From assembly GCA_945867435.1 (NCBI GenBank), contig CAMBIK010000003.1:1-48253 (forward strand): 48,253 nucleotides of DNA, read 5' to 3'. How positions within the stretch are numbered: the first letter of the stretch is position 1; each line of letters opens with the position of its first letter. A program made the position numbers and the translations under genes. This DNA comes from Klebsiella pneumoniae. GTDB lineage: Bacteria; Myxococcota_A; UBA796; SXON01. This document shows, piece after piece, positions 1-48,253 of this stretch. A model generated the notes under the pieces. The model searched no databases and was not told the origin of the DNA. It saw nothing but the letters and a program-made list of their open reading frames with translations.

Positions 1-1
1 G

Positions 2-178
2 GAAGATCGCCTGCGGGAGCGGGAGGCGAACGGCGACTTTGGCGCCAACTTTGTCACTGATGCCCGCGCGGTTTACCGGCTCAACGACCAGCGAGCGGCG
101 CTCAAGCGCACGGTAAATCTGCGTCTTGGCAGTGCGCTGGTCGAGGAAAAGGTGCATCCGGGTACCCCTCATGGTTGA
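2..178 (+). CDS. DUF6165-family protein, C-terminal part (5' end outside window)
   Basis: Frame 2 reads [58 protein letters not shown], matching the DUF6165 pattern (ED.IR..E...DFG..F...AR.VY..ND.RA..K..IN...GS.LVEEK). TGA at 176-178 overlaps the moaC start. Not in the ORF track. Confidence 0.75.
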
Positions 179-641
179 GCTCACTCACCTCTCGCCGACC
201 GGCGAGGCCCGCATGGTGGACGTGGGAGAAAAGGAGGTCACGCGCCGGGAAGCGGTGGCCGAGGGGTTTGTGCGCATGTCGCCGGAGGCCCTCGCGGCGG
301 TGGTGGAGCGCCGGGCTCGCAAGGGGGATGTGCTCACGATCGCCCAAGTCGCCGGAATCGCCGCGGCGAAGCGAACCGGAGACCTCATTCCGCTCTGTCA
401 CCCGTTGGGGCTCGATGGCGTGGATGTGACGCTCGTGCCCATCGAAGATGGCCTGCGCATCGAGGCTTCAGCACGTTGCACCGGCAAGACGGGCGTCGAG
501 ATGGAAGCCCTGACCGCCGTGGCGATCGCGGCCCTGACCGTGATCGACATGCTCAAGGCGGTCGACAAGGCCATGCGTGTGGAGGGGGTTCGGCTGTTGC
601 GGAAGTCCGGCGGGCGTTCGGGCGACTGGGAGGCCCCGTGA
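171..641 (+). CDS. moaC: Cyclic pyranopterin monophosphate synthase MoaC
   Basis: LTHL...[48 protein letters not shown] motifs; ATG at 171. Confidence 0.97.
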
Positions 642-1168
642 TCGTCCTCGCGGCGCTGTTCGGTTGCGCCACACAGCCGGAGTCAGAACATTCGGAGGTT
701 ACGGGCTCAATTCCCTGTGATTTGTGTTCCGGGCTTTGCTACGAAACCGACGCGCCGAGCGTGGGAAGCGCGCATGTGTCGGGCGATGTGGTCTACGTCG
801 ATGAGCCTCCCACCTCCGGCGATCACAACCCTTGTTGGGCGGAATGGGGGGTGCACACCGAAGAGGTGGCCGCCGAAAACTGGGTCCACAACCTGGAACA
901 CGGGGGGGTGGTGTTCCTGTACGACTGCCCCGACGACAGCTGCGTGGAAGAAGTGGCCGCGCTCGTGGCCTATGTCGAATCGCTGGCGTCGGGCACCGCG
1001 CTGCTGTCTCCGTACGCGCCCGCCGATCTGCCCTTCACCGTGCTGTCGTGGGAGCACCGTCTGGAATTGGGCTGCTTCGAGCTTCCCTCCCTTCAGGCGT
1101 TCTACACCGCGCATGTCGGCCGCGCGCCGGAAGATGTCACCTCCGGTCCAGGCGCGTCCTGCCTGTAG
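638..1168 (+). CDS. DUF3105 domain lipoprotein
   Basis: GTGA overlap with the moaC stop; [10 protein letters not shown] lipobox; PPTSGDH and [11 protein letters not shown] motifs. Confidence 0.85.
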
Positions 1169-1183
1169 GGCGGGTCCTACAGG
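1162..1183. terminator. Hairpin between convergent genes (possible bidirectional terminator)
   Basis: CCTGTAGG-GCGGGT-CCTACAGG; both convergent TAG stops lie in the arms; no U tract. Confidence 0.35.
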
Positions 1184-1890
1184 TCGGTTTCCAACGTGCC
1201 AGCGCCGGGACTGTCGACCAGGTCGATGGAGCCGTAGTTTCGCGGGTCCGGCAGGGTCTTCGCCCGCGTTTCCAGCGTGCCGCCGAACACGGCAATCTGC
1301 GAGCGGAGCAGCACGCCTTCGGCGCTCAGGACGAATTCGGCTCGACCGCCTTCTCCTTCCACCGCGTACTTTGTGCCCGGGACAGTCTTCCCTGCGACGG
1401 TCACGCTGACGGCTTCGCCCACCCGCAGCTCGCCTTCGAGGATGGCCCCCGTCTCGGCCACCAGGACCCCGACTTTACCCGGGGTGCCGAGGAGTCGGGT
1501 GCGACCGGGGTCGAACAAATCAAGGGTGGTGAAGGCGAGTTCCGACGCTTTCAACACCGATTCATGCAGCCCGGTGCTGTCGGCTCGAACCAACTGCCAC
1601 CCGCCGTTCGGGGCTTGGATCCCCTGCACTTCTGAACGGTCGGTGCCCACCTGAAGCGATGTGGTGAAGCTGGCGCCCCGCCCGCTGGACTGCCCGGATT
1701 GACGGCAGGTCACTTCGCCCATCGGAGAGGTGGCCTGGGTCACCACGCTGAGCACGCGTCGCTCCCCGTCGTCGCGCCGAAGGAAGCGTACTTTGACCGT
1801 GCGATCCCCCACATCCACCCCGGCCAGGAAGATGTCGTAGGCCATCGTGGACTCGTCGGCGTGGGCGAGCGTGGCGAGGAGGAACAACAT
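1177..1890 (-). CDS. Hypothetical exported protein (beta-rich)
   Basis: 237 aa with GC3-biased codons; short signal peptide MLFLLATLAHA (AxA). Confidence 0.8.
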   Translation of the reverse strand: MLFLLATLAHADESTMAYDIFLAGVDVGDRTVKVRFLRRDDGERRVLSVVTQATSPMGEVTCRQSGQSSGRGASFTTSLQVGTDRSEVQGIQAPNGGWQLVRADSTGLHESVLKASELAFTTLDLFDPGRTRLLGTPGKVGVLVAETGAILEGELRVGEAVSVTVAGKTVPGTKYAVEGEGGRAEFVLSAEGVLLRSQIAVFGGTLETRAKTLPDPRNYGSIDLVDSPGAGTLETDL

Positions 1891-2046
1891 CGGAACGATC
1901 CTAACGTGGACTGGGGCTAGTACCGCATGGCGGGTCTGCGGCTGGGTGGGATGGGGACAGCGACACGCCGGGCGCGCTACTGGCGCGACCGCGGCTGTAG
2001 GCCGGAAACCATAGGTTGGAGCCGGGGTACCCGAGTGGATGACGCG

Positions 2047-2076
2047 GTAGGGGAAGGGGCGGCGAGCCCCTTCCTC
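2047..2076 (+). repeat. REP-like palindrome, copy 1 (GTAG + 11-bp stem, GGCGA loop)
   Basis: GTAG-GGGAAGGGGC-GGCGA-GCCCCTTCCTC; same geometry as the copies at 2240 and 3801. Confidence 0.65.
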
Positions 2077-2086
2077 GTACCATGAT

Positions 2087-2149
2087 AGTCACCCATGGCG
2101 CGTTCCGCGCCTCCCAAGTCCATGAAACGTCGGGGCGCCATGGGTGACT
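2087..2149. repeat. Perfect 15-bp inverted repeat with 33-nt spacer
   Basis: AGTCACCCATGGCGC (2087-2101) / GCGCCATGGGTGACT (2135-2149). Confidence 0.85.
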
Positions 2150-2169
2150 GAGGAGAGGGGAGAGCCGCC

Positions 2170-2198
2170 GCCAAGCCGCGTTATCCACGCGGCTTGGC
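2170..2198. repeat. Perfect 12-bp inverted repeat with 5-nt loop
   Basis: GCCAAGCCGCGT-TATCC-ACGCGGCTTGGC. Confidence 0.85.
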
Positions 2199-2239
2199 CC
2201 TGACGCCCGGAGCTTGCGGAGGGCGGCAGGTTGGCGGCG

Positions 2240-2269
2240 GTAGGGGAGAGGCCGGCGAGGCATCTCCCC
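2240..2269 (+). repeat. REP-like palindrome, copy 2
   Basis: GTAG-GGGAGAGGCC-GGCGA-GGCATCTCCCC; three compensatory base-pair changes relative to copy 1. Confidence 0.65.
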
Positions 2270-2292
2270 CTGTTTCTGGTTAGGCCGCCGAC

Positions 2293-3762
2293 GTGAACCC
2301 ACGGGCCCTACGCGAGTCCCTGTCGCTGCTCCGCTCCAAGGAAGGGGGTGAGCCTCTGCCTCGCGGACAAGATCGGGTCGCGATGGCGTACCCCTCGCCG
2401 TACCGCGCGGGCATGTCGTCTCTCGGCTACCAGTGGATCTGTTCGATCCTGGCGGAAGCTGGTTTTGGCGTGGAGCGAGTCTTCCTGCCGGACGATGTGG
2501 AGGCCTGGCGGAACGCTCGCTTGTCGCCGCTGTCGATGGAATCCCACACGCCGCTCGGCAGCTTCCCGATCATCGCCGTGTCGGTGGCGTACGAGCTGGA
2601 GCTCGCTGGTCTGGTCGAACTTTTGCGTCTCGCGGGGGTGCCGCCGTTGCGCCGCGACCGCACCCCGGGCCACCCAAAAATCCTCATCGGCGGCCCGCTC
2701 ACGTTCTCGAATCCGCTCCCGTGCGCGCCGTTCGCCGATGCGATGCTCTTCGGGGAGGCCGAAGATGTCGTGGTTCCCGCGGTGCGCGGGTTCTTCGCCA
2801 CCGGCCGCTTGGACCACGTCGCGGAACTCCCTGGCGGCTGGGTGCCCGAGCACGGGGCTTGTGCCGTAAAGGTCGCCCGCGCCGACGATGCGCTTCTGCC
2901 CGCTCGCTCGCGCCTTTGGACGCCAGAGGCGGAGTTGACCAACATGTTCCTGATGGAAGGGGAACGGGGGTGCCACCGCACCTGCACGTTCTGCGTGATG
3001 CGGCGCAGCACCAACGGCGGCATGCGGCTGGTCACGCCCGACCGGCTGATGGACCTGGTGCCGGCCGGCGCCCCCCGCGTGGGGCTGGTGGGTGCGGCGA
3101 TCAGCGACCACCCGCAGCTTGTCGGGCTCCTGGAACGCATCATCGACAGCGGTCGGGGGGTGGGGATCTCCTCGCTTCGCGCCGATCGGGTGGCCTTGAA
3201 GCCCGACATTCCTCGCCTGTTGCGAAAGGGCGGCTACGCCACGCTGACCGTCGCGAGCGATGCGGCCAGCCAGCGGCTTCGGCGCGACCTTAGCAAGGGC
3301 ACCACGGAAGCCCATCTGCTGGCGTGTGCAGAAGCGGCGAAGGAACATGAGTATCGCGTGCTCAAGGTGTACATGATGGTCGGCGTGCCGGGCGAAACCG
3401 ACGACGACATCGAAGAGCTCATCGGCTTTACGCGGCGACTGGCGGCGATTCACCCGGTCGCCCTCGGGATCGCTCCGTTCGTACCCAAGTTCAACACGCC
3501 GCTGGACCGCCATGCGTTCGCCGGGATCAAGGTGGTGGAAGCGCGCCTCGACCGATTGCGGGAGGGCCTCAAGGGGGTCCGGGCCGAGGTGCGCCCGACC
3601 TCCGCCCGTTGGGCCTGGGTGGAATATCGCCTCGCGCAGGGCGGTCCGATAGCCGGGGAGGCGGTGCTCCAGGCCGTCACAGAGGGCGGCAGCTTCGCGG
3701 CGTGGAAGCGTGCGCTTGGGGCGGTTGGCGACGAAGACGCCGAACGTGGGGCGGTGGCCTGA
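2293..3762 (+). CDS. Radical SAM protein (TIGR03960-like N-terminus)
   Basis: CxxxCxxC motif (RGCHRTCTFC); YP..Y..GMSSLGYQ...VERVF N-terminus; YMMVGVPGET; FVPK..TP. Confidence 0.9.
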   Translation: MNPRALRESLSLLRSKEGGEPLPRGQDRVAMAYPSPYRAGMSSLGYQWICSILAEAGFGVERVFLPDDVEAWRNARLSPLSMESHTPLGSFPIIAVSVAYELELAGLVELLRLAGVPPLRRDRTPGHPKILIGGPLTFSNPLPCAPFADAMLFGEAEDVVVPAVRGFFATGRLDHVAELPGGWVPEHGACAVKVARADDALLPARSRLWTPEAELTNMFLMEGERGCHRTCTFCVMRRSTNGGMRLVTPDRLMDLVPAGAPRVGLVGAAISDHPQLVGLLERIIDSGRGVGISSLRADRVALKPDIPRLLRKGGYATLTVASDAASQRLRRDLSKGTTEAHLLACAEAAKEHEYRVLKVYMMVGVPGETDDDIEELIGFTRRLAAIHPVALGIAPFVPKFNTPLDRHAFAGIKVVEARLDRLREGLKGVRAEVRPTSARWAWVEYRLAQGGPIAGEAVLQAVTEGGSFAAWKRALGAVGDEDAERGAVA

Positions 3763-3800
3763 GCTTAGGGCTCAGTTGCCTGAGGGGGTGTGCCTGCGGA

Positions 3801-3830
3801 GAGGGGGAGAGGGCGGCCAGCCCGTTCCCC
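3801..3830 (+). repeat. REP-like palindrome, copy 3 (degenerate tetranucleotide)
   Basis: GAGG-GGGAGAGGGC-GGCCA-GCCCGTTCCCC, between convergent genes; may also act as a terminator. Confidence 0.55.
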
Positions 3831-3839
3831 AGTTTAGGA

Positions 3840-5204
3840 TCAAATGCCGTGCGTTCGGCAGCGCTCCGCGTAGTTCTCCGGGCACTCGAGGCTCAACAGC
3901 CAGTCGCCCACCAGGGCGTCGATCGCGGGTTGGTGGGAGGCGTCGGTCGCCGCCTTGATGAGGTCGATCATCTCCTGCATCCTGGCCGTTTCACCGACGT
4001 GGGCCGTGTAGAACTCTCCGATCACGGCATCCAGTTCTTCCTGCCCGATCACGTCGGCCACCTCCTCGTAGAAGCAGGCGCCCTTCATGTAGGTCGTAAG
4101 GGACCACAGATAGTCGTTCACAAAATCGATCTCGTTGCAGGTGTCGGGCAGGACGATCGTGTTGACCAGCATCGGGTCGCGGGAGCTTTCCTCGCAGATG
4201 GGCACGAGGAAGTCGTCTACATAGTAGTCCCACTCAGACGGACCTCCGACCTGCTCCAGCGCGCGGGCGGCGATGTAGGTCGTGGTGCCTTCGGAGAGCA
4301 CGAAGTCCTCCCAGCAGGCGATGCGGACTCCATCCCCAAACCACCCATGGGCGGCTTCGTGCACCTGCGCTTCTTCGTCGTTGAAGTCGAACTTCCCGAC
4401 ATGGAAGAAGGGATGATGCTCCATGCCGCCCCAGGAGTCGGCGCCCCAGTTGACCTCAACGGTCCCGGCTTCGGGGCCGAAATTGTACGCTCCGTAGATC
4501 TGCTCAAAGTAGTCGAAGGAGGCCACGAGGTTGGCGGTGCCTGCGGTCGCGGCTTCCAGTCCGCCCGCCCCGGGCAGGTACCAGGCGGACAAGGTGGTTC
4601 CAGCGGATGTCTTCCCGAGGTCCAGCTTTGTGTAGTCCCCGACCGCCACCGCAGGGATGTAGGCTGGCCCATCGCCATGCGTGGATGTCGGGTAAATGGC
4701 CGTTAGGCCCTCCTCCACACCGACCACGCTCATCGTGAAGACGACTCCGTCTTCCATCGCAGGGTTGCAGGGAAAAAGGTTGTCGCAGTAGTACGGCCAT
4801 ACGAAGCTTACGCCCAGCGAAGGCATCCATCCATCGAACGTGGCTGGCGTTCTTGCCGGGAAGGCGTAGTCCACGACGACCGTGATGGGGTCGGGGGGGC
4901 CCGGTGCGGAGATCGAAAGAACGCCTTTCACCACATCCATCGCGACCTCTTTTCCCTCGAGGGTGACGCCCGTGAGGGTGAGCCCTGCCACGCTCAGCGT
5001 GACCTGCCCGGCCGATGGCACCACCACCAGGGTCGCCCGCCCCGTGAGGGCGGCGAGGTCGAGCGCGAGGTCGGTCGTCAGGATGTTCTGGGGACCTGGG
5101 GAATTCGTGTGCCCCGTGTCTTTCGGAGGGGTTGAGTCCTCCGTTTCCGCGCAACCGGCGAGGCTCAGCGCCAGGAGGATGAAGCTCGAGACGGAGGAGG
5201 ACAT
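3840..5204 (-). CDS. M1-family zinc aminopeptidase, lipoprotein
   Basis: GGMEH exopeptidase motif, HEAAH...E (LSEG) zinc motif, YMKGA; LAG-C lipobox; ATG at 5204 (the ORF-track start at 5291 is probably too long). Confidence 0.92.
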   Translation of the reverse strand: MSSSVSSFILLALSLAGCAETEDSTPPKDTGHTNSPGPQNILTTDLALDLAALTGRATLVVVPSAGQVTLSVAGLTLTGVTLEGKEVAMDVVKGVLSISAPGPPDPITVVVDYAFPARTPATFDGWMPSLGVSFVWPYYCDNLFPCNPAMEDGVVFTMSVVGVEEGLTAIYPTSTHGDGPAYIPAVAVGDYTKLDLGKTSAGTTLSAWYLPGAGGLEAATAGTANLVASFDYFEQIYGAYNFGPEAGTVEVNWGADSWGGMEHHPFFHVGKFDFNDEEAQVHEAAHGWFGDGVRIACWEDFVLSEGTTTYIAARALEQVGGPSEWDYYVDDFLVPICEESSRDPMLVNTIVLPDTCNEIDFVNDYLWSLTTYMKGACFYEEVADVIGQEELDAVIGEFYTAHVGETARMQEMIDLIKAATDASHQPAIDALVGDWLLSLECPENYAERCRTHGI

Positions 5205-5308
5205 TTGGGTGTCTATCCTTGCAGGATCAAAGTCAGCCTGCGATCGTGATCCGAAAAAGTGGACACCTTCACCAAGGATTGTTGCGGCCACGCGGCAGAA
5301 GGTGCCGG

Positions 5309-5331
5309 AGAAGAAGAGCCCGCGAGGGCCC
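5309..5331 (-). terminator. Possible intrinsic terminator after the cobQ fragment
   Basis: Minus strand GGGCCC-TCGC-GGGCTC followed by TTCTTCT. Confidence 0.4.
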
Positions 5332-5520
5332 CTATGGGAGCAGCCCGGTCCGATCGAGCTGGGCTTCGACGAGGCCCGACACCGCGTCGTCGAGCAGGCC
5401 GTGGAAGTAGGTGCCCGCAGCCAGGCCCGACACCGCGCCGTCGTTCCCTACGAGCGCCTTCGCGGCTTGGGTACGCCCGTGGTGAATCTCGTAGCCCTCG
5501 ACGACCAATCCCGCCGCCCT
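5332..5520 (-). pseudogene. cobQ: C-terminal fragment of cobyric acid synthase CobQ
   Basis: VEGYEIHHGRT...DGAVSG...GTYFHGLLD...LVEAQLD matches the CobQ glutaminase C-terminus; about 60 aa only, with no start or ATPase domain. Confidence 0.75.
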
Positions 5521-5560
5521 CCGGAGGGTGCTTGAAGTCGTAGAGCGCATCTTTGCTGCG

Positions 5561-5630
5561 CAAAAAAGCGAAACGCCTACTCTCGAACAAGTCGAAAGTG
5601 GGCGTTTGCTTCATGGCGGGGTGTACTGGA
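5561..5630 (-). repeat. Diverged duplicate of the tRNA-Asp 3' end plus its terminator (att-like scar)
   Basis: CAAAAAAGCGAAACGCCTAC...GGGCGTTTGCTTCATGGCGGGGTGTACTGGA aligns with 6103-6171 (CAAAAAGTGAAACGCCCGT...GGGCGTTTGCTTGATGGCGGAGCGGACGGGA); 13/17 identity over the tRNA part. Confidence 0.75.
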
Positions 5631-5719
5631 AACAGTTCGAACTTCTTGCTTCGCCCCGGAGTCCGAGGTTCGCGCTAAAATAAGTAAGTATAAGCTCATC
5701 ATGTCGCCATTACTTTCGG

Positions 5720-5995
5720 TCATCGGGCGATCCTGAGGCCGAGTGATTCGTAGGCGCCGAGCCGGCCATCGGCCGTCAGCAATGCTACCCCCTCCACGAG
5801 CGCCTGCGAGACCAGCATCCGATCGAAAGCGTCGCGATGGCCGGGGTCGGGGTACGGCAACTCCGCGCGAGCACGGCGCACCAGCGCGTCGACCACGAAG
5901 GCAGACACAGATTGGTGCTCCGCCGCGGCCGCCTGCTCGATCAGGCGCTTCTGCTCAGGGTCGATACGGAGTTCCAGTCGGGCGACGCCAGCCAT
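5720..5995 (-). CDS. Chimeric ORF: DUF1778 (RHH) antitoxin N-terminus fused to a VapC/PIN toxin C-terminus (possibly a pseudogene)
   Basis: AGAGG RBS and ATG at 5995; RLELRIDPEQKRLIEQAA...SVSAFV (DUF1778), then LP....HRDAFDRMLVSQALVEGVALLTAD...AY (PIN C-terminus). Confidence 0.75.
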   Translation of the reverse strand: MAGVARLELRIDPEQKRLIEQAAAAEHQSVSAFVVDALVRRARAELPYPDPGHRDAFDRMLVSQALVEGVALLTADGRLGAYESLGLRIAR

Positions 5996-6103
5996 TGCAA
6001 CCTCTTGTACGGCATGCACGGCACATCGAGAGTGTCGTCAAGGACAATCTGCGTTGACCGGGGCACGGGATGCACGGACTAGCAGAGTACCGGTTCGCAG
6101 TTC

Positions 6104-6148
6104 AAAAAGTGAAACGCCCGTCTCCGCACTTGGCGAAAACGGGCGTTT
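6104..6148 (-). terminator. Rho-independent terminator of the tRNA operon
   Basis: Minus strand AAACGCCCGTTTTCGC-CAAGT-GCGGAGACGGGCGTTT followed by CACTTTTT. Confidence 0.85.
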
Positions 6149-6154
6149 GCTTGA

Positions 6155-6231
6155 TGGCGGAGCGGACGGGACTTGAACCCGCGGCCTCCAGCGTGACAGG
6201 CTGGCGTTATAACCGACTTAACTACCGCTCC
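6155..6231 (-). tRNA. tRNA-Asp (GTC)
   Basis: GGAGCGG...CCAGC-CTGTCAC-GCTGG...GGTTCAAGTCC...CCGCTCC-G-CCA cloverleaf; CCA encoded. Confidence 0.97.
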
Positions 6232-6249
6232 ATGCACTCGTCGGGAGGG

Positions 6250-6322
6250 TGGGCGGAACAGGGCTCGAACCTGCGACCCGGAGCTTGTAAAGCTCCTGCT
6301 CTTCCGACTGAGCTATCCGCCC
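6250..6322 (-). tRNA. tRNA-Val (TAC)
   Basis: GGGCGGATAGCTCAG...GGAGC-TTTACAA-GCTCC...GGTTCGAGCC...TCCGCCC-A; CCA not encoded (followed by CCC). Confidence 0.96.
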
Positions 6323-6344
6323 GAGGTTCCCCGCGGGCGCCGCA

Positions 6345-6373
6345 TATGTAGTGCGCGCCCTCAGGGGTGTCAA
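6345..6373 (-). promoter_or_regulatory. Sigma70-type promoter of the tRNA-Val/Asp operon
   Basis: Perfect TTGACA, 17-nt spacer, TACATA, then a GC-rich discriminator-like stretch. Confidence 0.75.
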
Positions 6374-6385
6374 GTTGAAGCGAGG

Positions 6386-8848
6386 CTAGTCGTCGGTGAT
6401 CGTGCTTGCCATGTCATCCTCGCGGTCGTCGGCCGCGGATGGGACCGGGGGAGCGGGGCCGTCGGCGAGGGATTCGGCCTCCTCAGCACCGGGGCCGCGA
6501 AAGATCTCCGTGGCGCTCGCCGCCAGCGCGTGAACGAGCACCTCATCCATGGTTCCCACCGGAACGATCACGATGGTTTCTCGCACAGACTTCGGCACAT
6601 CCCGAAGGTCGCGTACGTTGTCTTTCGGGATCAGCACGCGGGTCACCCCCGCGGCCTTGGCGGCGAGCAGCTTCTCCTTCAGCCCGCCGATCGGACGCAC
6701 CTCCCCGCGCAGCGTGATCTCTCCCGTCATGGCCACATCCCGCCGCACCGGAATCCCGCTGACGGCGGAAATCACGGCGGTTGCCAGGGTGATTCCGGCG
6801 CTCGGGCCATCCACGCCCCACAGCTCGGGTACATGAACGTGAAGGTCGAGCGTGGACCAGAAGTCGGACTTCAACCCCAGCTCCGCGCTGTGCATGCGCA
6901 TGTAGGTGACCGCCGCCTTGGCGCTCTCCCGGAACACCTCCCCGAGCTGACCGGTCAGTTGGGTCTTGCCGACGCCGCGCATTACGGCGGCCTCGATGGG
7001 CACCATCACGCCACCCACCGCTGTCCAGGCCAGGCCATTCACGAACCCGACAAGGTCTCGTTCCCCGATGTGACCGGTTCGGTTCCGCGGCACGCCGAGC
7101 AGCTTTTCTACGCGTTTCGGTCCGATGCGGAGGTGGGTGTCCGGACCCTGTTTGACCACGCGAATGGCGGCTTTTCGACAGATCGCCGCCAGTTCCCGCT
7201 CCAGGTTCCGCACGCCCGACTCTCGGGTGTAGTCACGGATGATGCGGGCAAGCGCTCCATCGTCGAACGCAAGCTGTGCCGCAGCCAGCCCGTTGGCCTC
7301 CAGCTGCTTCGGAACCAGATAGCGCTTCGCAATAGCTAACTTTTCGTGTTCCGTGTACCCGGCGATGCGCACGACTTCCAGTCGATCCTGCAGCGCGGCG
7401 GGGATGCCCCGAAGATCGTTGGCGGTGCAGATGAACATGACCTTCGAAAGGTCGTAGTCGAGATCGAGGTAGTGGTCGTTGAAGGTGTTGTTTTGTTCAG
7501 GATCGAGCACTTCGAGCAGCGCGGAGCTCGGGTCGCCGCGGAAGTCTGAGCTCAGCTTGTCGATCTCGTCGAGCAAGAAGACCGGGTTGGCGCTGCCCGC
7601 CTTGCGCATGCCCTGAAGGATCCGGCCCGGAAGTGCGCCAATGTAGGTTCGCCGGTGGCCGCGAATCTCCGCCTCGTCCCGCACGCCGCCGAGCGCCACG
7701 CGTACGAACTTTCGCTGCGTGGCGCGTGCGATGCTACGGGCCAGTGAGGTCTTGCCCACGCCGGGCGGGCCCACGAGGCACAGGATCGGCCCCGACACCT
7801 TCCCAGTCAGCACCACCACCGCCAGGTACTCCAAAACGCGAGATTTTACTTTCGCCAAGCCGAAGTGGTCGTCGTCGAGCACCCGCCGCGCCGTGTCGAT
7901 CTCGATCGCGTCGGGGGTCGTCGAGTCCCAGGGGAGCGCGAGCACCACCTCCAGATAGCTGCGGATCACCGAGGCTTCCGCGCTCATCGGGCCCATCATC
8001 TTCAGCTTCCGCAGCTCGCGCGTGACCCGTTCTCGTGCCTCCGCAGAGAGCGCGACGGCGGCCGCCTTGGCCTCAATCTCCTGAATCTCTGTTGGGATCT
8101 CGTCTTTCTCTCCGAGCTCCTTCTGGATCGCCTGCATCTGCTCGTTCAGGTAGTACTCCTTCTGGGAGCGCTCCATCTGTTTCTTCACGCGCGACTTGAT
8201 CTTGCGCTCAACCTGGAGAATATCGATCTCGGCCAGCATGAGCTTCAGGAGCACGTCGAGACGTTCATGGACCGATGGCGTCTCCAGCAGGCCCTGCCGT
8301 TGCTCGGTCTTCAGCGCCAGGTGGCGCACCAGGGTGTCGGAGAGGCGCGCCGGGTCTGCGATGGCCTGGCATTGCAAAACCGCGTCTGACGTGACGGCCT
8401 TGTTGAGCTTGGCGTACTCCTCGAACGCTTCCCGCACTTGGCGAACCAGGGCCTCGAGCTCGGGGGAAGCCGGCGCGGGATCCGGCAGGGGTTCCACTTC
8501 GACCATGAAGTGTTCCTGATCGCCGACGAACCGTAGGATTCGCCCGCGGCACACGCCTTCGACCAGCACCTTGACGGTGGCATCGGGTAGGCGCATCACC
8601 TGAATGACGGTGGCGATCGTGCCGACCGTGTGGACCTCCTCGGGCGCGGGATCGCGGGTGGTCGCGTCTCGTTGGGTGACGAGGAAGATCTTCTTGTCGG
8701 CTCGCATTGCCTCGTTCAGTGCCGCGATCGAGCGTTCTCGGCCGACGTTGAACGAGACGGGCGCAAGCGGAAACACCACGAGCTCGCGCAAGGGCAGCAG
8801 GGGCAGCGCCCGCGGGGGGTCACCGGCCGGGCGATCCTTGAAGAACAT
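6386..8848 (-). CDS. lon: ATP-dependent Lon protease
   Basis: LPLLPLR LON N-domain, GPPGVGKTS Walker A, LLDEIDK Walker B, DGPSAG serine and GGLKEK lysine dyad; ATG at 8848 after GGAGG. Confidence 0.97.
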   Translation of the reverse strand: MFFKDRPAGDPPRALPLLPLRELVVFPLAPVSFNVGRERSIAALNEAMRADKKIFLVTQRDATTRDPAPEEVHTVGTIATVIQVMRLPDATVKVLVEGVCRGRILRFVGDQEHFMVEVEPLPDPAPASPELEALVRQVREAFEEYAKLNKAVTSDAVLQCQAIADPARLSDTLVRHLALKTEQRQGLLETPSVHERLDVLLKLMLAEIDILQVERKIKSRVKKQMERSQKEYYLNEQMQAIQKELGEKDEIPTEIQEIEAKAAAVALSAEARERVTRELRKLKMMGPMSAEASVIRSYLEVVLALPWDSTTPDAIEIDTARRVLDDDHFGLAKVKSRVLEYLAVVVLTGKVSGPILCLVGPPGVGKTSLARSIARATQRKFVRVALGGVRDEAEIRGHRRTYIGALPGRILQGMRKAGSANPVFLLDEIDKLSSDFRGDPSSALLEVLDPEQNNTFNDHYLDLDYDLSKVMFICTANDLRGIPAALQDRLEVVRIAGYTEHEKLAIAKRYLVPKQLEANGLAAAQLAFDDGALARIIRDYTRESGVRNLERELAAICRKAAIRVVKQGPDTHLRIGPKRVEKLLGVPRNRTGHIGERDLVGFVNGLAWTAVGGVMVPIEAAVMRGVGKTQLTGQLGEVFRESAKAAVTYMRMHSAELGLKSDFWSTLDLHVHVPELWGVDGPSAGITLATAVISAVSGIPVRRDVAMTGEITLRGEVRPIGGLKEKLLAAKAAGVTRVLIPKDNVRDLRDVPKSVRETIVIVPVGTMDEVLVHALAASATEIFRGPGAEEAESLADGPAPPVPSAADDREDDMASTITDD

Positions 8849-8856
8849 CGGTTGAC

Positions 8857-10107
8857 CTATATCGCCTCCTTCTCGTAGACGAGGATGGGCTCCTTGGTGC
8901 GAGCTACCACTTCTTCGCTCACGACGCACTCGCGCACGCCGCTCTTCCCCGGAAGTTCGTACATCACGTCGAGCATCAACTCTTCGACGATGGCCCGGAG
9001 GCCGCGGGCCCCGGTCTTCCGCTTGATGGCCTCGGTGGCGATGGCGACCAGCGCGGGCTCGGTGAATCGCAAGGAGACCCCTTCCATCGTGAACAGTTTT
9101 TGATACTGCTTCACCAACGCGTTCTTCGGGCGCACGAGGATGTCCACCAGCATCGCTTCGTCCAAATCTTCCAGCGTGGCGATGACGGGCAGCCGCCCGA
9201 TGAATTCCGGGATCATCCCGAAACGCAGTAGATCCTCGGTTTCAAGCTGGGCAAGCAACTGGCCCGTGTTGAGCGTCTTGCGGTCCCTGACCGTCGACCC
9301 AAAACCCATGCCGGTCTTGTTGATGCGCTGCTCGATGATCTTGTCGAGTCCGACAAAGGCCCCTCCGCAGATGAACAGGATGTTCTGCGTGTCGATCTGC
9401 AAGAACTCCTGCTGAGGGTGCTTTCGCCCTCCTTTCGGGGGCACGTTGGCCACTGTGCCTTCGATGATCTTCAGCAGGGCCTGCTGCACGCCTTCCCCGC
9501 TCACATCGCGGGTGATGCTCGGGTTTTCCCCTTTTCGCGCGACCTTGTCGATCTCGTCGATGTAGATGATGCCCTTGACGGTGCGCTCGACGTTGTAGTC
9601 GGCGGCCTGGAACAGGCTCAGAACGACGTTTTCCACGTCCTCCCCGACGTACCCGGCCTCGGTCAGCGAGGTGGCATCGCAGATGGTGAAGGGCACGTTG
9701 AGCTTCTTGGCCAGTGTCTGCGCCAGCAGGGTCTTGCCCGTGCCGGTGGGGCCGATGAGCAGGATGTTGCTCTTCTGAAGCTCGACATCGTCACGGGTTG
9801 AGCGTGCGTCGATCCGCTTGTAGTGGTTGTGAACGGCAACGGAGAGCACCTTTTTGGCTCGCTGCTGCCCGATCACATAGTCGTCGAGGTGGCGAGCGAT
9901 CTCGATCGGTCGAGGCACCAGGGCACGGGACGCCTGGAAGTCCTCGCGCTCGTATTCTTCCGTGATGATGTCGTTGCAGAGCTCCACGCATTCGTCGCAA
10001 ACGTACACGCTGGGACCTGCGATGAGCTTGCGGACATCGCGCTGCGGCTTGCCGCAGAACGAGCAGGTGAGATCCTTGTCCCGGGTCTTCTCTTTTTTTG
10101 GATGCAT
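8857..10107 (-). CDS. clpX: ClpX ATP-binding subunit
   Basis: CSFC...CDEC zinc finger, [29 protein letters not shown]. Confidence 0.98.
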
Positions 10108-10137
10108 CCGGCCAAGTAACGGCGTGGGCGGCTCCCG

Positions 10138-11841
10138 TCAGGGTGCGAGGACGAACACGGTCACGCCAGTCCCATCTGCGAAGTGGCGTTCCTCCTTCAG
10201 ACGCTGAGCGAAGGGGAGTCGAGCGTGGACCATACCCCCGGCCCCATAGGCCTCTTCATCGAGGATCACGAACCGCAAACCTTTGGTTACGAGCATGTTG
10301 GCCACCGCCATCCGTTGGTCGGGCTCCTGGGTGGCCGATGGGGCGATGGGCGTGCCCATCGTTTGGGGCGTGCAGAGGTCGTTGAGGTCCTGTACGAAGC
10401 GAGTGATGCGCTCCGATTGCCCACGCCGGGCGACCATCGTGAACAGGCCCTGCGGGGCGTTGATTACCTTGCGGCCGATGGCGACCTGTAGAAAGGGAAG
10501 GTCGGAGGAGCGGATAGCGGCGTCCAGGTTCGCGTAGATGGGGAGCTCGAAGCGCTGGTGAAGGCGGCTTGCGCCCCGAATCGAGGGCAGGATGAGGACC
10601 ACGCCCTCCGCCTCATGCTCCGCCACAAAGGTCGTAAACGCCGGGGTCGGGGGGTCGATGAGCGGGAAGCCTTCGCGGTAGCCGGTGGCCGCGAGCGTGA
10701 CCGCCACCGTGCCGATGGCCACGGAGATCCCGAGCGCGGCGCGCATCCACTCTTGGGGCAGTCGGGAGAGGCCGACGCCCGCAGCAGTCCAAAAACACAG
10801 GGCTGTCGGGATCAACCAGCGGCGCGGGAAGCGGATGGACTCTGGCGCCAGGGTTTCGTTCAGCCAGGCGATGGCTCGCCCAATGGGCTCCCCGAGCCCC
10901 GGCCACCACCGACCCAGGACCGCCGTGTTTTCCGCGTAGGCGCCGAGGGAAAGGACGAGGCAGAAGAGGCCCAGCAGCAACCACGGCCAGGAGCGGGCAG
11001 TGCGAAAGAAGGCCAGGAGAGTCGCGGCTAAAAGCGTGGCCACGGGGATGAAGGCCGGGGTGTAGGTGTGGTCCCACGGCTTGGCGATGCGGTGCATGTC
11101 CCACTGCCACCATGCCGATAGCTTCACGGCGTTGTCCCATCGGTTGTCGAGGGGGCCTGCGAGCGGGAGCATGTAGTAGAGCGCGCCTACGAGGGCCGCG
11201 CCAGCCAGGGCCACGGCGCCGAACCGGAGGCGGCCGCGCCAGGTGCAACGCCACAAGGCCCACGGCACCAGCGGGATCGCGAAGATCGCGTGGTAGGGGC
11301 TGTCGAGCGCCACAACCGTAGCGAGCACGCCGGCCAGGATGGGCCAGCGTCGAAGCGGGCTGCGACTGGTCATCCACAGCGAGCCCAGCAGGGCGGGCAG
11401 GGACCAGAACGCGATGTGTTCGGGCGTGCCATCGGTGAGGGCGAGCAGGACCGAGGGTTGAACCACCATGCCGACCCCGGCCATGAGCCCGGCGGAGGGG
11501 CTCTTGCTCACTTCCTCGACCCACCAGGCCGTGGCCACCCCGCTCGCCACGAGGAGGGATAGAATCCACAGGTTGTACCCTGTCCAAGGGCCGAACAGGA
11601 AGTGCAGGGGGGTGCCGAGCAGGGTGGAGACGAAGGGGAGGATGACCAGCTTTTCGCCTGCGGGAAAGCCCACACGGTCGGTCCAGAACGGGAGCGGGAG
11701 CCCGCGCGCCTGGTGGTCGAAGCCCCACACCGCCCGGAAAACGTCGGTCTCCGCAGCACCGAGCAACCCCCCGTTCAGCAACGGCGCGTGCAGCCACACC
11801 ACTAGAAGCGTGAGAAGCAGGGCGTTGAGCGAGAGTCGCAC
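10138..11841 (-). CDS. Polytopic membrane protein, possibly GT-C-fold glycosyltransferase-like
   Basis: 567 aa, about 11 hydrophobic segments, acidic first loop (AETD), RFP.RW motif and a soluble C-terminal domain. The function is inferred. Confidence 0.7.
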   Translation of the reverse strand: MRLSLNALLLTLLVVWLHAPLLNGGLLGAAETDVFRAVWGFDHQARGLPLPFWTDRVGFPAGEKLVILPFVSTLLGTPLHFLFGPWTGYNLWILSLLVASGVATAWWVEEVSKSPSAGLMAGVGMVVQPSVLLALTDGTPEHIAFWSLPALLGSLWMTSRSPLRRWPILAGVLATVVALDSPYHAIFAIPLVPWALWRCTWRGRLRFGAVALAGAALVGALYYMLPLAGPLDNRWDNAVKLSAWWQWDMHRIAKPWDHTYTPAFIPVATLLAATLLAFFRTARSWPWLLLGLFCLVLSLGAYAENTAVLGRWWPGLGEPIGRAIAWLNETLAPESIRFPRRWLIPTALCFWTAAGVGLSRLPQEWMRAALGISVAIGTVAVTLAATGYREGFPLIDPPTPAFTTFVAEHEAEGVVLILPSIRGASRLHQRFELPIYANLDAAIRSSDLPFLQVAIGRKVINAPQGLFTMVARRGQSERITRFVQDLNDLCTPQTMGTPIAPSATQEPDQRMAVANMLVTKGLRFVILDEEAYGAGGMVHARLPFAQRLKEERHFADGTGVTVFVLAP

Positions 11842-11850
11842 GAGCCCTGA

Positions 11851-12267
11851 TTATTCCACGGCGCCCGCGCCGAGGAGCGGAGCCACCCCGAACGAGCGCG
11901 CCGCGCCGCGCCTGCGGAGCAGGTTCAGGGCCGTTCGTGCGACCGCGTACACCGCGAAAAAACGCTCGATTCGGGCGATCTCTCGTTGACTGGGTGGCCG
12001 GTCCCCACAGATCAGCTTGTCATCGACCGCGCCATCGTCAAGGAAGCGAACCCGCAGCCAAGCGATCGTGGCCACATGCGCGCCGACAGCGAGGCGTGGA
12101 CCGAGGACCAGGGCATCCGCAAAGTCTCCGTCGGCTGCGAGGACCCCCGGCAAGGATCCATAGTTGAACGGACAAGGCACGGGCGACAGGTACTCGACGC
12201 CGCCGCCGAGCTCCCGCTTCACAAAGCTCCCTCTCGGCACCTCGATCTGAACCTCGACCGCTCGCAT
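11851..12267 (-). CDS. ppa: Family I inorganic pyrophosphatase (short form)
   Basis: IEVPRGS..K.E, PFNYG.LP....DGD..D.LVL and DDG..DDKLI motifs. Confidence 0.88.
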   Translation of the reverse strand: MRAVEVQIEVPRGSFVKRELGGGVEYLSPVPCPFNYGSLPGVLAADGDFADALVLGPRLAVGAHVATIAWLRVRFLDDGAVDDKLICGDRPPSQREIARIERFFAVYAVARTALNLLRRRGAARSFGVAPLLGAGAVE

Positions 12268-12325
12268 CGCACTCGACTAGCCCATTCGCCCCACGCCGCG
12301 CTACACTCCGCCGCGGAGACTGCCG

Positions 12326-12823
12326 ATGCCCACGCTGCGATCACTCCTCCTCCTGCTGCCCCTGGCGGTCGCCTGCGAACAGGAGGCTGGCTTTCAAGAC
12401 GCGGAAAACAGCTCGACCGAACTTACGAAGGGCGCGATGACGGTCTCTGCGGAACGGATCTTCATCAGCGAGATCGATGCGGAGCTCACGAAGTCGGAGA
12501 ACTTCACCGTTACGTCCGTCGGGGAAGACAACCTTTCGATCTATCGGGCCCAGTTGGTGGCGAACCCGGAGGCGGTTTTTTTGTTCACGGAACGCAATGA
12601 CATAGATATTCCGACCGGAGAAAGCCAGGTATGGACGGTAGCGGCCACCCCGCCTACGGTCGGTATGTGGGAAGGGGCTGTCCGAATCGAGTCCAATGAC
12701 CCCACCTCGCCGACGCTGTTCATCACCGTCTGTGCAGTAAGCAAGGGCCACACGGAAGCGTGTCCCGTCGAGGCCCCCGGCACAGGGGACACGGGCACAG
12801 ACACCGCCGACGAGGAAGTGTAG
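12326..12823 (+). CDS. Lipoprotein with an Ig-like (ASH/choice-of-anchor D-like) domain
   Basis: GGAG RBS; AVA-C lipobox; FTVTSVGEDNLSI...I.SNDP pattern; acidic DT-rich tail. Confidence 0.8.
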   Translation: MPTLRSLLLLLPLAVACEQEAGFQDAENSSTELTKGAMTVSAERIFISEIDAELTKSENFTVTSVGEDNLSIYRAQLVANPEAVFLFTERNDIDIPTGESQVWTVAATPPTVGMWEGAVRIESNDPTSPTLFITVCAVSKGHTEACPVEAPGTGDTGTDTADEEV

Positions 12824-12883
12824 GTCGAGCCCCGCCTGCTTCCTTCCAGTCGATTCGCGCATCCAGGGGGGCGACCCACCGAG

Positions 12884-14044
12884 GTGATCGCCTTTTTGGA
12901 TGGCGCGGGGCTGGGCCTGGCGCGCGCTCGGCTGGCAGCGCGGCTCGGAAATCCGGATCCGTTCGCGCTACGGGCCGCGCTGGGCGTGGCCGTCGGGATG
13001 GGGGGCGATGGAGTCGTGCCCGCGAATCCAGGGGCCGTGCTCACGCCTGAAGCAGCGGATGCGGTGCTGGTGCGCGCCTCTGTGGAAGCCGGGGTGCTCG
13101 ACCCGGGATGCGTCGGATTGTTTGCCGGTCGCCCCCCCGGCACCCGCGTGCGCGGCGTGCCGGTGGATGATGCGCGCTTCGGATTCCTTCGGTTCCCGAG
13201 GGGAGAACCGCCGCCGCCGGCTGCGTGGGGGGCTCTGGAAAGCTGGACGACGGCGCAGATCGGCGATGTCGAGGCGGCCACCGTGCGGACCATCATCGAG
13301 GTGCCGGGCGGGGTCGCGCTGGGGTCGGATTATGGGCTGACTCTGTGGAGAAATGGGAGCTTTTCGCCGTTTCCCTGGCCGGTCGGCTGCCGCCGTGAAG
13401 CGCGCCGCGTCGAGGCGATGGCGATGGCCGGCGGTGCCCTGTGGGTTGCGACAAGCCAGGCGTTGATCCGTTGGGACTTCCGTGCTGCTCCCGTGGTGCG
13501 GAAGCACGGTCCGGACGCCGAGGAAGGCTGGGACGAGCTGCGATGCCTCCTGCCGGTGGGAGGCGGGCTGCTTCGTGGCTATCGCACGGCCTTGATGAGC
13601 GAACATGCGGCCGTGGCGGACGGTCCCGCGGATGTGTTTGCGATGGCGGAGGCTCCAGGTGGGGCGGTGTACGCCGGCACGGGAGGGGGCGCGCTTTTCG
13701 TGGTTGGCGAACCGGTCGCGGTCCGCTCCTTCGCGGCACGACCCCACCAGCCCGTGCGGCACCTTGCTTTTGCGGACGGGTGCCTGCATGTGGCCGCGGC
13801 CGGTGCGCATCACATCTTCGATGGCGCGTCGTGGACCCTGGCCGAGCCAGAGCCGACCGCCTTTGCTGTGGACCGGCGGAGTCGGCTGTGGTGTCTGGCC
13901 GAGGGAAACCTCTTTTCGTGGTCCCGGGCGGGTCCGCGCCCCGTCCCTGTTCGCCTCGAACGCCCCTGGTGCCTGTGTGTTGCCGGCAACCGCCTGTGGG
14001 TCGGCGGGCGGGAATCGGTGTGGAACCTCGTGCTTCTCGCCTGA
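12884..14044 (+). CDS. Hypothetical protein with a C-terminal beta-propeller-like region
   Basis: 386 aa; repeated blade-like motifs (GALWVAT, GAVYAGT, SRLWCLA, NRLWVGG). Confidence 0.7.
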   Translation: MIAFLDGAGLGLARARLAARLGNPDPFALRAALGVAVGMGGDGVVPANPGAVLTPEAADAVLVRASVEAGVLDPGCVGLFAGRPPGTRVRGVPVDDARFGFLRFPRGEPPPPAAWGALESWTTAQIGDVEAATVRTIIEVPGGVALGSDYGLTLWRNGSFSPFPWPVGCRREARRVEAMAMAGGALWVATSQALIRWDFRAAPVVRKHGPDAEEGWDELRCLLPVGGGLLRGYRTALMSEHAAVADGPADVFAMAEAPGGAVYAGTGGGALFVVGEPVAVRSFAARPHQPVRHLAFADGCLHVAAAGAHHIFDGASWTLAEPEPTAFAVDRRSRLWCLAEGNLFSWSRAGPRPVPVRLERPWCLCVAGNRLWVGGRESVWNLVLLA

Positions 14045-14076
14045 TCATCCGATAGGGCCGTCCGGGGGGAGGTACA

Positions 14077-14922
14077 ATGTTGCTGTTCACAGCGTTCGCT
14101 CAGGCTGGTGTTTGGAACGTCTGTGCGGCCACCGAGTCCAACGCCTCGGTCAATGCCGGGTGGACCATCATCGAGGCACGCGATTCGGCGGGCGAACGGG
14201 ATGCCGATAAGGGTAGTTTGGAAGCAGTCAGTACTGTGGTCAAGCGCTTTGAGCCCCGTCGCGAGGAAGACTTCTGCAAGGCTACCGACGGCGTGGGGGG
14301 CGCAACGCAGCGCTGGACCACGGAACTCATCGCCGTGGACATCGTGCCCGGCCAGAAGTCCTGCCCCACCGCGATCTGGGCCGATGCCTACGGGGACACG
14401 GGGGGGCACGCGACCATCACCGCCGAACGGTTGAGCGCCTCGGCGGTGGGTCACGCGGTCACCACGGCTCAGGGGGGCAACACCGGCACCATCAGCGTGG
14501 ATGGCGGCGGCGGTGCCAGCTTCCTGTCTGAATGGTCCTGGCAGGTTCCCGGCCCGTCCGCGGCCGTAGCGGGCGTGGTCAAGGTGGATGCAGCATCGGC
14601 CTACAACGGGGCTATCCTCAACGTTCCCGGCTGGGCGCAGGTCAACTCCTACGGTGGCGTGGTCGATGCGTGGGTGCGCCGAGGCGCCGAGTGGGTCCAC
14701 GTCCAGGGCACGTCGCCGATGGAAATCCCTTTCGGCGCGACCGTGTCTTCGCGCGGCGGGGTGTGTGCGTCGGGCAGGGTTACCGCCGGTTCCCAGGCTC
14801 GCACCGGAGAGTCCAGCGCGGGCGGTTCCGGCATCCACTTCAGCATGGAACCCGTCCACGCCACGGATCCGGTCGACCGCCGCCCCGTCAAGGGACCGAC
14901 GTTCGACCCGTGCGGCTGCTGA
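14077..14922 (+). CDS. Hypothetical exported protein
   Basis: GGAGG RBS; MLLFTAFAQA signal; Gly/Ala/Ser beta-rich; ends in DPCGC. Confidence 0.78.
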   Translation: MLLFTAFAQAGVWNVCAATESNASVNAGWTIIEARDSAGERDADKGSLEAVSTVVKRFEPRREEDFCKATDGVGGATQRWTTELIAVDIVPGQKSCPTAIWADAYGDTGGHATITAERLSASAVGHAVTTAQGGNTGTISVDGGGGASFLSEWSWQVPGPSAAVAGVVKVDAASAYNGAILNVPGWAQVNSYGGVVDAWVRRGAEWVHVQGTSPMEIPFGATVSSRGGVCASGRVTAGSQARTGESSAGGSGIHFSMEPVHATDPVDRRPVKGPTFDPCGC

Positions 14923-14945
14923 TCGCACCTCAGGAACGCTGAAAC

Positions 14946-15881
14946 GTGCCTGGCGTCGTCGTTGTTTCGAATCCCCGATCCCGGCAGAACCGTCGGAATC
15001 CAGGGGTCGTCGGCCAGATGTCTTCCATGCTGGGGGCGCGGGGTCGGGTGGCCCAGCCAGCCTCGCGGGCAGACCTGCTTGAGGAGGCGCGGCGCTGCCG
15101 GGAGGAGGCGATAGACATCCTCGCGGTCAACGGCGGCGATGGCACGCTGCATGTCGTATTGACAGCGTTCGTAGAGGCCTATGGGGATGAACCGCTGCCC
15201 CCCGTAGCGATCCTTCGTGGCGGCACCATGAACACCATCGCGGGCGGCCTGGGCATTCGCGGAAGGCCGGCGGATCTGCTGGCCGCGCTGCTGGCCCCTT
15301 CGGCACCCCCCATCCCCTTCGCGGAGCGAAGCATTCTACGCATCGAAGGCGGCGAGAAGCCGGAGTACGGCTTCCTGTTCGGCAACGGTCTGTTGAGCAA
15401 CTTCCTGGCGGAATACTACACCTCTGCGGACCCGAGTCCGCTCACTGCGGCCTGGCTCCTGGTCCGGGCGATCGTGTCCGCTACCTACGGAGGTGCGTTG
15501 ATGAAGCGGCTGAGCGCGCCGGTCCAATGCACCGTCGAAGTCGACGGGGTCCGGTGGCCCGCCGAACGCTACCTCGCGGTCACGATGGGTACGGTCGATG
15601 ACATTGGCTTCGGCTTCCGACCGTTCTTCGAAGCTCTTCGCCAACCGGGGCGCATGCACGCGATCGGGTTCGCTTGCAGCGCGATGGGAATGGTCCTCGC
15701 GCTGCCGCGGATTCGCCTCGCCCGCCCTCCGGACTCCCCCGACATCTACAGCGCCGTGCCGGAACGCGTGGTGTTCACCTCCGCGGCGCCGATGCCGTTC
15801 ATGGTGGATGGCGACTTCCATCCGGCCGGCATGTCGATCACGGTCAGCGTCGGGCCAAGGATTCGGTTTGTGGTGCCCTGA
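14946..15881 (+). CDS. Diacylglycerol/sphingosine kinase family protein
   Basis: NP.S, GGDGT, GGTMN and VDGD motifs. Confidence 0.93.
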   Translation: MPGVVVVSNPRSRQNRRNPGVVGQMSSMLGARGRVAQPASRADLLEEARRCREEAIDILAVNGGDGTLHVVLTAFVEAYGDEPLPPVAILRGGTMNTIAGGLGIRGRPADLLAALLAPSAPPIPFAERSILRIEGGEKPEYGFLFGNGLLSNFLAEYYTSADPSPLTAAWLLVRAIVSATYGGALMKRLSAPVQCTVEVDGVRWPAERYLAVTMGTVDDIGFGFRPFFEALRQPGRMHAIGFACSAMGMVLALPRIRLARPPDSPDIYSAVPERVVFTSAAPMPFMVDGDFHPAGMSITVSVGPRIRFVVP

Positions 15882-15895
15882 GGGGGCGGTGGCCC

Positions 15896-16441
15896 CTACG
15901 GTGCGGGGCGGCCAACTGCCGGCGCTGCCAGCGCCGCTTCGATCGCCGCCACCAACCCTGGATCCTGGGGTGTGGTCCCCGACCCGAAACGGTGGGTGAC
16001 CGCGCCCGATCGGTCCACCAGGAACTTCTCGAAGTTCCATTTGATCGGCTTGCCGCCGCCCGGTTCGTTGGCCAGCAGCCACTGGTAGAGCGGACTCCGG
16101 CCCGGTCCATTTACATCCGCTTTGTCGAGGATGGGAAAGTCGACCCCGTAGTGAATCTGGCAGAACGAGGCGATCTCCTCCTTGCTGCCGGGCTCCTGAC
16201 CGCCGAACTGGTTGCAGGGCGCGCCCACGACCAGCAGACCCTGATCTTTGTACTTTGAGTACAGTGCCTGCAAACCCTCGTATTGCGGGGTGTAGCCGCA
16301 CTTGCTGGCCACGTTCACGAACAGCAGCACGCGGCCCTCCCCGTTCGGAATCACGGTTCCATCGGCCTCGACCAGAGCAGGGAGCGGGGTGCCCGCTTCG
16401 GCCACGGAGGAACCGGCGAGCAGGGTTAGGATGGGGAGCAT
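15896..16441 (-). CDS. Glutathione peroxidase family protein (Cys type, exported)
   Basis: VNVASKCGYT, PCNQFGGQEPG, WNFEKFL; signal peptide; GAGG RBS before ATG 16441. Confidence 0.95.
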   Translation of the reverse strand: MLPILTLLAGSSVAEAGTPLPALVEADGTVIPNGEGRVLLFVNVASKCGYTPQYEGLQALYSKYKDQGLLVVGAPCNQFGGQEPGSKEEIASFCQIHYGVDFPILDKADVNGPGRSPLYQWLLANEPGGGKPIKWNFEKFLVDRSGAVTHRFGSGTTPQDPGLVAAIEAALAAPAVGRPAP

Positions 16442-16543
16442 GGTCACCTCGGGCTCAGAATACGCACGGCGGCATGGGTGTCAACGGGGGGACTCCCTCG
16501 TGCTACCGTGAACCCGTATTCGACGCAGGCCCGCTCCCCCCGA

Positions 16544-18052
16544 TCAGCCTGAAGTCGCTGCCCCCGCCCTCGCGATTTCCACCGGCGAGGCACCCAGCGC
16601 GACCAAGGCCGACACCAGGTCTCCGTGCAGGGGTGCCACGGCCCCCCCCGCCCGCTCGATGTGAACGAACGGCCGCACCAGACCGGCCTTCTCCGCGAAG
16701 AACCGTGCCGTCTTGGGGTCTCTGCCGGCCACGGCGTGCCCCTTTCGCGCAAAGGCAGCCAGCGCTGGCACCAACGCCCCGCTCAGCTCCATCCGGATGA
16801 GTGAATGTGAGGCCACTGTGGCGATGCGCTTGAAGCGAGCGCCCGGCACTTCCCCCACCACCGGCGTCTCGCCCAGAAACAGCGCGAGCACGCGTTCCGG
16901 CCGGCCGACTGCGCCCGAAGGTTCGCTCCCCCACGGTCCGCGAGCCTGCCCGCCAGGAACCTTCCACTCTCGCAGCGCAGGGCCGCGCTGCAGCGTCACG
17001 ACTGTCTCGACCTCGGGGGTCTGCGGGAACAAGTCGATCGGCTGGATGCTTTGGACCCGCATGCCGTGTGCGGCCAGGATGTCGAGGTCCCGCGCCAGAG
17101 ACTCGGGGCCACAGGAGACGTACACCATGCGCTTTGCCAGCGCGGCGGCCTTGGCGAGGACGCCGGGGCTGGAGCCGCGGCGTGCCGGGTTGAGCAGGAT
17201 GACATCGAAGGGTTCATCCACCTTCAGGTCCTCCACCCGCCGCGCGATCACCTCCACGTTTCTCGGCGCCATCTCCGCTGCGGAGCGGGCGGCCTGGGCC
17301 ACCTCCTCCACCGCCACCACGCGCTTCCGGCCTGGTGCGAGCATCAACGCGTAGGCGCCGACGCCGCTGTAGAGATCCAGCACGGTCGCCGCATCGCCGA
17401 CCGCCGCGGCCACGAGCTTGTGCAGACGCTCGGCCTGCTTCGGGTCCACCTGAAAGAACGCGCCGGGGTGAATGTGGTAGCGCGTGCTGCCGATGGTCTC
17501 CTCGATGACCTGACGCCCGTAGACGACCTTGGGGGAAGTGCCCATGACGCGCTTCCGGTCGGGGTCGGCCGTGGACAGCGCCACCGAGTCCAACCCTGGG
17601 ATCTGCGCCACCAGGGCCGCGAGCTCCTTCTTTCCACCTCGAAGCTCTCCGCCCGTGACGGCCAAAACAAGCTGGAAGGCACCGGAGTCGGAAGAGCGGC
17701 GCAGGTCCACGCTGTGGACATCCCGCTTCCCGACGAGCCACGTTCGCACCACCGCGAGCGCGGCGCGCAGCCTCGGCTCCAGGACGACACATTCGGGTGT
17801 ATCAACAATGTGTCGCCGCTCCTGGTCGTACAGCCCGATGGCCACGCCCCCATCGGCGACCTCCACCGGCAGCTTCAGGCGGTGCCGGTAGCCCTCGGTG
17901 GTGGCCGAGCCGATCACGGCGGGCACCGCGGGAAGGTGGGGATACCTGGCGAATACCGCCGACAACCGTGCATGCTTCCGCAGGAGTTGATCGGGGTAGC
18001 TGACCTCCGCGAGGGGGCATCCGGGACACTGAGGCCGATAGGAACACTGCAT
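16544..18052 (-). CDS. rlmD: RlmD/TrmA-family RNA m5U methyltransferase with a C-terminal degenerate RluA-like extension
   Basis: Cx5Cx2C Fe-S motif, YR.R, FFQV, DLYSGVG, YVSC.P.SLARD, DLFPQT..VE; no TRAM domain; about 145-aa extra tail. Confidence 0.85.
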   Translation of the reverse strand: MQCSYRPQCPGCPLAEVSYPDQLLRKHARLSAVFARYPHLPAVPAVIGSATTEGYRHRLKLPVEVADGGVAIGLYDQERRHIVDTPECVVLEPRLRAALAVVRTWLVGKRDVHSVDLRRSSDSGAFQLVLAVTGGELRGGKKELAALVAQIPGLDSVALSTADPDRKRVMGTSPKVVYGRQVIEETIGSTRYHIHPGAFFQVDPKQAERLHKLVAAAVGDAATVLDLYSGVGAYALMLAPGRKRVVAVEEVAQAARSAAEMAPRNVEVIARRVEDLKVDEPFDVILLNPARRGSSPGVLAKAAALAKRMVYVSCGPESLARDLDILAAHGMRVQSIQPIDLFPQTPEVETVVTLQRGPALREWKVPGGQARGPWGSEPSGAVGRPERVLALFLGETPVVGEVPGARFKRIATVASHSLIRMELSGALVPALAAFARKGHAVAGRDPKTARFFAEKAGLVRPFVHIERAGGAVAPLHGDLVSALVALGASPVEIARAGAATSG

Positions 18053-18116
18053 TGCCGCCCCCGTAGCCGATGGGCTACGATTCCCCAACCGAATGATGCG
18101 TACCCCTGTCGTCCCG

Positions 18117-19973
18117 ATGAGCCTCCAAGAGCAGGCGGATGCGCTGCCCACCACCCCCGGCGTGTACCTGTTCAAGGATGAAGGCGGCGGCGTGCTCTAT
18201 GTGGGCAAGGCCGGCAACCTGCGCAGCCGGGTGCGACAATACCTGAGCGGGAACGACGAGCGCTTCATGGTGCGCTTCCTCGTCGCCGCGGCGAGGCGGG
18301 TCGATGTCGTTCCGGTTGGCAGCGAGAAGGAGTCTTTGCTTCTTGAGAACTCGCTGATCAAACAGCACAGGCCGCGCTACAACGTGCAGCTGCGGGACGA
18401 CAAGCAGTTCCTCCGCATCCGGCTCGACCCGACCCAAGCCTGGCCGCGGCTCACCACCAGTCGCAAGCCGCGGCCCGACGGCGCGAAGTACTTCGGACCG
18501 TACCCTTCGGCCACGGGCGCTCGGCACGCCCTGGCCTTCATCCAGCGCCACTTTGCCCTGCGCACTTGCTCGGATGCCGTGCTCAACAGCCGCATGCGGC
18601 CCTGCCTGCTTTACCAGATGAAGCGATGTGTTGCCCCATGTGTCGGTCTCGTCAGCGAACCCGACTACGCCGAGCTCGTGGAGGACGCCGCGCTCGCGCT
18701 GGCGGGCCGGGACCGGGAGCTGCTGCCAAGGCTACAGCTGCGGATGGAGGCGCTCTCCGACTCGGAGAATTTCGAGGGTGCCGCGCGCATTCGTGACGCA
18801 ATCCACGCGATTTCCACGGCCACCCAGCGGCAGGTGGTGGCCGACGCACGCGGTGACACACGCGACACATGGGGGCTGTATCGCGAAGCCGACCGGGGCG
18901 TCATGGCGTGCCTGCCCACCCGCGAAGGCCAGGTTCTTGAGCCCTTCGTGTTCCCGTTCGAGGGTGAGGTCGGGGATGACGGGGAGCTGCTTTCCGGGGT
19001 GCTCAACGCCTGGTACGACGGCGACCGCGACATCCCCAAAGAGGTTCTAGTGCCGCAGGTTCTTGCCGACGCCGACGCGCTCTCCGAGGTGCTGCGGGAT
19101 CGCAAGGGGTCCAAGGTGCGCCTCACCGCACCCCAGCGGGGGGATGGGGCGAAGCTGCTGGTCATCGCCGCTGCGACGGCGCGTACCCGGTTCCTCACGA
19201 CCCACTCGGCTGTCGAGCGCAGCGCCCGGGCGCTCACGGGGCTGGCCGAGCTGCTCGGTCTGGACGGCCCGCCCTGGCGAATCGAGTGCTTCGACAACAG
19301 CAATCTTCTTGGGGATGACCCGGTGGCCAGCCAGGTGGTGTTTGTGGATGGCCGGCCGGCCAAGGCGGAGTATCGCCGGTACCATGTCAAGACGGTCGTG
19401 GGTGCCGACGACTACGCGACCATGCGCGAGATCCTGGGCCGCAGGCTGCGCCGCGCGGCGGAGGAGGGCGAGTTTCCCGATTTGCTCGTGGTGGATGGCG
19501 GCCGCGGCCAGCTTTCGGCCGCCCAGCAGGTGCTCCGCGAGCTTGGCTTCGAAGATCAGCCGGTCATCGGCCTTTCCAAGCCGCGCACGGAGCGCGCTCG
19601 CGGGGACCGGGAGGCCACCGACAAGATCGTGGTGCCGGGCCGGGATGAGCCCATCCTGCTCCGCGCGGACGACCCCGCGCTGCGCCTTTTGCAGCAGATC
19701 CGCGACGAGGCCCACCGCTTTGCGATCGGCTTTCATCGTCAGGAACGCTCGAAGACTCGGCTCACCAGCGTGCTCGACGACGTGCCGGGAATCGGCCGGC
19801 AACGTCGAATCAAGCTGCTCCGGCACTTTGGGTCGCTGTCGGCCCTGCGCGCCGCCGCGGAGGCGGAGATCGCGGCGGTGCCCGGCTTCGGACCTACTCA
19901 GGCCGCGCGGCTGTTCGCGGTGTTGCATCCGCCGGCAGGTATCGGTGGCCGGCCGGTCGCGGATGGTGCATGA
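18117..19973 (+). CDS. uvrC: Excinuclease ABC subunit C
   Basis: GIY-YIG (PGVY...YVGKA.NLR.RV), Cys cluster, RIECFDNS, DDY, VDGGRGQL, RDEAHRFA, HhH. Alternative ATG at 18093. Confidence 0.97.
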   Translation: MSLQEQADALPTTPGVYLFKDEGGGVLYVGKAGNLRSRVRQYLSGNDERFMVRFLVAAARRVDVVPVGSEKESLLLENSLIKQHRPRYNVQLRDDKQFLRIRLDPTQAWPRLTTSRKPRPDGAKYFGPYPSATGARHALAFIQRHFALRTCSDAVLNSRMRPCLLYQMKRCVAPCVGLVSEPDYAELVEDAALALAGRDRELLPRLQLRMEALSDSENFEGAARIRDAIHAISTATQRQVVADARGDTRDTWGLYREADRGVMACLPTREGQVLEPFVFPFEGEVGDDGELLSGVLNAWYDGDRDIPKEVLVPQVLADADALSEVLRDRKGSKVRLTAPQRGDGAKLLVIAAATARTRFLTTHSAVERSARALTGLAELLGLDGPPWRIECFDNSNLLGDDPVASQVVFVDGRPAKAEYRRYHVKTVVGADDYATMREILGRRLRRAAEEGEFPDLLVVDGGRGQLSAAQQVLRELGFEDQPVIGLSKPRTERARGDREATDKIVVPGRDEPILLRADDPALRLLQQIRDEAHRFAIGFHRQERSKTRLTSVLDDVPGIGRQRRIKLLRHFGSLSALRAAAEAEIAAVPGFGPTQAARLFAVLHPPAGIGGRPVADGA

Positions 19974-20036
19974 TCCCCCCCGTTTATTCCCGCCTTTGGA
20001 GCCCGCAAGGCTGCTGAGCGTCCGGGTGGGCGGATC

Positions 20037-20639
20037 CTACTTCCCGAACACGGTCTGGCAGTCCTCAAGCACCTGCGCCGGATGCACGCCGACCGATACT
20101 GAGTCGTACTCGACCAGAAGCACGCCTTCGGCATCGAGAATTCGGGTGACCCGGCTGGCCCAGGCCGCGGAGGTGTCCGCCGCCGCACCGTAGGTCACGG
20201 CGAGGGTCTTCTCCTCGTCCGTCCACAGCTGGAACGCCATGCCCTCTTCCTCGGCCCACGCCTCGTTTTTGCTGGGCGAGTCGAAGCTGATCCCGACAAT
20301 GGAGACCCCCAGCGCATCGAATTCACTTTGGCGGTCGCGGTACCCGCAACCTTCGGTGGTTCACCCAGAGGTCCCGGCGGCTGGGTAGAACCAGATGACG
20401 GTGGGGTGGCCGATGAGGTCGGGGCGGCTGCGTGCGCTCCCGTCCCGGTTCGTGGCGACAAACTCAGGGGCCGGCGTGCGCTCGGTGGCCCACTCTCCGT
20501 TCAGGTTGGTCGCGGTGTCCACCTCGGTGCCCTCGGCTGTGTCGGACGAATCCGCGAGAGGGCCGGAGTCAGCGGCGGAGTCAGAGGCGGTGTCAGGGGC
20601 TTCAGTGAAGGCGCACGACGCGAGCAACAGGAGGGTCAT
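20037..20639 (-). CDS. Selenocysteine-containing BCP/PrxQ peroxiredoxin, lipoprotein (200 aa, UGA at 20361-20363)
   Basis: The track ORFs 20361-20639 and 20037-20240 share a frame. Reading through TGA gives WFYPAAGTSG-U-TTEGC...IVGISFD...LWTD...RVTRILD, matching BCP YFYPKxxTPGCTxEAC. A SECIS follows. Confidence 0.92.
20333..20351 (-). promoter_or_regulatory. Bacterial SECIS element
   Basis: 9 nt after UGA: GGUUGCG-GGUAC-CGCGACC stem-loop with GU in the apical loop, resembling E. coli fdhF GGUUGCAGGUCUGCACC. Confidence 0.82.
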
Positions 20640-20688
20640 TCGGAGCCACTAACCGACCGCCAGCCCAGCCTTGGGGTAGCTTGGGCCG

Positions 20689-23600
20689 ATGCACGAGGTC
20701 CGCCCCTCCAAACTCTGCCTGTGGACCCTGATCTTCGCGGTCTCTTGCGGCGACTCCCTGCCCACCTCTCCAGATCCGGTTGGGGCGGATTCTGCCGACC
20801 CATCCCCCCAGGGCGCGATTCGCATCAACGAAGTCATGACGAAGAACACCGGAAGTTCGGAAGATGGGGCCGGCGATGCCAGCGACTGGATCGAACTTTA
20901 CAACGCGGGTGAAACGGCCGTGGACCTCGCGGGGTGGAGGCTGAGCGCGGGCGGCGAGGAGGCCACGGCCCTCGTATTAGAAAATACCAAGCTGTTGCCT
21001 GGAAACTTCGTGCTTATTTGGGCCTCAGGGAAAGGCGTGGACGGGGCGGCCGGGGAGCTCCACGCAGCGTTCAAGTTGGCCAGCGCCGGGGTCACGGTCG
21101 TGCTTCACTCGCCCGACGGGGAGGAGGCCGATCGCCTGGTGGTTCCTGCCTTGGACGACGACGTGAGCTACGGGCTGGACGAGCCGGTCACCGAGGCGAC
21201 GCTCCTGGCCGCCGGTTCGACTGGCACGTTGATGGACGCCCCAACGGGGGACTGGACCGCCCCGAGCTTCGACGATGCCGCGTGGCATCCCATCATCCTG
21301 CCTGTGGGCTTCGATGGGAGCGTCACGGGCGGGGAACCTGCAGAACGCGCGCTTGAGCGGCCCACGACGCAGTCCAGCGACTACCCCGGGTTTACCGGTG
21401 CCGAGGCCGTGGATGGCGACCCGAACACCTTCTCTCACACCGGCACCGGCGACTTCGAACCCTGGTGGCAGGTCGAGCTCGATGCCGACTACGCCATCTC
21501 CCAAGTTCAGCTCGTGAACCGCTACGGTTGCTGCCCTGAACGGCTCTACAACATCGTTGTAAGCGTGCTCGCGGAAGATGGCCGTGCGGTGTGGGCTAGC
21601 GATGTCCAGAACCCGGTGGCCGAGGGTGAGGCCCCCGTGGCACCCGACCAGGTGATCACGCTGCAGGTCCCCGGGGGGCCGATTGGGCGGTCGGTGCGCG
21701 TCGCAAAGACGGCCGTGAACGGTTCGGCCTCCAGCGAGTGGCTCTCGCTCGCCGACGTTACCGTGACCGGCACCCCCGCCGCCCCGTACAGCGACGACAT
21801 CACGACCGACATCGACATGTGGGTGGATTCTGTCATCATCGGCCTCCGAGTTGCATTTGTGATGGTAGCGGAGCGACCGACACGCGCTGTCCTCACCCTC
21901 GACTACGACGACGGCTTCCTTGCGAGTGTGGACGGCGCCGAGGTCGCCTCCGGCAACGCAGGTGCCCCGATCGAACACGCCGCGGGTCAACCGGAGCGCT
22001 TCCCGGTCGACCTCCGCTCGCTAACGGCGGGGGCCCATCTGTTCGCGCTCCGTGGGGACAATGTCTCGGCCAACGACGACGACTTCCTGATTGCGCCCAC
22101 CCTGACGGCCCAGTGGTTCACCCCCGGCGACCCGGGCTACTTCACGGTGGCGACGCCCGGCGAACCCAACGGCGAAGCCGGAAAGGGCGCGCTTGCCCCG
22201 CCGACCTTCGATCCGCCCCGAGGCTTCTACAGTTCGGTTCAGGCCCTCACCGTTTCGGCCCCGGCCGGCGCCACTCTGGTGTACACCCTCGATGGCACCC
22301 CACCCACCGACGTCAACGGATCGCGACTCTACCCGGCCTCCCCGGCGGCCGTCGCGACCCTAACGATGGATGTCCCGACCACCGCCATCGTGCGAGCGGT
22401 CGCCCTCCGCGACGGCTGGGACGACAGCCGGATTGCGACGCACACCTACCTTTTTCTGGAAGATGTGCTCGCGCAGTCCTCCCGCCCTGCCGGGTTCCCC
22501 TCGACCTGGGAAAGTCAATCGGAAGGCAGCTACACCGCCGACTACGGGATGGACCCGGAGGTGGCGGAGGACCCGCGGTACCGCGCCGAACTGCTCGAAG
22601 GGCTGCGAGAGATCCCGACGCTCTCCATCGTGACCGGCATCGACGACCTCTTCGGCGCCAACGGCCTGTACGCGAACAGTGCTTCCCGCGGCGATGCCTG
22701 GGAACGTCGGGTTTCGCTGGAGTGGATCGAACCCGATGGTTCGACCGGCTTCGCCGAGGATGCCAAGTTGCAGGTGCACGGCTACGGCTGGCGCTACCAT
22801 TCCTCGACCCTCAAGCACAGCTTCCGCATCCAGTTCCAGGCGGAGTACGGGGCGTCGAAGCTGGAATGGCCGATGTTCGCAGACGCCCCCGTTGACCGCT
22901 TCGACAGCATCGTTCTCCGGGCGGGGGGCTCCAAGACCTGGCTTGACTTCCGTGACCCGGCCCAGGCGCAGTACCTCCACGATGCCTTCGCTCGCGACAC
23001 GGCGCGTGACATGGGCAAGGTGGACGGTCACGCCACCTACGTTCACCTGTACCTGAACGGTCTGTACTGGGGCCTTTACATGCCGGTCGAGCGTCCAGAC
23101 GCTGGCTTTGCTGAGGAGTATTTTGGTGGGGACGAGGCGAACTACGACGCCATCAATCGGCGGACCACCACCACGGAGGCCATCGATGGCGACCTGGAGG
23201 CCTACAACACGATGATCGCCCTCGCCGATGGCGACATGACCACCGCCGAAGGTTTGGCGGCGTTGGAAGCCTATCTCGACGTAGACGACCTGATCGACTG
23301 GATGCTCATCCACCAGTACACCACCAACCGCGACGGTCCTTGCTGCTTCGAAGGCAACAACCAACGAGGGATTCGCAAGCGAGAAGTCGGCGCGCAATAT
23401 CAGTTCTTCGTCTGGGACATGGAGTATTCGCTGTGGGAGGCGAGCGACGCCACCAACGTGGATGTGAACGTGGCGGGGCACGCGTCGCACGCCTACCGAC
23501 AGCTTTGGGACAACGCCGAGTTTCGCGAGCGATACTCCGCTCGAGCCCATGTGTTGCTCACCGGTGCTGGTGCGCTGACTCCGGATGCCGCTTCCGCACG

Positions 23601-23799
23601 CTACGAAGCGCGTGCCGACGAGATCTACGCCGCGCTCCTCGCAGAATCGGCGCGATGGGGTGATACATATCGGGCTGTTCCCTACACCCGCGATGTGGAG
23701 TGGCTGGAGGAATACAATCGGTTGCAGGATGAGTATTTCCCCTATCGCACCGACTTTTTGATCGAGCAGCTGCGCGCGGTGGGGCTTTACGACGAGTGA
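20689..23799 (+). CDS. CotH kinase family lipoprotein with lamin-tail, fucolectin/F5-8-like and Fn3-associated domains
   Basis: AVS-C lipobox; INEV...DWIELYN (LTD); AVDG...SHT...PWWQVEL...NR..CC.ERL (FTP lectin); YTLDG.PP; K.SFR, LYLNG.YWGLY..VE, N.D, WDME (CotH). Confidence 0.92.
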   Translation: MHEVRPSKLCLWTLIFAVSCGDSLPTSPDPVGADSADPSPQGAIRINEVMTKNTGSSEDGAGDASDWIELYNAGETAVDLAGWRLSAGGEEATALVLENTKLLPGNFVLIWASGKGVDGAAGELHAAFKLASAGVTVVLHSPDGEEADRLVVPALDDDVSYGLDEPVTEATLLAAGSTGTLMDAPTGDWTAPSFDDAAWHPIILPVGFDGSVTGGEPAERALERPTTQSSDYPGFTGAEAVDGDPNTFSHTGTGDFEPWWQVELDADYAISQVQLVNRYGCCPERLYNIVVSVLAEDGRAVWASDVQNPVAEGEAPVAPDQVITLQVPGGPIGRSVRVAKTAVNGSASSEWLSLADVTVTGTPAAPYSDDITTDIDMWVDSVIIGLRVAFVMVAERPTRAVLTLDYDDGFLASVDGAEVASGNAGAPIEHAAGQPERFPVDLRSLTAGAHLFALRGDNVSANDDDFLIAPTLTAQWFTPGDPGYFTVATPGEPNGEAGKGALAPPTFDPPRGFYSSVQALTVSAPAGATLVYTLDGTPPTDVNGSRLYPASPAAVATLTMDVPTTAIVRAVALRDGWDDSRIATHTYLFLEDVLAQSSRPAGFPSTWESQSEGSYTADYGMDPEVAEDPRYRAELLEGLREIPTLSIVTGIDDLFGANGLYANSASRGDAWERRVSLEWIEPDGSTGFAEDAKLQVHGYGWRYHSSTLKHSFRIQFQAEYGASKLEWPMFADAPVDRFDSIVLRAGGSKTWLDFRDPAQAQYLHDAFARDTARDMGKVDGHATYVHLYLNGLYWGLYMPVERPDAGFAEEYFGGDEANYDAINRRTTTTEAIDGDLEAYNTMIALADGDMTTAEGLAALEAYLDVDDLIDWMLIHQYTTNRDGPCCFEGNNQRGIRKREVGAQYQFFVWDMEYSLWEASDATNVDVNVAGHASHAYRQLWDNAEFRERYSARAHVLLTGAGALTPDAASARYEARADEIYAALLAESARWGDTYRAVPYTRDVEWLEEYNRLQDEYFPYRTDFLIEQLRAVGLYDE

Positions 23800-23819
23800 C
23801 CGTTCCGATAGTTGCTTCT

Positions 23820-24398
23820 ATGCGCCTTCCGTTCGTCGCCGCCCCCCTGCTCGCGGCGGTTTCGTGTCGCTGCGGTGAGGATGACCGTTCCCCCCCCGCC
23901 GGAGAGGAAGGCCCTGCGCCCGCCGCGCTCCGGTTTCCCTGGACGCCCCCCCCCGCCAATTGCGCCGACCTCGAAGCTTGGGCCGCCGTACTCGGCCGCG
24001 CCGCTCCCGATGTGACTACTCGTTCGCCGGCATGCAACGACGACGCCGACCCGCTGATGTGCACCACCGACATCCGGATGACCTTTACGGGCGGGGCGTG
24101 GATGACCGTGCATCGCGGCTACGAGTGGGGGTCGGAGACCCTGCACTTCCCCGGCGTTCGACGGGACGAGGTCTGGGCGGCGGCGAGGAACTGTTTCGGT
24201 AGCCAGCCCGACCTTCGCACGCTTGGGTTGCCGTCGCTTCCGGGAGTGGTCCCCACGCTGACCGCCGATATGGGTGCCGTGACCGCGATGGTCGAGGGGG
24301 GGCGGTTCGGCTGGGAGTGGGGCGATGGCTGCCACGGGTACGTTTACGTGGTTGAGGTGGGGGCCGACACCGAGGTGGTGTCGGGCGGAGGCTGTTGA
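23820..24398 (+). CDS. Hypothetical Cys-rich lipoprotein
   Basis: MRLPFVAAPLLAAVS-C; alternative GTG at 23796 overlaps the CotH stop. Confidence 0.72.
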   Translation: MRLPFVAAPLLAAVSCRCGEDDRSPPAGEEGPAPAALRFPWTPPPANCADLEAWAAVLGRAAPDVTTRSPACNDDADPLMCTTDIRMTFTGGAWMTVHRGYEWGSETLHFPGVRRDEVWAAARNCFGSQPDLRTLGLPSLPGVVPTLTADMGAVTAMVEGGRFGWEWGDGCHGYVYVVEVGADTEVVSGGGC

Positions 24399-24439
24399 CC
24401 GGCCCGGGCCACTGTCGCGGGCTAAAGCTCCGTGCTTCA

Positions 24440-26110
24440 ATGCTGTCGTATTTCGCTATTTTGACGCTCGGAACCGCACGCGCTCAGGAGCTGGTCGCTC
24501 CCTTCGCCGCCCCCGAGGCCGATCCCGTCGCCGACCTCTCCGCCCTTCATCCCCAGCTCGCCGAGGCGTTGCTGCGGCACACGGACGAGGCCACCGCACC
24601 GGCGGTGGCTGCGCTACTCCTGGCCGCAGACACCCGTTTGCGAGCGTTGGTGCTGCCCGCCACGCCTGCCGGTCCCTTCCCCGACCGCGAAGGGGAAGAC
24701 ATCCGCGTGGACCTTCGCCGTGCCGACTTTCGCCTTGAAGGCACCCACCTCGTGGGCACGGCCGAAGGGGTCGGCGTCGCCGAGAACGGCGTTTGGCTCG
24801 ATCTCGATGTGTCGGGCGGCCCGGCGGCGGACCTGCGGCTGGGGTTTGGCCGGGGATGGTCCCGCGAGGCCACGCTCGATGGGGGGGCGCCTTCGCCGTT
24901 TCTGCCCCGCGACGTGCTTCCCGAGCTGGGGCCCGAGTGGATCTCAGTGAGCCTCGATCTTTCGGGAAGCGCCCGTTTCGACCCCGGTCACGCCGGCTCG
25001 GTGGTGGCGTCGGTGAAGTCGTTCGATGGCACGGTCGTCGATGTCGGCCCCGGGGGTTTCCTTGGGCCGCCGCCGGAAGATGCGCTGGACGTTTTGGCGG
25101 CGATCGTTGCCGCCGGGCCCGTGCAGGATGCCGACCTGGCCGTGGCCCTCGCCGTGACGTTTGGCACCGTTCGGGCCAAGGTGGCCGACGATGTGGTGGC
25201 GCTCGTCGATGCCGACGCGGTCGCGTGGCTGGCGTACGGGCAGGGGCTTGATGCGTGGTTGGAGGCTGCGAAGGTGGACTGGCGCTTCTCCGACCGCGAC
25301 GCCTTGGGGAAGCTGGTGTGGGCCTGGCCTGCCGGTCAAACCGTGGCGTATGGAAGCTTCGCGATGGTGAATGAGCCGGCCCCGCTCACGGCGGCCCGCT
25401 ACCGCTTCCTGGTGCCAGGGGTGGCCGAGCTGACCGCCCTTCGCGACCGGGCACCGCTCAACGCCTCCGCCGCGCTCACCGCCGACCAGGTGGATGCCCA
25501 GCTCTGGCGGGGCCTTGCCTACCGGACCAACGACGACTTGATGGCCAGCCTGTGCCGTGCGGGCGCCCTCGATTCCGGCACCTGCAAGGGCTGGGGGGCT
25601 GAGCGCCTACGCGGGGCCGACCTCGGGTCGGTCGATGGGAAGCGCATCGCCCCCTCCGAGGGCGTCAGCGCTTCGCACCAACTGGCGATCTTGGCGGAAC
25701 GCGGCCAGTTCATCGGCGATTGCGCCATGGAGACCAGCCTCGCGATCTGGACCCTTCAGTCGCTCGGCATCCCTGCGATCGGCATGGGGTGGGCCGGCAC
25801 CGACGTGGGCACCCCGACCCATGACGTTCCCCTTTGGCTCGACGGGGACACGTTTCGCGCCACCCAGGCCGGGCCCGGACGCGACTGGGCGGCCGAGAGC
25901 GCCTTTGTGTATGTCACCCTTCCTGGCGTTCATCCCGTGAATGCGTTCACCTTCGGTCGGGAGCCCAATGGCTGGTCGCGGGGCGGTTCCGTGGTCGGCG
26001 GGTGGACCCGGTTCGCGGAGGTGCGGCGCATTCTCGCTACCGGCCTTCCGGCGAGCGTCGTTGGGGATTGGATCGATACGCAGGCGCTAGGCGGCTGGCC
26101 GACATGGTGA
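24440..26110 (+). CDS. Exported protein with a C-terminal transglutaminase-like motif
   Basis: ARA signal; GDC....L....LQSLGIPA...H..P.W.D pattern. Confidence 0.7.
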   Translation: MLSYFAILTLGTARAQELVAPFAAPEADPVADLSALHPQLAEALLRHTDEATAPAVAALLLAADTRLRALVLPATPAGPFPDREGEDIRVDLRRADFRLEGTHLVGTAEGVGVAENGVWLDLDVSGGPAADLRLGFGRGWSREATLDGGAPSPFLPRDVLPELGPEWISVSLDLSGSARFDPGHAGSVVASVKSFDGTVVDVGPGGFLGPPPEDALDVLAAIVAAGPVQDADLAVALAVTFGTVRAKVADDVVALVDADAVAWLAYGQGLDAWLEAAKVDWRFSDRDALGKLVWAWPAGQTVAYGSFAMVNEPAPLTAARYRFLVPGVAELTALRDRAPLNASAALTADQVDAQLWRGLAYRTNDDLMASLCRAGALDSGTCKGWGAERLRGADLGSVDGKRIAPSEGVSASHQLAILAERGQFIGDCAMETSLAIWTLQSLGIPAIGMGWAGTDVGTPTHDVPLWLDGDTFRATQAGPGRDWAAESAFVYVTLPGVHPVNAFTFGREPNGWSRGGSVVGGWTRFAEVRRILATGLPASVVGDWIDTQALGGWPTW

Positions 26111-26547
26111 ACCCGCTCTGGCCGCCAGGTCGCCCGGGCGAGGAAGTGCCGGGGGCGTCGTGCGCGTCCTGCGTGTGGCGGCGGCCGGGGAAACGCTTCG
26201 ACCGTTGCATCCGCCACGGCGGTGCGTCCGTGAAAGCGGATTGGCCGGCTTGTCCGGCGCACACCCGCGAATCCGCCCTGGACTGCCTCAGTTGCGGCGC
26301 GTGCTGCCGCGAGGCCTACCACACCGTTGAGGTGTCGCGCCGCGATCCCTTCGTGCGCCTGCACCGCGAACTGACCCACGAGCAGGATGGCCGCCTCCAT
26401 GTGCGGCGGTCGGGGCCTCGCTGCATCTGCCTGGGCGATGACTTTCGATGCGCCCACTACGACGACCGGCCCCGGACTTGCCGGGACTTCGTGCGGGGGG
26501 GGCCCAACTGCGCGGAGGCGCGTCAGCGCGTGAAGCTCACGGCTTAG
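26104..26547 (+). CDS. YkgJ (CxxCxxCC) family cysteine-cluster protein
   Basis: CLSCGACC, C..L....C..Y..RP.TCR.F; extra N-terminal CxxC...C...C module; ATG overlaps the upstream stop. Confidence 0.88.
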   Translation: MVNPLWPPGRPGEEVPGASCASCVWRRPGKRFDRCIRHGGASVKADWPACPAHTRESALDCLSCGACCREAYHTVEVSRRDPFVRLHRELTHEQDGRLHVRRSGPRCICLGDDFRCAHYDDRPRTCRDFVRGGPNCAEARQRVKLTA

Positions 26548-27640
26548 GCGGACCAGCAGGTTTGGCGATGTCTTCCTTGTTCTTCTGCCAGGTGTCGAGC
26601 ATTCGCTGTTCCTTGCGACGGGTCTTGCCGCCGAAGCGGTAGCTCAGCTCCCAGGTGCTGAGCACCCACGCGCCGGGAAGGCTGGACACGCCAGCGCCGG
26701 CTCTCGCTTCCCAGTGTTCCCAACAGAACTGCCAAGCGATGCTCGCCATGCCGGCGTCGAGGGGGGAGATGAACCCGTCCTGGTCGAGCGCGTCTTCCAG
26801 CCCGAGGAAGGTGGGAACATAGAGATCCTGGTCATGTTCCACGTCCGAGTAGATCGTGGCGGAGGCTTGGATGACGATCGCATCTCGCCGGTTGAAGCGG
26901 ATGTCTGTGGCAAACTTCACGCCGACGGACTCAACGTGCAGCAGGGAGCCCGCGTGGTCGGGGTTGCCCGTGCCGCTGTCGTCGAGAAACCAGAGCAGCT
27001 GAGGAATCGATTCCAGGTTGATGTCGCCCGCGAGCTGGGCTCGGGTGTAGCTGCCGCCAATATGAATCCCCCAGGGCGGGGCGACCTGGAAGGAGGCGAT
27101 CGTGCCGGCCGTCAGCAGCGAGGCATCGAAGTCGGTGCGGACGAGCGAGTCGTATTCCACCCACGCCGCCATATCGAACATCCCCTTGTCCGTGGCGTGG
27201 ATCTTCGCTTGCACGTTGGGAATTCCCAGCACATCCAGCGGCACGCTGGTCCCGACCTGAACGTGGGGCAGGATGCCGATGGAAAGATTGCTCACGCCGA
27301 GCTTCACTTCGCCCCACTCCAGGGTGTAGGCCGTGAAATCGACCTGACCCCGAGGGTTGGCGGGCAGGTGGTAGGGGCTCGGCTTGAAGAAGCGCAGGAG
27401 CTTTTTGCTGAGGGTGGGGATCTCCTCCGCCTCGGACAGGTCGGGTCGGGTCGGCGAGGGTTCGGCGGGCGGTGCCGAAGCGGTCGGAGCTTCCGCTGGA
27501 GGCGGAGCTACGGGGGGAACTTCCGCCGGAATCGACTCGGCCGGCGGCAGGGCTGGCGGCGCATTCTCCTCAGGAGGCGGTGCCGGGAGCGTGTCGTCGG
27601 CAAAGGCGCTGGAGGGGATCAGGAGGAGGAGGGTGAGCAT
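26537..27640 (-). CDS. Hypothetical exported or outer-membrane protein with a Pro-rich N-terminus
   Basis: GGAG RBS; AFA signal; alternating beta strands with aromatic ends (WELSYRFGG). Confidence 0.78.
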   Translation of the reverse strand: MLTLLLLIPSSAFADDTLPAPPPEENAPPALPPAESIPAEVPPVAPPPAEAPTASAPPAEPSPTRPDLSEAEEIPTLSKKLLRFFKPSPYHLPANPRGQVDFTAYTLEWGEVKLGVSNLSIGILPHVQVGTSVPLDVLGIPNVQAKIHATDKGMFDMAAWVEYDSLVRTDFDASLLTAGTIASFQVAPPWGIHIGGSYTRAQLAGDINLESIPQLLWFLDDSGTGNPDHAGSLLHVESVGVKFATDIRFNRRDAIVIQASATIYSDVEHDQDLYVPTFLGLEDALDQDGFISPLDAGMASIAWQFCWEHWEARAGAGVSSLPGAWVLSTWELSYRFGGKTRRKEQRMLDTWQKNKEDIAKPAGPPKP

Positions 27641-27724
27641 TCGCTCTCCGTGGGCAGGAAGGCCTTCGCGATGTGGATGGACGCGTAGGATACCTCGCCG
27701 CCGAGGTGCTCGGTTCCGATACGT

Positions 27725-29605
27725 CTACCCATGGGTCGGTCGGAGGTTTCGCCCCGCATCGAGGCGTAGGCCGCGCGCCTCACTGGATGTGGCGATGGCG
27801 GCGAGGAAGCGCTCGCCAAGCTGTTCCAGCTTGACCGCGCCCACCCCCTTGATCGTGGCCAGCGCGGACAGCGACCCGGGGCGCAACCGGGCCATCTCCA
27901 ACAGCGGCGCATCGCCGAAGATGACATAGGGCGGCACGCCCCGCTCGCTCGCCAGGAGGCGGCGAAGGGCGCGGAGATCGTCGAAGATGGACTGCTCGTC
28001 GGTCGCCAAGGCGACCCCCTGGGCGCGCTTCCGCTTGCGGTCCGTGGCCACCAGGACTTCGGAGGGGCGCACGCGCAGCAGGCGAACTTCCTGCGTGCCT
28101 TTCAGGATGGGTCCCGCCGCCTCGGTCAGCCGCAGCACGGGAAACTCGCCCACCTCGCGCTCCAAGGCACCCCGATCTACCAGCTGGTCGATGAGGGACA
28201 CCAACGTGTCCTTGTCGACCTCCTTGAGCAGCCCCCAGGTGGAGAGTCGGTCGTGCCCGCGTTCCAGGACCCGGGCCTGGGTCGATCCTCGGAGTACGTC
28301 AGCGACGTAGGCGGCGCCGTAGGGGTCGCGAAGGCGCGCCACGCAGGACAGGATCTTTCGGGCGACCGTCGTGGAGTCGGGAAACAGCTCCAGTTCGGCG
28401 TTGCACACGTCGCAGCCGCCGCAATCCCCCTGGAGGGTCTGCCCGAAGTAGGCGGAGAGCGCCTGGTGGCGGCAGCGCGCGCCCGCCGCAAATCGTTGCA
28501 TTTGGGTGAGCAGGTCGCGCTGGGCCCGAACGATAGCTGGCGGCACTTCTGCCTCGGCCGCCGATCGCTCCATGATCTGCGCCCACTTCACCGCATCCGA
28601 CGAGGCGTACAAGAGCACACATTCGGCCGGCAACCCATCCCGCCCGGCGCGGCCCGTTTCCTGCTGGTAGGCCTCGACCGACTTGGGCATCGAGGCGTGG
28701 ATCACCGCGCGCACATCGCCGCGATCGATGCCCATTCCGAACGCCACGGTGGCCACGACCACATCCAGTCGTTCGCCCAGAAAATCATCCTGCACCTGGG
28801 ACCGCGTGTGGGCGTCGAGCCCCGCGTGGTAGGCCGCCGCTGAAAACTTGCGGGAAACCAGGTGATCCGCCAGCGATTCGGTCTGCTTGCGAGAGATGCA
28901 GTACACGATGGCGGCCTCGCCTGGGTGCCGGCGCAGGGCCGCCTCCACTTGATCCTCGCCGTTTCCGACCCGTGGGATCACCCGGTAGGTCAGGTTAGGG
29001 CGGTCGAAGACGCCGACCAGGATTGCGGGATCCCGCATCCCGAGCTGGGTGGCAATGTCTTCGCGCACCCGCGGCGTGGCGGTCGCCGTGTAGGCGTGAA
29101 CCGGCACGCCGGCGAGGGCGGTGCGCACTTCGGCGAGCCGCCGGTACTCGGGGCGGAAGTCGTGGCCCCATTGGCTGATGCAGTGCGCTTCGTCGATCGC
29201 CAGGGCCGCAACGGGACGCTCCGCGAGCCAGGCCAGGAACCCTTCGCTCAGGAGGCGTTCGGGGGATACATACAGGAGCTTCACTTCGCCGCGGTCGATG
29301 TCCCGCCGCACCTTCGCGGCGGTGGCCGCGGGCACGGCACCGTGCAGCGCCGCCGCGGGGTACCCGGCCAGGACCAGCCCATCCACCTGGTCCTTCATCA
29401 GCGCGATGAGCGGTGAAACGACCACGGTGAACGTCGCTTCTCCTGGAGCACGAAGCAGCGGGGGAAGCTGGTAGCACAGCGACTTTCCGCCGCCGGTCGG
29501 CAGCACCACGAGCGAGTCGCGCCCGGCCAGGGCGCACTCCACCGCTTCGGACTGCAACGGCCTTAGTGTGTCAAAGCCCCAGTAGCGGGTGAGCGTTTCT
29601 CGCAC
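27725..29605 (-). CDS. recQ: ATP-dependent DNA helicase RecQ
   Basis: PTGGGKSLCYQ, DEAHCISQWGHDFRPEY, TATAT, QETGRAGRDG, Zn-binding RQC and HRDC (VPPYVIF). Confidence 0.97.
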   Translation of the reverse strand: MRETLTRYWGFDTLRPLQSEAVECALAGRDSLVVLPTGGGKSLCYQLPPLLRAPGEATFTVVVSPLIALMKDQVDGLVLAGYPAAALHGAVPAATAAKVRRDIDRGEVKLLYVSPERLLSEGFLAWLAERPVAALAIDEAHCISQWGHDFRPEYRRLAEVRTALAGVPVHAYTATATPRVREDIATQLGMRDPAILVGVFDRPNLTYRVIPRVGNGEDQVEAALRRHPGEAAIVYCISRKQTESLADHLVSRKFSAAAYHAGLDAHTRSQVQDDFLGERLDVVVATVAFGMGIDRGDVRAVIHASMPKSVEAYQQETGRAGRDGLPAECVLLYASSDAVKWAQIMERSAAEAEVPPAIVRAQRDLLTQMQRFAAGARCRHQALSAYFGQTLQGDCGGCDVCNAELELFPDSTTVARKILSCVARLRDPYGAAYVADVLRGSTQARVLERGHDRLSTWGLLKEVDKDTLVSLIDQLVDRGALEREVGEFPVLRLTEAAGPILKGTQEVRLLRVRPSEVLVATDRKRKRAQGVALATDEQSIFDDLRALRRLLASERGVPPYVIFGDAPLLEMARLRPGSLSALATIKGVGAVKLEQLGERFLAAIATSSEARGLRLDAGRNLRPTHG

Positions 29606-29672
29606 GGCGCGGTCCTAACGCAGCGAACTCCGTTCCAGCGTTCTGCGCTCACGCTGACTACACTAAGTGGGC

Positions 29673-31031
29673 ATGACCCACATCCTGCTTGCGTGCGACA
29701 CCGCCCCGGCCGAGCACGACTCGGTCGACTCGGTCGACTCGGCCGATACGGCGGTCGTGGAGGACCTGGTTTTGGTGCCCCAGATCACCCACGGGGACAC
29801 TCCGGTGCAACGCGTGCGCTGGTCCACGCCGGAACCCACGACAGGGCGGGTGGAGTACGGCGTGGATGGGCTCGACCGCGTGGCGGAAGACGATGTTGTC
29901 GGCACGGAACACGACGTAATCGTGGCTGGGATCGCGGCCGGGTACGGATGGCAACTGCGCGTGGTGTCGGAAGCGGGGGGAACGCGGTGGGAAAGTGACC
30001 TGGTGAACATCGAGGCCGTGTCGGCCCCGATCGCGATGCCGCTCCCCATCCTGGCCGTGCCGCCCGCGGAAGGCGTGGAAGGCTTCGAGTTGATGCCCCT
30101 GCCTGCGAAAGAGGGGGCGTACATCGCGATGCTCAATCGTTTAGGAGAGGCCGTGTGGTGGAGCGCGCCCTCTCCGCAGTTCGTTTATCGGGCACGGTAC
30201 GACAGCGTAAATCACACGGTGACGTGGGTGGCGGCCAGTCAATCCACGGGAGAACAGACGTTCATCACCAGCACCCTCGATGGCGAGGAGACTCGGGTCG
30301 CCGCCCCGATCTCCTCCCACGCCGACTTCACGTTGCTGCCGGATGGCGGCTTCCTGGTCCTTGCGCTGGAAGACCGCGATGTGGACGGGCAGCGCGTGCG
30401 TGGGGAGACCCTTCAGGAGGTCTCTCCCGACGGTACGACCCGCCAGATCTGGAACTCCTGGGATCAGTTCAGTTGGTCGGGGGGCGGGCATGTGGTGGAG
30501 GGGAAATGGATCGAATGGCCGCACGCCAACTCAATCTCCTACGACTCCGATAGTCGCAAGGTGTTCGTTTCCCTGTTTTACCTGGATGCGGTCGCGCAGA
30601 TCGACCGCGACACGGGCGCCTTGGACTGGTTGCTCGGTGGCGAGTTTTCAGACTGGACCGTGCTCGGAGATGGCTTTGCCGGCCAGCATGCGCCCGAGGT
30701 TCACGAGGCCGGGCGGCTGCTTGCCCTGATGAACAACGGTGCGCCGGGCACGCCGGTGGAAGCAGCCATCGCGATGGCCTACGACCTCGACCCGGACACG
30801 CTGATCGCGACCCCGCGCTGGCAGTTCGATGACGCCGCCAGCCACCTCGGCGTTATCCTCGGCAACGTGTCGTGGATCGGTCCCGACGACGCCGTGGTGA
30901 ACTGGGGTTCGTCCGGCGTGCTCCAGCGCGTGAACGCCGCGGGGGAGGTGCGCTGGGAGGTGGATTTCGGAATTGGCGAGTTCGCCCAGTTCAGCGACCA
31001 CGTCGCCAGCATGGCGGGGGCCGTGCGCTAG
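29673..31031 (+). CDS. Aryl-sulfate sulfotransferase (ASST)-like beta-propeller lipoprotein
   Basis: MTHILLA-C; HANS..YD, ID..TG...W.LGG, QH and NNG motifs; N-terminal Fn3-like domain. Confidence 0.8.
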   Translation: MTHILLACDTAPAEHDSVDSVDSADTAVVEDLVLVPQITHGDTPVQRVRWSTPEPTTGRVEYGVDGLDRVAEDDVVGTEHDVIVAGIAAGYGWQLRVVSEAGGTRWESDLVNIEAVSAPIAMPLPILAVPPAEGVEGFELMPLPAKEGAYIAMLNRLGEAVWWSAPSPQFVYRARYDSVNHTVTWVAASQSTGEQTFITSTLDGEETRVAAPISSHADFTLLPDGGFLVLALEDRDVDGQRVRGETLQEVSPDGTTRQIWNSWDQFSWSGGGHVVEGKWIEWPHANSISYDSDSRKVFVSLFYLDAVAQIDRDTGALDWLLGGEFSDWTVLGDGFAGQHAPEVHEAGRLLALMNNGAPGTPVEAAIAMAYDLDPDTLIATPRWQFDDAASHLGVILGNVSWIGPDDAVVNWGSSGVLQRVNAAGEVRWEVDFGIGEFAQFSDHVASMAGAVR

Positions 31032-31444
31032 GGTTTAGGGCTGTCTGGGGCGACCGGGGCGACCGGCTCGCCAGCGACTGGAGCGACGGGCGTCGGCGCA
31101 GGCGGCGCGGCTACCTTCGCCGCCGGGGATGACTTCCGAGCTGCGGGTCGTGTGAGCGCAACACCTGCGACGATGACCAGCGTGAGCGCAGCAATGGCCC
31201 CAACGGCCTTGGCCCTGGGAGGGACCCTGAACCAATCCTTCACCTTCACCCAGTACATCTTCAAGGTGAACATGCCGGCCAAGAGGCCCGCAACTGCGGC
31301 CTGCAAAAGGAGGCCACCCGACGCGGGATCGAGGTAGGCGTGGGCGGGCTGAGCGAACGACAGCCCGAGGATCACCACGAGGGCGCGGGGCGAGAGGCAG
31401 GCCGATGCGGCCCGTGTGCAGAATGCAGTCCCAAACCTTGGCAT
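31028..31444 (-). CDS. Small membrane protein of the AYLDP(G/A)xG family
   Basis: AAAGGAG RBS and ATG 31444; AHA-YLDPASGGLLLQ...KMYW..VK..F; extra TM helix and Pro/Ala tail. Confidence 0.8.
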   Translation of the reverse strand: MPRFGTAFCTRAASACLSPRALVVILGLSFAQPAHAYLDPASGGLLLQAAVAGLLAGMFTLKMYWVKVKDWFRVPPRAKAVGAIAALTLVIVAGVALTRPAARKSSPAAKVAAPPAPTPVAPVAGEPVAPVAPDSPKP

Positions 31445-31504
31445 CGCCGCTCCTTTCCGGGGAGGCGTATACTTCACGGCCCGGGTCTCTGCAAACGCTC
31501 CTGC

Positions 31505-32887
31505 TCAGCGAGCGCGCAGCCGGTACAACGTGCGGCAGGTGCCTGGGATCTCTACGGCCTCCTCCACGGTGAAGTGCCGGGCGCAGGCCGCCTCGAAGCC
31601 GGGGCGATCGTAGGTTGGAAAAATGTCCTCGCGGGTGGAGAGCAGCTTCCGCACCTGCGAATCTTCCTTGGGCACGAACTCCAGGATGATCCCCCTTCCC
31701 AGCCCGGCAAGAAACGCCGCCACCCGGTCCATCGGTACGTTGTTCGAGATCGCCAGGTGGTGGATGAGGCCGAGCGCCATCACCACATCTACCGGCCCGC
31801 GTTCCGCGATCGACATGCGTTCACTTCCCCCCCACCCGATGCCCCCGCTGGGGTTGGTGAGGTCTTGCAGGAGCGGAAGTACATTGGTTTCCTTGCCGCG
31901 TACCACAGCCCTCCAGTTGGCTTCCACGCAGGCGGGATCGATGTCCCAGGCCACCACCTTCGCGCCACGGGAGGCGGCGAGGCGGCTCATTCGGCCGGTG
32001 TTGGCGCCGAGGTCCCACACCGTCTTGGGGGCGAGGTGGTCGAGCATCGCCCCGACAGCCTGCTCTTTTTCCCGTAGGCCCTCCTCGCCATAGTTGTTGT
32101 TGCGTTCATAGTAGTCGGCCCATTCCGTGCCCGCTGGCCGCCAGTCCAGCGACTCAACGGTGGAGCGCAGGCTGTCCAGCGTTCCCAGAAACGCCGTCTT
32201 GGAGAAAACGGCGCTCTTTGCGGCGGGAGCCGAGAGGGCGGCTGAGTTCCCTGCGTGGCGCGTCTTGGAGGAGGCGTGGGCGTGCACATGGAGCCCAAGT
32301 CCGAAGGAAAAGCGGGTCGACCACGGGAGCAGCGCGGCGGCGAGGTCGAGCGGCACCCCATCGATATGCACGCGGCTCAACTGGGAGAGCCGGATGTCCG
32401 TGCGGGCCATCAGCGCGAGCGGGGCGAGGAAGTGCTGGCAGAATTGGCCATACGCCACCCAGGGGCGGCCTTCCTCCAGGCGTTCGAACGACAAGGTGTC
32501 GATGTGAACGGCACGGCCATCCAAGAACTGAATGTTGTAGGCAGAAGCATCCTTCAGCGACATCCCACGTTCGATCGCCGCTACCTGAATGGCGAGGGTG
32601 GCCAAAGCGGCGTCCTTGAGCTGGGAGAAGCACCACTCGTAGGGGTAGCTGATCGTGTCGATCTGGTGCGGCTTCAGGACCTTCCACGCACCTTCGCGTG
32701 GCGCGACTTCCGCGTGCGGAATGAGGCGGCCCGCGGCCACGAGCTCGTCGTACAGGCCGCTCCCGACCAGGGCCTCGAAGTCGGGGCGATACTTCTCGTT
32801 CACTTGCCGAAACCACACGCCGCCTTCCTGGAACATGAAGCCGCTGGGGTCGCGAAAGGAGGAGGAGGCGGGGGTCGCGAGTGGCAT
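31505..32887 (-). CDS. NoeA-like kinase-fold + SAM-dependent methyltransferase
   Basis: [56 protein letters not shown]. Confidence 0.88.
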
Positions 32888-33006
32888 CGGGGCTCCGGGG
32901 AAGGGGGGGCCGCGTATCGCGTCTGGCGAGTGACCAGGAACCAACAGGGCTGCGCCCGCGTACGTGTCTTCCACGTCGGCTATACTGCCCGGCCCCCGGA
33001 GAAACG

Positions 33007-33984
33007 ATGCCTCGACCCGACGATGCCACGCTGCGCCGCACGCTGACCGCCATGCAGTACCAAGTCACCCAGGCCGATGCCACGGAACCGCCGTTCCGGA
33101 ACGCCTTCTGGGACCACCACGAGGCGGGAGACTACGTGTGCATCGTGAGCGGAGATCTGCTCTTCAGGTCGGAGGACAAGTTCGACTCAGGCACAGGATG
33201 GCCAAGCTTTACCCAGCCGATTCGCGCTGAAGCCGTGACCATGAAGGCGGATGGGTCCGGGGGGCGGCAGCGCGTGGAGGTGCGCTCCGCGGAGGGGGAT
33301 TCGCACCTCGGTCATGTTTTCCGCGACGGCCCCGCGCCGACCGGGATGCGGTACTGCATCAACTCAGCCTCGCTGCGCTTCGTTCCGCGAGCAGGCGCGG
33401 CGACAGCGGACTTGGCAGCCTTTGCCGCCACCTCCTGCGCCATCTCGGCTCCCGCGGTTGGCTGCGCCACCACCCTGGAGACCGCCATCCTCGCCGGGGG
33501 CTGCTTCTGGGGCATGGAGGAGCTGCTTCGGGCCGTACCCGGGGTGTTGGAAACGGAGGTCGGGTACACCGGCGGCGCCCTGGCGAACCCCGACTACACG
33601 GCCGTTCGCACGGGCCGCACCGGCCACGCCGAAGCCCTTCGCGTGACGTTCGACCCTGCGGTGCTGCCGTTCACCGAGCTGCTCCGTTCGTGGTTCTTCC
33701 TCATGCACGACCCGACCACGACCAACCGCCAGGGGAACGACATCGGCACCCAATATCGCTCGGCCATCTTCTTCACGACGGATGAGCAGAGGATTACCGC
33801 CGAATCGGTGAAGGCGCAGGTCGGGGCGTCGGGACAGTGGCACGCCCCCATCGTGACCGAGATCGTCGCGGCCGGCGACTTCACCCGCGCCGAGGACTAC
33901 CACCAGCGCTACCTCGAAGAGAATCCGGGTGGATACACCTGCCACTTCATGCGGAGGCCCAAGCCCGCAGGTGGTCGGGGCTGA
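33007..33984 (+). CDS. msrAB: Bifunctional methionine sulfoxide reductase, MsrB-MsrA order
   Basis: [32 protein letters not shown] (MsrB); GGCFWG, GHAE, HDPT..NRQGND.G.QYRS, AE.YHQ.Y, GYTC (MsrA); GGAG RBS; TATACT at 32981. Confidence 0.96.
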
Positions 33985-33987
33985 CCG

Positions 33988-34404
33988 ATGCTCCTGCTCA
34001 TCCTCGCCTGCTCGGACCGCGGAACAAGCCCTCCGCCCCCGGTGCCCGCCGCGCCCGTGGGGATGGATGGACTCGGCGGCGGCACCACCACCATGGGCAT
34101 TCCCATCCCCCCCCGGGCACCGCCGCCTCCTCGGAAAAGCGAGGTCTGCCCTGAATGGGCGGATGGCGTCGTGGTGCCATCCGCTCTCTCCATCGTCGAG
34201 TGTACGGCCGGTCGGGTGGCCATGACCGGGCTCGCAGACGTGGTGGCGGCGTGCGGGGAGGTCCACGCGGAACTAGTTCGGGCGGGTTGGGAGCAGCGTG
34301 CCGCCGGCGTGTTCAGGTACGAACTCACCCGCGGCTCCCGCAAGGCCGAGCTGTTTTGTGCCGAGACCCCGGCTGGAATCGTCGTTACTCTCGCCGCGGA
34401 GTAG
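33988..34404 (+). CDS. Hypothetical lipoprotein
   Basis: MLLLILA-C; Pro-rich linker; four further Cys; 3 nt after the msr stop. Confidence 0.72.
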   Translation: MLLLILACSDRGTSPPPPVPAAPVGMDGLGGGTTTMGIPIPPRAPPPPRKSEVCPEWADGVVVPSALSIVECTAGRVAMTGLADVVAACGEVHAELVRAGWEQRAAGVFRYELTRGSRKAELFCAETPAGIVVTLAAE

Positions 34405-34639
34405 CGCGAGCGATCCCCGAGACCGCTTCCTCCCCGTTTCTCCTGACGCCCCACGACCGTAAGCGCAGGGATGAAGCGAAAGCCAATCGCCCCACGCCCG
34501 CCCCCCGAGTACGCGTTCGCCCTCACGACTGAACCGGCTCGCGGTGCAGGCCATGTGGTGGATGCCACGCGCACCTGTGGCGCGGCCCTGATGTGGGCGG
34601 GCGAAGTGGAGACGCTTCTGCCTGTGCCTCTTTCCGACC

Positions 34640-36544
34640 CTACGGCCCCAGCTCTCCCACCCCCAGCCACCGCAGCGCGCTGACTGCCCAGGCGGGATCT
34701 CCCCCCCACGGCCTGGACCGGGGAGCCGAAACCGTGACGTACACCCAGTTTTCGGTACGCAGGTGCAGTCTGGCGTGCCCGGAAGAGTCCAGGGCAAAGG
34801 TGAAGTCGCCCAGGTTGGTGTGCGCCGTGGCCACGAGCGTGCCCATCCATCCCGGCGCGGAGGCCTCGACCGCGAGGGTCTCGTAGCGCTGGCCGGGGGG
34901 CGTGTGCAGCCACGCCACATCCACTCGCGGCCCGTTGCCAGCGCTTGCCAGGCGCGTGTTCAGGGCTCGCTCGGTGGCCGCGGCGTTGGGTGCTCCCACG
35001 AACGGCAGCCAGGTTCGCGCCGCAACGGGTTGGGCGTCGATCCAGGCGTTGGCCAGGGCTTCGAGGGCCGGCAGATCGGCCATCGAGTCTAGCCACAGCG
35101 CATCGGGGCGTACCGGCCAATCCCACGGTTGCGGTGCATCCGAAAAGCCAGCCTCGACCCAGGATGTATCCACGACCGTGAAGCGGCCGGCGCCGAGCCC
35201 CCCCCGCACCAGCGTGAGCCGGTCGAGGGCCCCGAAGCCCGCCCAATCGAGGGCGCCGTGTGCCGCGCGCCGTGTCGTGGAAACCGCACCCCAGGCCCAC
35301 ACATCGAGCGAGCGGGTGGCGCTGGTCACGAGCACGTTGTCGTGCGCGGCGCGGTCCACGACCGGCACCTCGTCATCCGCGACCAGGGTGGCCCACCCCA
35401 CCCCCTCGCCGCGAAGGGCGTGGATTGCGGTGGCCGCCAGGGTGCCCTGGTTCGCGTCGGGGGCCGCTTCCACAGCGAAGTCGGCCAGCAGCCCCCCCCC
35501 GATGGGCCACGGCGATCCCGCCCATTCCACCTCTGCGGCCATCGCAAGGGGCAGCACCACCTCGGCGTGGTCTTCGCCGCCCGTGAACCAGCCGCGCCAC
35601 GCCGCGTAGCGCGGCCCCGCCCACACCCAGACCTCGCCGGGCTGAACTCCCAACGGGGCGCGCCCCCCCCCCGCCCCCAGCGGCACATCGAGCGCGCCGA
35701 GGTGGACCGTGGCCGCGAGGTCTGCCCCGTGATCGTCGCGAACTCGGACCGTGAGGCCACCGCAGCCTAGCTTCGCCAGGCCTTCGTAGATGCAGCCCTC
35801 GCGAGCGCCCGTGAGCACGGTCCCCACCACTGCTACGCCCACTGCGCGGCCGTCGATGACCGGCACGCGGTCCACGACGCGCCCCGCCAGGGACACCTCC
35901 AGCATGTCGGCATCGAGGGTCACGTCGAAGGCTTCTCCGTCGGCCCAGAGGTCGCCCGGCGAAAGGGCGACACCGGAGAACGCGGCGAGAGGCACCTGTC
36001 CCCACCCATCGGCCTCCGGCGGCGGCACCTCGGCCACCTCCACCCCGAAGAAGGCACCCTCGCTGCGGGCCACGGGGCCCACATGGTCGGCCGCGGGCAG
36101 AGGCACCCAAGTGCCTGCGAGCAAGGTGCCATCGGGGTCTTCGATGCTAAGGCGCAACGTATCGGCCTCCAGCCGGTACACGACGCCGGGCAGGCGCAGC
36201 TCTGCGAAGCCTTCGCCTTGTTCGGCGACCACGGTGCCTCGGTCCCCGTGGGGCATCAACTCCATCAGCAGGTCCGCGCCGCCCACTTCGGCTGCGTCGA
36301 TGAGCGTTCCTCCTTCCTCTCCAAGCTGCGTGAGGGAGGCGTAGGTGTCCCGCACGACGAAGCGGGCTTGGGCGTTCTCGATCAGCCAGTCGTCCACGCG
36401 CCCCTCGCCGCCGCCGACCCGCTCCTCGTCGCACGCGATCCTTCGGGATCGAACCTCGCCTGCGGCCAATTCCCGCGGATCGCAGGCCTCGGCGAGCGCG
36501 CCAGGATCCGCCGCGCAGCTGATCCACAAGGCCAGGGCGAGCAC
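34640..36544 (-). CDS. Lipoprotein resembling CehA/McbA-type PHP metallohydrolases, with degenerate ligands
   Basis: GTG directly after the ATPase TAG; G...D..IEN...RFVV...GG.LIDA N-domain; PHP-like LADFAVEA...EGV.W....DD. Confidence 0.7.
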   Translation of the reverse strand: MLALALWISCAADPGALAEACDPRELAAGEVRSRRIACDEERVGGGEGRVDDWLIENAQARFVVRDTYASLTQLGEEGGTLIDAAEVGGADLLMELMPHGDRGTVVAEQGEGFAELRLPGVVYRLEADTLRLSIEDPDGTLLAGTWVPLPAADHVGPVARSEGAFFGVEVAEVPPPEADGWGQVPLAAFSGVALSPGDLWADGEAFDVTLDADMLEVSLAGRVVDRVPVIDGRAVGVAVVGTVLTGAREGCIYEGLAKLGCGGLTVRVRDDHGADLAATVHLGALDVPLGAGGGRAPLGVQPGEVWVWAGPRYAAWRGWFTGGEDHAEVVLPLAMAAEVEWAGSPWPIGGGLLADFAVEAAPDANQGTLAATAIHALRGEGVGWATLVADDEVPVVDRAAHDNVLVTSATRSLDVWAWGAVSTTRRAAHGALDWAGFGALDRLTLVRGGLGAGRFTVVDTSWVEAGFSDAPQPWDWPVRPDALWLDSMADLPALEALANAWIDAQPVAARTWLPFVGAPNAAATERALNTRLASAGNGPRVDVAWLHTPPGQRYETLAVEASAPGWMGTLVATAHTNLGDFTFALDSSGHARLHLRTENWVYVTVSAPRSRPWGGDPAWAVSALRWLGVGELGP

Positions 36545-38635
36545 CTACAAGTCCTTCACGAACTCGTAGTAGTCGGCGAAGTGGACGCGATTCACCTGCT
36601 TCCCCATCTTGATCATCTCTCGAGCCACGGCTTCCACGGCATGGCGCATGCACACTTGTTCCCGCCGAGCGGAAGCCAGAATGCACGCGTTGATCGCGCT
36701 GTTCACGATGCCGCCGCCGGCCAGGGCGAACTGGTTGGCCAGGTAGGCCAGGTCGAGATCGTCTCCCCGCGGGGCGGAGGGGGGAATCGCCTTTTCCCAG
36801 AGCTTCTGCCGCATTTCGGCGGTGGGCATCGGAAACTCGACCACCGCGCCGAACCGACGCAAGAACGCTTCGTCGATGTTCTCCTGAAGGTTGGTGGTGA
36901 GGATGGCGCAGCCCTCGAACACTTCGAGACGTTGCAGGAGGAAGCTGACTTCCTGGTTGGCGAAGCGGTCCTGCGCCTGCTTTACTTCGCCACGCGAACC
37001 GAACAAGGCATCGGCTTCGTCGAAGAGGATCACGGCCGTTCCGCCCTCTGCGGCATCGAAGATCTCCCGCAGGTTCTTCTCCGTTTCACCCACCCACCTG
37101 GAGATCACGCTGGAGAGATCCACGCGAAACAGGTCCAGGCCCAGCGACCCGGCGATGACCTCGGCGGCCATGGTCTTGCCCGTGCCGGGGCCGCCTGAAA
37201 ACAAGGCTTTGATGCCGTAGCCCCGCGCCCGGACCTTGCTGCCGCCCCAGCGGTGGTACACATTTTCCTGTTCGGACAGGTAGTGCGTGAGATGGTGAAG
37301 CTGGTCCTTCACCTTGTCGGTGATGATCAGGTCATCCATCTTGAACTGGGGGATGACATGCTGGGCGAGCCCCTTGAACTCGGGGCGGGACAGCTCCCGC
37401 GCGGCAGACCACAACAGCTCGACCGCCGGTTCTCTCCCGCCCGCCTCGGCCGCGGCGCGTTCGATCACCCGCGGAATCGTGGTGCCGCCGACGCTGTAGA
37501 AGCGTTCGGAGATGTCAGAAGCGATGGCGGCCGACCATCCCTTCCGCTCCAGCGATACGGTCCATGCTTCGACCCTTTCTTCCAGGGTCGTGCGGCCGAC
37601 GTGTACGGTAACGCTGGGCCGTTCCGCCCCTAAGAGCCCCGAGATCGCCCGGCGGTCGCTTCCCGAGACCAGGACCGGGTAGGGCAGCGTGGCCAGCGCC
37701 ACCCCGAGGGCCATCAGCCCGTTTCGAAGCGCGGGATCTTCCTGAGCCGGCGCCACGTTGATCACATACGGGAGCGCCCCGCTCAAGCGCAGCTCCCGGA
37801 TGAGATCCCAGGGCTCATCCAGGTATTGCCGGGCTCGTTCCAGATCGATCCGGACCAACGGACGGCCGACGAAGCGGGCGAGCGACTGGGCCACCCCTTC
37901 CCGCAGGCCCACCGTGCTGCCGACCACCGCTACGGTGACGGCGGTCTTGAGGGTGTCCCCGAGGTCTTCGATCCGGCTCCGGGTGGGCGCCGGGATGAAC
38001 GGTTCGAGGCGGGTATCGATGGGGGTGAAGCCGACGCCGGCCGGAAGTTCCCCTTCCTCCAGAAACCACCTTACCAGTCGCGGGGTTGGGTGGAGGCGGC
38101 GCGAGGTGTGGGTTTCAAAGCCATCGGGCGGGTTCAACAGCAGCAGTCGGTTTCGGACCAGCGCCCCGCCGGGCAGAAGCCGGGATTGCAGGGCGAGTCG
38201 CTCGCGGCGCCCGGCGCGCAGCACGCGCGTGGCCATGTCCACTGTAAGGTAGGCCTGGTTCAGATTGTCGTTGAGGTAGGCAAAGATCTTGCCGTACCCC
38301 GCGCTGATTTCGGGAGCGAGGGCGAGCAGCACCAGGTCGGCATCATCCCCATCGAGGTCGAAGGCTTCCCGAAACAGGGAAAAGCGGCCTCCCGGCGCGT
38401 CGCGCATCGCGGTGGAGGCGAGTACGGCTTCTTCCAGCCCATCCGGCCCGCTGGCGTAGTCGATTTCGCCGTGGGCACGCAAGAGCGCATCCACTTCGTC
38501 GTCGGTGATCACCGAGCCCCAGAACTGGCCTTTGGCGCGCATCGCCGGTCGCGAACGCTGCCGCCGCACCGCCCGCAGCAGCAACAGGTCGGTGCGACGG
38601 AGCCGCCGGGCGAGGTCATCGAACACGTTGTCCAT
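36545..38635 (-). CDS. AAA+ ATPase resembling Afp15/Pvc15 (contractile injection system type)
   Basis: I.DDEVDALL and LAPE....Y..IFAYLND N-region; degenerate first AAA module; [42 protein letters not shown]. Confidence 0.88.
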
Positions 38636-38667
38636 CGCGGCTGAGCGTAACGTGGTACACCGGGGCC

Positions 38668-39507
38668 ATGCTGCTCTTCTGCCTGTTCGCCTGCTTCACT
38701 CGCCCTGATCCCGCCTTCGACTCGGCCGGGGACACCGCTGCCGACACCGCCGCCGACACCGCTGCCGACACGGACTGCGGAAGCGACGCCGACTGCGACG
38801 GCTACCTAGTGGACGACGACTGCGATGACCAGGACGCCCTGATCCACCCTGGAGCCGCCGAATCCTGCGATGGTCTGGACAACGACTGCGACACCGAGGT
38901 CGACGAGGAAGCAGGGGGCACCTACTACACCGACGCGGATGGCGATGGCTACGGGGATCCGGCGGGGGCGATGCAGGCGTGCGAACGCCCTGAACAGGCC
39001 GCCGACAACGGGGCCGACTGCAACGACACCGACTCCGGCATCCATCCCGACGCCGAAGAGGTTCCCAACGGCCTGGACGACAACTGCGATGGGCAGGCCG
39101 ATGAGGGCCTTTCGAGTGGGGCGACCCTCACCGCCGTAGACGTGGCGTGGGACAGCAGCGGAGCCTCCATCACGGTGGAAGGCTCGGCTGCGGGCTGGAG
39201 CCTCGGCATCGCGGAAACGCGCGCGGGGGACCAGGGGTGGTACGGTGAATCCTGCATCCTCGGCAGCCAGCCGCTGGGGTACGACGACTACGGGTGGGAT
39301 GTCTGTCACACCCTGGGGGCCGCGGGGGGGCGCCTGACCGGCGTGTTTACCCCGAGCGATGTCGAAGATGGGAGCACCCTGTTCAACGACACGCTGGATG
39401 CCGCCGGAAACATGACCTACATGCTCACCGCAGACGATGCCTCGGCCTGTTGGGTGTGGGGGAATGAGCCTCGGTACTATGTGGCCTTTGGATGCACGGA
39501 GATCTGA
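38668..39507 (+). CDS. Lipoprotein with MopE-type putative metal-binding repeats
   Basis: MLLFCLFA-C; (DTAA)x3; two DC.D.D..IHP.A.E...G.D.(D/N)CD...DE repeats; DADGDGYG. Confidence 0.9.
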   Translation: MLLFCLFACFTRPDPAFDSAGDTAADTAADTAADTDCGSDADCDGYLVDDDCDDQDALIHPGAAESCDGLDNDCDTEVDEEAGGTYYTDADGDGYGDPAGAMQACERPEQAADNGADCNDTDSGIHPDAEEVPNGLDDNCDGQADEGLSSGATLTAVDVAWDSSGASITVEGSAAGWSLGIAETRAGDQGWYGESCILGSQPLGYDDYGWDVCHTLGAAGGRLTGVFTPSDVEDGSTLFNDTLDAAGNMTYMLTADDASACWVWGNEPRYYVAFGCTEI

Positions 39508-39665
39508 AGGCGTGAGCACGCGAAAGCCCCGGCGGCCACCTCGGGCCGCGTCGCCCTCCGGCGCCGGCAGCCTCCTCCAGCTCCGTGAGCCCCTGGCTCT
39601 CTTCCAGGGTCGGCCAAGGACTCGCACCCTCGATGATCTCGGCCATCCCTAGCTGAAGCGCGCCC

Positions 39666-40538
39666 CTACCAAATCTTCCACCACGCCTTCTTCTGCTCTT
39701 CGGCGGGCGCGGGAGTCGCTGCGGGGGTCGGCACCGGGCCGAATGACGTGACTGAAACGGGCGGCGTGGGCTTCAGGGTGACCGCGGCGGCCGCGCGTGA
39801 GCGGGGTGGTGCCTTCACCGCAGCGGCTTCCGCCGCTGTCGCAGAAGGGGCCACAGGGGGGGCAACGGCGCGAGCGAGTTCGTCGGTGTTGGCGTCGTCG
39901 TCGAACGGGACGGTGCCTGCCGGCATGGGCTTTTCCGCCGCCGGCACGGCCGCTTCCGCCACCGGCTTGGCCGCAGGCTTCTTCTTCCCCGGGGCCTTTT
40001 TCTTGGTCGGCGGGGCGGCGGGTGCGAGCAGGGCGGCGAGCCCGGTCACATCCGCAGCGGCGGCGGCCAGCACGGCGACAGGATCTTCCGCCCGGACGAT
40101 CTTCCGCCGCGTGAAGAACGACGATGCCGACTTCGGCGCGCCGGCCGTTCCCGCAAGGCCCACCACATCAAGGCCCCAGGCGGCGACAGTCAAGAACTCT
40201 CCGAGCGTGCGCGCCACCACGATCGACCCTTCGATCGGGTTGGCGATGTACACGACCGGACAATCGGCCCATGGGCGTTCCTCTCGCCGCCACAGCGCGT
40301 AAAATCCTCCTTTCCCGCGCCGGAGGAAGCCGAGCAGCTGGGGCAGGGCCGGGTGGGAAGCCCCGATCTGGTCGGCCAGCGCAGCCGGATCGACCAATTC
40401 CACCTCGGCGAAGGGTGCCCAGGTCCCGACGCGGGCCTTGGCGAAGCCTTCCGACGACAGGAATGCGGCAGGCACTTCGCCGCGAAAGACGTTGGCGACA
40501 AAGCCGGCGTAAGCGTGAGCGGGGGCGGCCATCAGCAC
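39666..40538 (-). CDS. Hypothetical protein: SUKH/SMI1-like N-domain, Pro/Ala linker, KKAWWKIW tail
   Basis: GG.YALW...PVVYI....G..VVA.TL.EFL resembles SUKH immunity folds; the start may be ATG 40532. Confidence 0.7.
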   Translation of the reverse strand: MLMAAPAHAYAGFVANVFRGEVPAAFLSSEGFAKARVGTWAPFAEVELVDPAALADQIGASHPALPQLLGFLRRGKGGFYALWRREERPWADCPVVYIANPIEGSIVVARTLGEFLTVAAWGLDVVGLAGTAGAPKSASSFFTRRKIVRAEDPVAVLAAAAADVTGLAALLAPAAPPTKKKAPGKKKPAAKPVAEAAVPAAEKPMPAGTVPFDDDANTDELARAVAPPVAPSATAAEAAAVKAPPRSRAAAAVTLKPTPPVSVTSFGPVPTPAATPAPAEEQKKAWWKIW

Positions 40539-40571
40539 CTCGAACGAAAGGCTAACCCAACGCCTGCCGGT

Positions 40572-41831
40572 TCATTCAACTACGTCGTCGATGCCCCTCG
40601 GCTCGATCAGGAATTGAGGCACATCGTCGTAGCTCGTGTAGTAGAGCGGGCCCGTGATGCTGGACCAGGTCGTGCCTGGCTCCGCCTCAATCTGCATGAA
40701 CAGGTTGTCGATGTACAGCCCACGGTCGGTGAGCACTGTGCCCCATTCATCGACCGAAACCGCGGTCAGCCCCTCGACCTGGATGAGCGCGGACTGCCAT
40801 GGCTCCCAGTCCGCCACGTCGGCAGGGACGGTCGAAACGGTGGGCTCCGCCACGCCGGTCTCCACCATCGTGCCCCCCCCAAACAAGCTGATCTCCATCA
40901 ACCCGTAGTAGTTGGAGACCGTGCCCGTCACGTCGAACGTCATGCCGGGCTCCCACCAGGTCCACCCTGCCGGGTCGTACACCACGATGCCGCTGGATTC
41001 GCCCCCCCCCGCGTCCTGTACGAAGAGGTACGTGCGGTCCTTGTCTTCGCCGAAGCTGGGGGCGGTCGAAACCACGCCGACCACCCGTACGGGGCCGCAT
41101 ACGCCATCGGTACGGATGCCGTGTACGGTGGTATCGACCGTTGCGCCCGGCCCGTAGCCGCCCAGGTCCGCGGCGGTCCGATTGTTCAAGGACCATGCTT
41201 CGTACTGGTAGAATACGATGCCCGTCACGCTGTCGAAGTGACCGCGGCAGTCGTAGTCGTTGTACATGAAGCCGTCGTCGAGGCCGATGCCAGCGGTGAG
41301 CATCCCCGTGCTGTAGGCGTTGATCGATTCCACGGTCTGGTCGGTCACGGTCACAGGCACGCTCTCCCACGCATCCCAATCCACGCCGACGCCATCCCCA
41401 AGGTCGGCGGGAGCGGGCAGAGTGCCCTGGCCGGTGCGTTCGATGGAGGAAGCATCCCCCACGACCAGCTCGGTCCACCCGAAGTAGTCGCTGATCTTGC
41501 CGCTGATGGTGACTTCGTCCCCCACCGCGAGCGAAAGTTCGCTTCCGAACTGACCCTGGGACCACACATAGAGGCCGCTGCGCTCGCCGCCCGCCGGGTC
41601 CTGGACGAAGAACCCGTCGGACTTGCCGCTGTCGGTGTCGGCGCGGGTCAAGGGCGAACTGACCAGGATGCCGGTCAGCGTGACCGTTTCGCCGTCACCC
41701 ACGTCGCCGTTGCGCACGTCGAAGATTGTTGCGCCGCCTCCGCCGCCTCCCGAGTCGCCGCCATCGGAAGCGGTGTCCGTGTCCTTTGCAACCGGATCGA
41801 GGCAGGCGGAAAGCGTGAAGAGGGCGAACAT
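40572..41831 (-). CDS. Lipoprotein with tandem YhcR-type OB-fold repeats
   Basis: GGAG RBS; LSA-C; two units FVQD..GGE.SG..V...G....V.G..S.Y.G..E...W..W(E/Q)S. Confidence 0.85.
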   Translation of the reverse strand: MFALFTLSACLDPVAKDTDTASDGGDSGGGGGGATIFDVRNGDVGDGETVTLTGILVSSPLTRADTDSGKSDGFFVQDPAGGERSGLYVWSQGQFGSELSLAVGDEVTISGKISDYFGWTELVVGDASSIERTGQGTLPAPADLGDGVGVDWDAWESVPVTVTDQTVESINAYSTGMLTAGIGLDDGFMYNDYDCRGHFDSVTGIVFYQYEAWSLNNRTAADLGGYGPGATVDTTVHGIRTDGVCGPVRVVGVVSTAPSFGEDKDRTYLFVQDAGGGESSGIVVYDPAGWTWWEPGMTFDVTGTVSNYYGLMEISLFGGGTMVETGVAEPTVSTVPADVADWEPWQSALIQVEGLTAVSVDEWGTVLTDRGLYIDNLFMQIEAEPGTTWSSITGPLYYTSYDDVPQFLIEPRGIDDVVE

Positions 41832-41877
41832 GGGGGACTCCGCGTTAGGGCGTGCTGTCTACACGGAGATGCGGCGC

Positions 41878-42807
41878 GTGACAAGCCCAGTTGCAGCGAT
41901 GACCGTTTCTGGCCTCTCGCGATTCTACGGGAAGCGCGCCGCGGTAAGCCGGCTGAATATCCGGGTAGATACAGGAGATCTCTACGGTTTTCTGGGCCCG
42001 AACGGCTCGGGAAAGACCACCGCCATCCGCGCCATCCTGGGCCTCATCGCCAAGAGCGAAGGCACGGTGGATCTGTTTGGGGATCGCGACCCTGTGCGCC
42101 AACGCGCGGAGGTCGGGGCGATGGTCGAAACGCCCACCTTCAACGACTGGCTGTCGGGCCGCAACAACCTCCGCATCGCGGCGGCCTACGCAGGGCGCGG
42201 AACGCCCGCGGAGATCGACGAGGTGCTGGAACGGGTGGGGCTGCGCGAACGCGCCGCAGAACGGGTCCGCGGCTACTCGCTCGGGATGCGCCAGCGCCTC
42301 GGTATCGCCCGGGCCCTGCTGGGAAAGCCGAAGCTCCTGATTTTGGACGAGCCAACCAACGGGCTTGACCCGCGCGGCATGGTCGAGGTGCGCCTGCTGC
42401 TCAAGGATCTGGTCAGGCGCGATGGTCTCACCGTATTCGTCAGTTCCCACCTGCTGGTTGAAGTGGAGATGATGTGCAACCGCATCGGCATCCTCGACCG
42501 CGGGGTGCTCAAGGCCGAAGGGTCGATGGAGGAGCTTTTGGCGACGCTTGGCGGCGTGGAGGAGGTGCAGGTGGGGGTGGTTGACCGGCCGGCTGCGTTG
42601 CGGGTGTTCGAGCGGCTCGGCGGCGTCGAGGTCGTGGGCGATGGCGACCACGACCGGCTCAGGCTGCACCTTCGGGGTCGCGATGCGGCGGAGGTGAACC
42701 GTGCGCTGGTTGCGGCCGGGGTGGCGGTCAGCGCGTTGGTGCCCAAGGCCCGCACGTTGGAGGAGATCTTTCTCTCCGTCACCTCCTCCGAGCCGGGGGT
42801 CGCGTGA
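41878..42807 (+). CDS. ABC transporter ATP-binding protein (BcrA/ABC-2 type)
   Basis: GPNGSGKTT, YSLGMRQRL, LDEPTNGLDP, SSH; GGAG RBS before GTG 41878 (start uncertain). Confidence 0.95.
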   Translation: MTSPVAAMTVSGLSRFYGKRAAVSRLNIRVDTGDLYGFLGPNGSGKTTAIRAILGLIAKSEGTVDLFGDRDPVRQRAEVGAMVETPTFNDWLSGRNNLRIAAAYAGRGTPAEIDEVLERVGLRERAAERVRGYSLGMRQRLGIARALLGKPKLLILDEPTNGLDPRGMVEVRLLLKDLVRRDGLTVFVSSHLLVEVEMMCNRIGILDRGVLKAEGSMEELLATLGGVEEVQVGVVDRPAALRVFERLGGVEVVGDGDHDRLRLHLRGRDAAEVNRALVAAGVAVSALVPKARTLEEIFLSVTSSEPGVA

Positions 42808-43628
42808 TGCCACGCCAGTTTTCGGCCATGGTCCGCGCGGAGCTGCTCAAAGTGTTCACGCAGTGGAGCGGACTGGGGGCTGTGTGCGTGTCGGTGCTCA
42901 TCGGCATCTTCACCGTGCTCTGGTTGGATTGGGTGGCGGGCTTGGGGGATGGGGCCCAGATGAACGGGCAAGCGTGGACCAACTTCCTTCAGACCGACGC
43001 CGTGGGTGCCAGTGGGTACGCCCTGTTTGTCCGAAACTTCTTCGTGCTGCCGATGCTGCTCTTCCTCGCGACGGCCTCCAGCGTGGCGGGGGAACGAGCC
43101 AACGGGACGCTGCGCGAGCTGGTGGTACGTCCGGTTCCCAGGTGGAGCATCCTTGCGGCAAAGACTGTTGCGCTGTGGGCGCTTTCCATCTTCACGCTTG
43201 TAGGCACCTTCCTCGCGTCGATCCTCCTGGGTTGGGCGATCTTCGCCGAGCCGGCGGCGGGCGCGGCGGCGGGGTCTGTCGTTCGGGTTTTCCTTGGCTA
43301 TGCGGCCAGCTTTGTCAGCGATGTGGCCCTGATCGCGCTCGGCTTGGCACTCGCCACATTCATGCGCTCGGTAGGCGGCGTGGTCGTGAGCCTGCTCCTG
43401 TTGCTCATGGTCGACCGCTTTGTCTGGGTGATGCTGTACGGCTTGGGCCAGTTCCTGGGCCAGGGTTGGACTGCGGCCGCGATGGACTGGACCCTCGTGG
43501 GCGCGATGGGTTGCTGGGAATCCTGGGAAACGCAGTTCGAACCCATCCAGTTTGTGGCTGTGGTGGCGATCACCGCCATCGCCTCGGCGATCGCCCTCAT
43601 CCGCTTCAGGTATGCCGATGTCCCCTGA
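42807..43628 (+). CDS. ABC-2 transporter permease
   Basis: AELLK, GE...GTLR..VV.PV.R..IL.AK; about 6 TM segments; TGATG coupling. Confidence 0.92.
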   Translation: MPRQFSAMVRAELLKVFTQWSGLGAVCVSVLIGIFTVLWLDWVAGLGDGAQMNGQAWTNFLQTDAVGASGYALFVRNFFVLPMLLFLATASSVAGERANGTLRELVVRPVPRWSILAAKTVALWALSIFTLVGTFLASILLGWAIFAEPAAGAAAGSVVRVFLGYAASFVSDVALIALGLALATFMRSVGGVVVSLLLLLMVDRFVWVMLYGLGQFLGQGWTAAAMDWTLVGAMGCWESWETQFEPIQFVAVVAITAIASAIALIRFRYADVP

Positions 43629-44820
43629 TCCCGCAGCGTTCATCCATGCGCTTGGCCTACCAGCGGCGTGGGTGGATGCATCGGGATGCATCGCTTGCTC
43701 CAATGAGGCATTCACCGCTTGGGCTCCTGACTGTGCCGATGCGCGGCTGGATACGCGCGCCGACGGCGCGTGGCTGCTTTCGGCGGGTCGCACGCCGCTG
43801 CGCGTGCGCGCGGAACGCCTGGGGACTGGCTTCCTGCTGCTCCCCCCCAGCGAGGGTGGGCATCCGGCGCGCGATGCCGTGGTCACGCATGTCGCCAGGC
43901 GCCTGGAGCGGGTCGCCACCTCGTTGGAAGCCGCTCTCGGCGCGGTGCTTCGTGAACACCCTCCCGCCCCCCTCGCCGCATCGATCCGCGAAGCCCTCGC
44001 CGGCGTCGAGGGCCTCCACACGATGCGGCGTGAGGTCCTTGCGCTTTCCGACTCCAGCGCCGGCCCGGAGGCCATGGCCGTCAACCTCGGCACCCTGGTC
44101 CAGGATGCCCTGACCTCGATGGGCGGGCCGCTTCCGGTGGATTTGGGGGTCATCGACACGGACTGCGTGGTTCGCGCCATCCCCGAAAAGGGCTTCTGGG
44201 CCATCGCCACCCTCGCGGGTGCGCTGGCGCGTAGTATAGGTCGAACCCAACGAATCGTTGTCCACGTCTTCTCCCGCGAGGGGTTTGGCATCCTTCAGTT
44301 CGAAAGTCCCTCGCCGACGCCCACGTTTGGCCTCGACATCGAAAGCGCGCGCGCGGCGGTGGCGGCGGCGGGCGGCCGCCTGCTCATCGTGGCCGAGGGC
44401 GGTGTCGTGATGCAGTTTCAACTGTACGCGCCTCCCGATAGCGTCCGCAGCGTGCCCCACCGCGGCACCGTTCTCGTCGCAGAAGATGAGCCCGCCGTGC
44501 TGGCGATGATGGCCGCGGTCCTGAAGCGCGAGGGGTACACGGCACTTGCGGTGACCAATGGCGTGTCCGCCACCGCTCTGCTCCGCACGCGTGGGGGCGA
44601 CCTTGCGGCCCTCATCACCGACGCGATGCTCCCCGGGTTGAGCGGCGTGGAGCTGGTCGCCGAGGCGCGTCGTTCGTTCCCCCACCTGCCTCTGCTCCTG
44701 GTTACCGGCCACGACGAGCTGGTTGTGAGCAGCAAGCACACTCCCGTCCTCAGGAAGCCCTTTGGCATGCGTGATTTTGCCGATCGGGTCCGCGTGTTGC
44801 TTTCAGAACCACCAGCCTGA
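43618..44820 (+). CDS. PAS-like + degenerate histidine kinase + intact receiver domain
   Basis: Receiver VLVAEDE...LITD..LPGLSG...VTG...KPF; upstream region follows the kinase layout but lacks the H, N and G boxes. Confidence 0.82.
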   Translation: MSPDPAAFIHALGLPAAWVDASGCIACSNEAFTAWAPDCADARLDTRADGAWLLSAGRTPLRVRAERLGTGFLLLPPSEGGHPARDAVVTHVARRLERVATSLEAALGAVLREHPPAPLAASIREALAGVEGLHTMRREVLALSDSSAGPEAMAVNLGTLVQDALTSMGGPLPVDLGVIDTDCVVRAIPEKGFWAIATLAGALARSIGRTQRIVVHVFSREGFGILQFESPSPTPTFGLDIESARAAVAAAGGRLLIVAEGGVVMQFQLYAPPDSVRSVPHRGTVLVAEDEPAVLAMMAAVLKREGYTALAVTNGVSATALLRTRGGDLAALITDAMLPGLSGVELVAEARRSFPHLPLLLVTGHDELVVSSKHTPVLRKPFGMRDFADRVRVLLSEPPA

Positions 44821-45258
44821 ACACGACAACGCAACGTTCACCACGCCCCCGATGAGCGCCGCCCTGAGCGCGGGGCGAGCCACCGGCGTGTCGCGCCACG
44901 CGTAGGCGACCGCCAAGACCGGGAGCGGCGTGAGGAGGATCGCGAGGACCAGCAGCGCGATCTCCTGGGCGCGGCTCAAGGGGCGGATCGAGGGTCCGGA
45001 TTCCCCGACCAAAAGTGCGCCTGCCGCCTCAAGTCGAGCCGCGGAGGGGGCCAGAGGTTCGCCGAGCCGAATGCGGCTTTGCACGGAGTCCAGCTCGAGG
45101 GTGGAGAGGATGCGCGTGGAGGCGAGCAAGGAGAGCGCGCGCTCCCCGATGCTGGGAAGGTGCGCGCAGCCCGAGCAGCGCCCGAGGGGGAGCTCCTTGT
45201 CGGCGCCGCAGCGGATGCAGACGCTGCGCAACGGCTGCCCTGCGTGGTCTTCGGCCAT
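44803..45258 (-). CDS. Zinc-ribbon membrane protein, hypothetical
   Basis: CIRC...CSGC near the N-terminus; two C-terminal TM helices. Confidence 0.7.
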   Translation of the reverse strand: MAEDHAGQPLRSVCIRCGADKELPLGRCSGCAHLPSIGERALSLLASTRILSTLELDSVQSRIRLGEPLAPSAARLEAAGALLVGESGPSIRPLSRAQEIALLVLAILLTPLPVLAVAYAWRDTPVARPALRAALIGGVVNVALSCSGWWF

Positions 45259-45330
45259 GTTTCCTGGCTAACCTCAGACGCCCTCACATCGCGCCCGCCC
45301 CCATCCGATCCTGCGGTGGGGGAGCTCGTC

Positions 45331-46008
45331 ATGGACACGCGGTCGGCGCATGAACCCCAGTGGCTGACTCGGCCCGGCGACATCGCCGTTCACCTGGCCT
45401 GCGCGTCGGCGGACAAGCGACCGGTCACGCTCACGGCCTTTGGGGTGACCGCCCAGGGGTTCTTCCCTCCGCCCGACCCCGCCGGGCCGGTCTTCGCCCC
45501 CGATTCCCGCGTGCTGCTGCCGAACCCGGGCCCGGGCGCGGCCGTGAAGGTCGCGTATTTTGCCCGCGCCGACGCCTTCTCGTTTCTGACCCAGCTGCTT
45601 TGCATCGACCTCGCGGGTCGGTGGCGTTTGCGGCCCCCGCTCGCGGTGGAGCGCTGCGACCGGCGCATCCGGGAAAGGGTCCCGGTCGTCGGCGTGGCCG
45701 GCTTCTGTTTCCAGCTCATGGATGTCGTGGGCGAGCCCAACGTTGCGCTGTACGACCTTTCCGACGAAGGCATCGCCCTCGTGTTCGACCCTCGTCGTTT
45801 CTGCTTCCGTGTCGACGAATACATTAGCGGCAACCTACACTTTCCAGGCAGCGCCGCGCTCGACGTGACCCTGCAAGTGCGAAACATCCGCGACTTCCCG
45901 AGGCAGCCCCATCTATCCCTGGTCGGCACCCGCTTCGTCGGGCTGACCCCAGAGGATGGGGCACGATTGAGGGGCGTGATGAGCGAATGGGGGCGTGGGT
46001 TGGGGTAG
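45331..46008 (+). CDS. PilZ domain (YcgR-like) c-di-GMP effector
   Basis: DRRIRER (RxxxR) and DLSDEG (DxSxxG), VG.RF; GGAG RBS before ATG 45331. Confidence 0.88.
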   Translation: MDTRSAHEPQWLTRPGDIAVHLACASADKRPVTLTAFGVTAQGFFPPPDPAGPVFAPDSRVLLPNPGPGAAVKVAYFARADAFSFLTQLLCIDLAGRWRLRPPLAVERCDRRIRERVPVVGVAGFCFQLMDVVGEPNVALYDLSDEGIALVFDPRRFCFRVDEYISGNLHFPGSAALDVTLQVRNIRDFPRQPHLSLVGTRFVGLTPEDGARLRGVMSEWGRGLG

Positions 46009-46010
46009 CG

Positions 46011-47798
46011 CTACGCGGCCAGCGCCGCGAGGACCACGACCGCCGCCGCGGCCGAGGCCCATCCAGCCTCCACCGCCCATCCCTGGGACAACGCGACCAT
46101 CGCGAAGCCGTTGTTCAGCGCGTGCGCGAGCATCCCGGGGAGGACGCTGCGGTTTCGCAGGGAAAGCACACCCAGGGCGCAGCCGAGGACCGCGGTCGGC
46201 AGAAACCGGAAGATGCTGAGGTGAAAGAGGCCGAACGCCAGGGCGGTCACGGCCACGGTCGCAGCGGGCGAGGCGCGGGTGCGCCACAAGCCGAAGAACG
46301 CCCCGCGGAAGAGCAGCTCTTCACACACGCCCGGCAGCACCGCGAACACCAGCGTGAGCTGCCAGAGGGGGGCATTCTCGGGAAAGACGCCCTCGAACAG
46401 GCTGGTCGGCGTGGTGAGGATGAGCCCCTGAAGCGACGCGACCGAAAGAGCGAGTCCAGGGAGGCAAAGCCCTACGACCAAGGCGCGGAGCCACTCGCGT
46501 GCGGGTGCGCCGACCAACCGGAGCGTGGACCGGATCGGCAGGCCCAGCCACCACGGTGCCACCAACGCCAGCGGAGCGAGGAGCGCCAGTTGGGTGAACG
46601 CCATCCCCCCCCAAACCTGGATCGACTGTGCGGTCTGCCCGAGGAACCATAGCGCAAGCAAGGCAATTCCCCACAGGGACGCCGCATCCGCTCGGTAGTC
46701 TCCCCGCATCCGCCGCTGGCCCCCCCCCCGCGTTCCCAGCACCACATCCTCCCGGCCCATCAGCCGCACACCCCAGGCCAGGGTCAGCCCCGCCCAGACC
46801 GAGGTGGCGACAAAGGCCACGGCCACGGGGGCGCCCAACGCGTGCCCGGCCAGGACTTCCCGCGTGGCGAGCGCCAGCCCGGCGATGGGGAGCAGCGCCG
46901 AGGCGTACGTGAGGGCGAAGCCCGGAAGAAAGGTCACCGCCGCCATCGCGAGGGGCAGGATGAGCAGCGGGGTGGTCAACACCTGCCCGCTCTTGAAGTC
47001 TGGGGCCCAGGCGGCCGCCACCGAGAGGATGGCGGACATCAGCACGGCCATCGGCAGGAACAGCACGAAGGTCAATGCGGCCGTGGAGAGGGGGAGGTCC
47101 AAACCCATGGTGGCCCCCGCGGCGACCCATGCCGAGACGACGGAAAACAGCGTGGTCACGAGCGTGAAGCAGAGCACGACCGCGAACTTGCCCCCGAGCA
47201 CGACCCAGCGTTCCGCCGCGGTTGTAAGCAGGGTTTCCATGGTGCCGCGCTCCTTTTCCCCGGTGATCACGTCGAGCGCGGTGTAGAGGCCGCCTGCCAG
47301 CAGGGTGAACAGGAGCAACGCCGGGAGGATGCGGGCGGCGGTCTCTCGGTCGCGTGCGGCTCGGCTCAGGGTGTCGTCGGAATCCACCCGCGTAGGTTGC
47401 GTGGCCTTGCGGTGCTTGGTCAGCGCCTTGCCGATGCGAGCGCGGGCGTCGATGCTGTCGGGGCTGCGGCTGTCCCACCACAGCTCCGCCCCGGACGGGG
47501 TGAGTCGGGCTCCGGCCACCGCGCTTCCCGACTCAACCGCCTCGCGGATGTCCTCGGCCTCAATGCGGTTCAGGTTCGCCGGCAGTCGGATCTCACCGTC
47601 GATCGCCACGTTCAGAACCTGTGCATCGGCCTTGTTCATCGCGATCTTGACCGCCCGGTGGCCCGCCATGCCGAGTGCCGGGTAGAGGAGCAGCGGCACG
47701 AGCACCATGAAGACCAGCGTGAGCGGGTCGCGGAGATGCTGCCGTAGCTCCGCGACAACCACGCGCAGGAGCAGCCGGAACGGACTGTTCCCGGTCAA
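46011..47798 (-). CDS. NatB-like ABC permease fused to a CPBP/Abi intramembrane protease
   Basis: TTGA coupling to natA; ELR..LRD..TL, GEKERGTMETLL (NatB); EELLFRG, FGLFH, HALNN (CPBP). Confidence 0.9.
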   Translation of the reverse strand: MTGNSPFRLLLRVVVAELRQHLRDPLTLVFMVLVPLLLYPALGMAGHRAVKIAMNKADAQVLNVAIDGEIRLPANLNRIEAEDIREAVESGSAVAGARLTPSGAELWWDSRSPDSIDARARIGKALTKHRKATQPTRVDSDDTLSRAARDRETAARILPALLLFTLLAGGLYTALDVITGEKERGTMETLLTTAAERWVVLGGKFAVVLCFTLVTTLFSVVSAWVAAGATMGLDLPLSTAALTFVLFLPMAVLMSAILSVAAAWAPDFKSGQVLTTPLLILPLAMAAVTFLPGFALTYASALLPIAGLALATREVLAGHALGAPVAVAFVATSVWAGLTLAWGVRLMGREDVVLGTRGGGQRRMRGDYRADAASLWGIALLALWFLGQTAQSIQVWGGMAFTQLALLAPLALVAPWWLGLPIRSTLRLVGAPAREWLRALVVGLCLPGLALSVASLQGLILTTPTSLFEGVFPENAPLWQLTLVFAVLPGVCEELLFRGAFFGLWRTRASPAATVAVTALAFGLFHLSIFRFLPTAVLGCALGVLSLRNRSVLPGMLAHALNNGFAMVALSQGWAVEAGWASAAAAVVVLAALAA

Positions 47799-48253
47799 CG
47801 CGGGCCGCCGCGAACGAGGTGCATGAACACGTCTTCGAGGCGCTCCAGCCCGGTTTGCGCCCGCAGTTCGGCCAGGGTCCCCGTGGCGAGCACCCGGCCG
47901 GCATGGATCACCACGAGTCGATCGCAGAGGCGTTCGGCCTCTCCCATGATGTGGGTGCTGTAGAGAATGCACCGCCCACGCGCCCGCATATCTTCGAGAA
48001 AGCTGAACAAGTCCTGAGCCACCAGTACGTCCAGGCCGGCGGTCGGCTCGTCGAAGATCAACACCGGAGGGTCGTGAACCACGGCCCGGGCGATGTTGAC
48101 CTTCTGCTTCATCCCGGTGGAAAGCCGGTCGCAGGCCACATGGGCGAACGGGCGGATGTCGAAGCGGTCGAGGAGCGCTTCGGCCCGTGCATCGCCATCG
48201 GTACACCCCTGCAAGGCCGCCACATACGCCAGCACCTCTCGCGGGGTCAGCCT
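47795..48253 (-). CDS. NatA-like ABC ATP-binding protein (5' end outside window)
   Basis: LSTGMKQKV.IARA.VHDP.VLIFDEPT.GLD, STH.M.EAERLCDR. Confidence 0.93.
   Translation of the reverse strand, partial: RLTPREVLAYVAALQGCTDGDARAEALLDRFDIRPFAHVACDRLSTGMKQKVNIARAVVHDPPVLIFDEPTAGLDVLVAQDLFSFLEDMRARGRCILYSTHIMGEAERLCDRLVVIHAGRVLATGTLAELRAQTGLERLEDVFMHLVRGGPR

Follow-up and report, generated by a model that had tools for sequence, protein, structure and literature searches.

The window analysed here is the whole stretch of 48,253 nt that makes up positions 1 to 48,253 (forward strand) of contig CAMBIK010000003.1 in assembly GCA_945867435.1. The assembly carries the GenBank label Klebsiella pneumoniae and the GTDB lineage Bacteria; Myxococcota_A; UBA796; SXON01, and the host is an uncultured myxobacterium from a lake. 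A textbook export signal has about 20 residues and a basic start. In the window, predicted proteins of several families (DUF3105, ASST, MopE, ExeM/NucH-like, peroxiredoxin and GPx) begin instead with very short hydrophobic peptides (Table 1). A first-pass annotation had quoted nine such N-termini, seven with a lipobox (at 638, 20639, 29673, 33988, 36544, 38668 and 41831) and two of the AxA type (at 1890 and 14077). All nine peptides are present in the sequence at these positions, as are the acidic D/T/S linkers described behind the signals. We found two more short-signal genes that had not been listed, at 27640 and at 16447/16441 (both on the minus strand), and one canonical lipoprotein gene, at 20689 on the plus strand, which provides a contrast.

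Table 1. Predicted exported proteins and lipoproteins of the window, with their N-terminal signals and the DNA around their starts.
Feature	Coordinates	Strand	Signal	Start region	Family and coding evidence
DUF3105 lipoprotein	638..1168	+	V(M)IVLAALFGC at 638-667, Cys at residue 10, no K/R	GGGAGG 5-10 nt upstream of GTG; GTG overlaps stop of preceding ORF 126-641 (GTGA)	Pfam DUF3105, E 1.4e-28
Exported protein, AxA-type signal	1177..1890	-	MLFLLATLAHA (11 residues), then DEST	first start past stop; TAGGAT box at -13	weak DUF6134 match
Exported protein, AxA-type signal	14077..14922	+	MLLFTAFAQA (10 residues), then GVW	first start; TAG 7 codons upstream; GGAGG 5-9 nt upstream	
Glutathione peroxidase	15896..16447	-	short, uncharged: (VT)MLPILTLLAGSSVAEA, then GTP		Pfam GSHPx, E 6e-35, domain from residue 37
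Peroxiredoxin-type lipoprotein	20043..20639	-	MTLLLLASC	TAG upstream of ATG	AhpC/TSA (see text)
CotH/LTD protein, canonical lipoprotein signal	20689..23799	+	MHEVRPSKLCLWTLIFAVSC (20 residues)	TAGCTT box exactly at -12; TAG 3 codons upstream	
Exported protein	26537..27640	-	MLTLLLLIPSSAFA (14 residues, uncharged), then DDTLPAPPPEE	first start in ORF	family search without match
Arylsulfotransferase-like lipoprotein	29673..31031	+	MTHILLAC (Cys at residue 8), then DSVDSVDS	TAA 2 codons upstream, GTG-GGC alone in between	Pfam ASST, E 2e-11
Candidate Pro-rich lipoprotein	33988..34404	+	MLLLILAC	TGA upstream	weak coding evidence (codon score 2.9, GC3 0.78); family search without match
634-aa lipoprotein	34640..36544	-	V(M)LALALWISC	GTG adjoins TAG of upstream AAA+ gene	codon score 113
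MopE-type Cys-rich lipoprotein	38668..39507	+	MLLFCLFAC, then DTAADTAADTAADT	first start in ORF	Pfam Cu-binding_MopE, E 2e-20
ExeM/NucH-like lipoprotein	40572..41831	-	MFALFTLSAC		NCBIfam ExeM_NucH_DNase domain, E 1.5e-15

Seven of the nine starts (1890, 14077, 20639, 33988, 36544, 38668 and 41831) are the first ATG, GTG or TTG past an in-frame stop. Three of them (20639, 33988 and 36544) had been described as impossible to extend, and indeed, in-frame stops are found 3, 1 and 0 codons before them. For 29673, there is a GTG two codons upstream, which would lengthen the signal by only two uncharged residues, and for 638 a single in-frame TTG far upstream, at 476 (54 codons). The start codon of both 638 and 36544 is GTG, not ATG as previously given. 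The gene at 41831 has orthologues in congeners (58-71% identity), and nine of nine have an ATG at the aligned place and the Cys at residue 10-11, while the frame upstream of it is disrupted by stops or indels. One RNA contig ends 3 nt before the ATG of the 41831 gene; as contigs cannot map 5' ends, this proves nothing.

A 92-aa gene model at 20639 was rejected in favor of a 199-aa peroxiredoxin-type lipoprotein that is read through an in-frame TGA (20361-20363), located inside the FYPxxxTxxC active-site stretch. With this TGA translated as U, the AhpC/TSA match improves from E 0.0078 (profile positions 3-39) to 3.4e-24 (profile positions 3-121 of 124). Judging from the sequence, the codon probably encodes selenocysteine.

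The first-pass annotation had extended its claim of ultra-short signals to the whole secretome. Counts of Cys positions bear this out, both genome-wide, in the 3.79 Mb assembly (G000), and in relatives. The counts come from a home-made gene caller and signal filters and are only approximate, since these under-call (2182 genes in 3.79 Mb). Of 250 N-termini that passed a lipobox and hydropathy filter, 102 had the Cys at residue 7-13 even when read from the most upstream ATG, GTG or TTG (hereafter short-only signals; modal Cys position, residue 9), and in 37 genes the in-frame stop itself lies at most 13 codons before the Cys. Another 105 of the 250 are ambiguous, as either a short or a longer reading is possible. 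No K/R, nor any other charged residue, precedes the Cys in 90 of the 102 short-only signals. Tat signals were considered and rejected, as they need an RR motif and these 90 contain no Arg at all. Equally short signals of the AxA type, 10-14 residues in total and without K/R, were found in 64 of 2001 genes by a run-length and polarity filter; judged by eye, the majority of the listed ones have an AxA-like triplet (AHA, AQA, AFA, ASA, AAA) at the end, before a polar mature part.

The short-lipobox pattern is present at 79 of 2001 first start codons, compared to 77 of 53,876 internal start-type codons, and is therefore beyond chance. Short signals are richer in Leu than the canonical signals of the same genome (fraction 0.42 vs 0.25) and more hydrophobic (mean hydropathy 2.92 vs 2.62). 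On the other hand, the charge of the mature N-terminus is -1.98 behind both, so charge compensation is not specific to the short class. Canonical signals occur in this genome too, on BamA, BamD, LolA and a Pal-like protein. The identical pipeline applied to two outgroup Myxococcota genomes yielded no short-only signals (0/33 in G032 and 0/39 in G033), while in the ingroup they comprised 13/34 (genus), 8/15 (family) and 6/11 (order).

Four independent lines of evidence support the starts: upstream stops, the ATG conserved in congeners, a -10 box, and homologues with canonical signals. The stops upstream of the short-lipobox starts are of all three kinds (TGA 37, TAG 36, TAA 6), hence stop-codon recoding is not the cause. 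The motif TANNNT is positioned exactly at -12 in 15 of the 79 short-lipobox starts and in none of 1902 internal ATGs; allowing -13 to -11, it precedes 21 of the 102 short-only starts, compared to 3 of 102 at control offsets. A -10 box at -12, which ends some 6-7 nt ahead of the start codon, has the geometry of a leaderless mRNA whose 5' end coincides with that codon. This sequence signature indicates leaderless mRNAs behind a subset of the short-signal genes. Leaderless geometry is not a mark of the trait itself, as it is equally frequent before canonical signals (8/43 vs 21/102) and is also seen in sister lineages that lack the trait. Similar boxes have been described in Deinococcus deserti, which is rich in leaderless mRNAs: there, too, a -10 TAnnnT lies directly upstream of the start and transcription begins from or beside the AUG, although shortened signal peptides are not mentioned in the portion of that account considered here (PMC4007540).

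Could the starts be mis-called, the proteins beginning further upstream by a non-canonical start, read-through or a frameshift and carrying ordinary signals? In favor of this, the ambiguous lipobox cases offer another start further upstream, one of ten pattern matches in this genome follows RKELLM and may belong to a canonical signal, and some TGA codons of the genome are probably read as selenocysteine. This explanation is largely refuted, however, by the 37 genes with a stop so close to the Cys, by the three kinds of upstream stops, by the -10 boxes, from whose position the mRNA would begin with the start codon, by the orthologues in which the upstream DNA shifts frame and the ATG stays, and by the zero counts in the outgroups. 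We give it almost no credence.

The carriers of the short signals include families that have to be exported. All four TolC-family (OEP) genes of the genome begin with such signals, as do four of the seven inspected OmpA-domain genes, and TolC-family proteins must reach the outer membrane. This bears on whether the short N-termini might be uncleaved membrane tethers, or tags for another process, with the Cys or AxA incidental. Cleavage and lipidation are predictions, but the peptides end in an [AGS]-C lipobox or an AxA-like site at a fixed place, followed by linkers rich in Pro, Asp, Ser and Thr. Moreover, all 10 orthologues of the 41831 gene keep the Cys, outgroup homologues carry canonical, cleavable signals with K/R at the same point, and the genome encodes Lgt, LspA and Lnt. 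Given also the destination of the TolC-family proteins, tethers or tags seem very unlikely, although the peptides being too short for a bilayer-spanning helix is a point that can be raised in their favor.

To place the trait among relatives, we surveyed the DNA pattern in 81 genomes, 53 from the order of the host and 28 from other orders. At least ten matches were found in 15 of the 53, while none of the 28 had at least five. By this survey, the trait belongs to parts of a single order, and the other orders of the class are at background. In one gene family, some genomes of the order carry the short form and others the canonical one, a mixture that looks like gradual loss under tolerance. A literature search found no published description of ultra-short uncharged export signals.

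The modification enzymes are all encoded in the genome: above curated cut-offs, there are two matches to LspA, four to Lgt and two to Lnt, and SecY is present in one copy. The earlier reading had combined minimal export or lipidation signals lacking an n-region with adapted machinery. Its first part stands, as the signals occur genome-wide, in relatives and on proteins that must be exported, with outgroups at background; its second part is not borne out by what was scored in Lgt, LspA, Lnt and SecY. All of these enzymes, SecY and Lnt included, score as ordinary family members. The number of Lgt copies varies from 1 to 6 across the phylum regardless of the trait, and a second LspA is also found outside the order. 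In SecY, which the first-pass annotation had listed among the proteins to inspect, the residue that matches the pore-ring position I187 of E. coli is Ser, position 192 holds Thr and F286 is replaced by Ala, but the changes at 187 and 286 do not track the trait. Ser187 is present in only 8 of 142 diverse representatives, yet of 119 close homologues, followed down to 60% identity, 118 have Ser or Ala there. All 5 genomes of the genus have Ala286, as does G085, a genome with no trait matches; it was not found in the ten other genomes with at least ten matches.

Still, export by such signals may need some lineage-specific change, be it prl-like SecYEG, altered SecA, SRP or YidC, or a different membrane. 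This would add to the reading of the peptides as signals rather than replace it. The restriction of the trait to parts of one order and the rarity of Ser187 among diverse SecY speak for it, as does the fact that prlA suppressors map to pore positions; reported prlA (secY) changes affect pore or plug positions G69, I191, I278, S282 and I408 (PMC2171872). The phylogenetic spread of the SecY, Lgt and LspA variants, and the alternation of short and canonical forms within one family, speak against it, and we regard such a change as possible but doubtful. Similar to the prlA suppressors of E. coli, the host would export proteins with defective or minimal signals and has a pore-ring Ser187; unlike in these suppressors, the state would be natural and affect the whole secretome. 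Membership in a prlA-like class of SecY is not supported, since the scored changes do not track the trait.

Considering the observed start positions, the extent of the trait across genome and clade, the carriers that must be exported and the presence of the modification genes, we think it likely, on sequence grounds, that the short N-termini are real and that both kinds work as minimal signal peptides of the Sec type. Those of the lipoprotein kind would comprise Met, 5-11 uncharged Leu-rich residues and the lipobox Cys, and would follow the Lgt, LspA and Lnt route; those of the AxA kind would comprise Met and 7-13 uncharged Leu-rich residues with an AxA-like end, and would be processed by signal peptidase I. 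In the family of the host and in some other lineages of the order, much of the secretome appears to have lost the basic n-region or to have kept one Arg of it. The peptides may engage SecYEG, probably aided by the very hydrophobic core, and the lipobox or AxA site alone may suffice for the downstream enzymes.

Like canonical Sec/SPase II signals (of the E. coli Lpp type), the short lipoprotein signals have a hydrophobic core that runs straight into a lipobox, an invariant Cys within it and a flexible linker behind it, and the host encodes Lgt, LspA and Lnt. They differ in the missing positive n-region, in the Cys at residue 7-13, where the PROSITE rule PS51257 expects it at about 15-35, and in a core of about 5-9 residues. 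The lipobox of Sec/SPase II prolipoprotein signals has been given as [LV][ASTVI][GAS]C (PMC8048626). Compared to Sec/SPase I signals (n-h-c, AxA), the second kind shares the hydrophobic core and, judged by eye, probably the small residues at -3 and -1 ahead of a polar mature part, and differs in total length and in the absence of K/R. Several considerations count against the interpretation as minimal signals: the core is too short to span the bilayer as a helix, Shine-Dalgarno-like motifs are found before just 28 of the 102 short-only starts, and in E. coli, lost positive charge is reportedly offset by a longer, not a shorter, core. Orientation might be provided otherwise, as short hydrophobic segments would favor the N-in/C-out topology and the mature N-termini are acidic. 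In the ER, short Leu segments, from Leu7, favor translocation of the C-terminal side and could replace the orienting role of the N-terminal charge, although that system is eukaryotic Sec61, its proteins were engineered and the anchors stay uncleaved (Wahlberg and Spiess, 1997; PMC2139883).

The tripartite signal peptide, with its basic n-region, core of 7-15 residues and cleavage region, is regarded as a universal feature, and predictors are built on it. A clade in which Met and 6-12 uncharged residues suffice for exporting much of the secretome would test which elements of this rule the mechanism requires. Tentatively, parts of one Myxococcota order might be in a natural prl-like state, in which a change in targeting, translocon gating or membrane lets uncharged peptides of 7-13 residues serve well over 100 proteins per genome, TolC-family proteins included, as export and lipidation signals. 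If so, bacterial Sec export does not universally depend on a basic n-region or on a core long enough to span the membrane. The graded spread of the trait over 53 related genomes means that its genetic basis, if any, can be found by comparison, and export engineering could draw on the short peptides as a library of minimal signals supplied by nature. Standard predictors would miss short uncharged signals, and gene callers may choose wrong starts in these Myxococcota. Secretome and lipoprotein predictions are probably strongly under-counted for these abundant freshwater and soil bacteria.

The assembly (G000), in which the window is contig C3, comprises 3.79 Mb in 301 contigs at 66% G+C, and metagenomes from lakes and freshwater contain DNA near-identical to the window. 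All nine ultra-short N-termini quoted in the first-pass annotation, comprised of Met and a few uncharged hydrophobic residues before a lipobox Cys or an AxA-type end, were located in the sequence; those of 638 and 36544 are present but begin with GTG, not ATG. The start is the first ATG, GTG or TTG past an in-frame stop in seven cases (1890, 14077, 20639, 33988, 36544, 38668, and 41831). In particular, the three starts claimed to be non-extendable, 20639, 33988, and 36544, do have in-frame stops 3, 1, and 0 codons upstream, the distance being 2 codons for 29673, 7 for 14077, and 9 for 41831. Gene 638 starts at a GTG that runs into the stop codon of the ORF before it (GTGA), with GGGAGG ahead. 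Coding statistics are weak for gene 33988. At 36544, the TAG stop of the gene for a 696-aa AAA+/winged-helix ATPase abuts the GTG of the gene for a 634-aa lipoprotein, in the same frame and with zero intergenic bases.

The gene at 20639 had been described as a 92-aa ORF. Reading on through an in-frame TGA, which falls in the FYPxxxTxxC active-site stretch, shows it to be the N-terminal part of a 199-aa lipoprotein of the peroxiredoxin (AhpC/TSA) type. Decoding TGA as U shifts the Pfam E-value from 0.0078 to 3.4e-24, and the lipoprotein, as read from its sequence, is probably a selenoprotein. When a SECIS was looked for after the TGA, we found an 8-bp hairpin from 12 nt on, in a 77-nt stretch that folds like its shuffles (z = 0.25).

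Features of the window and of other G000 contigs (window coordinates unless a contig is named)
Feature	Location	Strand	Remark
Short-signal gene	27640	-	N-terminus MLTLLLLIPSSAFA; absent from the first-pass list
Glutathione peroxidase, short signal	16447/16441	-	absent from the first-pass list
Canonical lipoprotein signal	20689	+	MHEVRPSKLCLWTLIFAVSC; single case in the window
TANNNT example	20677-20682		TAGCTT ahead of 20689+
Peroxiredoxin lipoprotein	20043-20639	-	
TGA inside peroxiredoxin	20361-20363	-	
ATPase/lipoprotein gene junction	36544/36545	-	
Metatranscriptome contig	41673-41834		162 nt, run X19
SecY	C158:5638-6663		aligned to E. coli K-12 SecY
Lgt	C60, C121, C71, C123		
LspA	C60, C205		
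Lnt	C146, C36		
Lipoprotein gene	C250:672-1391	-	93% identical to one in G104, from another family of the order

To place these genes in the whole genome, we used a purpose-written codon-likelihood caller, which under-calls and accepted 2182 genes, 2001 of them with a complete 5' end; all counts depend on purpose-written heuristics and on an assembly that is 76% complete. A lipobox and hydropathy filter retained 250 N-termini. A count of Cys position and charge, the check proposed in the first-pass annotation, bears out the trait genome-wide: even when each ORF is read from its farthest upstream start, 102/250 have the Cys at residue 7-13 (mode 9), hereafter short-only, and 90 of these 102 have no charged residue ahead of it. 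In 37 short-only genes an upstream stop lies at most 13 codons from the Cys. Canonical-only N-termini (43/250) are short too, with a mean of 18 residues and often M-R-x, and the remaining 105/250 are ambiguous between a short and a longer start. A stricter short-lipobox pattern fits 79/2001 first start codons vs 77/53,876 internal start-type codons. Short signals of the signal-peptidase-I type, defined as Met and an uncharged run of 7-13 residues with AHA, AFA, ASA or AAA at its end, before a polar segment, were found at 64/2001 first starts. Stop-codon recoding as the cause of the short N-termini is excluded, since all three stops occur ahead of the 79 starts (TGA 37, TAG 36, TAA 6).

The DNA upstream of the 79 starts supports their placement. 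Of these starts, 44% have T at -12 and 46% have A at -11, and TANNNT stands exactly at -12 in 15/79 (19%), with at most 4% at every other offset; at -12 it precedes 4% of all first starts and 0/1902 internal ATGs. Over all genes of G000, the box lies 12 nt ahead of the start in 100/1893 vs 38 at the control offset. This is the geometry expected if transcription begins at the start codon, and it also accounts for the abundance of TAG four codons ahead of the start. A -10 box 12 nt ahead of many starts suggests widespread leaderless mRNAs in G000; in Deinococcus deserti, leaderless mRNAs have been reported along with a TAnnnT motif (PMC4007540). The box is equally common before canonical (8/43) and short (21/102) signals, and therefore validates the starts without accounting for the shortening.

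Orthologues of gene 41831 in congeners (58-71% identity) retain the ATG in 9/9, with the Cys at residue 10-11. The DNA upstream of them is conserved at the DNA level, yet stops interrupt it or indels shift its frame. Non-coding GTGTAGACAGC...GCTAACCCGGA, about 10-35 nt ahead of the orthologues (loci L001-L010), is kept in 10/10 genomes of the genus and may have a promoter or regulatory role. In three metatranscriptome runs, 7-9% of the words sampled from window 33000-42900 were present. The runs consist solely of contigs, on which 5' ends are not mappable; the contigs overlap parts of 38668-39507 and 40572-41831. One of the contigs stops 3 nt upstream of ATG 41831, which would fit a leaderless or near-leaderless mRNA, but a contig end as such proves nothing.

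Samples of other genomes were put through the same pipeline. Comparison of Cys positions in relatives, also proposed earlier, placed short-only signals among the lipobox matches of the same genus (13/34 in G010, 0.40 Mb), family (8/15 in G012, 0.31 Mb), and order (6/11 in G013, 0.40 Mb), and none in other classes (0/33 in G032 and 0/39 in G033, 0.40 Mb each). In G044 (same class, 73% GC, 0.21 Mb), the 0/2 rests on 2 lipobox matches in 90 genes, too few for use. An artefact of high G+C was rejected, as short cases number 0 in G033 (61% GC) and in G032 (54% GC) with the same pipeline.

To extend the survey to 81 genomes of the class, we used as a proxy a DNA pattern for M-h5-[AG]-C, h being any codon whose middle base is T; a reversed-pattern control gave 0-1 matches per genome. 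In G000, 10/10 matches stand at the head of ORFs of 138-1003 aa, 5/10 have no upstream in-frame start, and 1/10 is possibly canonical. The window's own family, f1, has 3-42 matches per genome (10 genomes). Family f2 (11 genomes) has 91, 59, 48, 13, and at most 6 in the rest; f4 (19 genomes) has 17, 10, and at most 5; f6 (7 genomes) at most 7; f3 and f7 at most 2; and the other orders of the class (28 genomes) at most 3. In the order, the single-contig 9.4 Mb genome G106 has 10 matches and its congener G115 has 17. Thus, within the order (53 genomes), 15 genomes have at least 10 matches and 22 have at least 5, vs 0/28 elsewhere with at least 5, the status of most genomes being set by one DNA pattern, with ORF context checked in G000 alone and relatives not being independent samples.

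Leaderless transcription was also considered as a cause. Its signature is seen in G010, G012, and G013 too and was not seen in what was sampled of G032 and G033. An index of TANNNT-N6-ATG against its reversed control correlates only weakly with the trait over the 81 genomes (Spearman 0.39 when expressed as excess per Mb, 0.26 as a ratio; uncorrected for relatedness), and 13/57 low-trait genomes, 9 of them in family f8, have an index of at least 2. With these values and the equal box frequency before both signal types, leaderless transcription was rejected as the cause.

The carriers in the window belong to the DUF3105, arylsulfotransferase, MopE, ExeM/NucH-like nuclease, peroxiredoxin, and glutathione peroxidase families. 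Elsewhere in G000, short starts are found in 4/4 TolC-family (OEP) genes (MMLLLASLALAA, VILFLAALAAAG, MFIWLFSIGAAA, and MMLVLLASASALT) and in 4/7 inspected OmpA-domain genes (16 matched). BamA, BamD, LolA, and a Pal-sized OmpA lipoprotein retain K/R-bearing signals, therefore short and canonical types coexist in this genome. Outgroup homologues have canonical signals at the equivalent point, as in MTLFSLVLLTGC followed by GSGTWTV in G000 vs MNTKTLLIFLALSLSLAAITAC followed by GDDDD...TLTV in the outgroup. In the family of MTLFSLVLLTGC, K/R stands ahead of the core in 11/11 copies that could be compared in the class's other orders, and inside the order the signal is short and uncharged in 4/17 copies outside G000. 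These are predicted Sec-type signals stripped down to Met, core, and cleavage site. Full-text searches, which covered neither subscription journals nor supplements, turned up no account of bacterial signals of this kind. As a separate observation, the lipoprotein gene on C250 was looked for in the window's own family and not found in 9/9 sampled genomes; gene transfer and a mis-binned contig are both possible.

The first-pass annotation had inferred adapted export and lipidation machinery. For Lgt, LspA, and SecY, we found no change tracking the trait, in copy numbers or at SecY positions 187 and 286. G000 encodes 2 LspA, 4 Lgt, 2 Lnt, and 1 SecY with ordinary family scores; lspA adjoins lgt on C60, and lipoprotein-modification genes are present in multiple copies in this 76% complete genome. 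Extra Lgt or LspA paralogues were rejected as an adaptation, as copy numbers vary over the phylum regardless of the trait, with 1-6 Lgt copies in 61/61 sampled Myxococcota.

SecY homologues at 75-93% identity carry the source labels Deltaproteobacteria, Myxococcales or Myxococcota bacterium. The pore ring of G000 SecY has Ile at 5/6 positions, E. coli I187 being replaced by Ser; in addition, F192 is Thr and F286 is Ala. I187 is described as a ring member, with prlA suppressors at neighbouring pore positions, in two reports on the pore (PMC2171872, PMC8082313). In 142 diverse representatives, residue 187 is Ile in 74, Val in 27, Met in 13, Ala in 11, Ser and Thr in 8 each, and Pro in 1, and in 119 close homologues it is Ser in 101, Ala in 17, and Thr in 1; Ser, a minority state in the former set, being prevalent in the latter together with Ala, the change is old and general in the group. 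For Ala286, a search with the pattern PIFAS-x4-AP found SecY-like PIFASSVLMAP in the window's genus (5/5 genomes) and in G085, a genome with 0 trait matches, and in 0/10 other genomes with at least 10 trait matches. Neither F286A nor I187S tracks the trait, and both were rejected as adaptations.

The signals themselves differ in composition: in G000, the Leu fraction is 0.42 in short vs 0.25 in canonical signals, hydropathy is 2.92 vs 2.62, and K/R within +1 to +6 follows 15% vs 37%. Nothing specific supports compensation of the missing charge by an acidic mature N-terminus, as residues +1 to +15 have a net charge of -1.98 after short and canonical signals alike. A very short, very hydrophobic core beside an unblocked or formylated Met may suffice to open the translocon. 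Such cores would favour N-in/C-out insertion, by analogy with the ER, where this is described for short cores in work on Leu7-25 segments (PMC2139883). The action of Lgt, LspA, and SPase I on lipobox or AxA is placed at the membrane's outer face (PMC8048626), and these enzymes therefore would need little upstream peptide.

Two genomes of the window's order, G120 and G125 (genus g72 in f2), have by far the most matches to the 8-residue M-h5-[AG]-C pattern, 91 and 59, mostly MLLLLLAC-like, and would be the best material for comparison.

Follow-up and report, generated by a model that had tools for sequence, protein, structure and literature searches.

We report that the minus strand of the window (the whole stretch of DNA analysed, 48,253 nucleotides) carries, from 20639 to 20037, a 200-codon gene for a BCP/PrxQ-type peroxiredoxin that is absent from the annotation and in which an in-frame UGA stands at the peroxidatic position. 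Our proposal as a whole, namely SECIS-directed decoding of this UGA as selenocysteine (Sec), a lipid-anchored Sec-PrxQ, a selenenylsulfide cycle and reduction in the periplasm, is in our judgement very probably correct. The features on which it is built are collected in Table 1.

Table 1. Features of the predicted selenoprotein gene and its upstream region, in window coordinates.
Feature	Position	Strand	Basis
Whole selenoprotein gene	20037..20639	-	ATG 20639-20637, 200 sense codons including the predicted UGA-Sec, TAG stop 20039-20037
Signal peptide M1-S8 (MTLLLLAS), predicted, uncharged, very short	20616..20639	-	Translation; upstream TAG
Lipobox Cys9 (L-A-S-C, residues 6-9), predicted lipidated mature N-terminus	20613..20615	-	Conservation
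Acidic low-complexity linker, about residues 10-50, predicted flexible tether	20490..20612	-	Composition, pLDDT
Peroxiredoxin (AhpC-TSA) domain, residues 55-174	20118..20477	-	Pfam, PDB, predicted model and Foldseek matches
UGA codon 93, predicted Sec, peroxidatic position of PxxxTxxC	20361..20363	-	Homologues with TGA or TGC; independent DNA
SECIS hairpin GGUUGCGGGUACCGCGACC	20333..20351	-	MFE and centroid folds; synonymous invariance; likeness to fdhF
Catalytic Arg163 codon	20151..20153	-	Invariant in 20/20
Cys194 codon (..LEDC..), C-terminal helix	20058..20060	-	Conservation of 90% or more in alignment A1
Intergenic region, divergent, 49 bp	20640..20688	.	GGTTAG at -15..-10 before the ATG on the gene's strand

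When TGA is read as U, the frame translates into 200 residues with a single U at codon 93 (TGA at 20363-20361, the sole in-frame TGA), in the context ...WFYPAAGTSG-U-TTEGCGYRD. A further 107 codons follow, among them Cys98 at +5, the segment GISFD at residues 116-120 and Arg163 within SRVT. An earlier note on this stretch had placed the TGA at the peroxidatic C of a PxxxTxxC motif, with 107 open codons, a resolving Cys at +5, GIS.D and a conserved Arg beyond it, and all of these were recovered in the minus-strand translation; the plus-strand reading of 20037-20639 holds no gene. Its statement that standard annotation splits the gene was likewise borne out, as the plain list of open reading frames breaks it at the TGA into pieces of 92 and 67 aa and the closest orthologue in public records is listed as a truncated 111-aa 'hypothetical protein'. 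In the window the gene is flanked by uvrC, which is convergent, and by a divergent gene whose CotH-domain product has a lipobox-type N-terminus, and no thioredoxin-like or DsbD-like gene adjoins the prx gene. Clustering of neighbouring ORFs across 81 loci revealed no conserved redox partner; real clusters of neighbours comprised at most 13 loci and synteny was weak, the large clusters being antisense shadow ORFs over the prx gene itself. No Shine-Dalgarno sequence was found in the intergenic region on the gene's strand, and a GGyTA motif at -15 to -11 was found again in close orthologues.

The UGA is conserved. Alignment of homologues, which the earlier note had suggested as a check on Cys/TGA pairing, found this codon to be TGA at 68 of 80 related loci and TGC at the other 12; the loci were drawn from public species genomes that are almost all of uncultured Myxococcota. 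At least one TGA is carried by 39 of the 41 matches with E values up to about 4e-30 (own genome plus 40 relatives). Of the 40 relatives, which belong to the same genus, family or order and are kin rather than independent samples, 35 have an orthologue with an in-frame TGA, 42-81% identical. Contigs X3 and X6, assembled from DNA in two other studies, do not differ from the window across TGA and hairpin, so that the sequence data give TGA rather than the TGC or TGT that would have spoken against the reading. Furthermore, contigs from RNA libraries of two metatranscriptome studies, X15 (20070-20457) and X16 (20236-20397), bridge the TGA; such libraries may contain DNA, and the contigs are uninformative on transcript ends and levels. 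No RNA contig extends beyond the gene, and the rest of the stretch is without RNA-contig cover. A quick tree, built from few columns and with many unresolved forks, needs at least five changes between Sec and Cys; because its well-supported branches force only one, it fixes neither the number nor the direction of these exchanges.

The UGA is followed by a hairpin whose conservation tracks it. After the TGA comes a 9-nt spacer, ACCACCGAA, and then GGTTGCGGGTACCGCGACC (20351-20333), which folds as a hairpin in both the MFE and the centroid structure. It spans codons 97-102 (G C G Y R D) and reaches the first base of codon 103; the Cys98 codon (20348-20346) lies inside it. The 69 TGA forms (the 68 plus that of the window) could be retrieved only by a peptide pattern lying outside the hairpin, and in all 69 codons +4 to +9 read GGT TGC GGG TAC/TTC CGC GAC, without any synonymous change; for invariant residues on either side, the synonymous entropy is 0.75-1.7 bits. 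The 12 Cys forms keep the same residues in mixed codons that break the stem, GGT and GGG each being found in only 1 of 12. The 8-bp stem is thus intact in 65/69 TGA forms versus 1/12 TGC forms, a SECIS footprint that points to selection at the RNA level. The case for the hairpin rests on this conservation, because in this GC-rich context its folding energy is no better than chance (z = 0.12 for the 71-nt segment, with 99 of 200 shuffles folding as well). Compensatory covariation is absent because the hairpin is fully invariant, and an Rfam scan of 20200-20450 with E values up to 10 found no SECIS family, the sole match being a spurious lncRNA. A genome scan for further copies, defined as an in-frame TGA with a near-copy of the hairpin, returned 12 other matches, all of them Arg-rich shadow frames by inspection.

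The hairpin resembles the SECIS element of E. coli fdhF. In the K-12 fdhF record the TGA is followed by 11 nt and GGTTGCAGGTCTGCACC; the two elements share an in-ORF position just after the UGA, the 5' arm GGUUGC and a loop beginning GGU. They differ in the spacer (11 nt in fdhF, 9 nt here) and in the loop, which is GGUC in fdhF and GGUAC or GGUUC in the family described here. The fdhF element has a bulged U where the present hairpin has a U-G pair. Both the folding and the K-12 record therefore uphold the fdhF-like hairpin 9 nt after the UGA that had been described from the window alone, and the doubt raised at the time, that TGA and hairpin might not be conserved, is answered: both are, the hairpin only together with the TGA.

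The genome also encodes machinery for Sec. Profile matches identified selA (459.5 bits) and selD (389.4 bits), the latter with a TGA of its own that places U in GGG-U-GCK, and a tRNA-Sec scored 65.2 bits and was called SeC with anticodon tca by ARAGORN. For selB only the C-terminal part was seen, as an open frame of 158 aa with a SelB-wing_3 domain (60.5 bits) at the 5' edge of contig C136; the GTPase part of selB was not detected in this MAG, which is 76% complete, and the first selB match in the genome proved to be EF-Tu and the others further GTPases. Thus selA, selD, tRNA-Sec and a C-terminal fragment of selB are in place where selA, selB, selC and selD had been predicted. In addition to the own genome, selA is present in 36 of 40 relatives; it was not found in two relatives with TGA forms, G009 and G011, both fragmented MAGs. 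Together with the conserved UGA and hairpin, these genes suggest that selenium is inserted into the protein.

The N-terminus points to the cell envelope. The earlier note had proposed a 9-aa lipoprotein signal followed by an acidic linker; signal and linker are retained, but 8 residues, not 9, precede Cys9. A longer ORF is excluded by an in-frame TAG 3 codons before the ATG. Cys9 is invariant in 20/20 aligned orthologues, and a heuristic detected a lipobox in 71 of 80 further loci; among the 9 misses, L052 has FSTGC by eye. The linker has a D/E fraction of 0.24 and no K/R, and is disordered in the predicted model. Classical lipoprotein rules call for a K/R-charged n-region and a normal-length h-region, and the present signal departs from them in having 8 residues, no K/R and only 5-6 hydrophobic residues. 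Distant family members do have classical signals, with K/R and a long h-region. An uncharged signal of 8 aa is credible here only because such signals are common in this genome: ultra-short uncharged lipobox N-termini occur at the first possible start of 99 of 10,666 ORFs versus 65 of 27,346 internal Met positions, and their length peaks at 8 residues. The genome further contains, above cut-offs, two matches to lspA (Peptidase_A8) and four to lgt (LGT). We infer that the protein is exported and lipidated and takes up an extracytoplasmic, lipid-anchored location.

As a separate observation, the ultra-short signals of this genome may be of wider importance, as standard predictors would overlook a large share of the organism's lipoproteome. 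None of the matches listed in a literature search on lipoprotein signals and the lipobox uses the term 'unusually short'.

A true Sec-peroxiredoxin could also reside in the cytoplasm, or be left unlipidated, if its N-terminus had decayed from an ancestral lipoprotein signal into a relic that no longer directs export. Such a protein would have direct access to thioredoxin in the cytoplasm, and the brevity of the segment (only M+7 residues before the Cys, uncharged, with the upstream TAG barring anything longer) sits more easily with a relic than with classical lipoprotein rules. We nevertheless consider this unlikely. Cys9 is invariant, the acidic disordered tether is conserved, distant members carry canonical lipoprotein signals, and the 99 ORFs with like N-termini indicate that the segment is no isolated oddity. 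Moreover, the genome already encodes Cys-BCP paralogues that are cytosolic and without signals (on contigs C138, C92 and C63). The envelope-anchored reading is thus preferred.

The remainder of the protein is a peroxiredoxin. Pfam AhpC-TSA (PF00578) matches residues 55-174, spanning the TGA, with 85.6 bits against a cut-off of 26 (3.5e-24), and the Redoxin family is a further Pfam match. The best NCBIfam match is a Bcp model and the top PDB sequence matches are BCPs, U93 aligning with the peroxidatic Cys of the solved structures 5enu and 5epf. P86, T90, U93, C98 and R163 are invariant in 20/20 aligned orthologues, and the resolving-Cys motif ..T.EGCG.. is present in 80/80 further loci. The predicted model has a pLDDT of 85.6 (mean 52-57 over residues 1-40, at least 86 for the rest) and places Cys194 in a helix at 187-198; its top Foldseek matches are Bcp4, Bcp1, PrxQ and BcpB. 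Scores remain below the NCBIfam equivalog cut-offs for Bcp (NF006960, 71.6 vs 140) and for Deinococcus PrxQ (NF053650, 55.9 vs 260). By sequence comparison, the protein is a distinct clade inside the BCP/PrxQ subfamily.

Envelope-anchored proteins with the AhpC-TSA/Redoxin fold are usually TlpA/ResA/CcmG reductases, and the additional match to Redoxin would be in line with a TlpA/ResA-like envelope thiol:disulfide oxidoreductase in place of a peroxidase. Selenoproteins of this type, 'Prx-like' proteins with a UxxC motif, are on record (PMC1088965), and the present protein would then be one of these 'Prx-like thiol:disulfide oxidoreductases'. This assignment is very improbable, as the motif is PxxxTxxU with U-x4-C and not (W)UxxC, the Pro/Thr/Sec/Arg tetrad is invariant, and BCP/PrxQ peroxidases give the best matches in both sequence and fold. 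A peroxidase with Sec at its active site is the assignment that we retain.

A nonsense pseudogene or a sequencing error, with translation ending at the TGA and the 107 downstream codons left as a decaying remnant, is hardly tenable: standard gene calling does end at the TGA, and public records give the closest orthologue as a protein of 111 aa, but the TGA recurs at the same column in 68/80 loci and 35/40 relatives, the protein beyond it is conserved (C98 and R163 invariant) while synonymous sites vary, two independent DNA studies have the identical TGA and Sec machinery is present. In our view TGA conservation and the synonymous-site pattern have already refuted it, and the hidden Sec-PrxQ gene claimed at the outset finds support in the conservation of TGA and SECIS and in the Sec machinery.

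Equally hard to credit is a selenium-free reading in which the UGA is decoded as another amino acid (Trp or Gly, through an altered code) or by near-cognate suppression. Frames held open by translating TGA as X would fit any sense reading, and Cys can be inserted at UGA in selenium-poor conditions. However, uvrC ends in TGA (19971-19973), as do other ORFs in the window, and TGA is therefore a normal stop here; the column is Cys in 12/12 non-TGA homologues, and a peroxiredoxin needs Cys or Sec at this position; and the hairpin co-varies with the presence of TGA in a genome that has tRNA-Sec, selA and selD.

Based on these results, we propose the following mechanism. The UGA at codon 93 would be read by SelB with Sec-tRNA(Sec), directed by the in-ORF hairpin at codons 97-103. 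The precursor, with the minimal lipoprotein signal MTLLLLAS|C, would after export most likely be lipidated on Cys9, and the protein would then hang from a membrane in the cell envelope by an acidic disordered tether of about 40 residues. Peroxidase activity is suggested by the conserved active site: Sec93 would reduce H2O2 or organic hydroperoxides and become a selenenic acid, which Cys98, located in the same helix five positions further along, would resolve into an intramolecular selenenylsulfide. The reductant may be a periplasmic thioredoxin-like protein fed by a transporter of the DsbD/ScsB/CcdA type, a route drawn by analogy with PprX (see below); the own genome has one DsbD_TM match (55.5 bits), at a contig edge.

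Since members of this clade are mis-annotated as truncated hypothetical proteins, a dedicated profile combined with a SECIS rule would recover a widespread selenoprotein of freshwater Myxococcota. The family also offers a natural comparison, in which 69 Sec forms share a single invariant SECIS and 9 nested forms with Cys have lost it; this can serve to calibrate bacterial SECIS predictors and to study the exchange of Sec for Cys. If the envelope location is true, a selenium-dependent branch would be added to the little-studied peroxide defence of the envelope, so far known, in the passages available, from the Cys enzyme PprX (PMC3322552). More tentatively, and as a view that we place slightly below an even chance, the protein may be an envelope selenoenzyme present throughout a clade of uncultured lake Myxococcota: a lipid-anchored Sec-PrxQ exported by the Sec translocon, acting as an extracytoplasmic peroxide scavenger served by a DsbD/ScsB-type relay and probably translated from a leaderless mRNA, its 8-residue signal being the norm of the lineage's lipoproteome and lying outside current signal-peptide rules.

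Comparison with known systems places the protein among enzymes already described. It shares the PxxxTxxC...R active site with E. coli Bcp and with the solved BCPs (X. campestris PrxQ 5iiz, M. tuberculosis BcpB 5epf, and Bcp1 and Bcp4 of S. solfataricus), and 5epf has the same CxxxxC spacing (..CTKEAC..). Fold TM-scores against BCP/PrxQ structures, normalised to the target, are about 0.8, at an identity of only 24-30%. Unlike the protein described here, E. coli Bcp and the solved BCP/PrxQ proteins are cytosolic, use Cys and are without an N-terminal extension. PrxU of Eubacterium acidaminophilum (NCBIfam NF040737) is reportedly an experimentally characterised Sec-peroxiredoxin; the present protein scores 31.4 bits against the cut-off of 270 for that model, belongs to another Prx subfamily and is no PrxU orthologue.

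Sec-peroxiredoxins with a TxxU motif (COG1225) were published from 2001-2005 onwards and an exported PrxQ in 2012, so that neither kind is new and the novelty seen in the earlier note was overrated. Literature searches on selenocysteine with PrxQ/BCP and on selenocysteine in Myxococcota gave nothing relevant by title and start of abstract, and one on periplasmic selenoproteins with a lipoprotein signal matched only a paper on the SAO system. A Sec-containing 'Prx' family with the TxxU motif (COG1225/PF00578) appears in surveys of bacterial selenoproteomes and is listed in a 2026 review, whose available passages mention neither a lipoprotein anchor nor a signal peptide for it (PMC13188914); the available parts of the 2005 paper likewise do not use 'signal peptide' or 'periplasm' of these proteins. 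Three Sec-peroxiredoxins are listed for the myxobacterium Anaeromyxobacter dehalogenans (PMC1794560). In common with this family, the protein described here has the PF00578 fold and Sec in place of the peroxidatic Cys in PxxxTxxU.

The closest precedent for its location is Caulobacter crescentus PprX, according to the accessible text a BCP/PrxQ peroxidase with an N-terminal export signal that works in the cell envelope, where its reductant is the periplasmic thioredoxin-like TlpA, itself fed by ScsB or DsbD (PMC3322552). PprX uses Cys, has a 20-aa signal that this text does not call a lipoprotein signal, and carries its resolving Cys elsewhere (PMC3322552). Unlike PprX, the protein encoded in the window has a predicted Sec at the peroxidatic position, a lipobox, an acidic tether and the resolving Cys at +5.

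The peroxiredoxin gene (prx) on the minus strand of the window is a real, mis-annotated selenoprotein gene. Four lines of evidence agree that its in-frame TGA encodes selenocysteine (Sec, U): conservation of the codon, its linkage to a hairpin, the Sec machinery of the genome, and the use of TGA as a normal stop together with independent sequence. The plus-strand reading of 20037-20639 is meaningless. A plain ORF listing returns only fragments of 92 and 67 aa, the two-part split that had been attributed to standard annotation, and in the protein database the relatives of full length are Cys forms under the name 'peroxiredoxin Q/BCP', with the closest Sec orthologues represented by fragments of 111-113 aa alone, one called 'hypothetical protein'. 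The N-terminus cannot extend further, since the frame has a TAG three codons before the ATG.

Features of the prx gene, its divergent neighbour and the distant TGA-bearing paralogues
Feature	Position	Strand	Description
prx gene	20639 (ATG) to 20039-20037 (TAG)	minus	200 residues, translated with TGA as U
Sole in-frame TGA	20363-20361	minus	codon U93
Active-site region		minus	..WFYPAAGTSG-U93-TTEGC98GYRD.. (translation)
Other Prx-domain motifs		minus	GISFD 116-120 and SR163VT (translation)
N-terminus		minus	MTLLLLAS-C9, then acidic stretch rich in Asp/Ser/Thr/Ala (translation)
Hairpin	20351-20333	minus	GGUUGCGGGUACCGCGACC; begins after 9-nt spacer 3' of TGA
Divergent neighbour	20689-23799	plus	1036 aa; Lamin-tail, F5/8 type C, chitobiase C-terminal and CotH kinase domains
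Distant TGA-bearing paralogues in relatives	G019:C506, G015:C558, G007:C334, G009:C350, G008:C242, G011:C9		AhpC-TSA

Of 40 relatives from the same genus, family or order, 35 have an orthologue with an in-frame TGA (42-81% identity). Counting the window's own genome, 39 of 41 matches with E up to about 4e-30 carry a TGA; the other two are a fragment beginning after the site (G015:C12) and a match in relative G037 that spans the site and contains no stop. Scanning species-representative genomes gave 123 relatives, of which 80 loci were kept for the codon count, titled almost all as uncultured Myxococcota or 'Deltaproteobacteria' metagenome-assembled genomes (MAGs), several from lakes and some plainly mislabelled. 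Their peroxidatic column reads TGA in 68 and TGC in 12, the Cys/TGA pairing that the earlier note had proposed to look for. The adjoining uvrC stops with TGA at 19971-19973, so the codon is a normal stop here. Two DNA contigs of other studies, X3 and X6, match the window letter for letter across the TGA and hairpin, and TGC or TGT, raised beforehand as a refutation, is absent from both. Contigs from two metatranscriptome studies also bridge the TGA (X15, 20070-20457; X16, 20236-20397) and differ from the window only outside the TGA and hairpin. Together the RNA contigs cover 20070-20633 and none leaves the gene, which is only a hint that prx is transcribed as a unit, because RNA libraries can contain DNA and the contigs show neither transcript ends nor levels.

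The hairpin is tied to the TGA. Codons +4 to +9 read GGT TGC GGG TAC/TTC CGC GAC in 69/69 TGA forms (68 plus the window) with zero synonymous variation; synonymous sites in the three spacer codons and in invariant residues on either side are free (0.75-1.7 bits entropy). The same G-C-G-Y/F-R-D/E is encoded in 12 Cys forms by mixed codons (GGT 1/12, GGG 1/12), and the complete 8-bp stem is found in 65/69 TGA forms versus 1/12 TGC forms. The refuting condition named beforehand, a TGA and hairpin that are not conserved, does not apply. TGA forms could be retrieved only via ..WFYP.., a peptide pattern that has no overlap with the hairpin, and the invariance is therefore no search artefact; it also means that there is no compensatory covariation to count. 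The element forms an 8-bp stem closed by a 3-nt loop, or one of 7 bp with a GGUAC loop (both MFE and centroid). The energy of a 71-nt segment is no better than that of shuffles (z = 0.12; 99 of 200 fold equally well), and in such GC-rich DNA folding energy alone is therefore no proof of a hairpin. Rfam held no matching family, and a scan of the own genome returned no second in-frame TGA with a near-copy of the hairpin. In E. coli K-12 fdhF the TGA is followed by 11 nt and GGTTGCAGGTCTGCACC, in the window by 9 nt and GGTTGCGGGTACCGCGACC. Both have GGUUGC as the 5' arm and GGU at the start of the loop, which makes the likeness to the fdhF SECIS drawn in the earlier note a fair one. The fdhF SECIS has a bulged U, where the window hairpin has a U-G pair.

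The own genome (G000) is a MAG of 301 contigs, 76% complete. The selA, selB, selC and selD predicted for it were recovered as selA (459.5 bits), selD (L008, G000:C53:12798-13721; 389.4 bits) and tRNA-Sec (65.2 bits; ARAGORN call SeC, anticodon tca). The first selB match was EF-Tu, so selB is documented for its C-terminal part only, by a SelB wing-3 domain (60.5 bits) in a 158-aa open frame directly at the 5' edge of contig C136. SelD is a selenoprotein in its own right, with an in-frame TGA (..SHGGG-U-GCKLGP..). The own genome and 36/40 relatives have selA; G009 and G011, both fragmented MAGs, gave no selA match though the TGA form is present. Given the conservation, the hairpin-TGA linkage, the machinery, the TGA stops and the independent sequence, we judge a pseudogene, a sequencing error and an altered code to be excluded.

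The Pfam AhpC-TSA profile spans the TGA (residues 55-174; 85.6 bits, cut-off 26), and the top NCBIfam model is Bcp thiol peroxidase (71.6 bits, under the equivalog cut-off of 140). The best sequence matches among solved structures are BCP/PrxQ proteins whose peroxidatic Cys aligns with U93 (for example 5epf, ..FYPAAMTPGCTKEAC..), which places the TGA at the peroxidatic position as first proposed, with the hairpin 9 nt on, on the minus strand. An AlphaFold model built from 20 orthologues (pLDDT 85.6; 52-57 for residues 1-40, at least 86 for the remainder) has as top Foldseek PDB matches S. solfataricus Bcp4 and Bcp1, X. campestris PrxQ and M. tuberculosis BcpB, with target-normalised TM-scores of about 0.8. 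The 20-sequence alignment shows no variation at P86, T90, U93, C98 and R163. Based on these profile, structure-sequence and Foldseek matches and the invariant active site, we assign the protein to the BCP/PrxQ-type peroxiredoxins with CxxxxC spacing, as a separate clade within them. Cys194 (..VLEDC.., 20058-20060, minus strand; C-terminal helix in the model) could be a second resolving or relay thiol; it is at least 90% conserved in the same alignment and exchanged in some family members (..ADA.., ..EDI..).

The lipobox Cys is shared by 20/20 orthologues, and a heuristic finds a lipobox in 71/80 further loci; among the nine misses, L052 has FSTGC by eye, L088 begins at the end of a contig, and two (L113, L115) are Cys forms of other phyla that lack a signal. 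More distant members have textbook signals (MRLTIPFISLLGVFALGC, MMKYFSILLLLTLILLIGMVGC, MRTALFALLLLGC). Within the window's genus and its close relatives, signals have only 7-9 residues, all uncharged (MTLLLLAS-C, MMILLMA-C), and an upstream stop often bounds them. Such signals depart from the classical lipoprotein rules; that the product stays cytoplasmic or unprocessed is nevertheless unlikely. Ultra-short, uncharged signals (M, 6-10 hydrophobic residues, lipobox Cys) begin at the first possible start codon in 99 of 10,666 G000 ORFs of at least 120 aa, against 65/27,346 for an internal-Met control that itself includes true starts. Many of the 99 are large proteins with an Asp/Thr/Ser/Gly-rich linker next; signal length peaks at 8 residues, with K/R in none of the 7-9 class. 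The window holds two besides prx, at 33988 (plus, MLLLILACSDRG..) and 41831 (minus, MFALFTLSACLDP..). The genome encodes two LspA and four Lgt homologues above cut-offs (C60, C205, C121, C71, C123), with an adjacent lspA-lgt pair on C60. This genome-wide recurrence, the 8-residue peak and LspA/Lgt indicate that the short signal is the local norm and not a truncation, and the prx product is, as judged from its sequence, probably a lipoprotein. Standard predictors would probably miss such signals, and among the papers listed by our literature search none used the words 'unusually short'.

In the window's clade a GGyTA motif without Shine-Dalgarno lies at -15 to -11 before the ATG (window 20640-20654, minus strand; same place in loci L036-L106), with GGAGG-type sites instead in more distant orthologues. 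The motif looks like the -10 promoter element of a leaderless mRNA, which would explain why many loci have an in-frame TAG/TAA precisely at codon -4. Across the genome, TA at -12/-11 precedes 20/70 short-lipobox ATG ORFs versus 247/3388 other ATG-first ORFs. Both RNA-contig ends, at 20622 and 20633, stop before the ATG at 20639, which is no more than a weak hint. The divergent neighbour begins only 49 bp from the prx ATG and has an N-terminus of the classical lipobox type (..LIFAVSCGDS..).

A quick tree, with three Cys forms that lack a signal and come from other phyla as its root, unites 78 lipoprotein-clade sequences with full support; inside this clade, nine Cys forms are spread over four groups among the 69 Sec forms. 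At least five Sec/Cys changes are required by the tree, of which well-supported branches force only one. One and the same SECIS is present in every Sec form, which speaks for a single origin; Cys forms like L056, with codons still near the hairpin, look like reversions, a reading finer than the tree resolves. Six relatives carry a second, distant AhpC-TSA paralogue with one in-frame TGA (27-31% identity to the query), which may represent another Sec-peroxiredoxin family; G000 had none among the matches listed.

By analogy with established peroxiredoxin chemistry, Sec93 would attack the peroxide to give a selenenic acid, Cys98, one helical turn on, would form a selenenylsulfide with it, and a thioredoxin-fold reductant would regenerate the enzyme. 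No redox partner gene adjoins prx and synteny is weak across loci; the reductant is therefore the weakest link of the model. For an envelope enzyme a single route is documented (PMC3322552): in Caulobacter, TlpA in the periplasm reduces PprX, a BCP/PrxQ peroxidase that is exported, and TlpA is itself fed by ScsB, for which DsbD can stand in. A match to the DsbD_TM family lies at a contig edge of the own genome.

Our literature search, with supplements and authors' sequences outside its scope, found no Sec-PrxQ lipoprotein and no selenoproteins of Myxococcota MAGs. Sec-peroxiredoxins are listed in a 2026 review (PMC13188914) and tabulated for many Deltaproteobacteria, with three in Anaeromyxobacter dehalogenans (PMC1794560), and SaoX and SaoC are lipoprotein components of a selenoprotein system (SAO; bioRxiv 10.1101/2022.07.06.499078); the available portions of these three sources make no mention of a signal peptide or lipid anchor on a Sec-peroxiredoxin. 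The window protein differs from the characterised Sec-peroxiredoxin modelled as PrxU, scoring only 31.4 bits against a cut-off of 270. Sec-peroxiredoxins are already known, and the exported, lipid-anchored form is plausibly a new variant of them.
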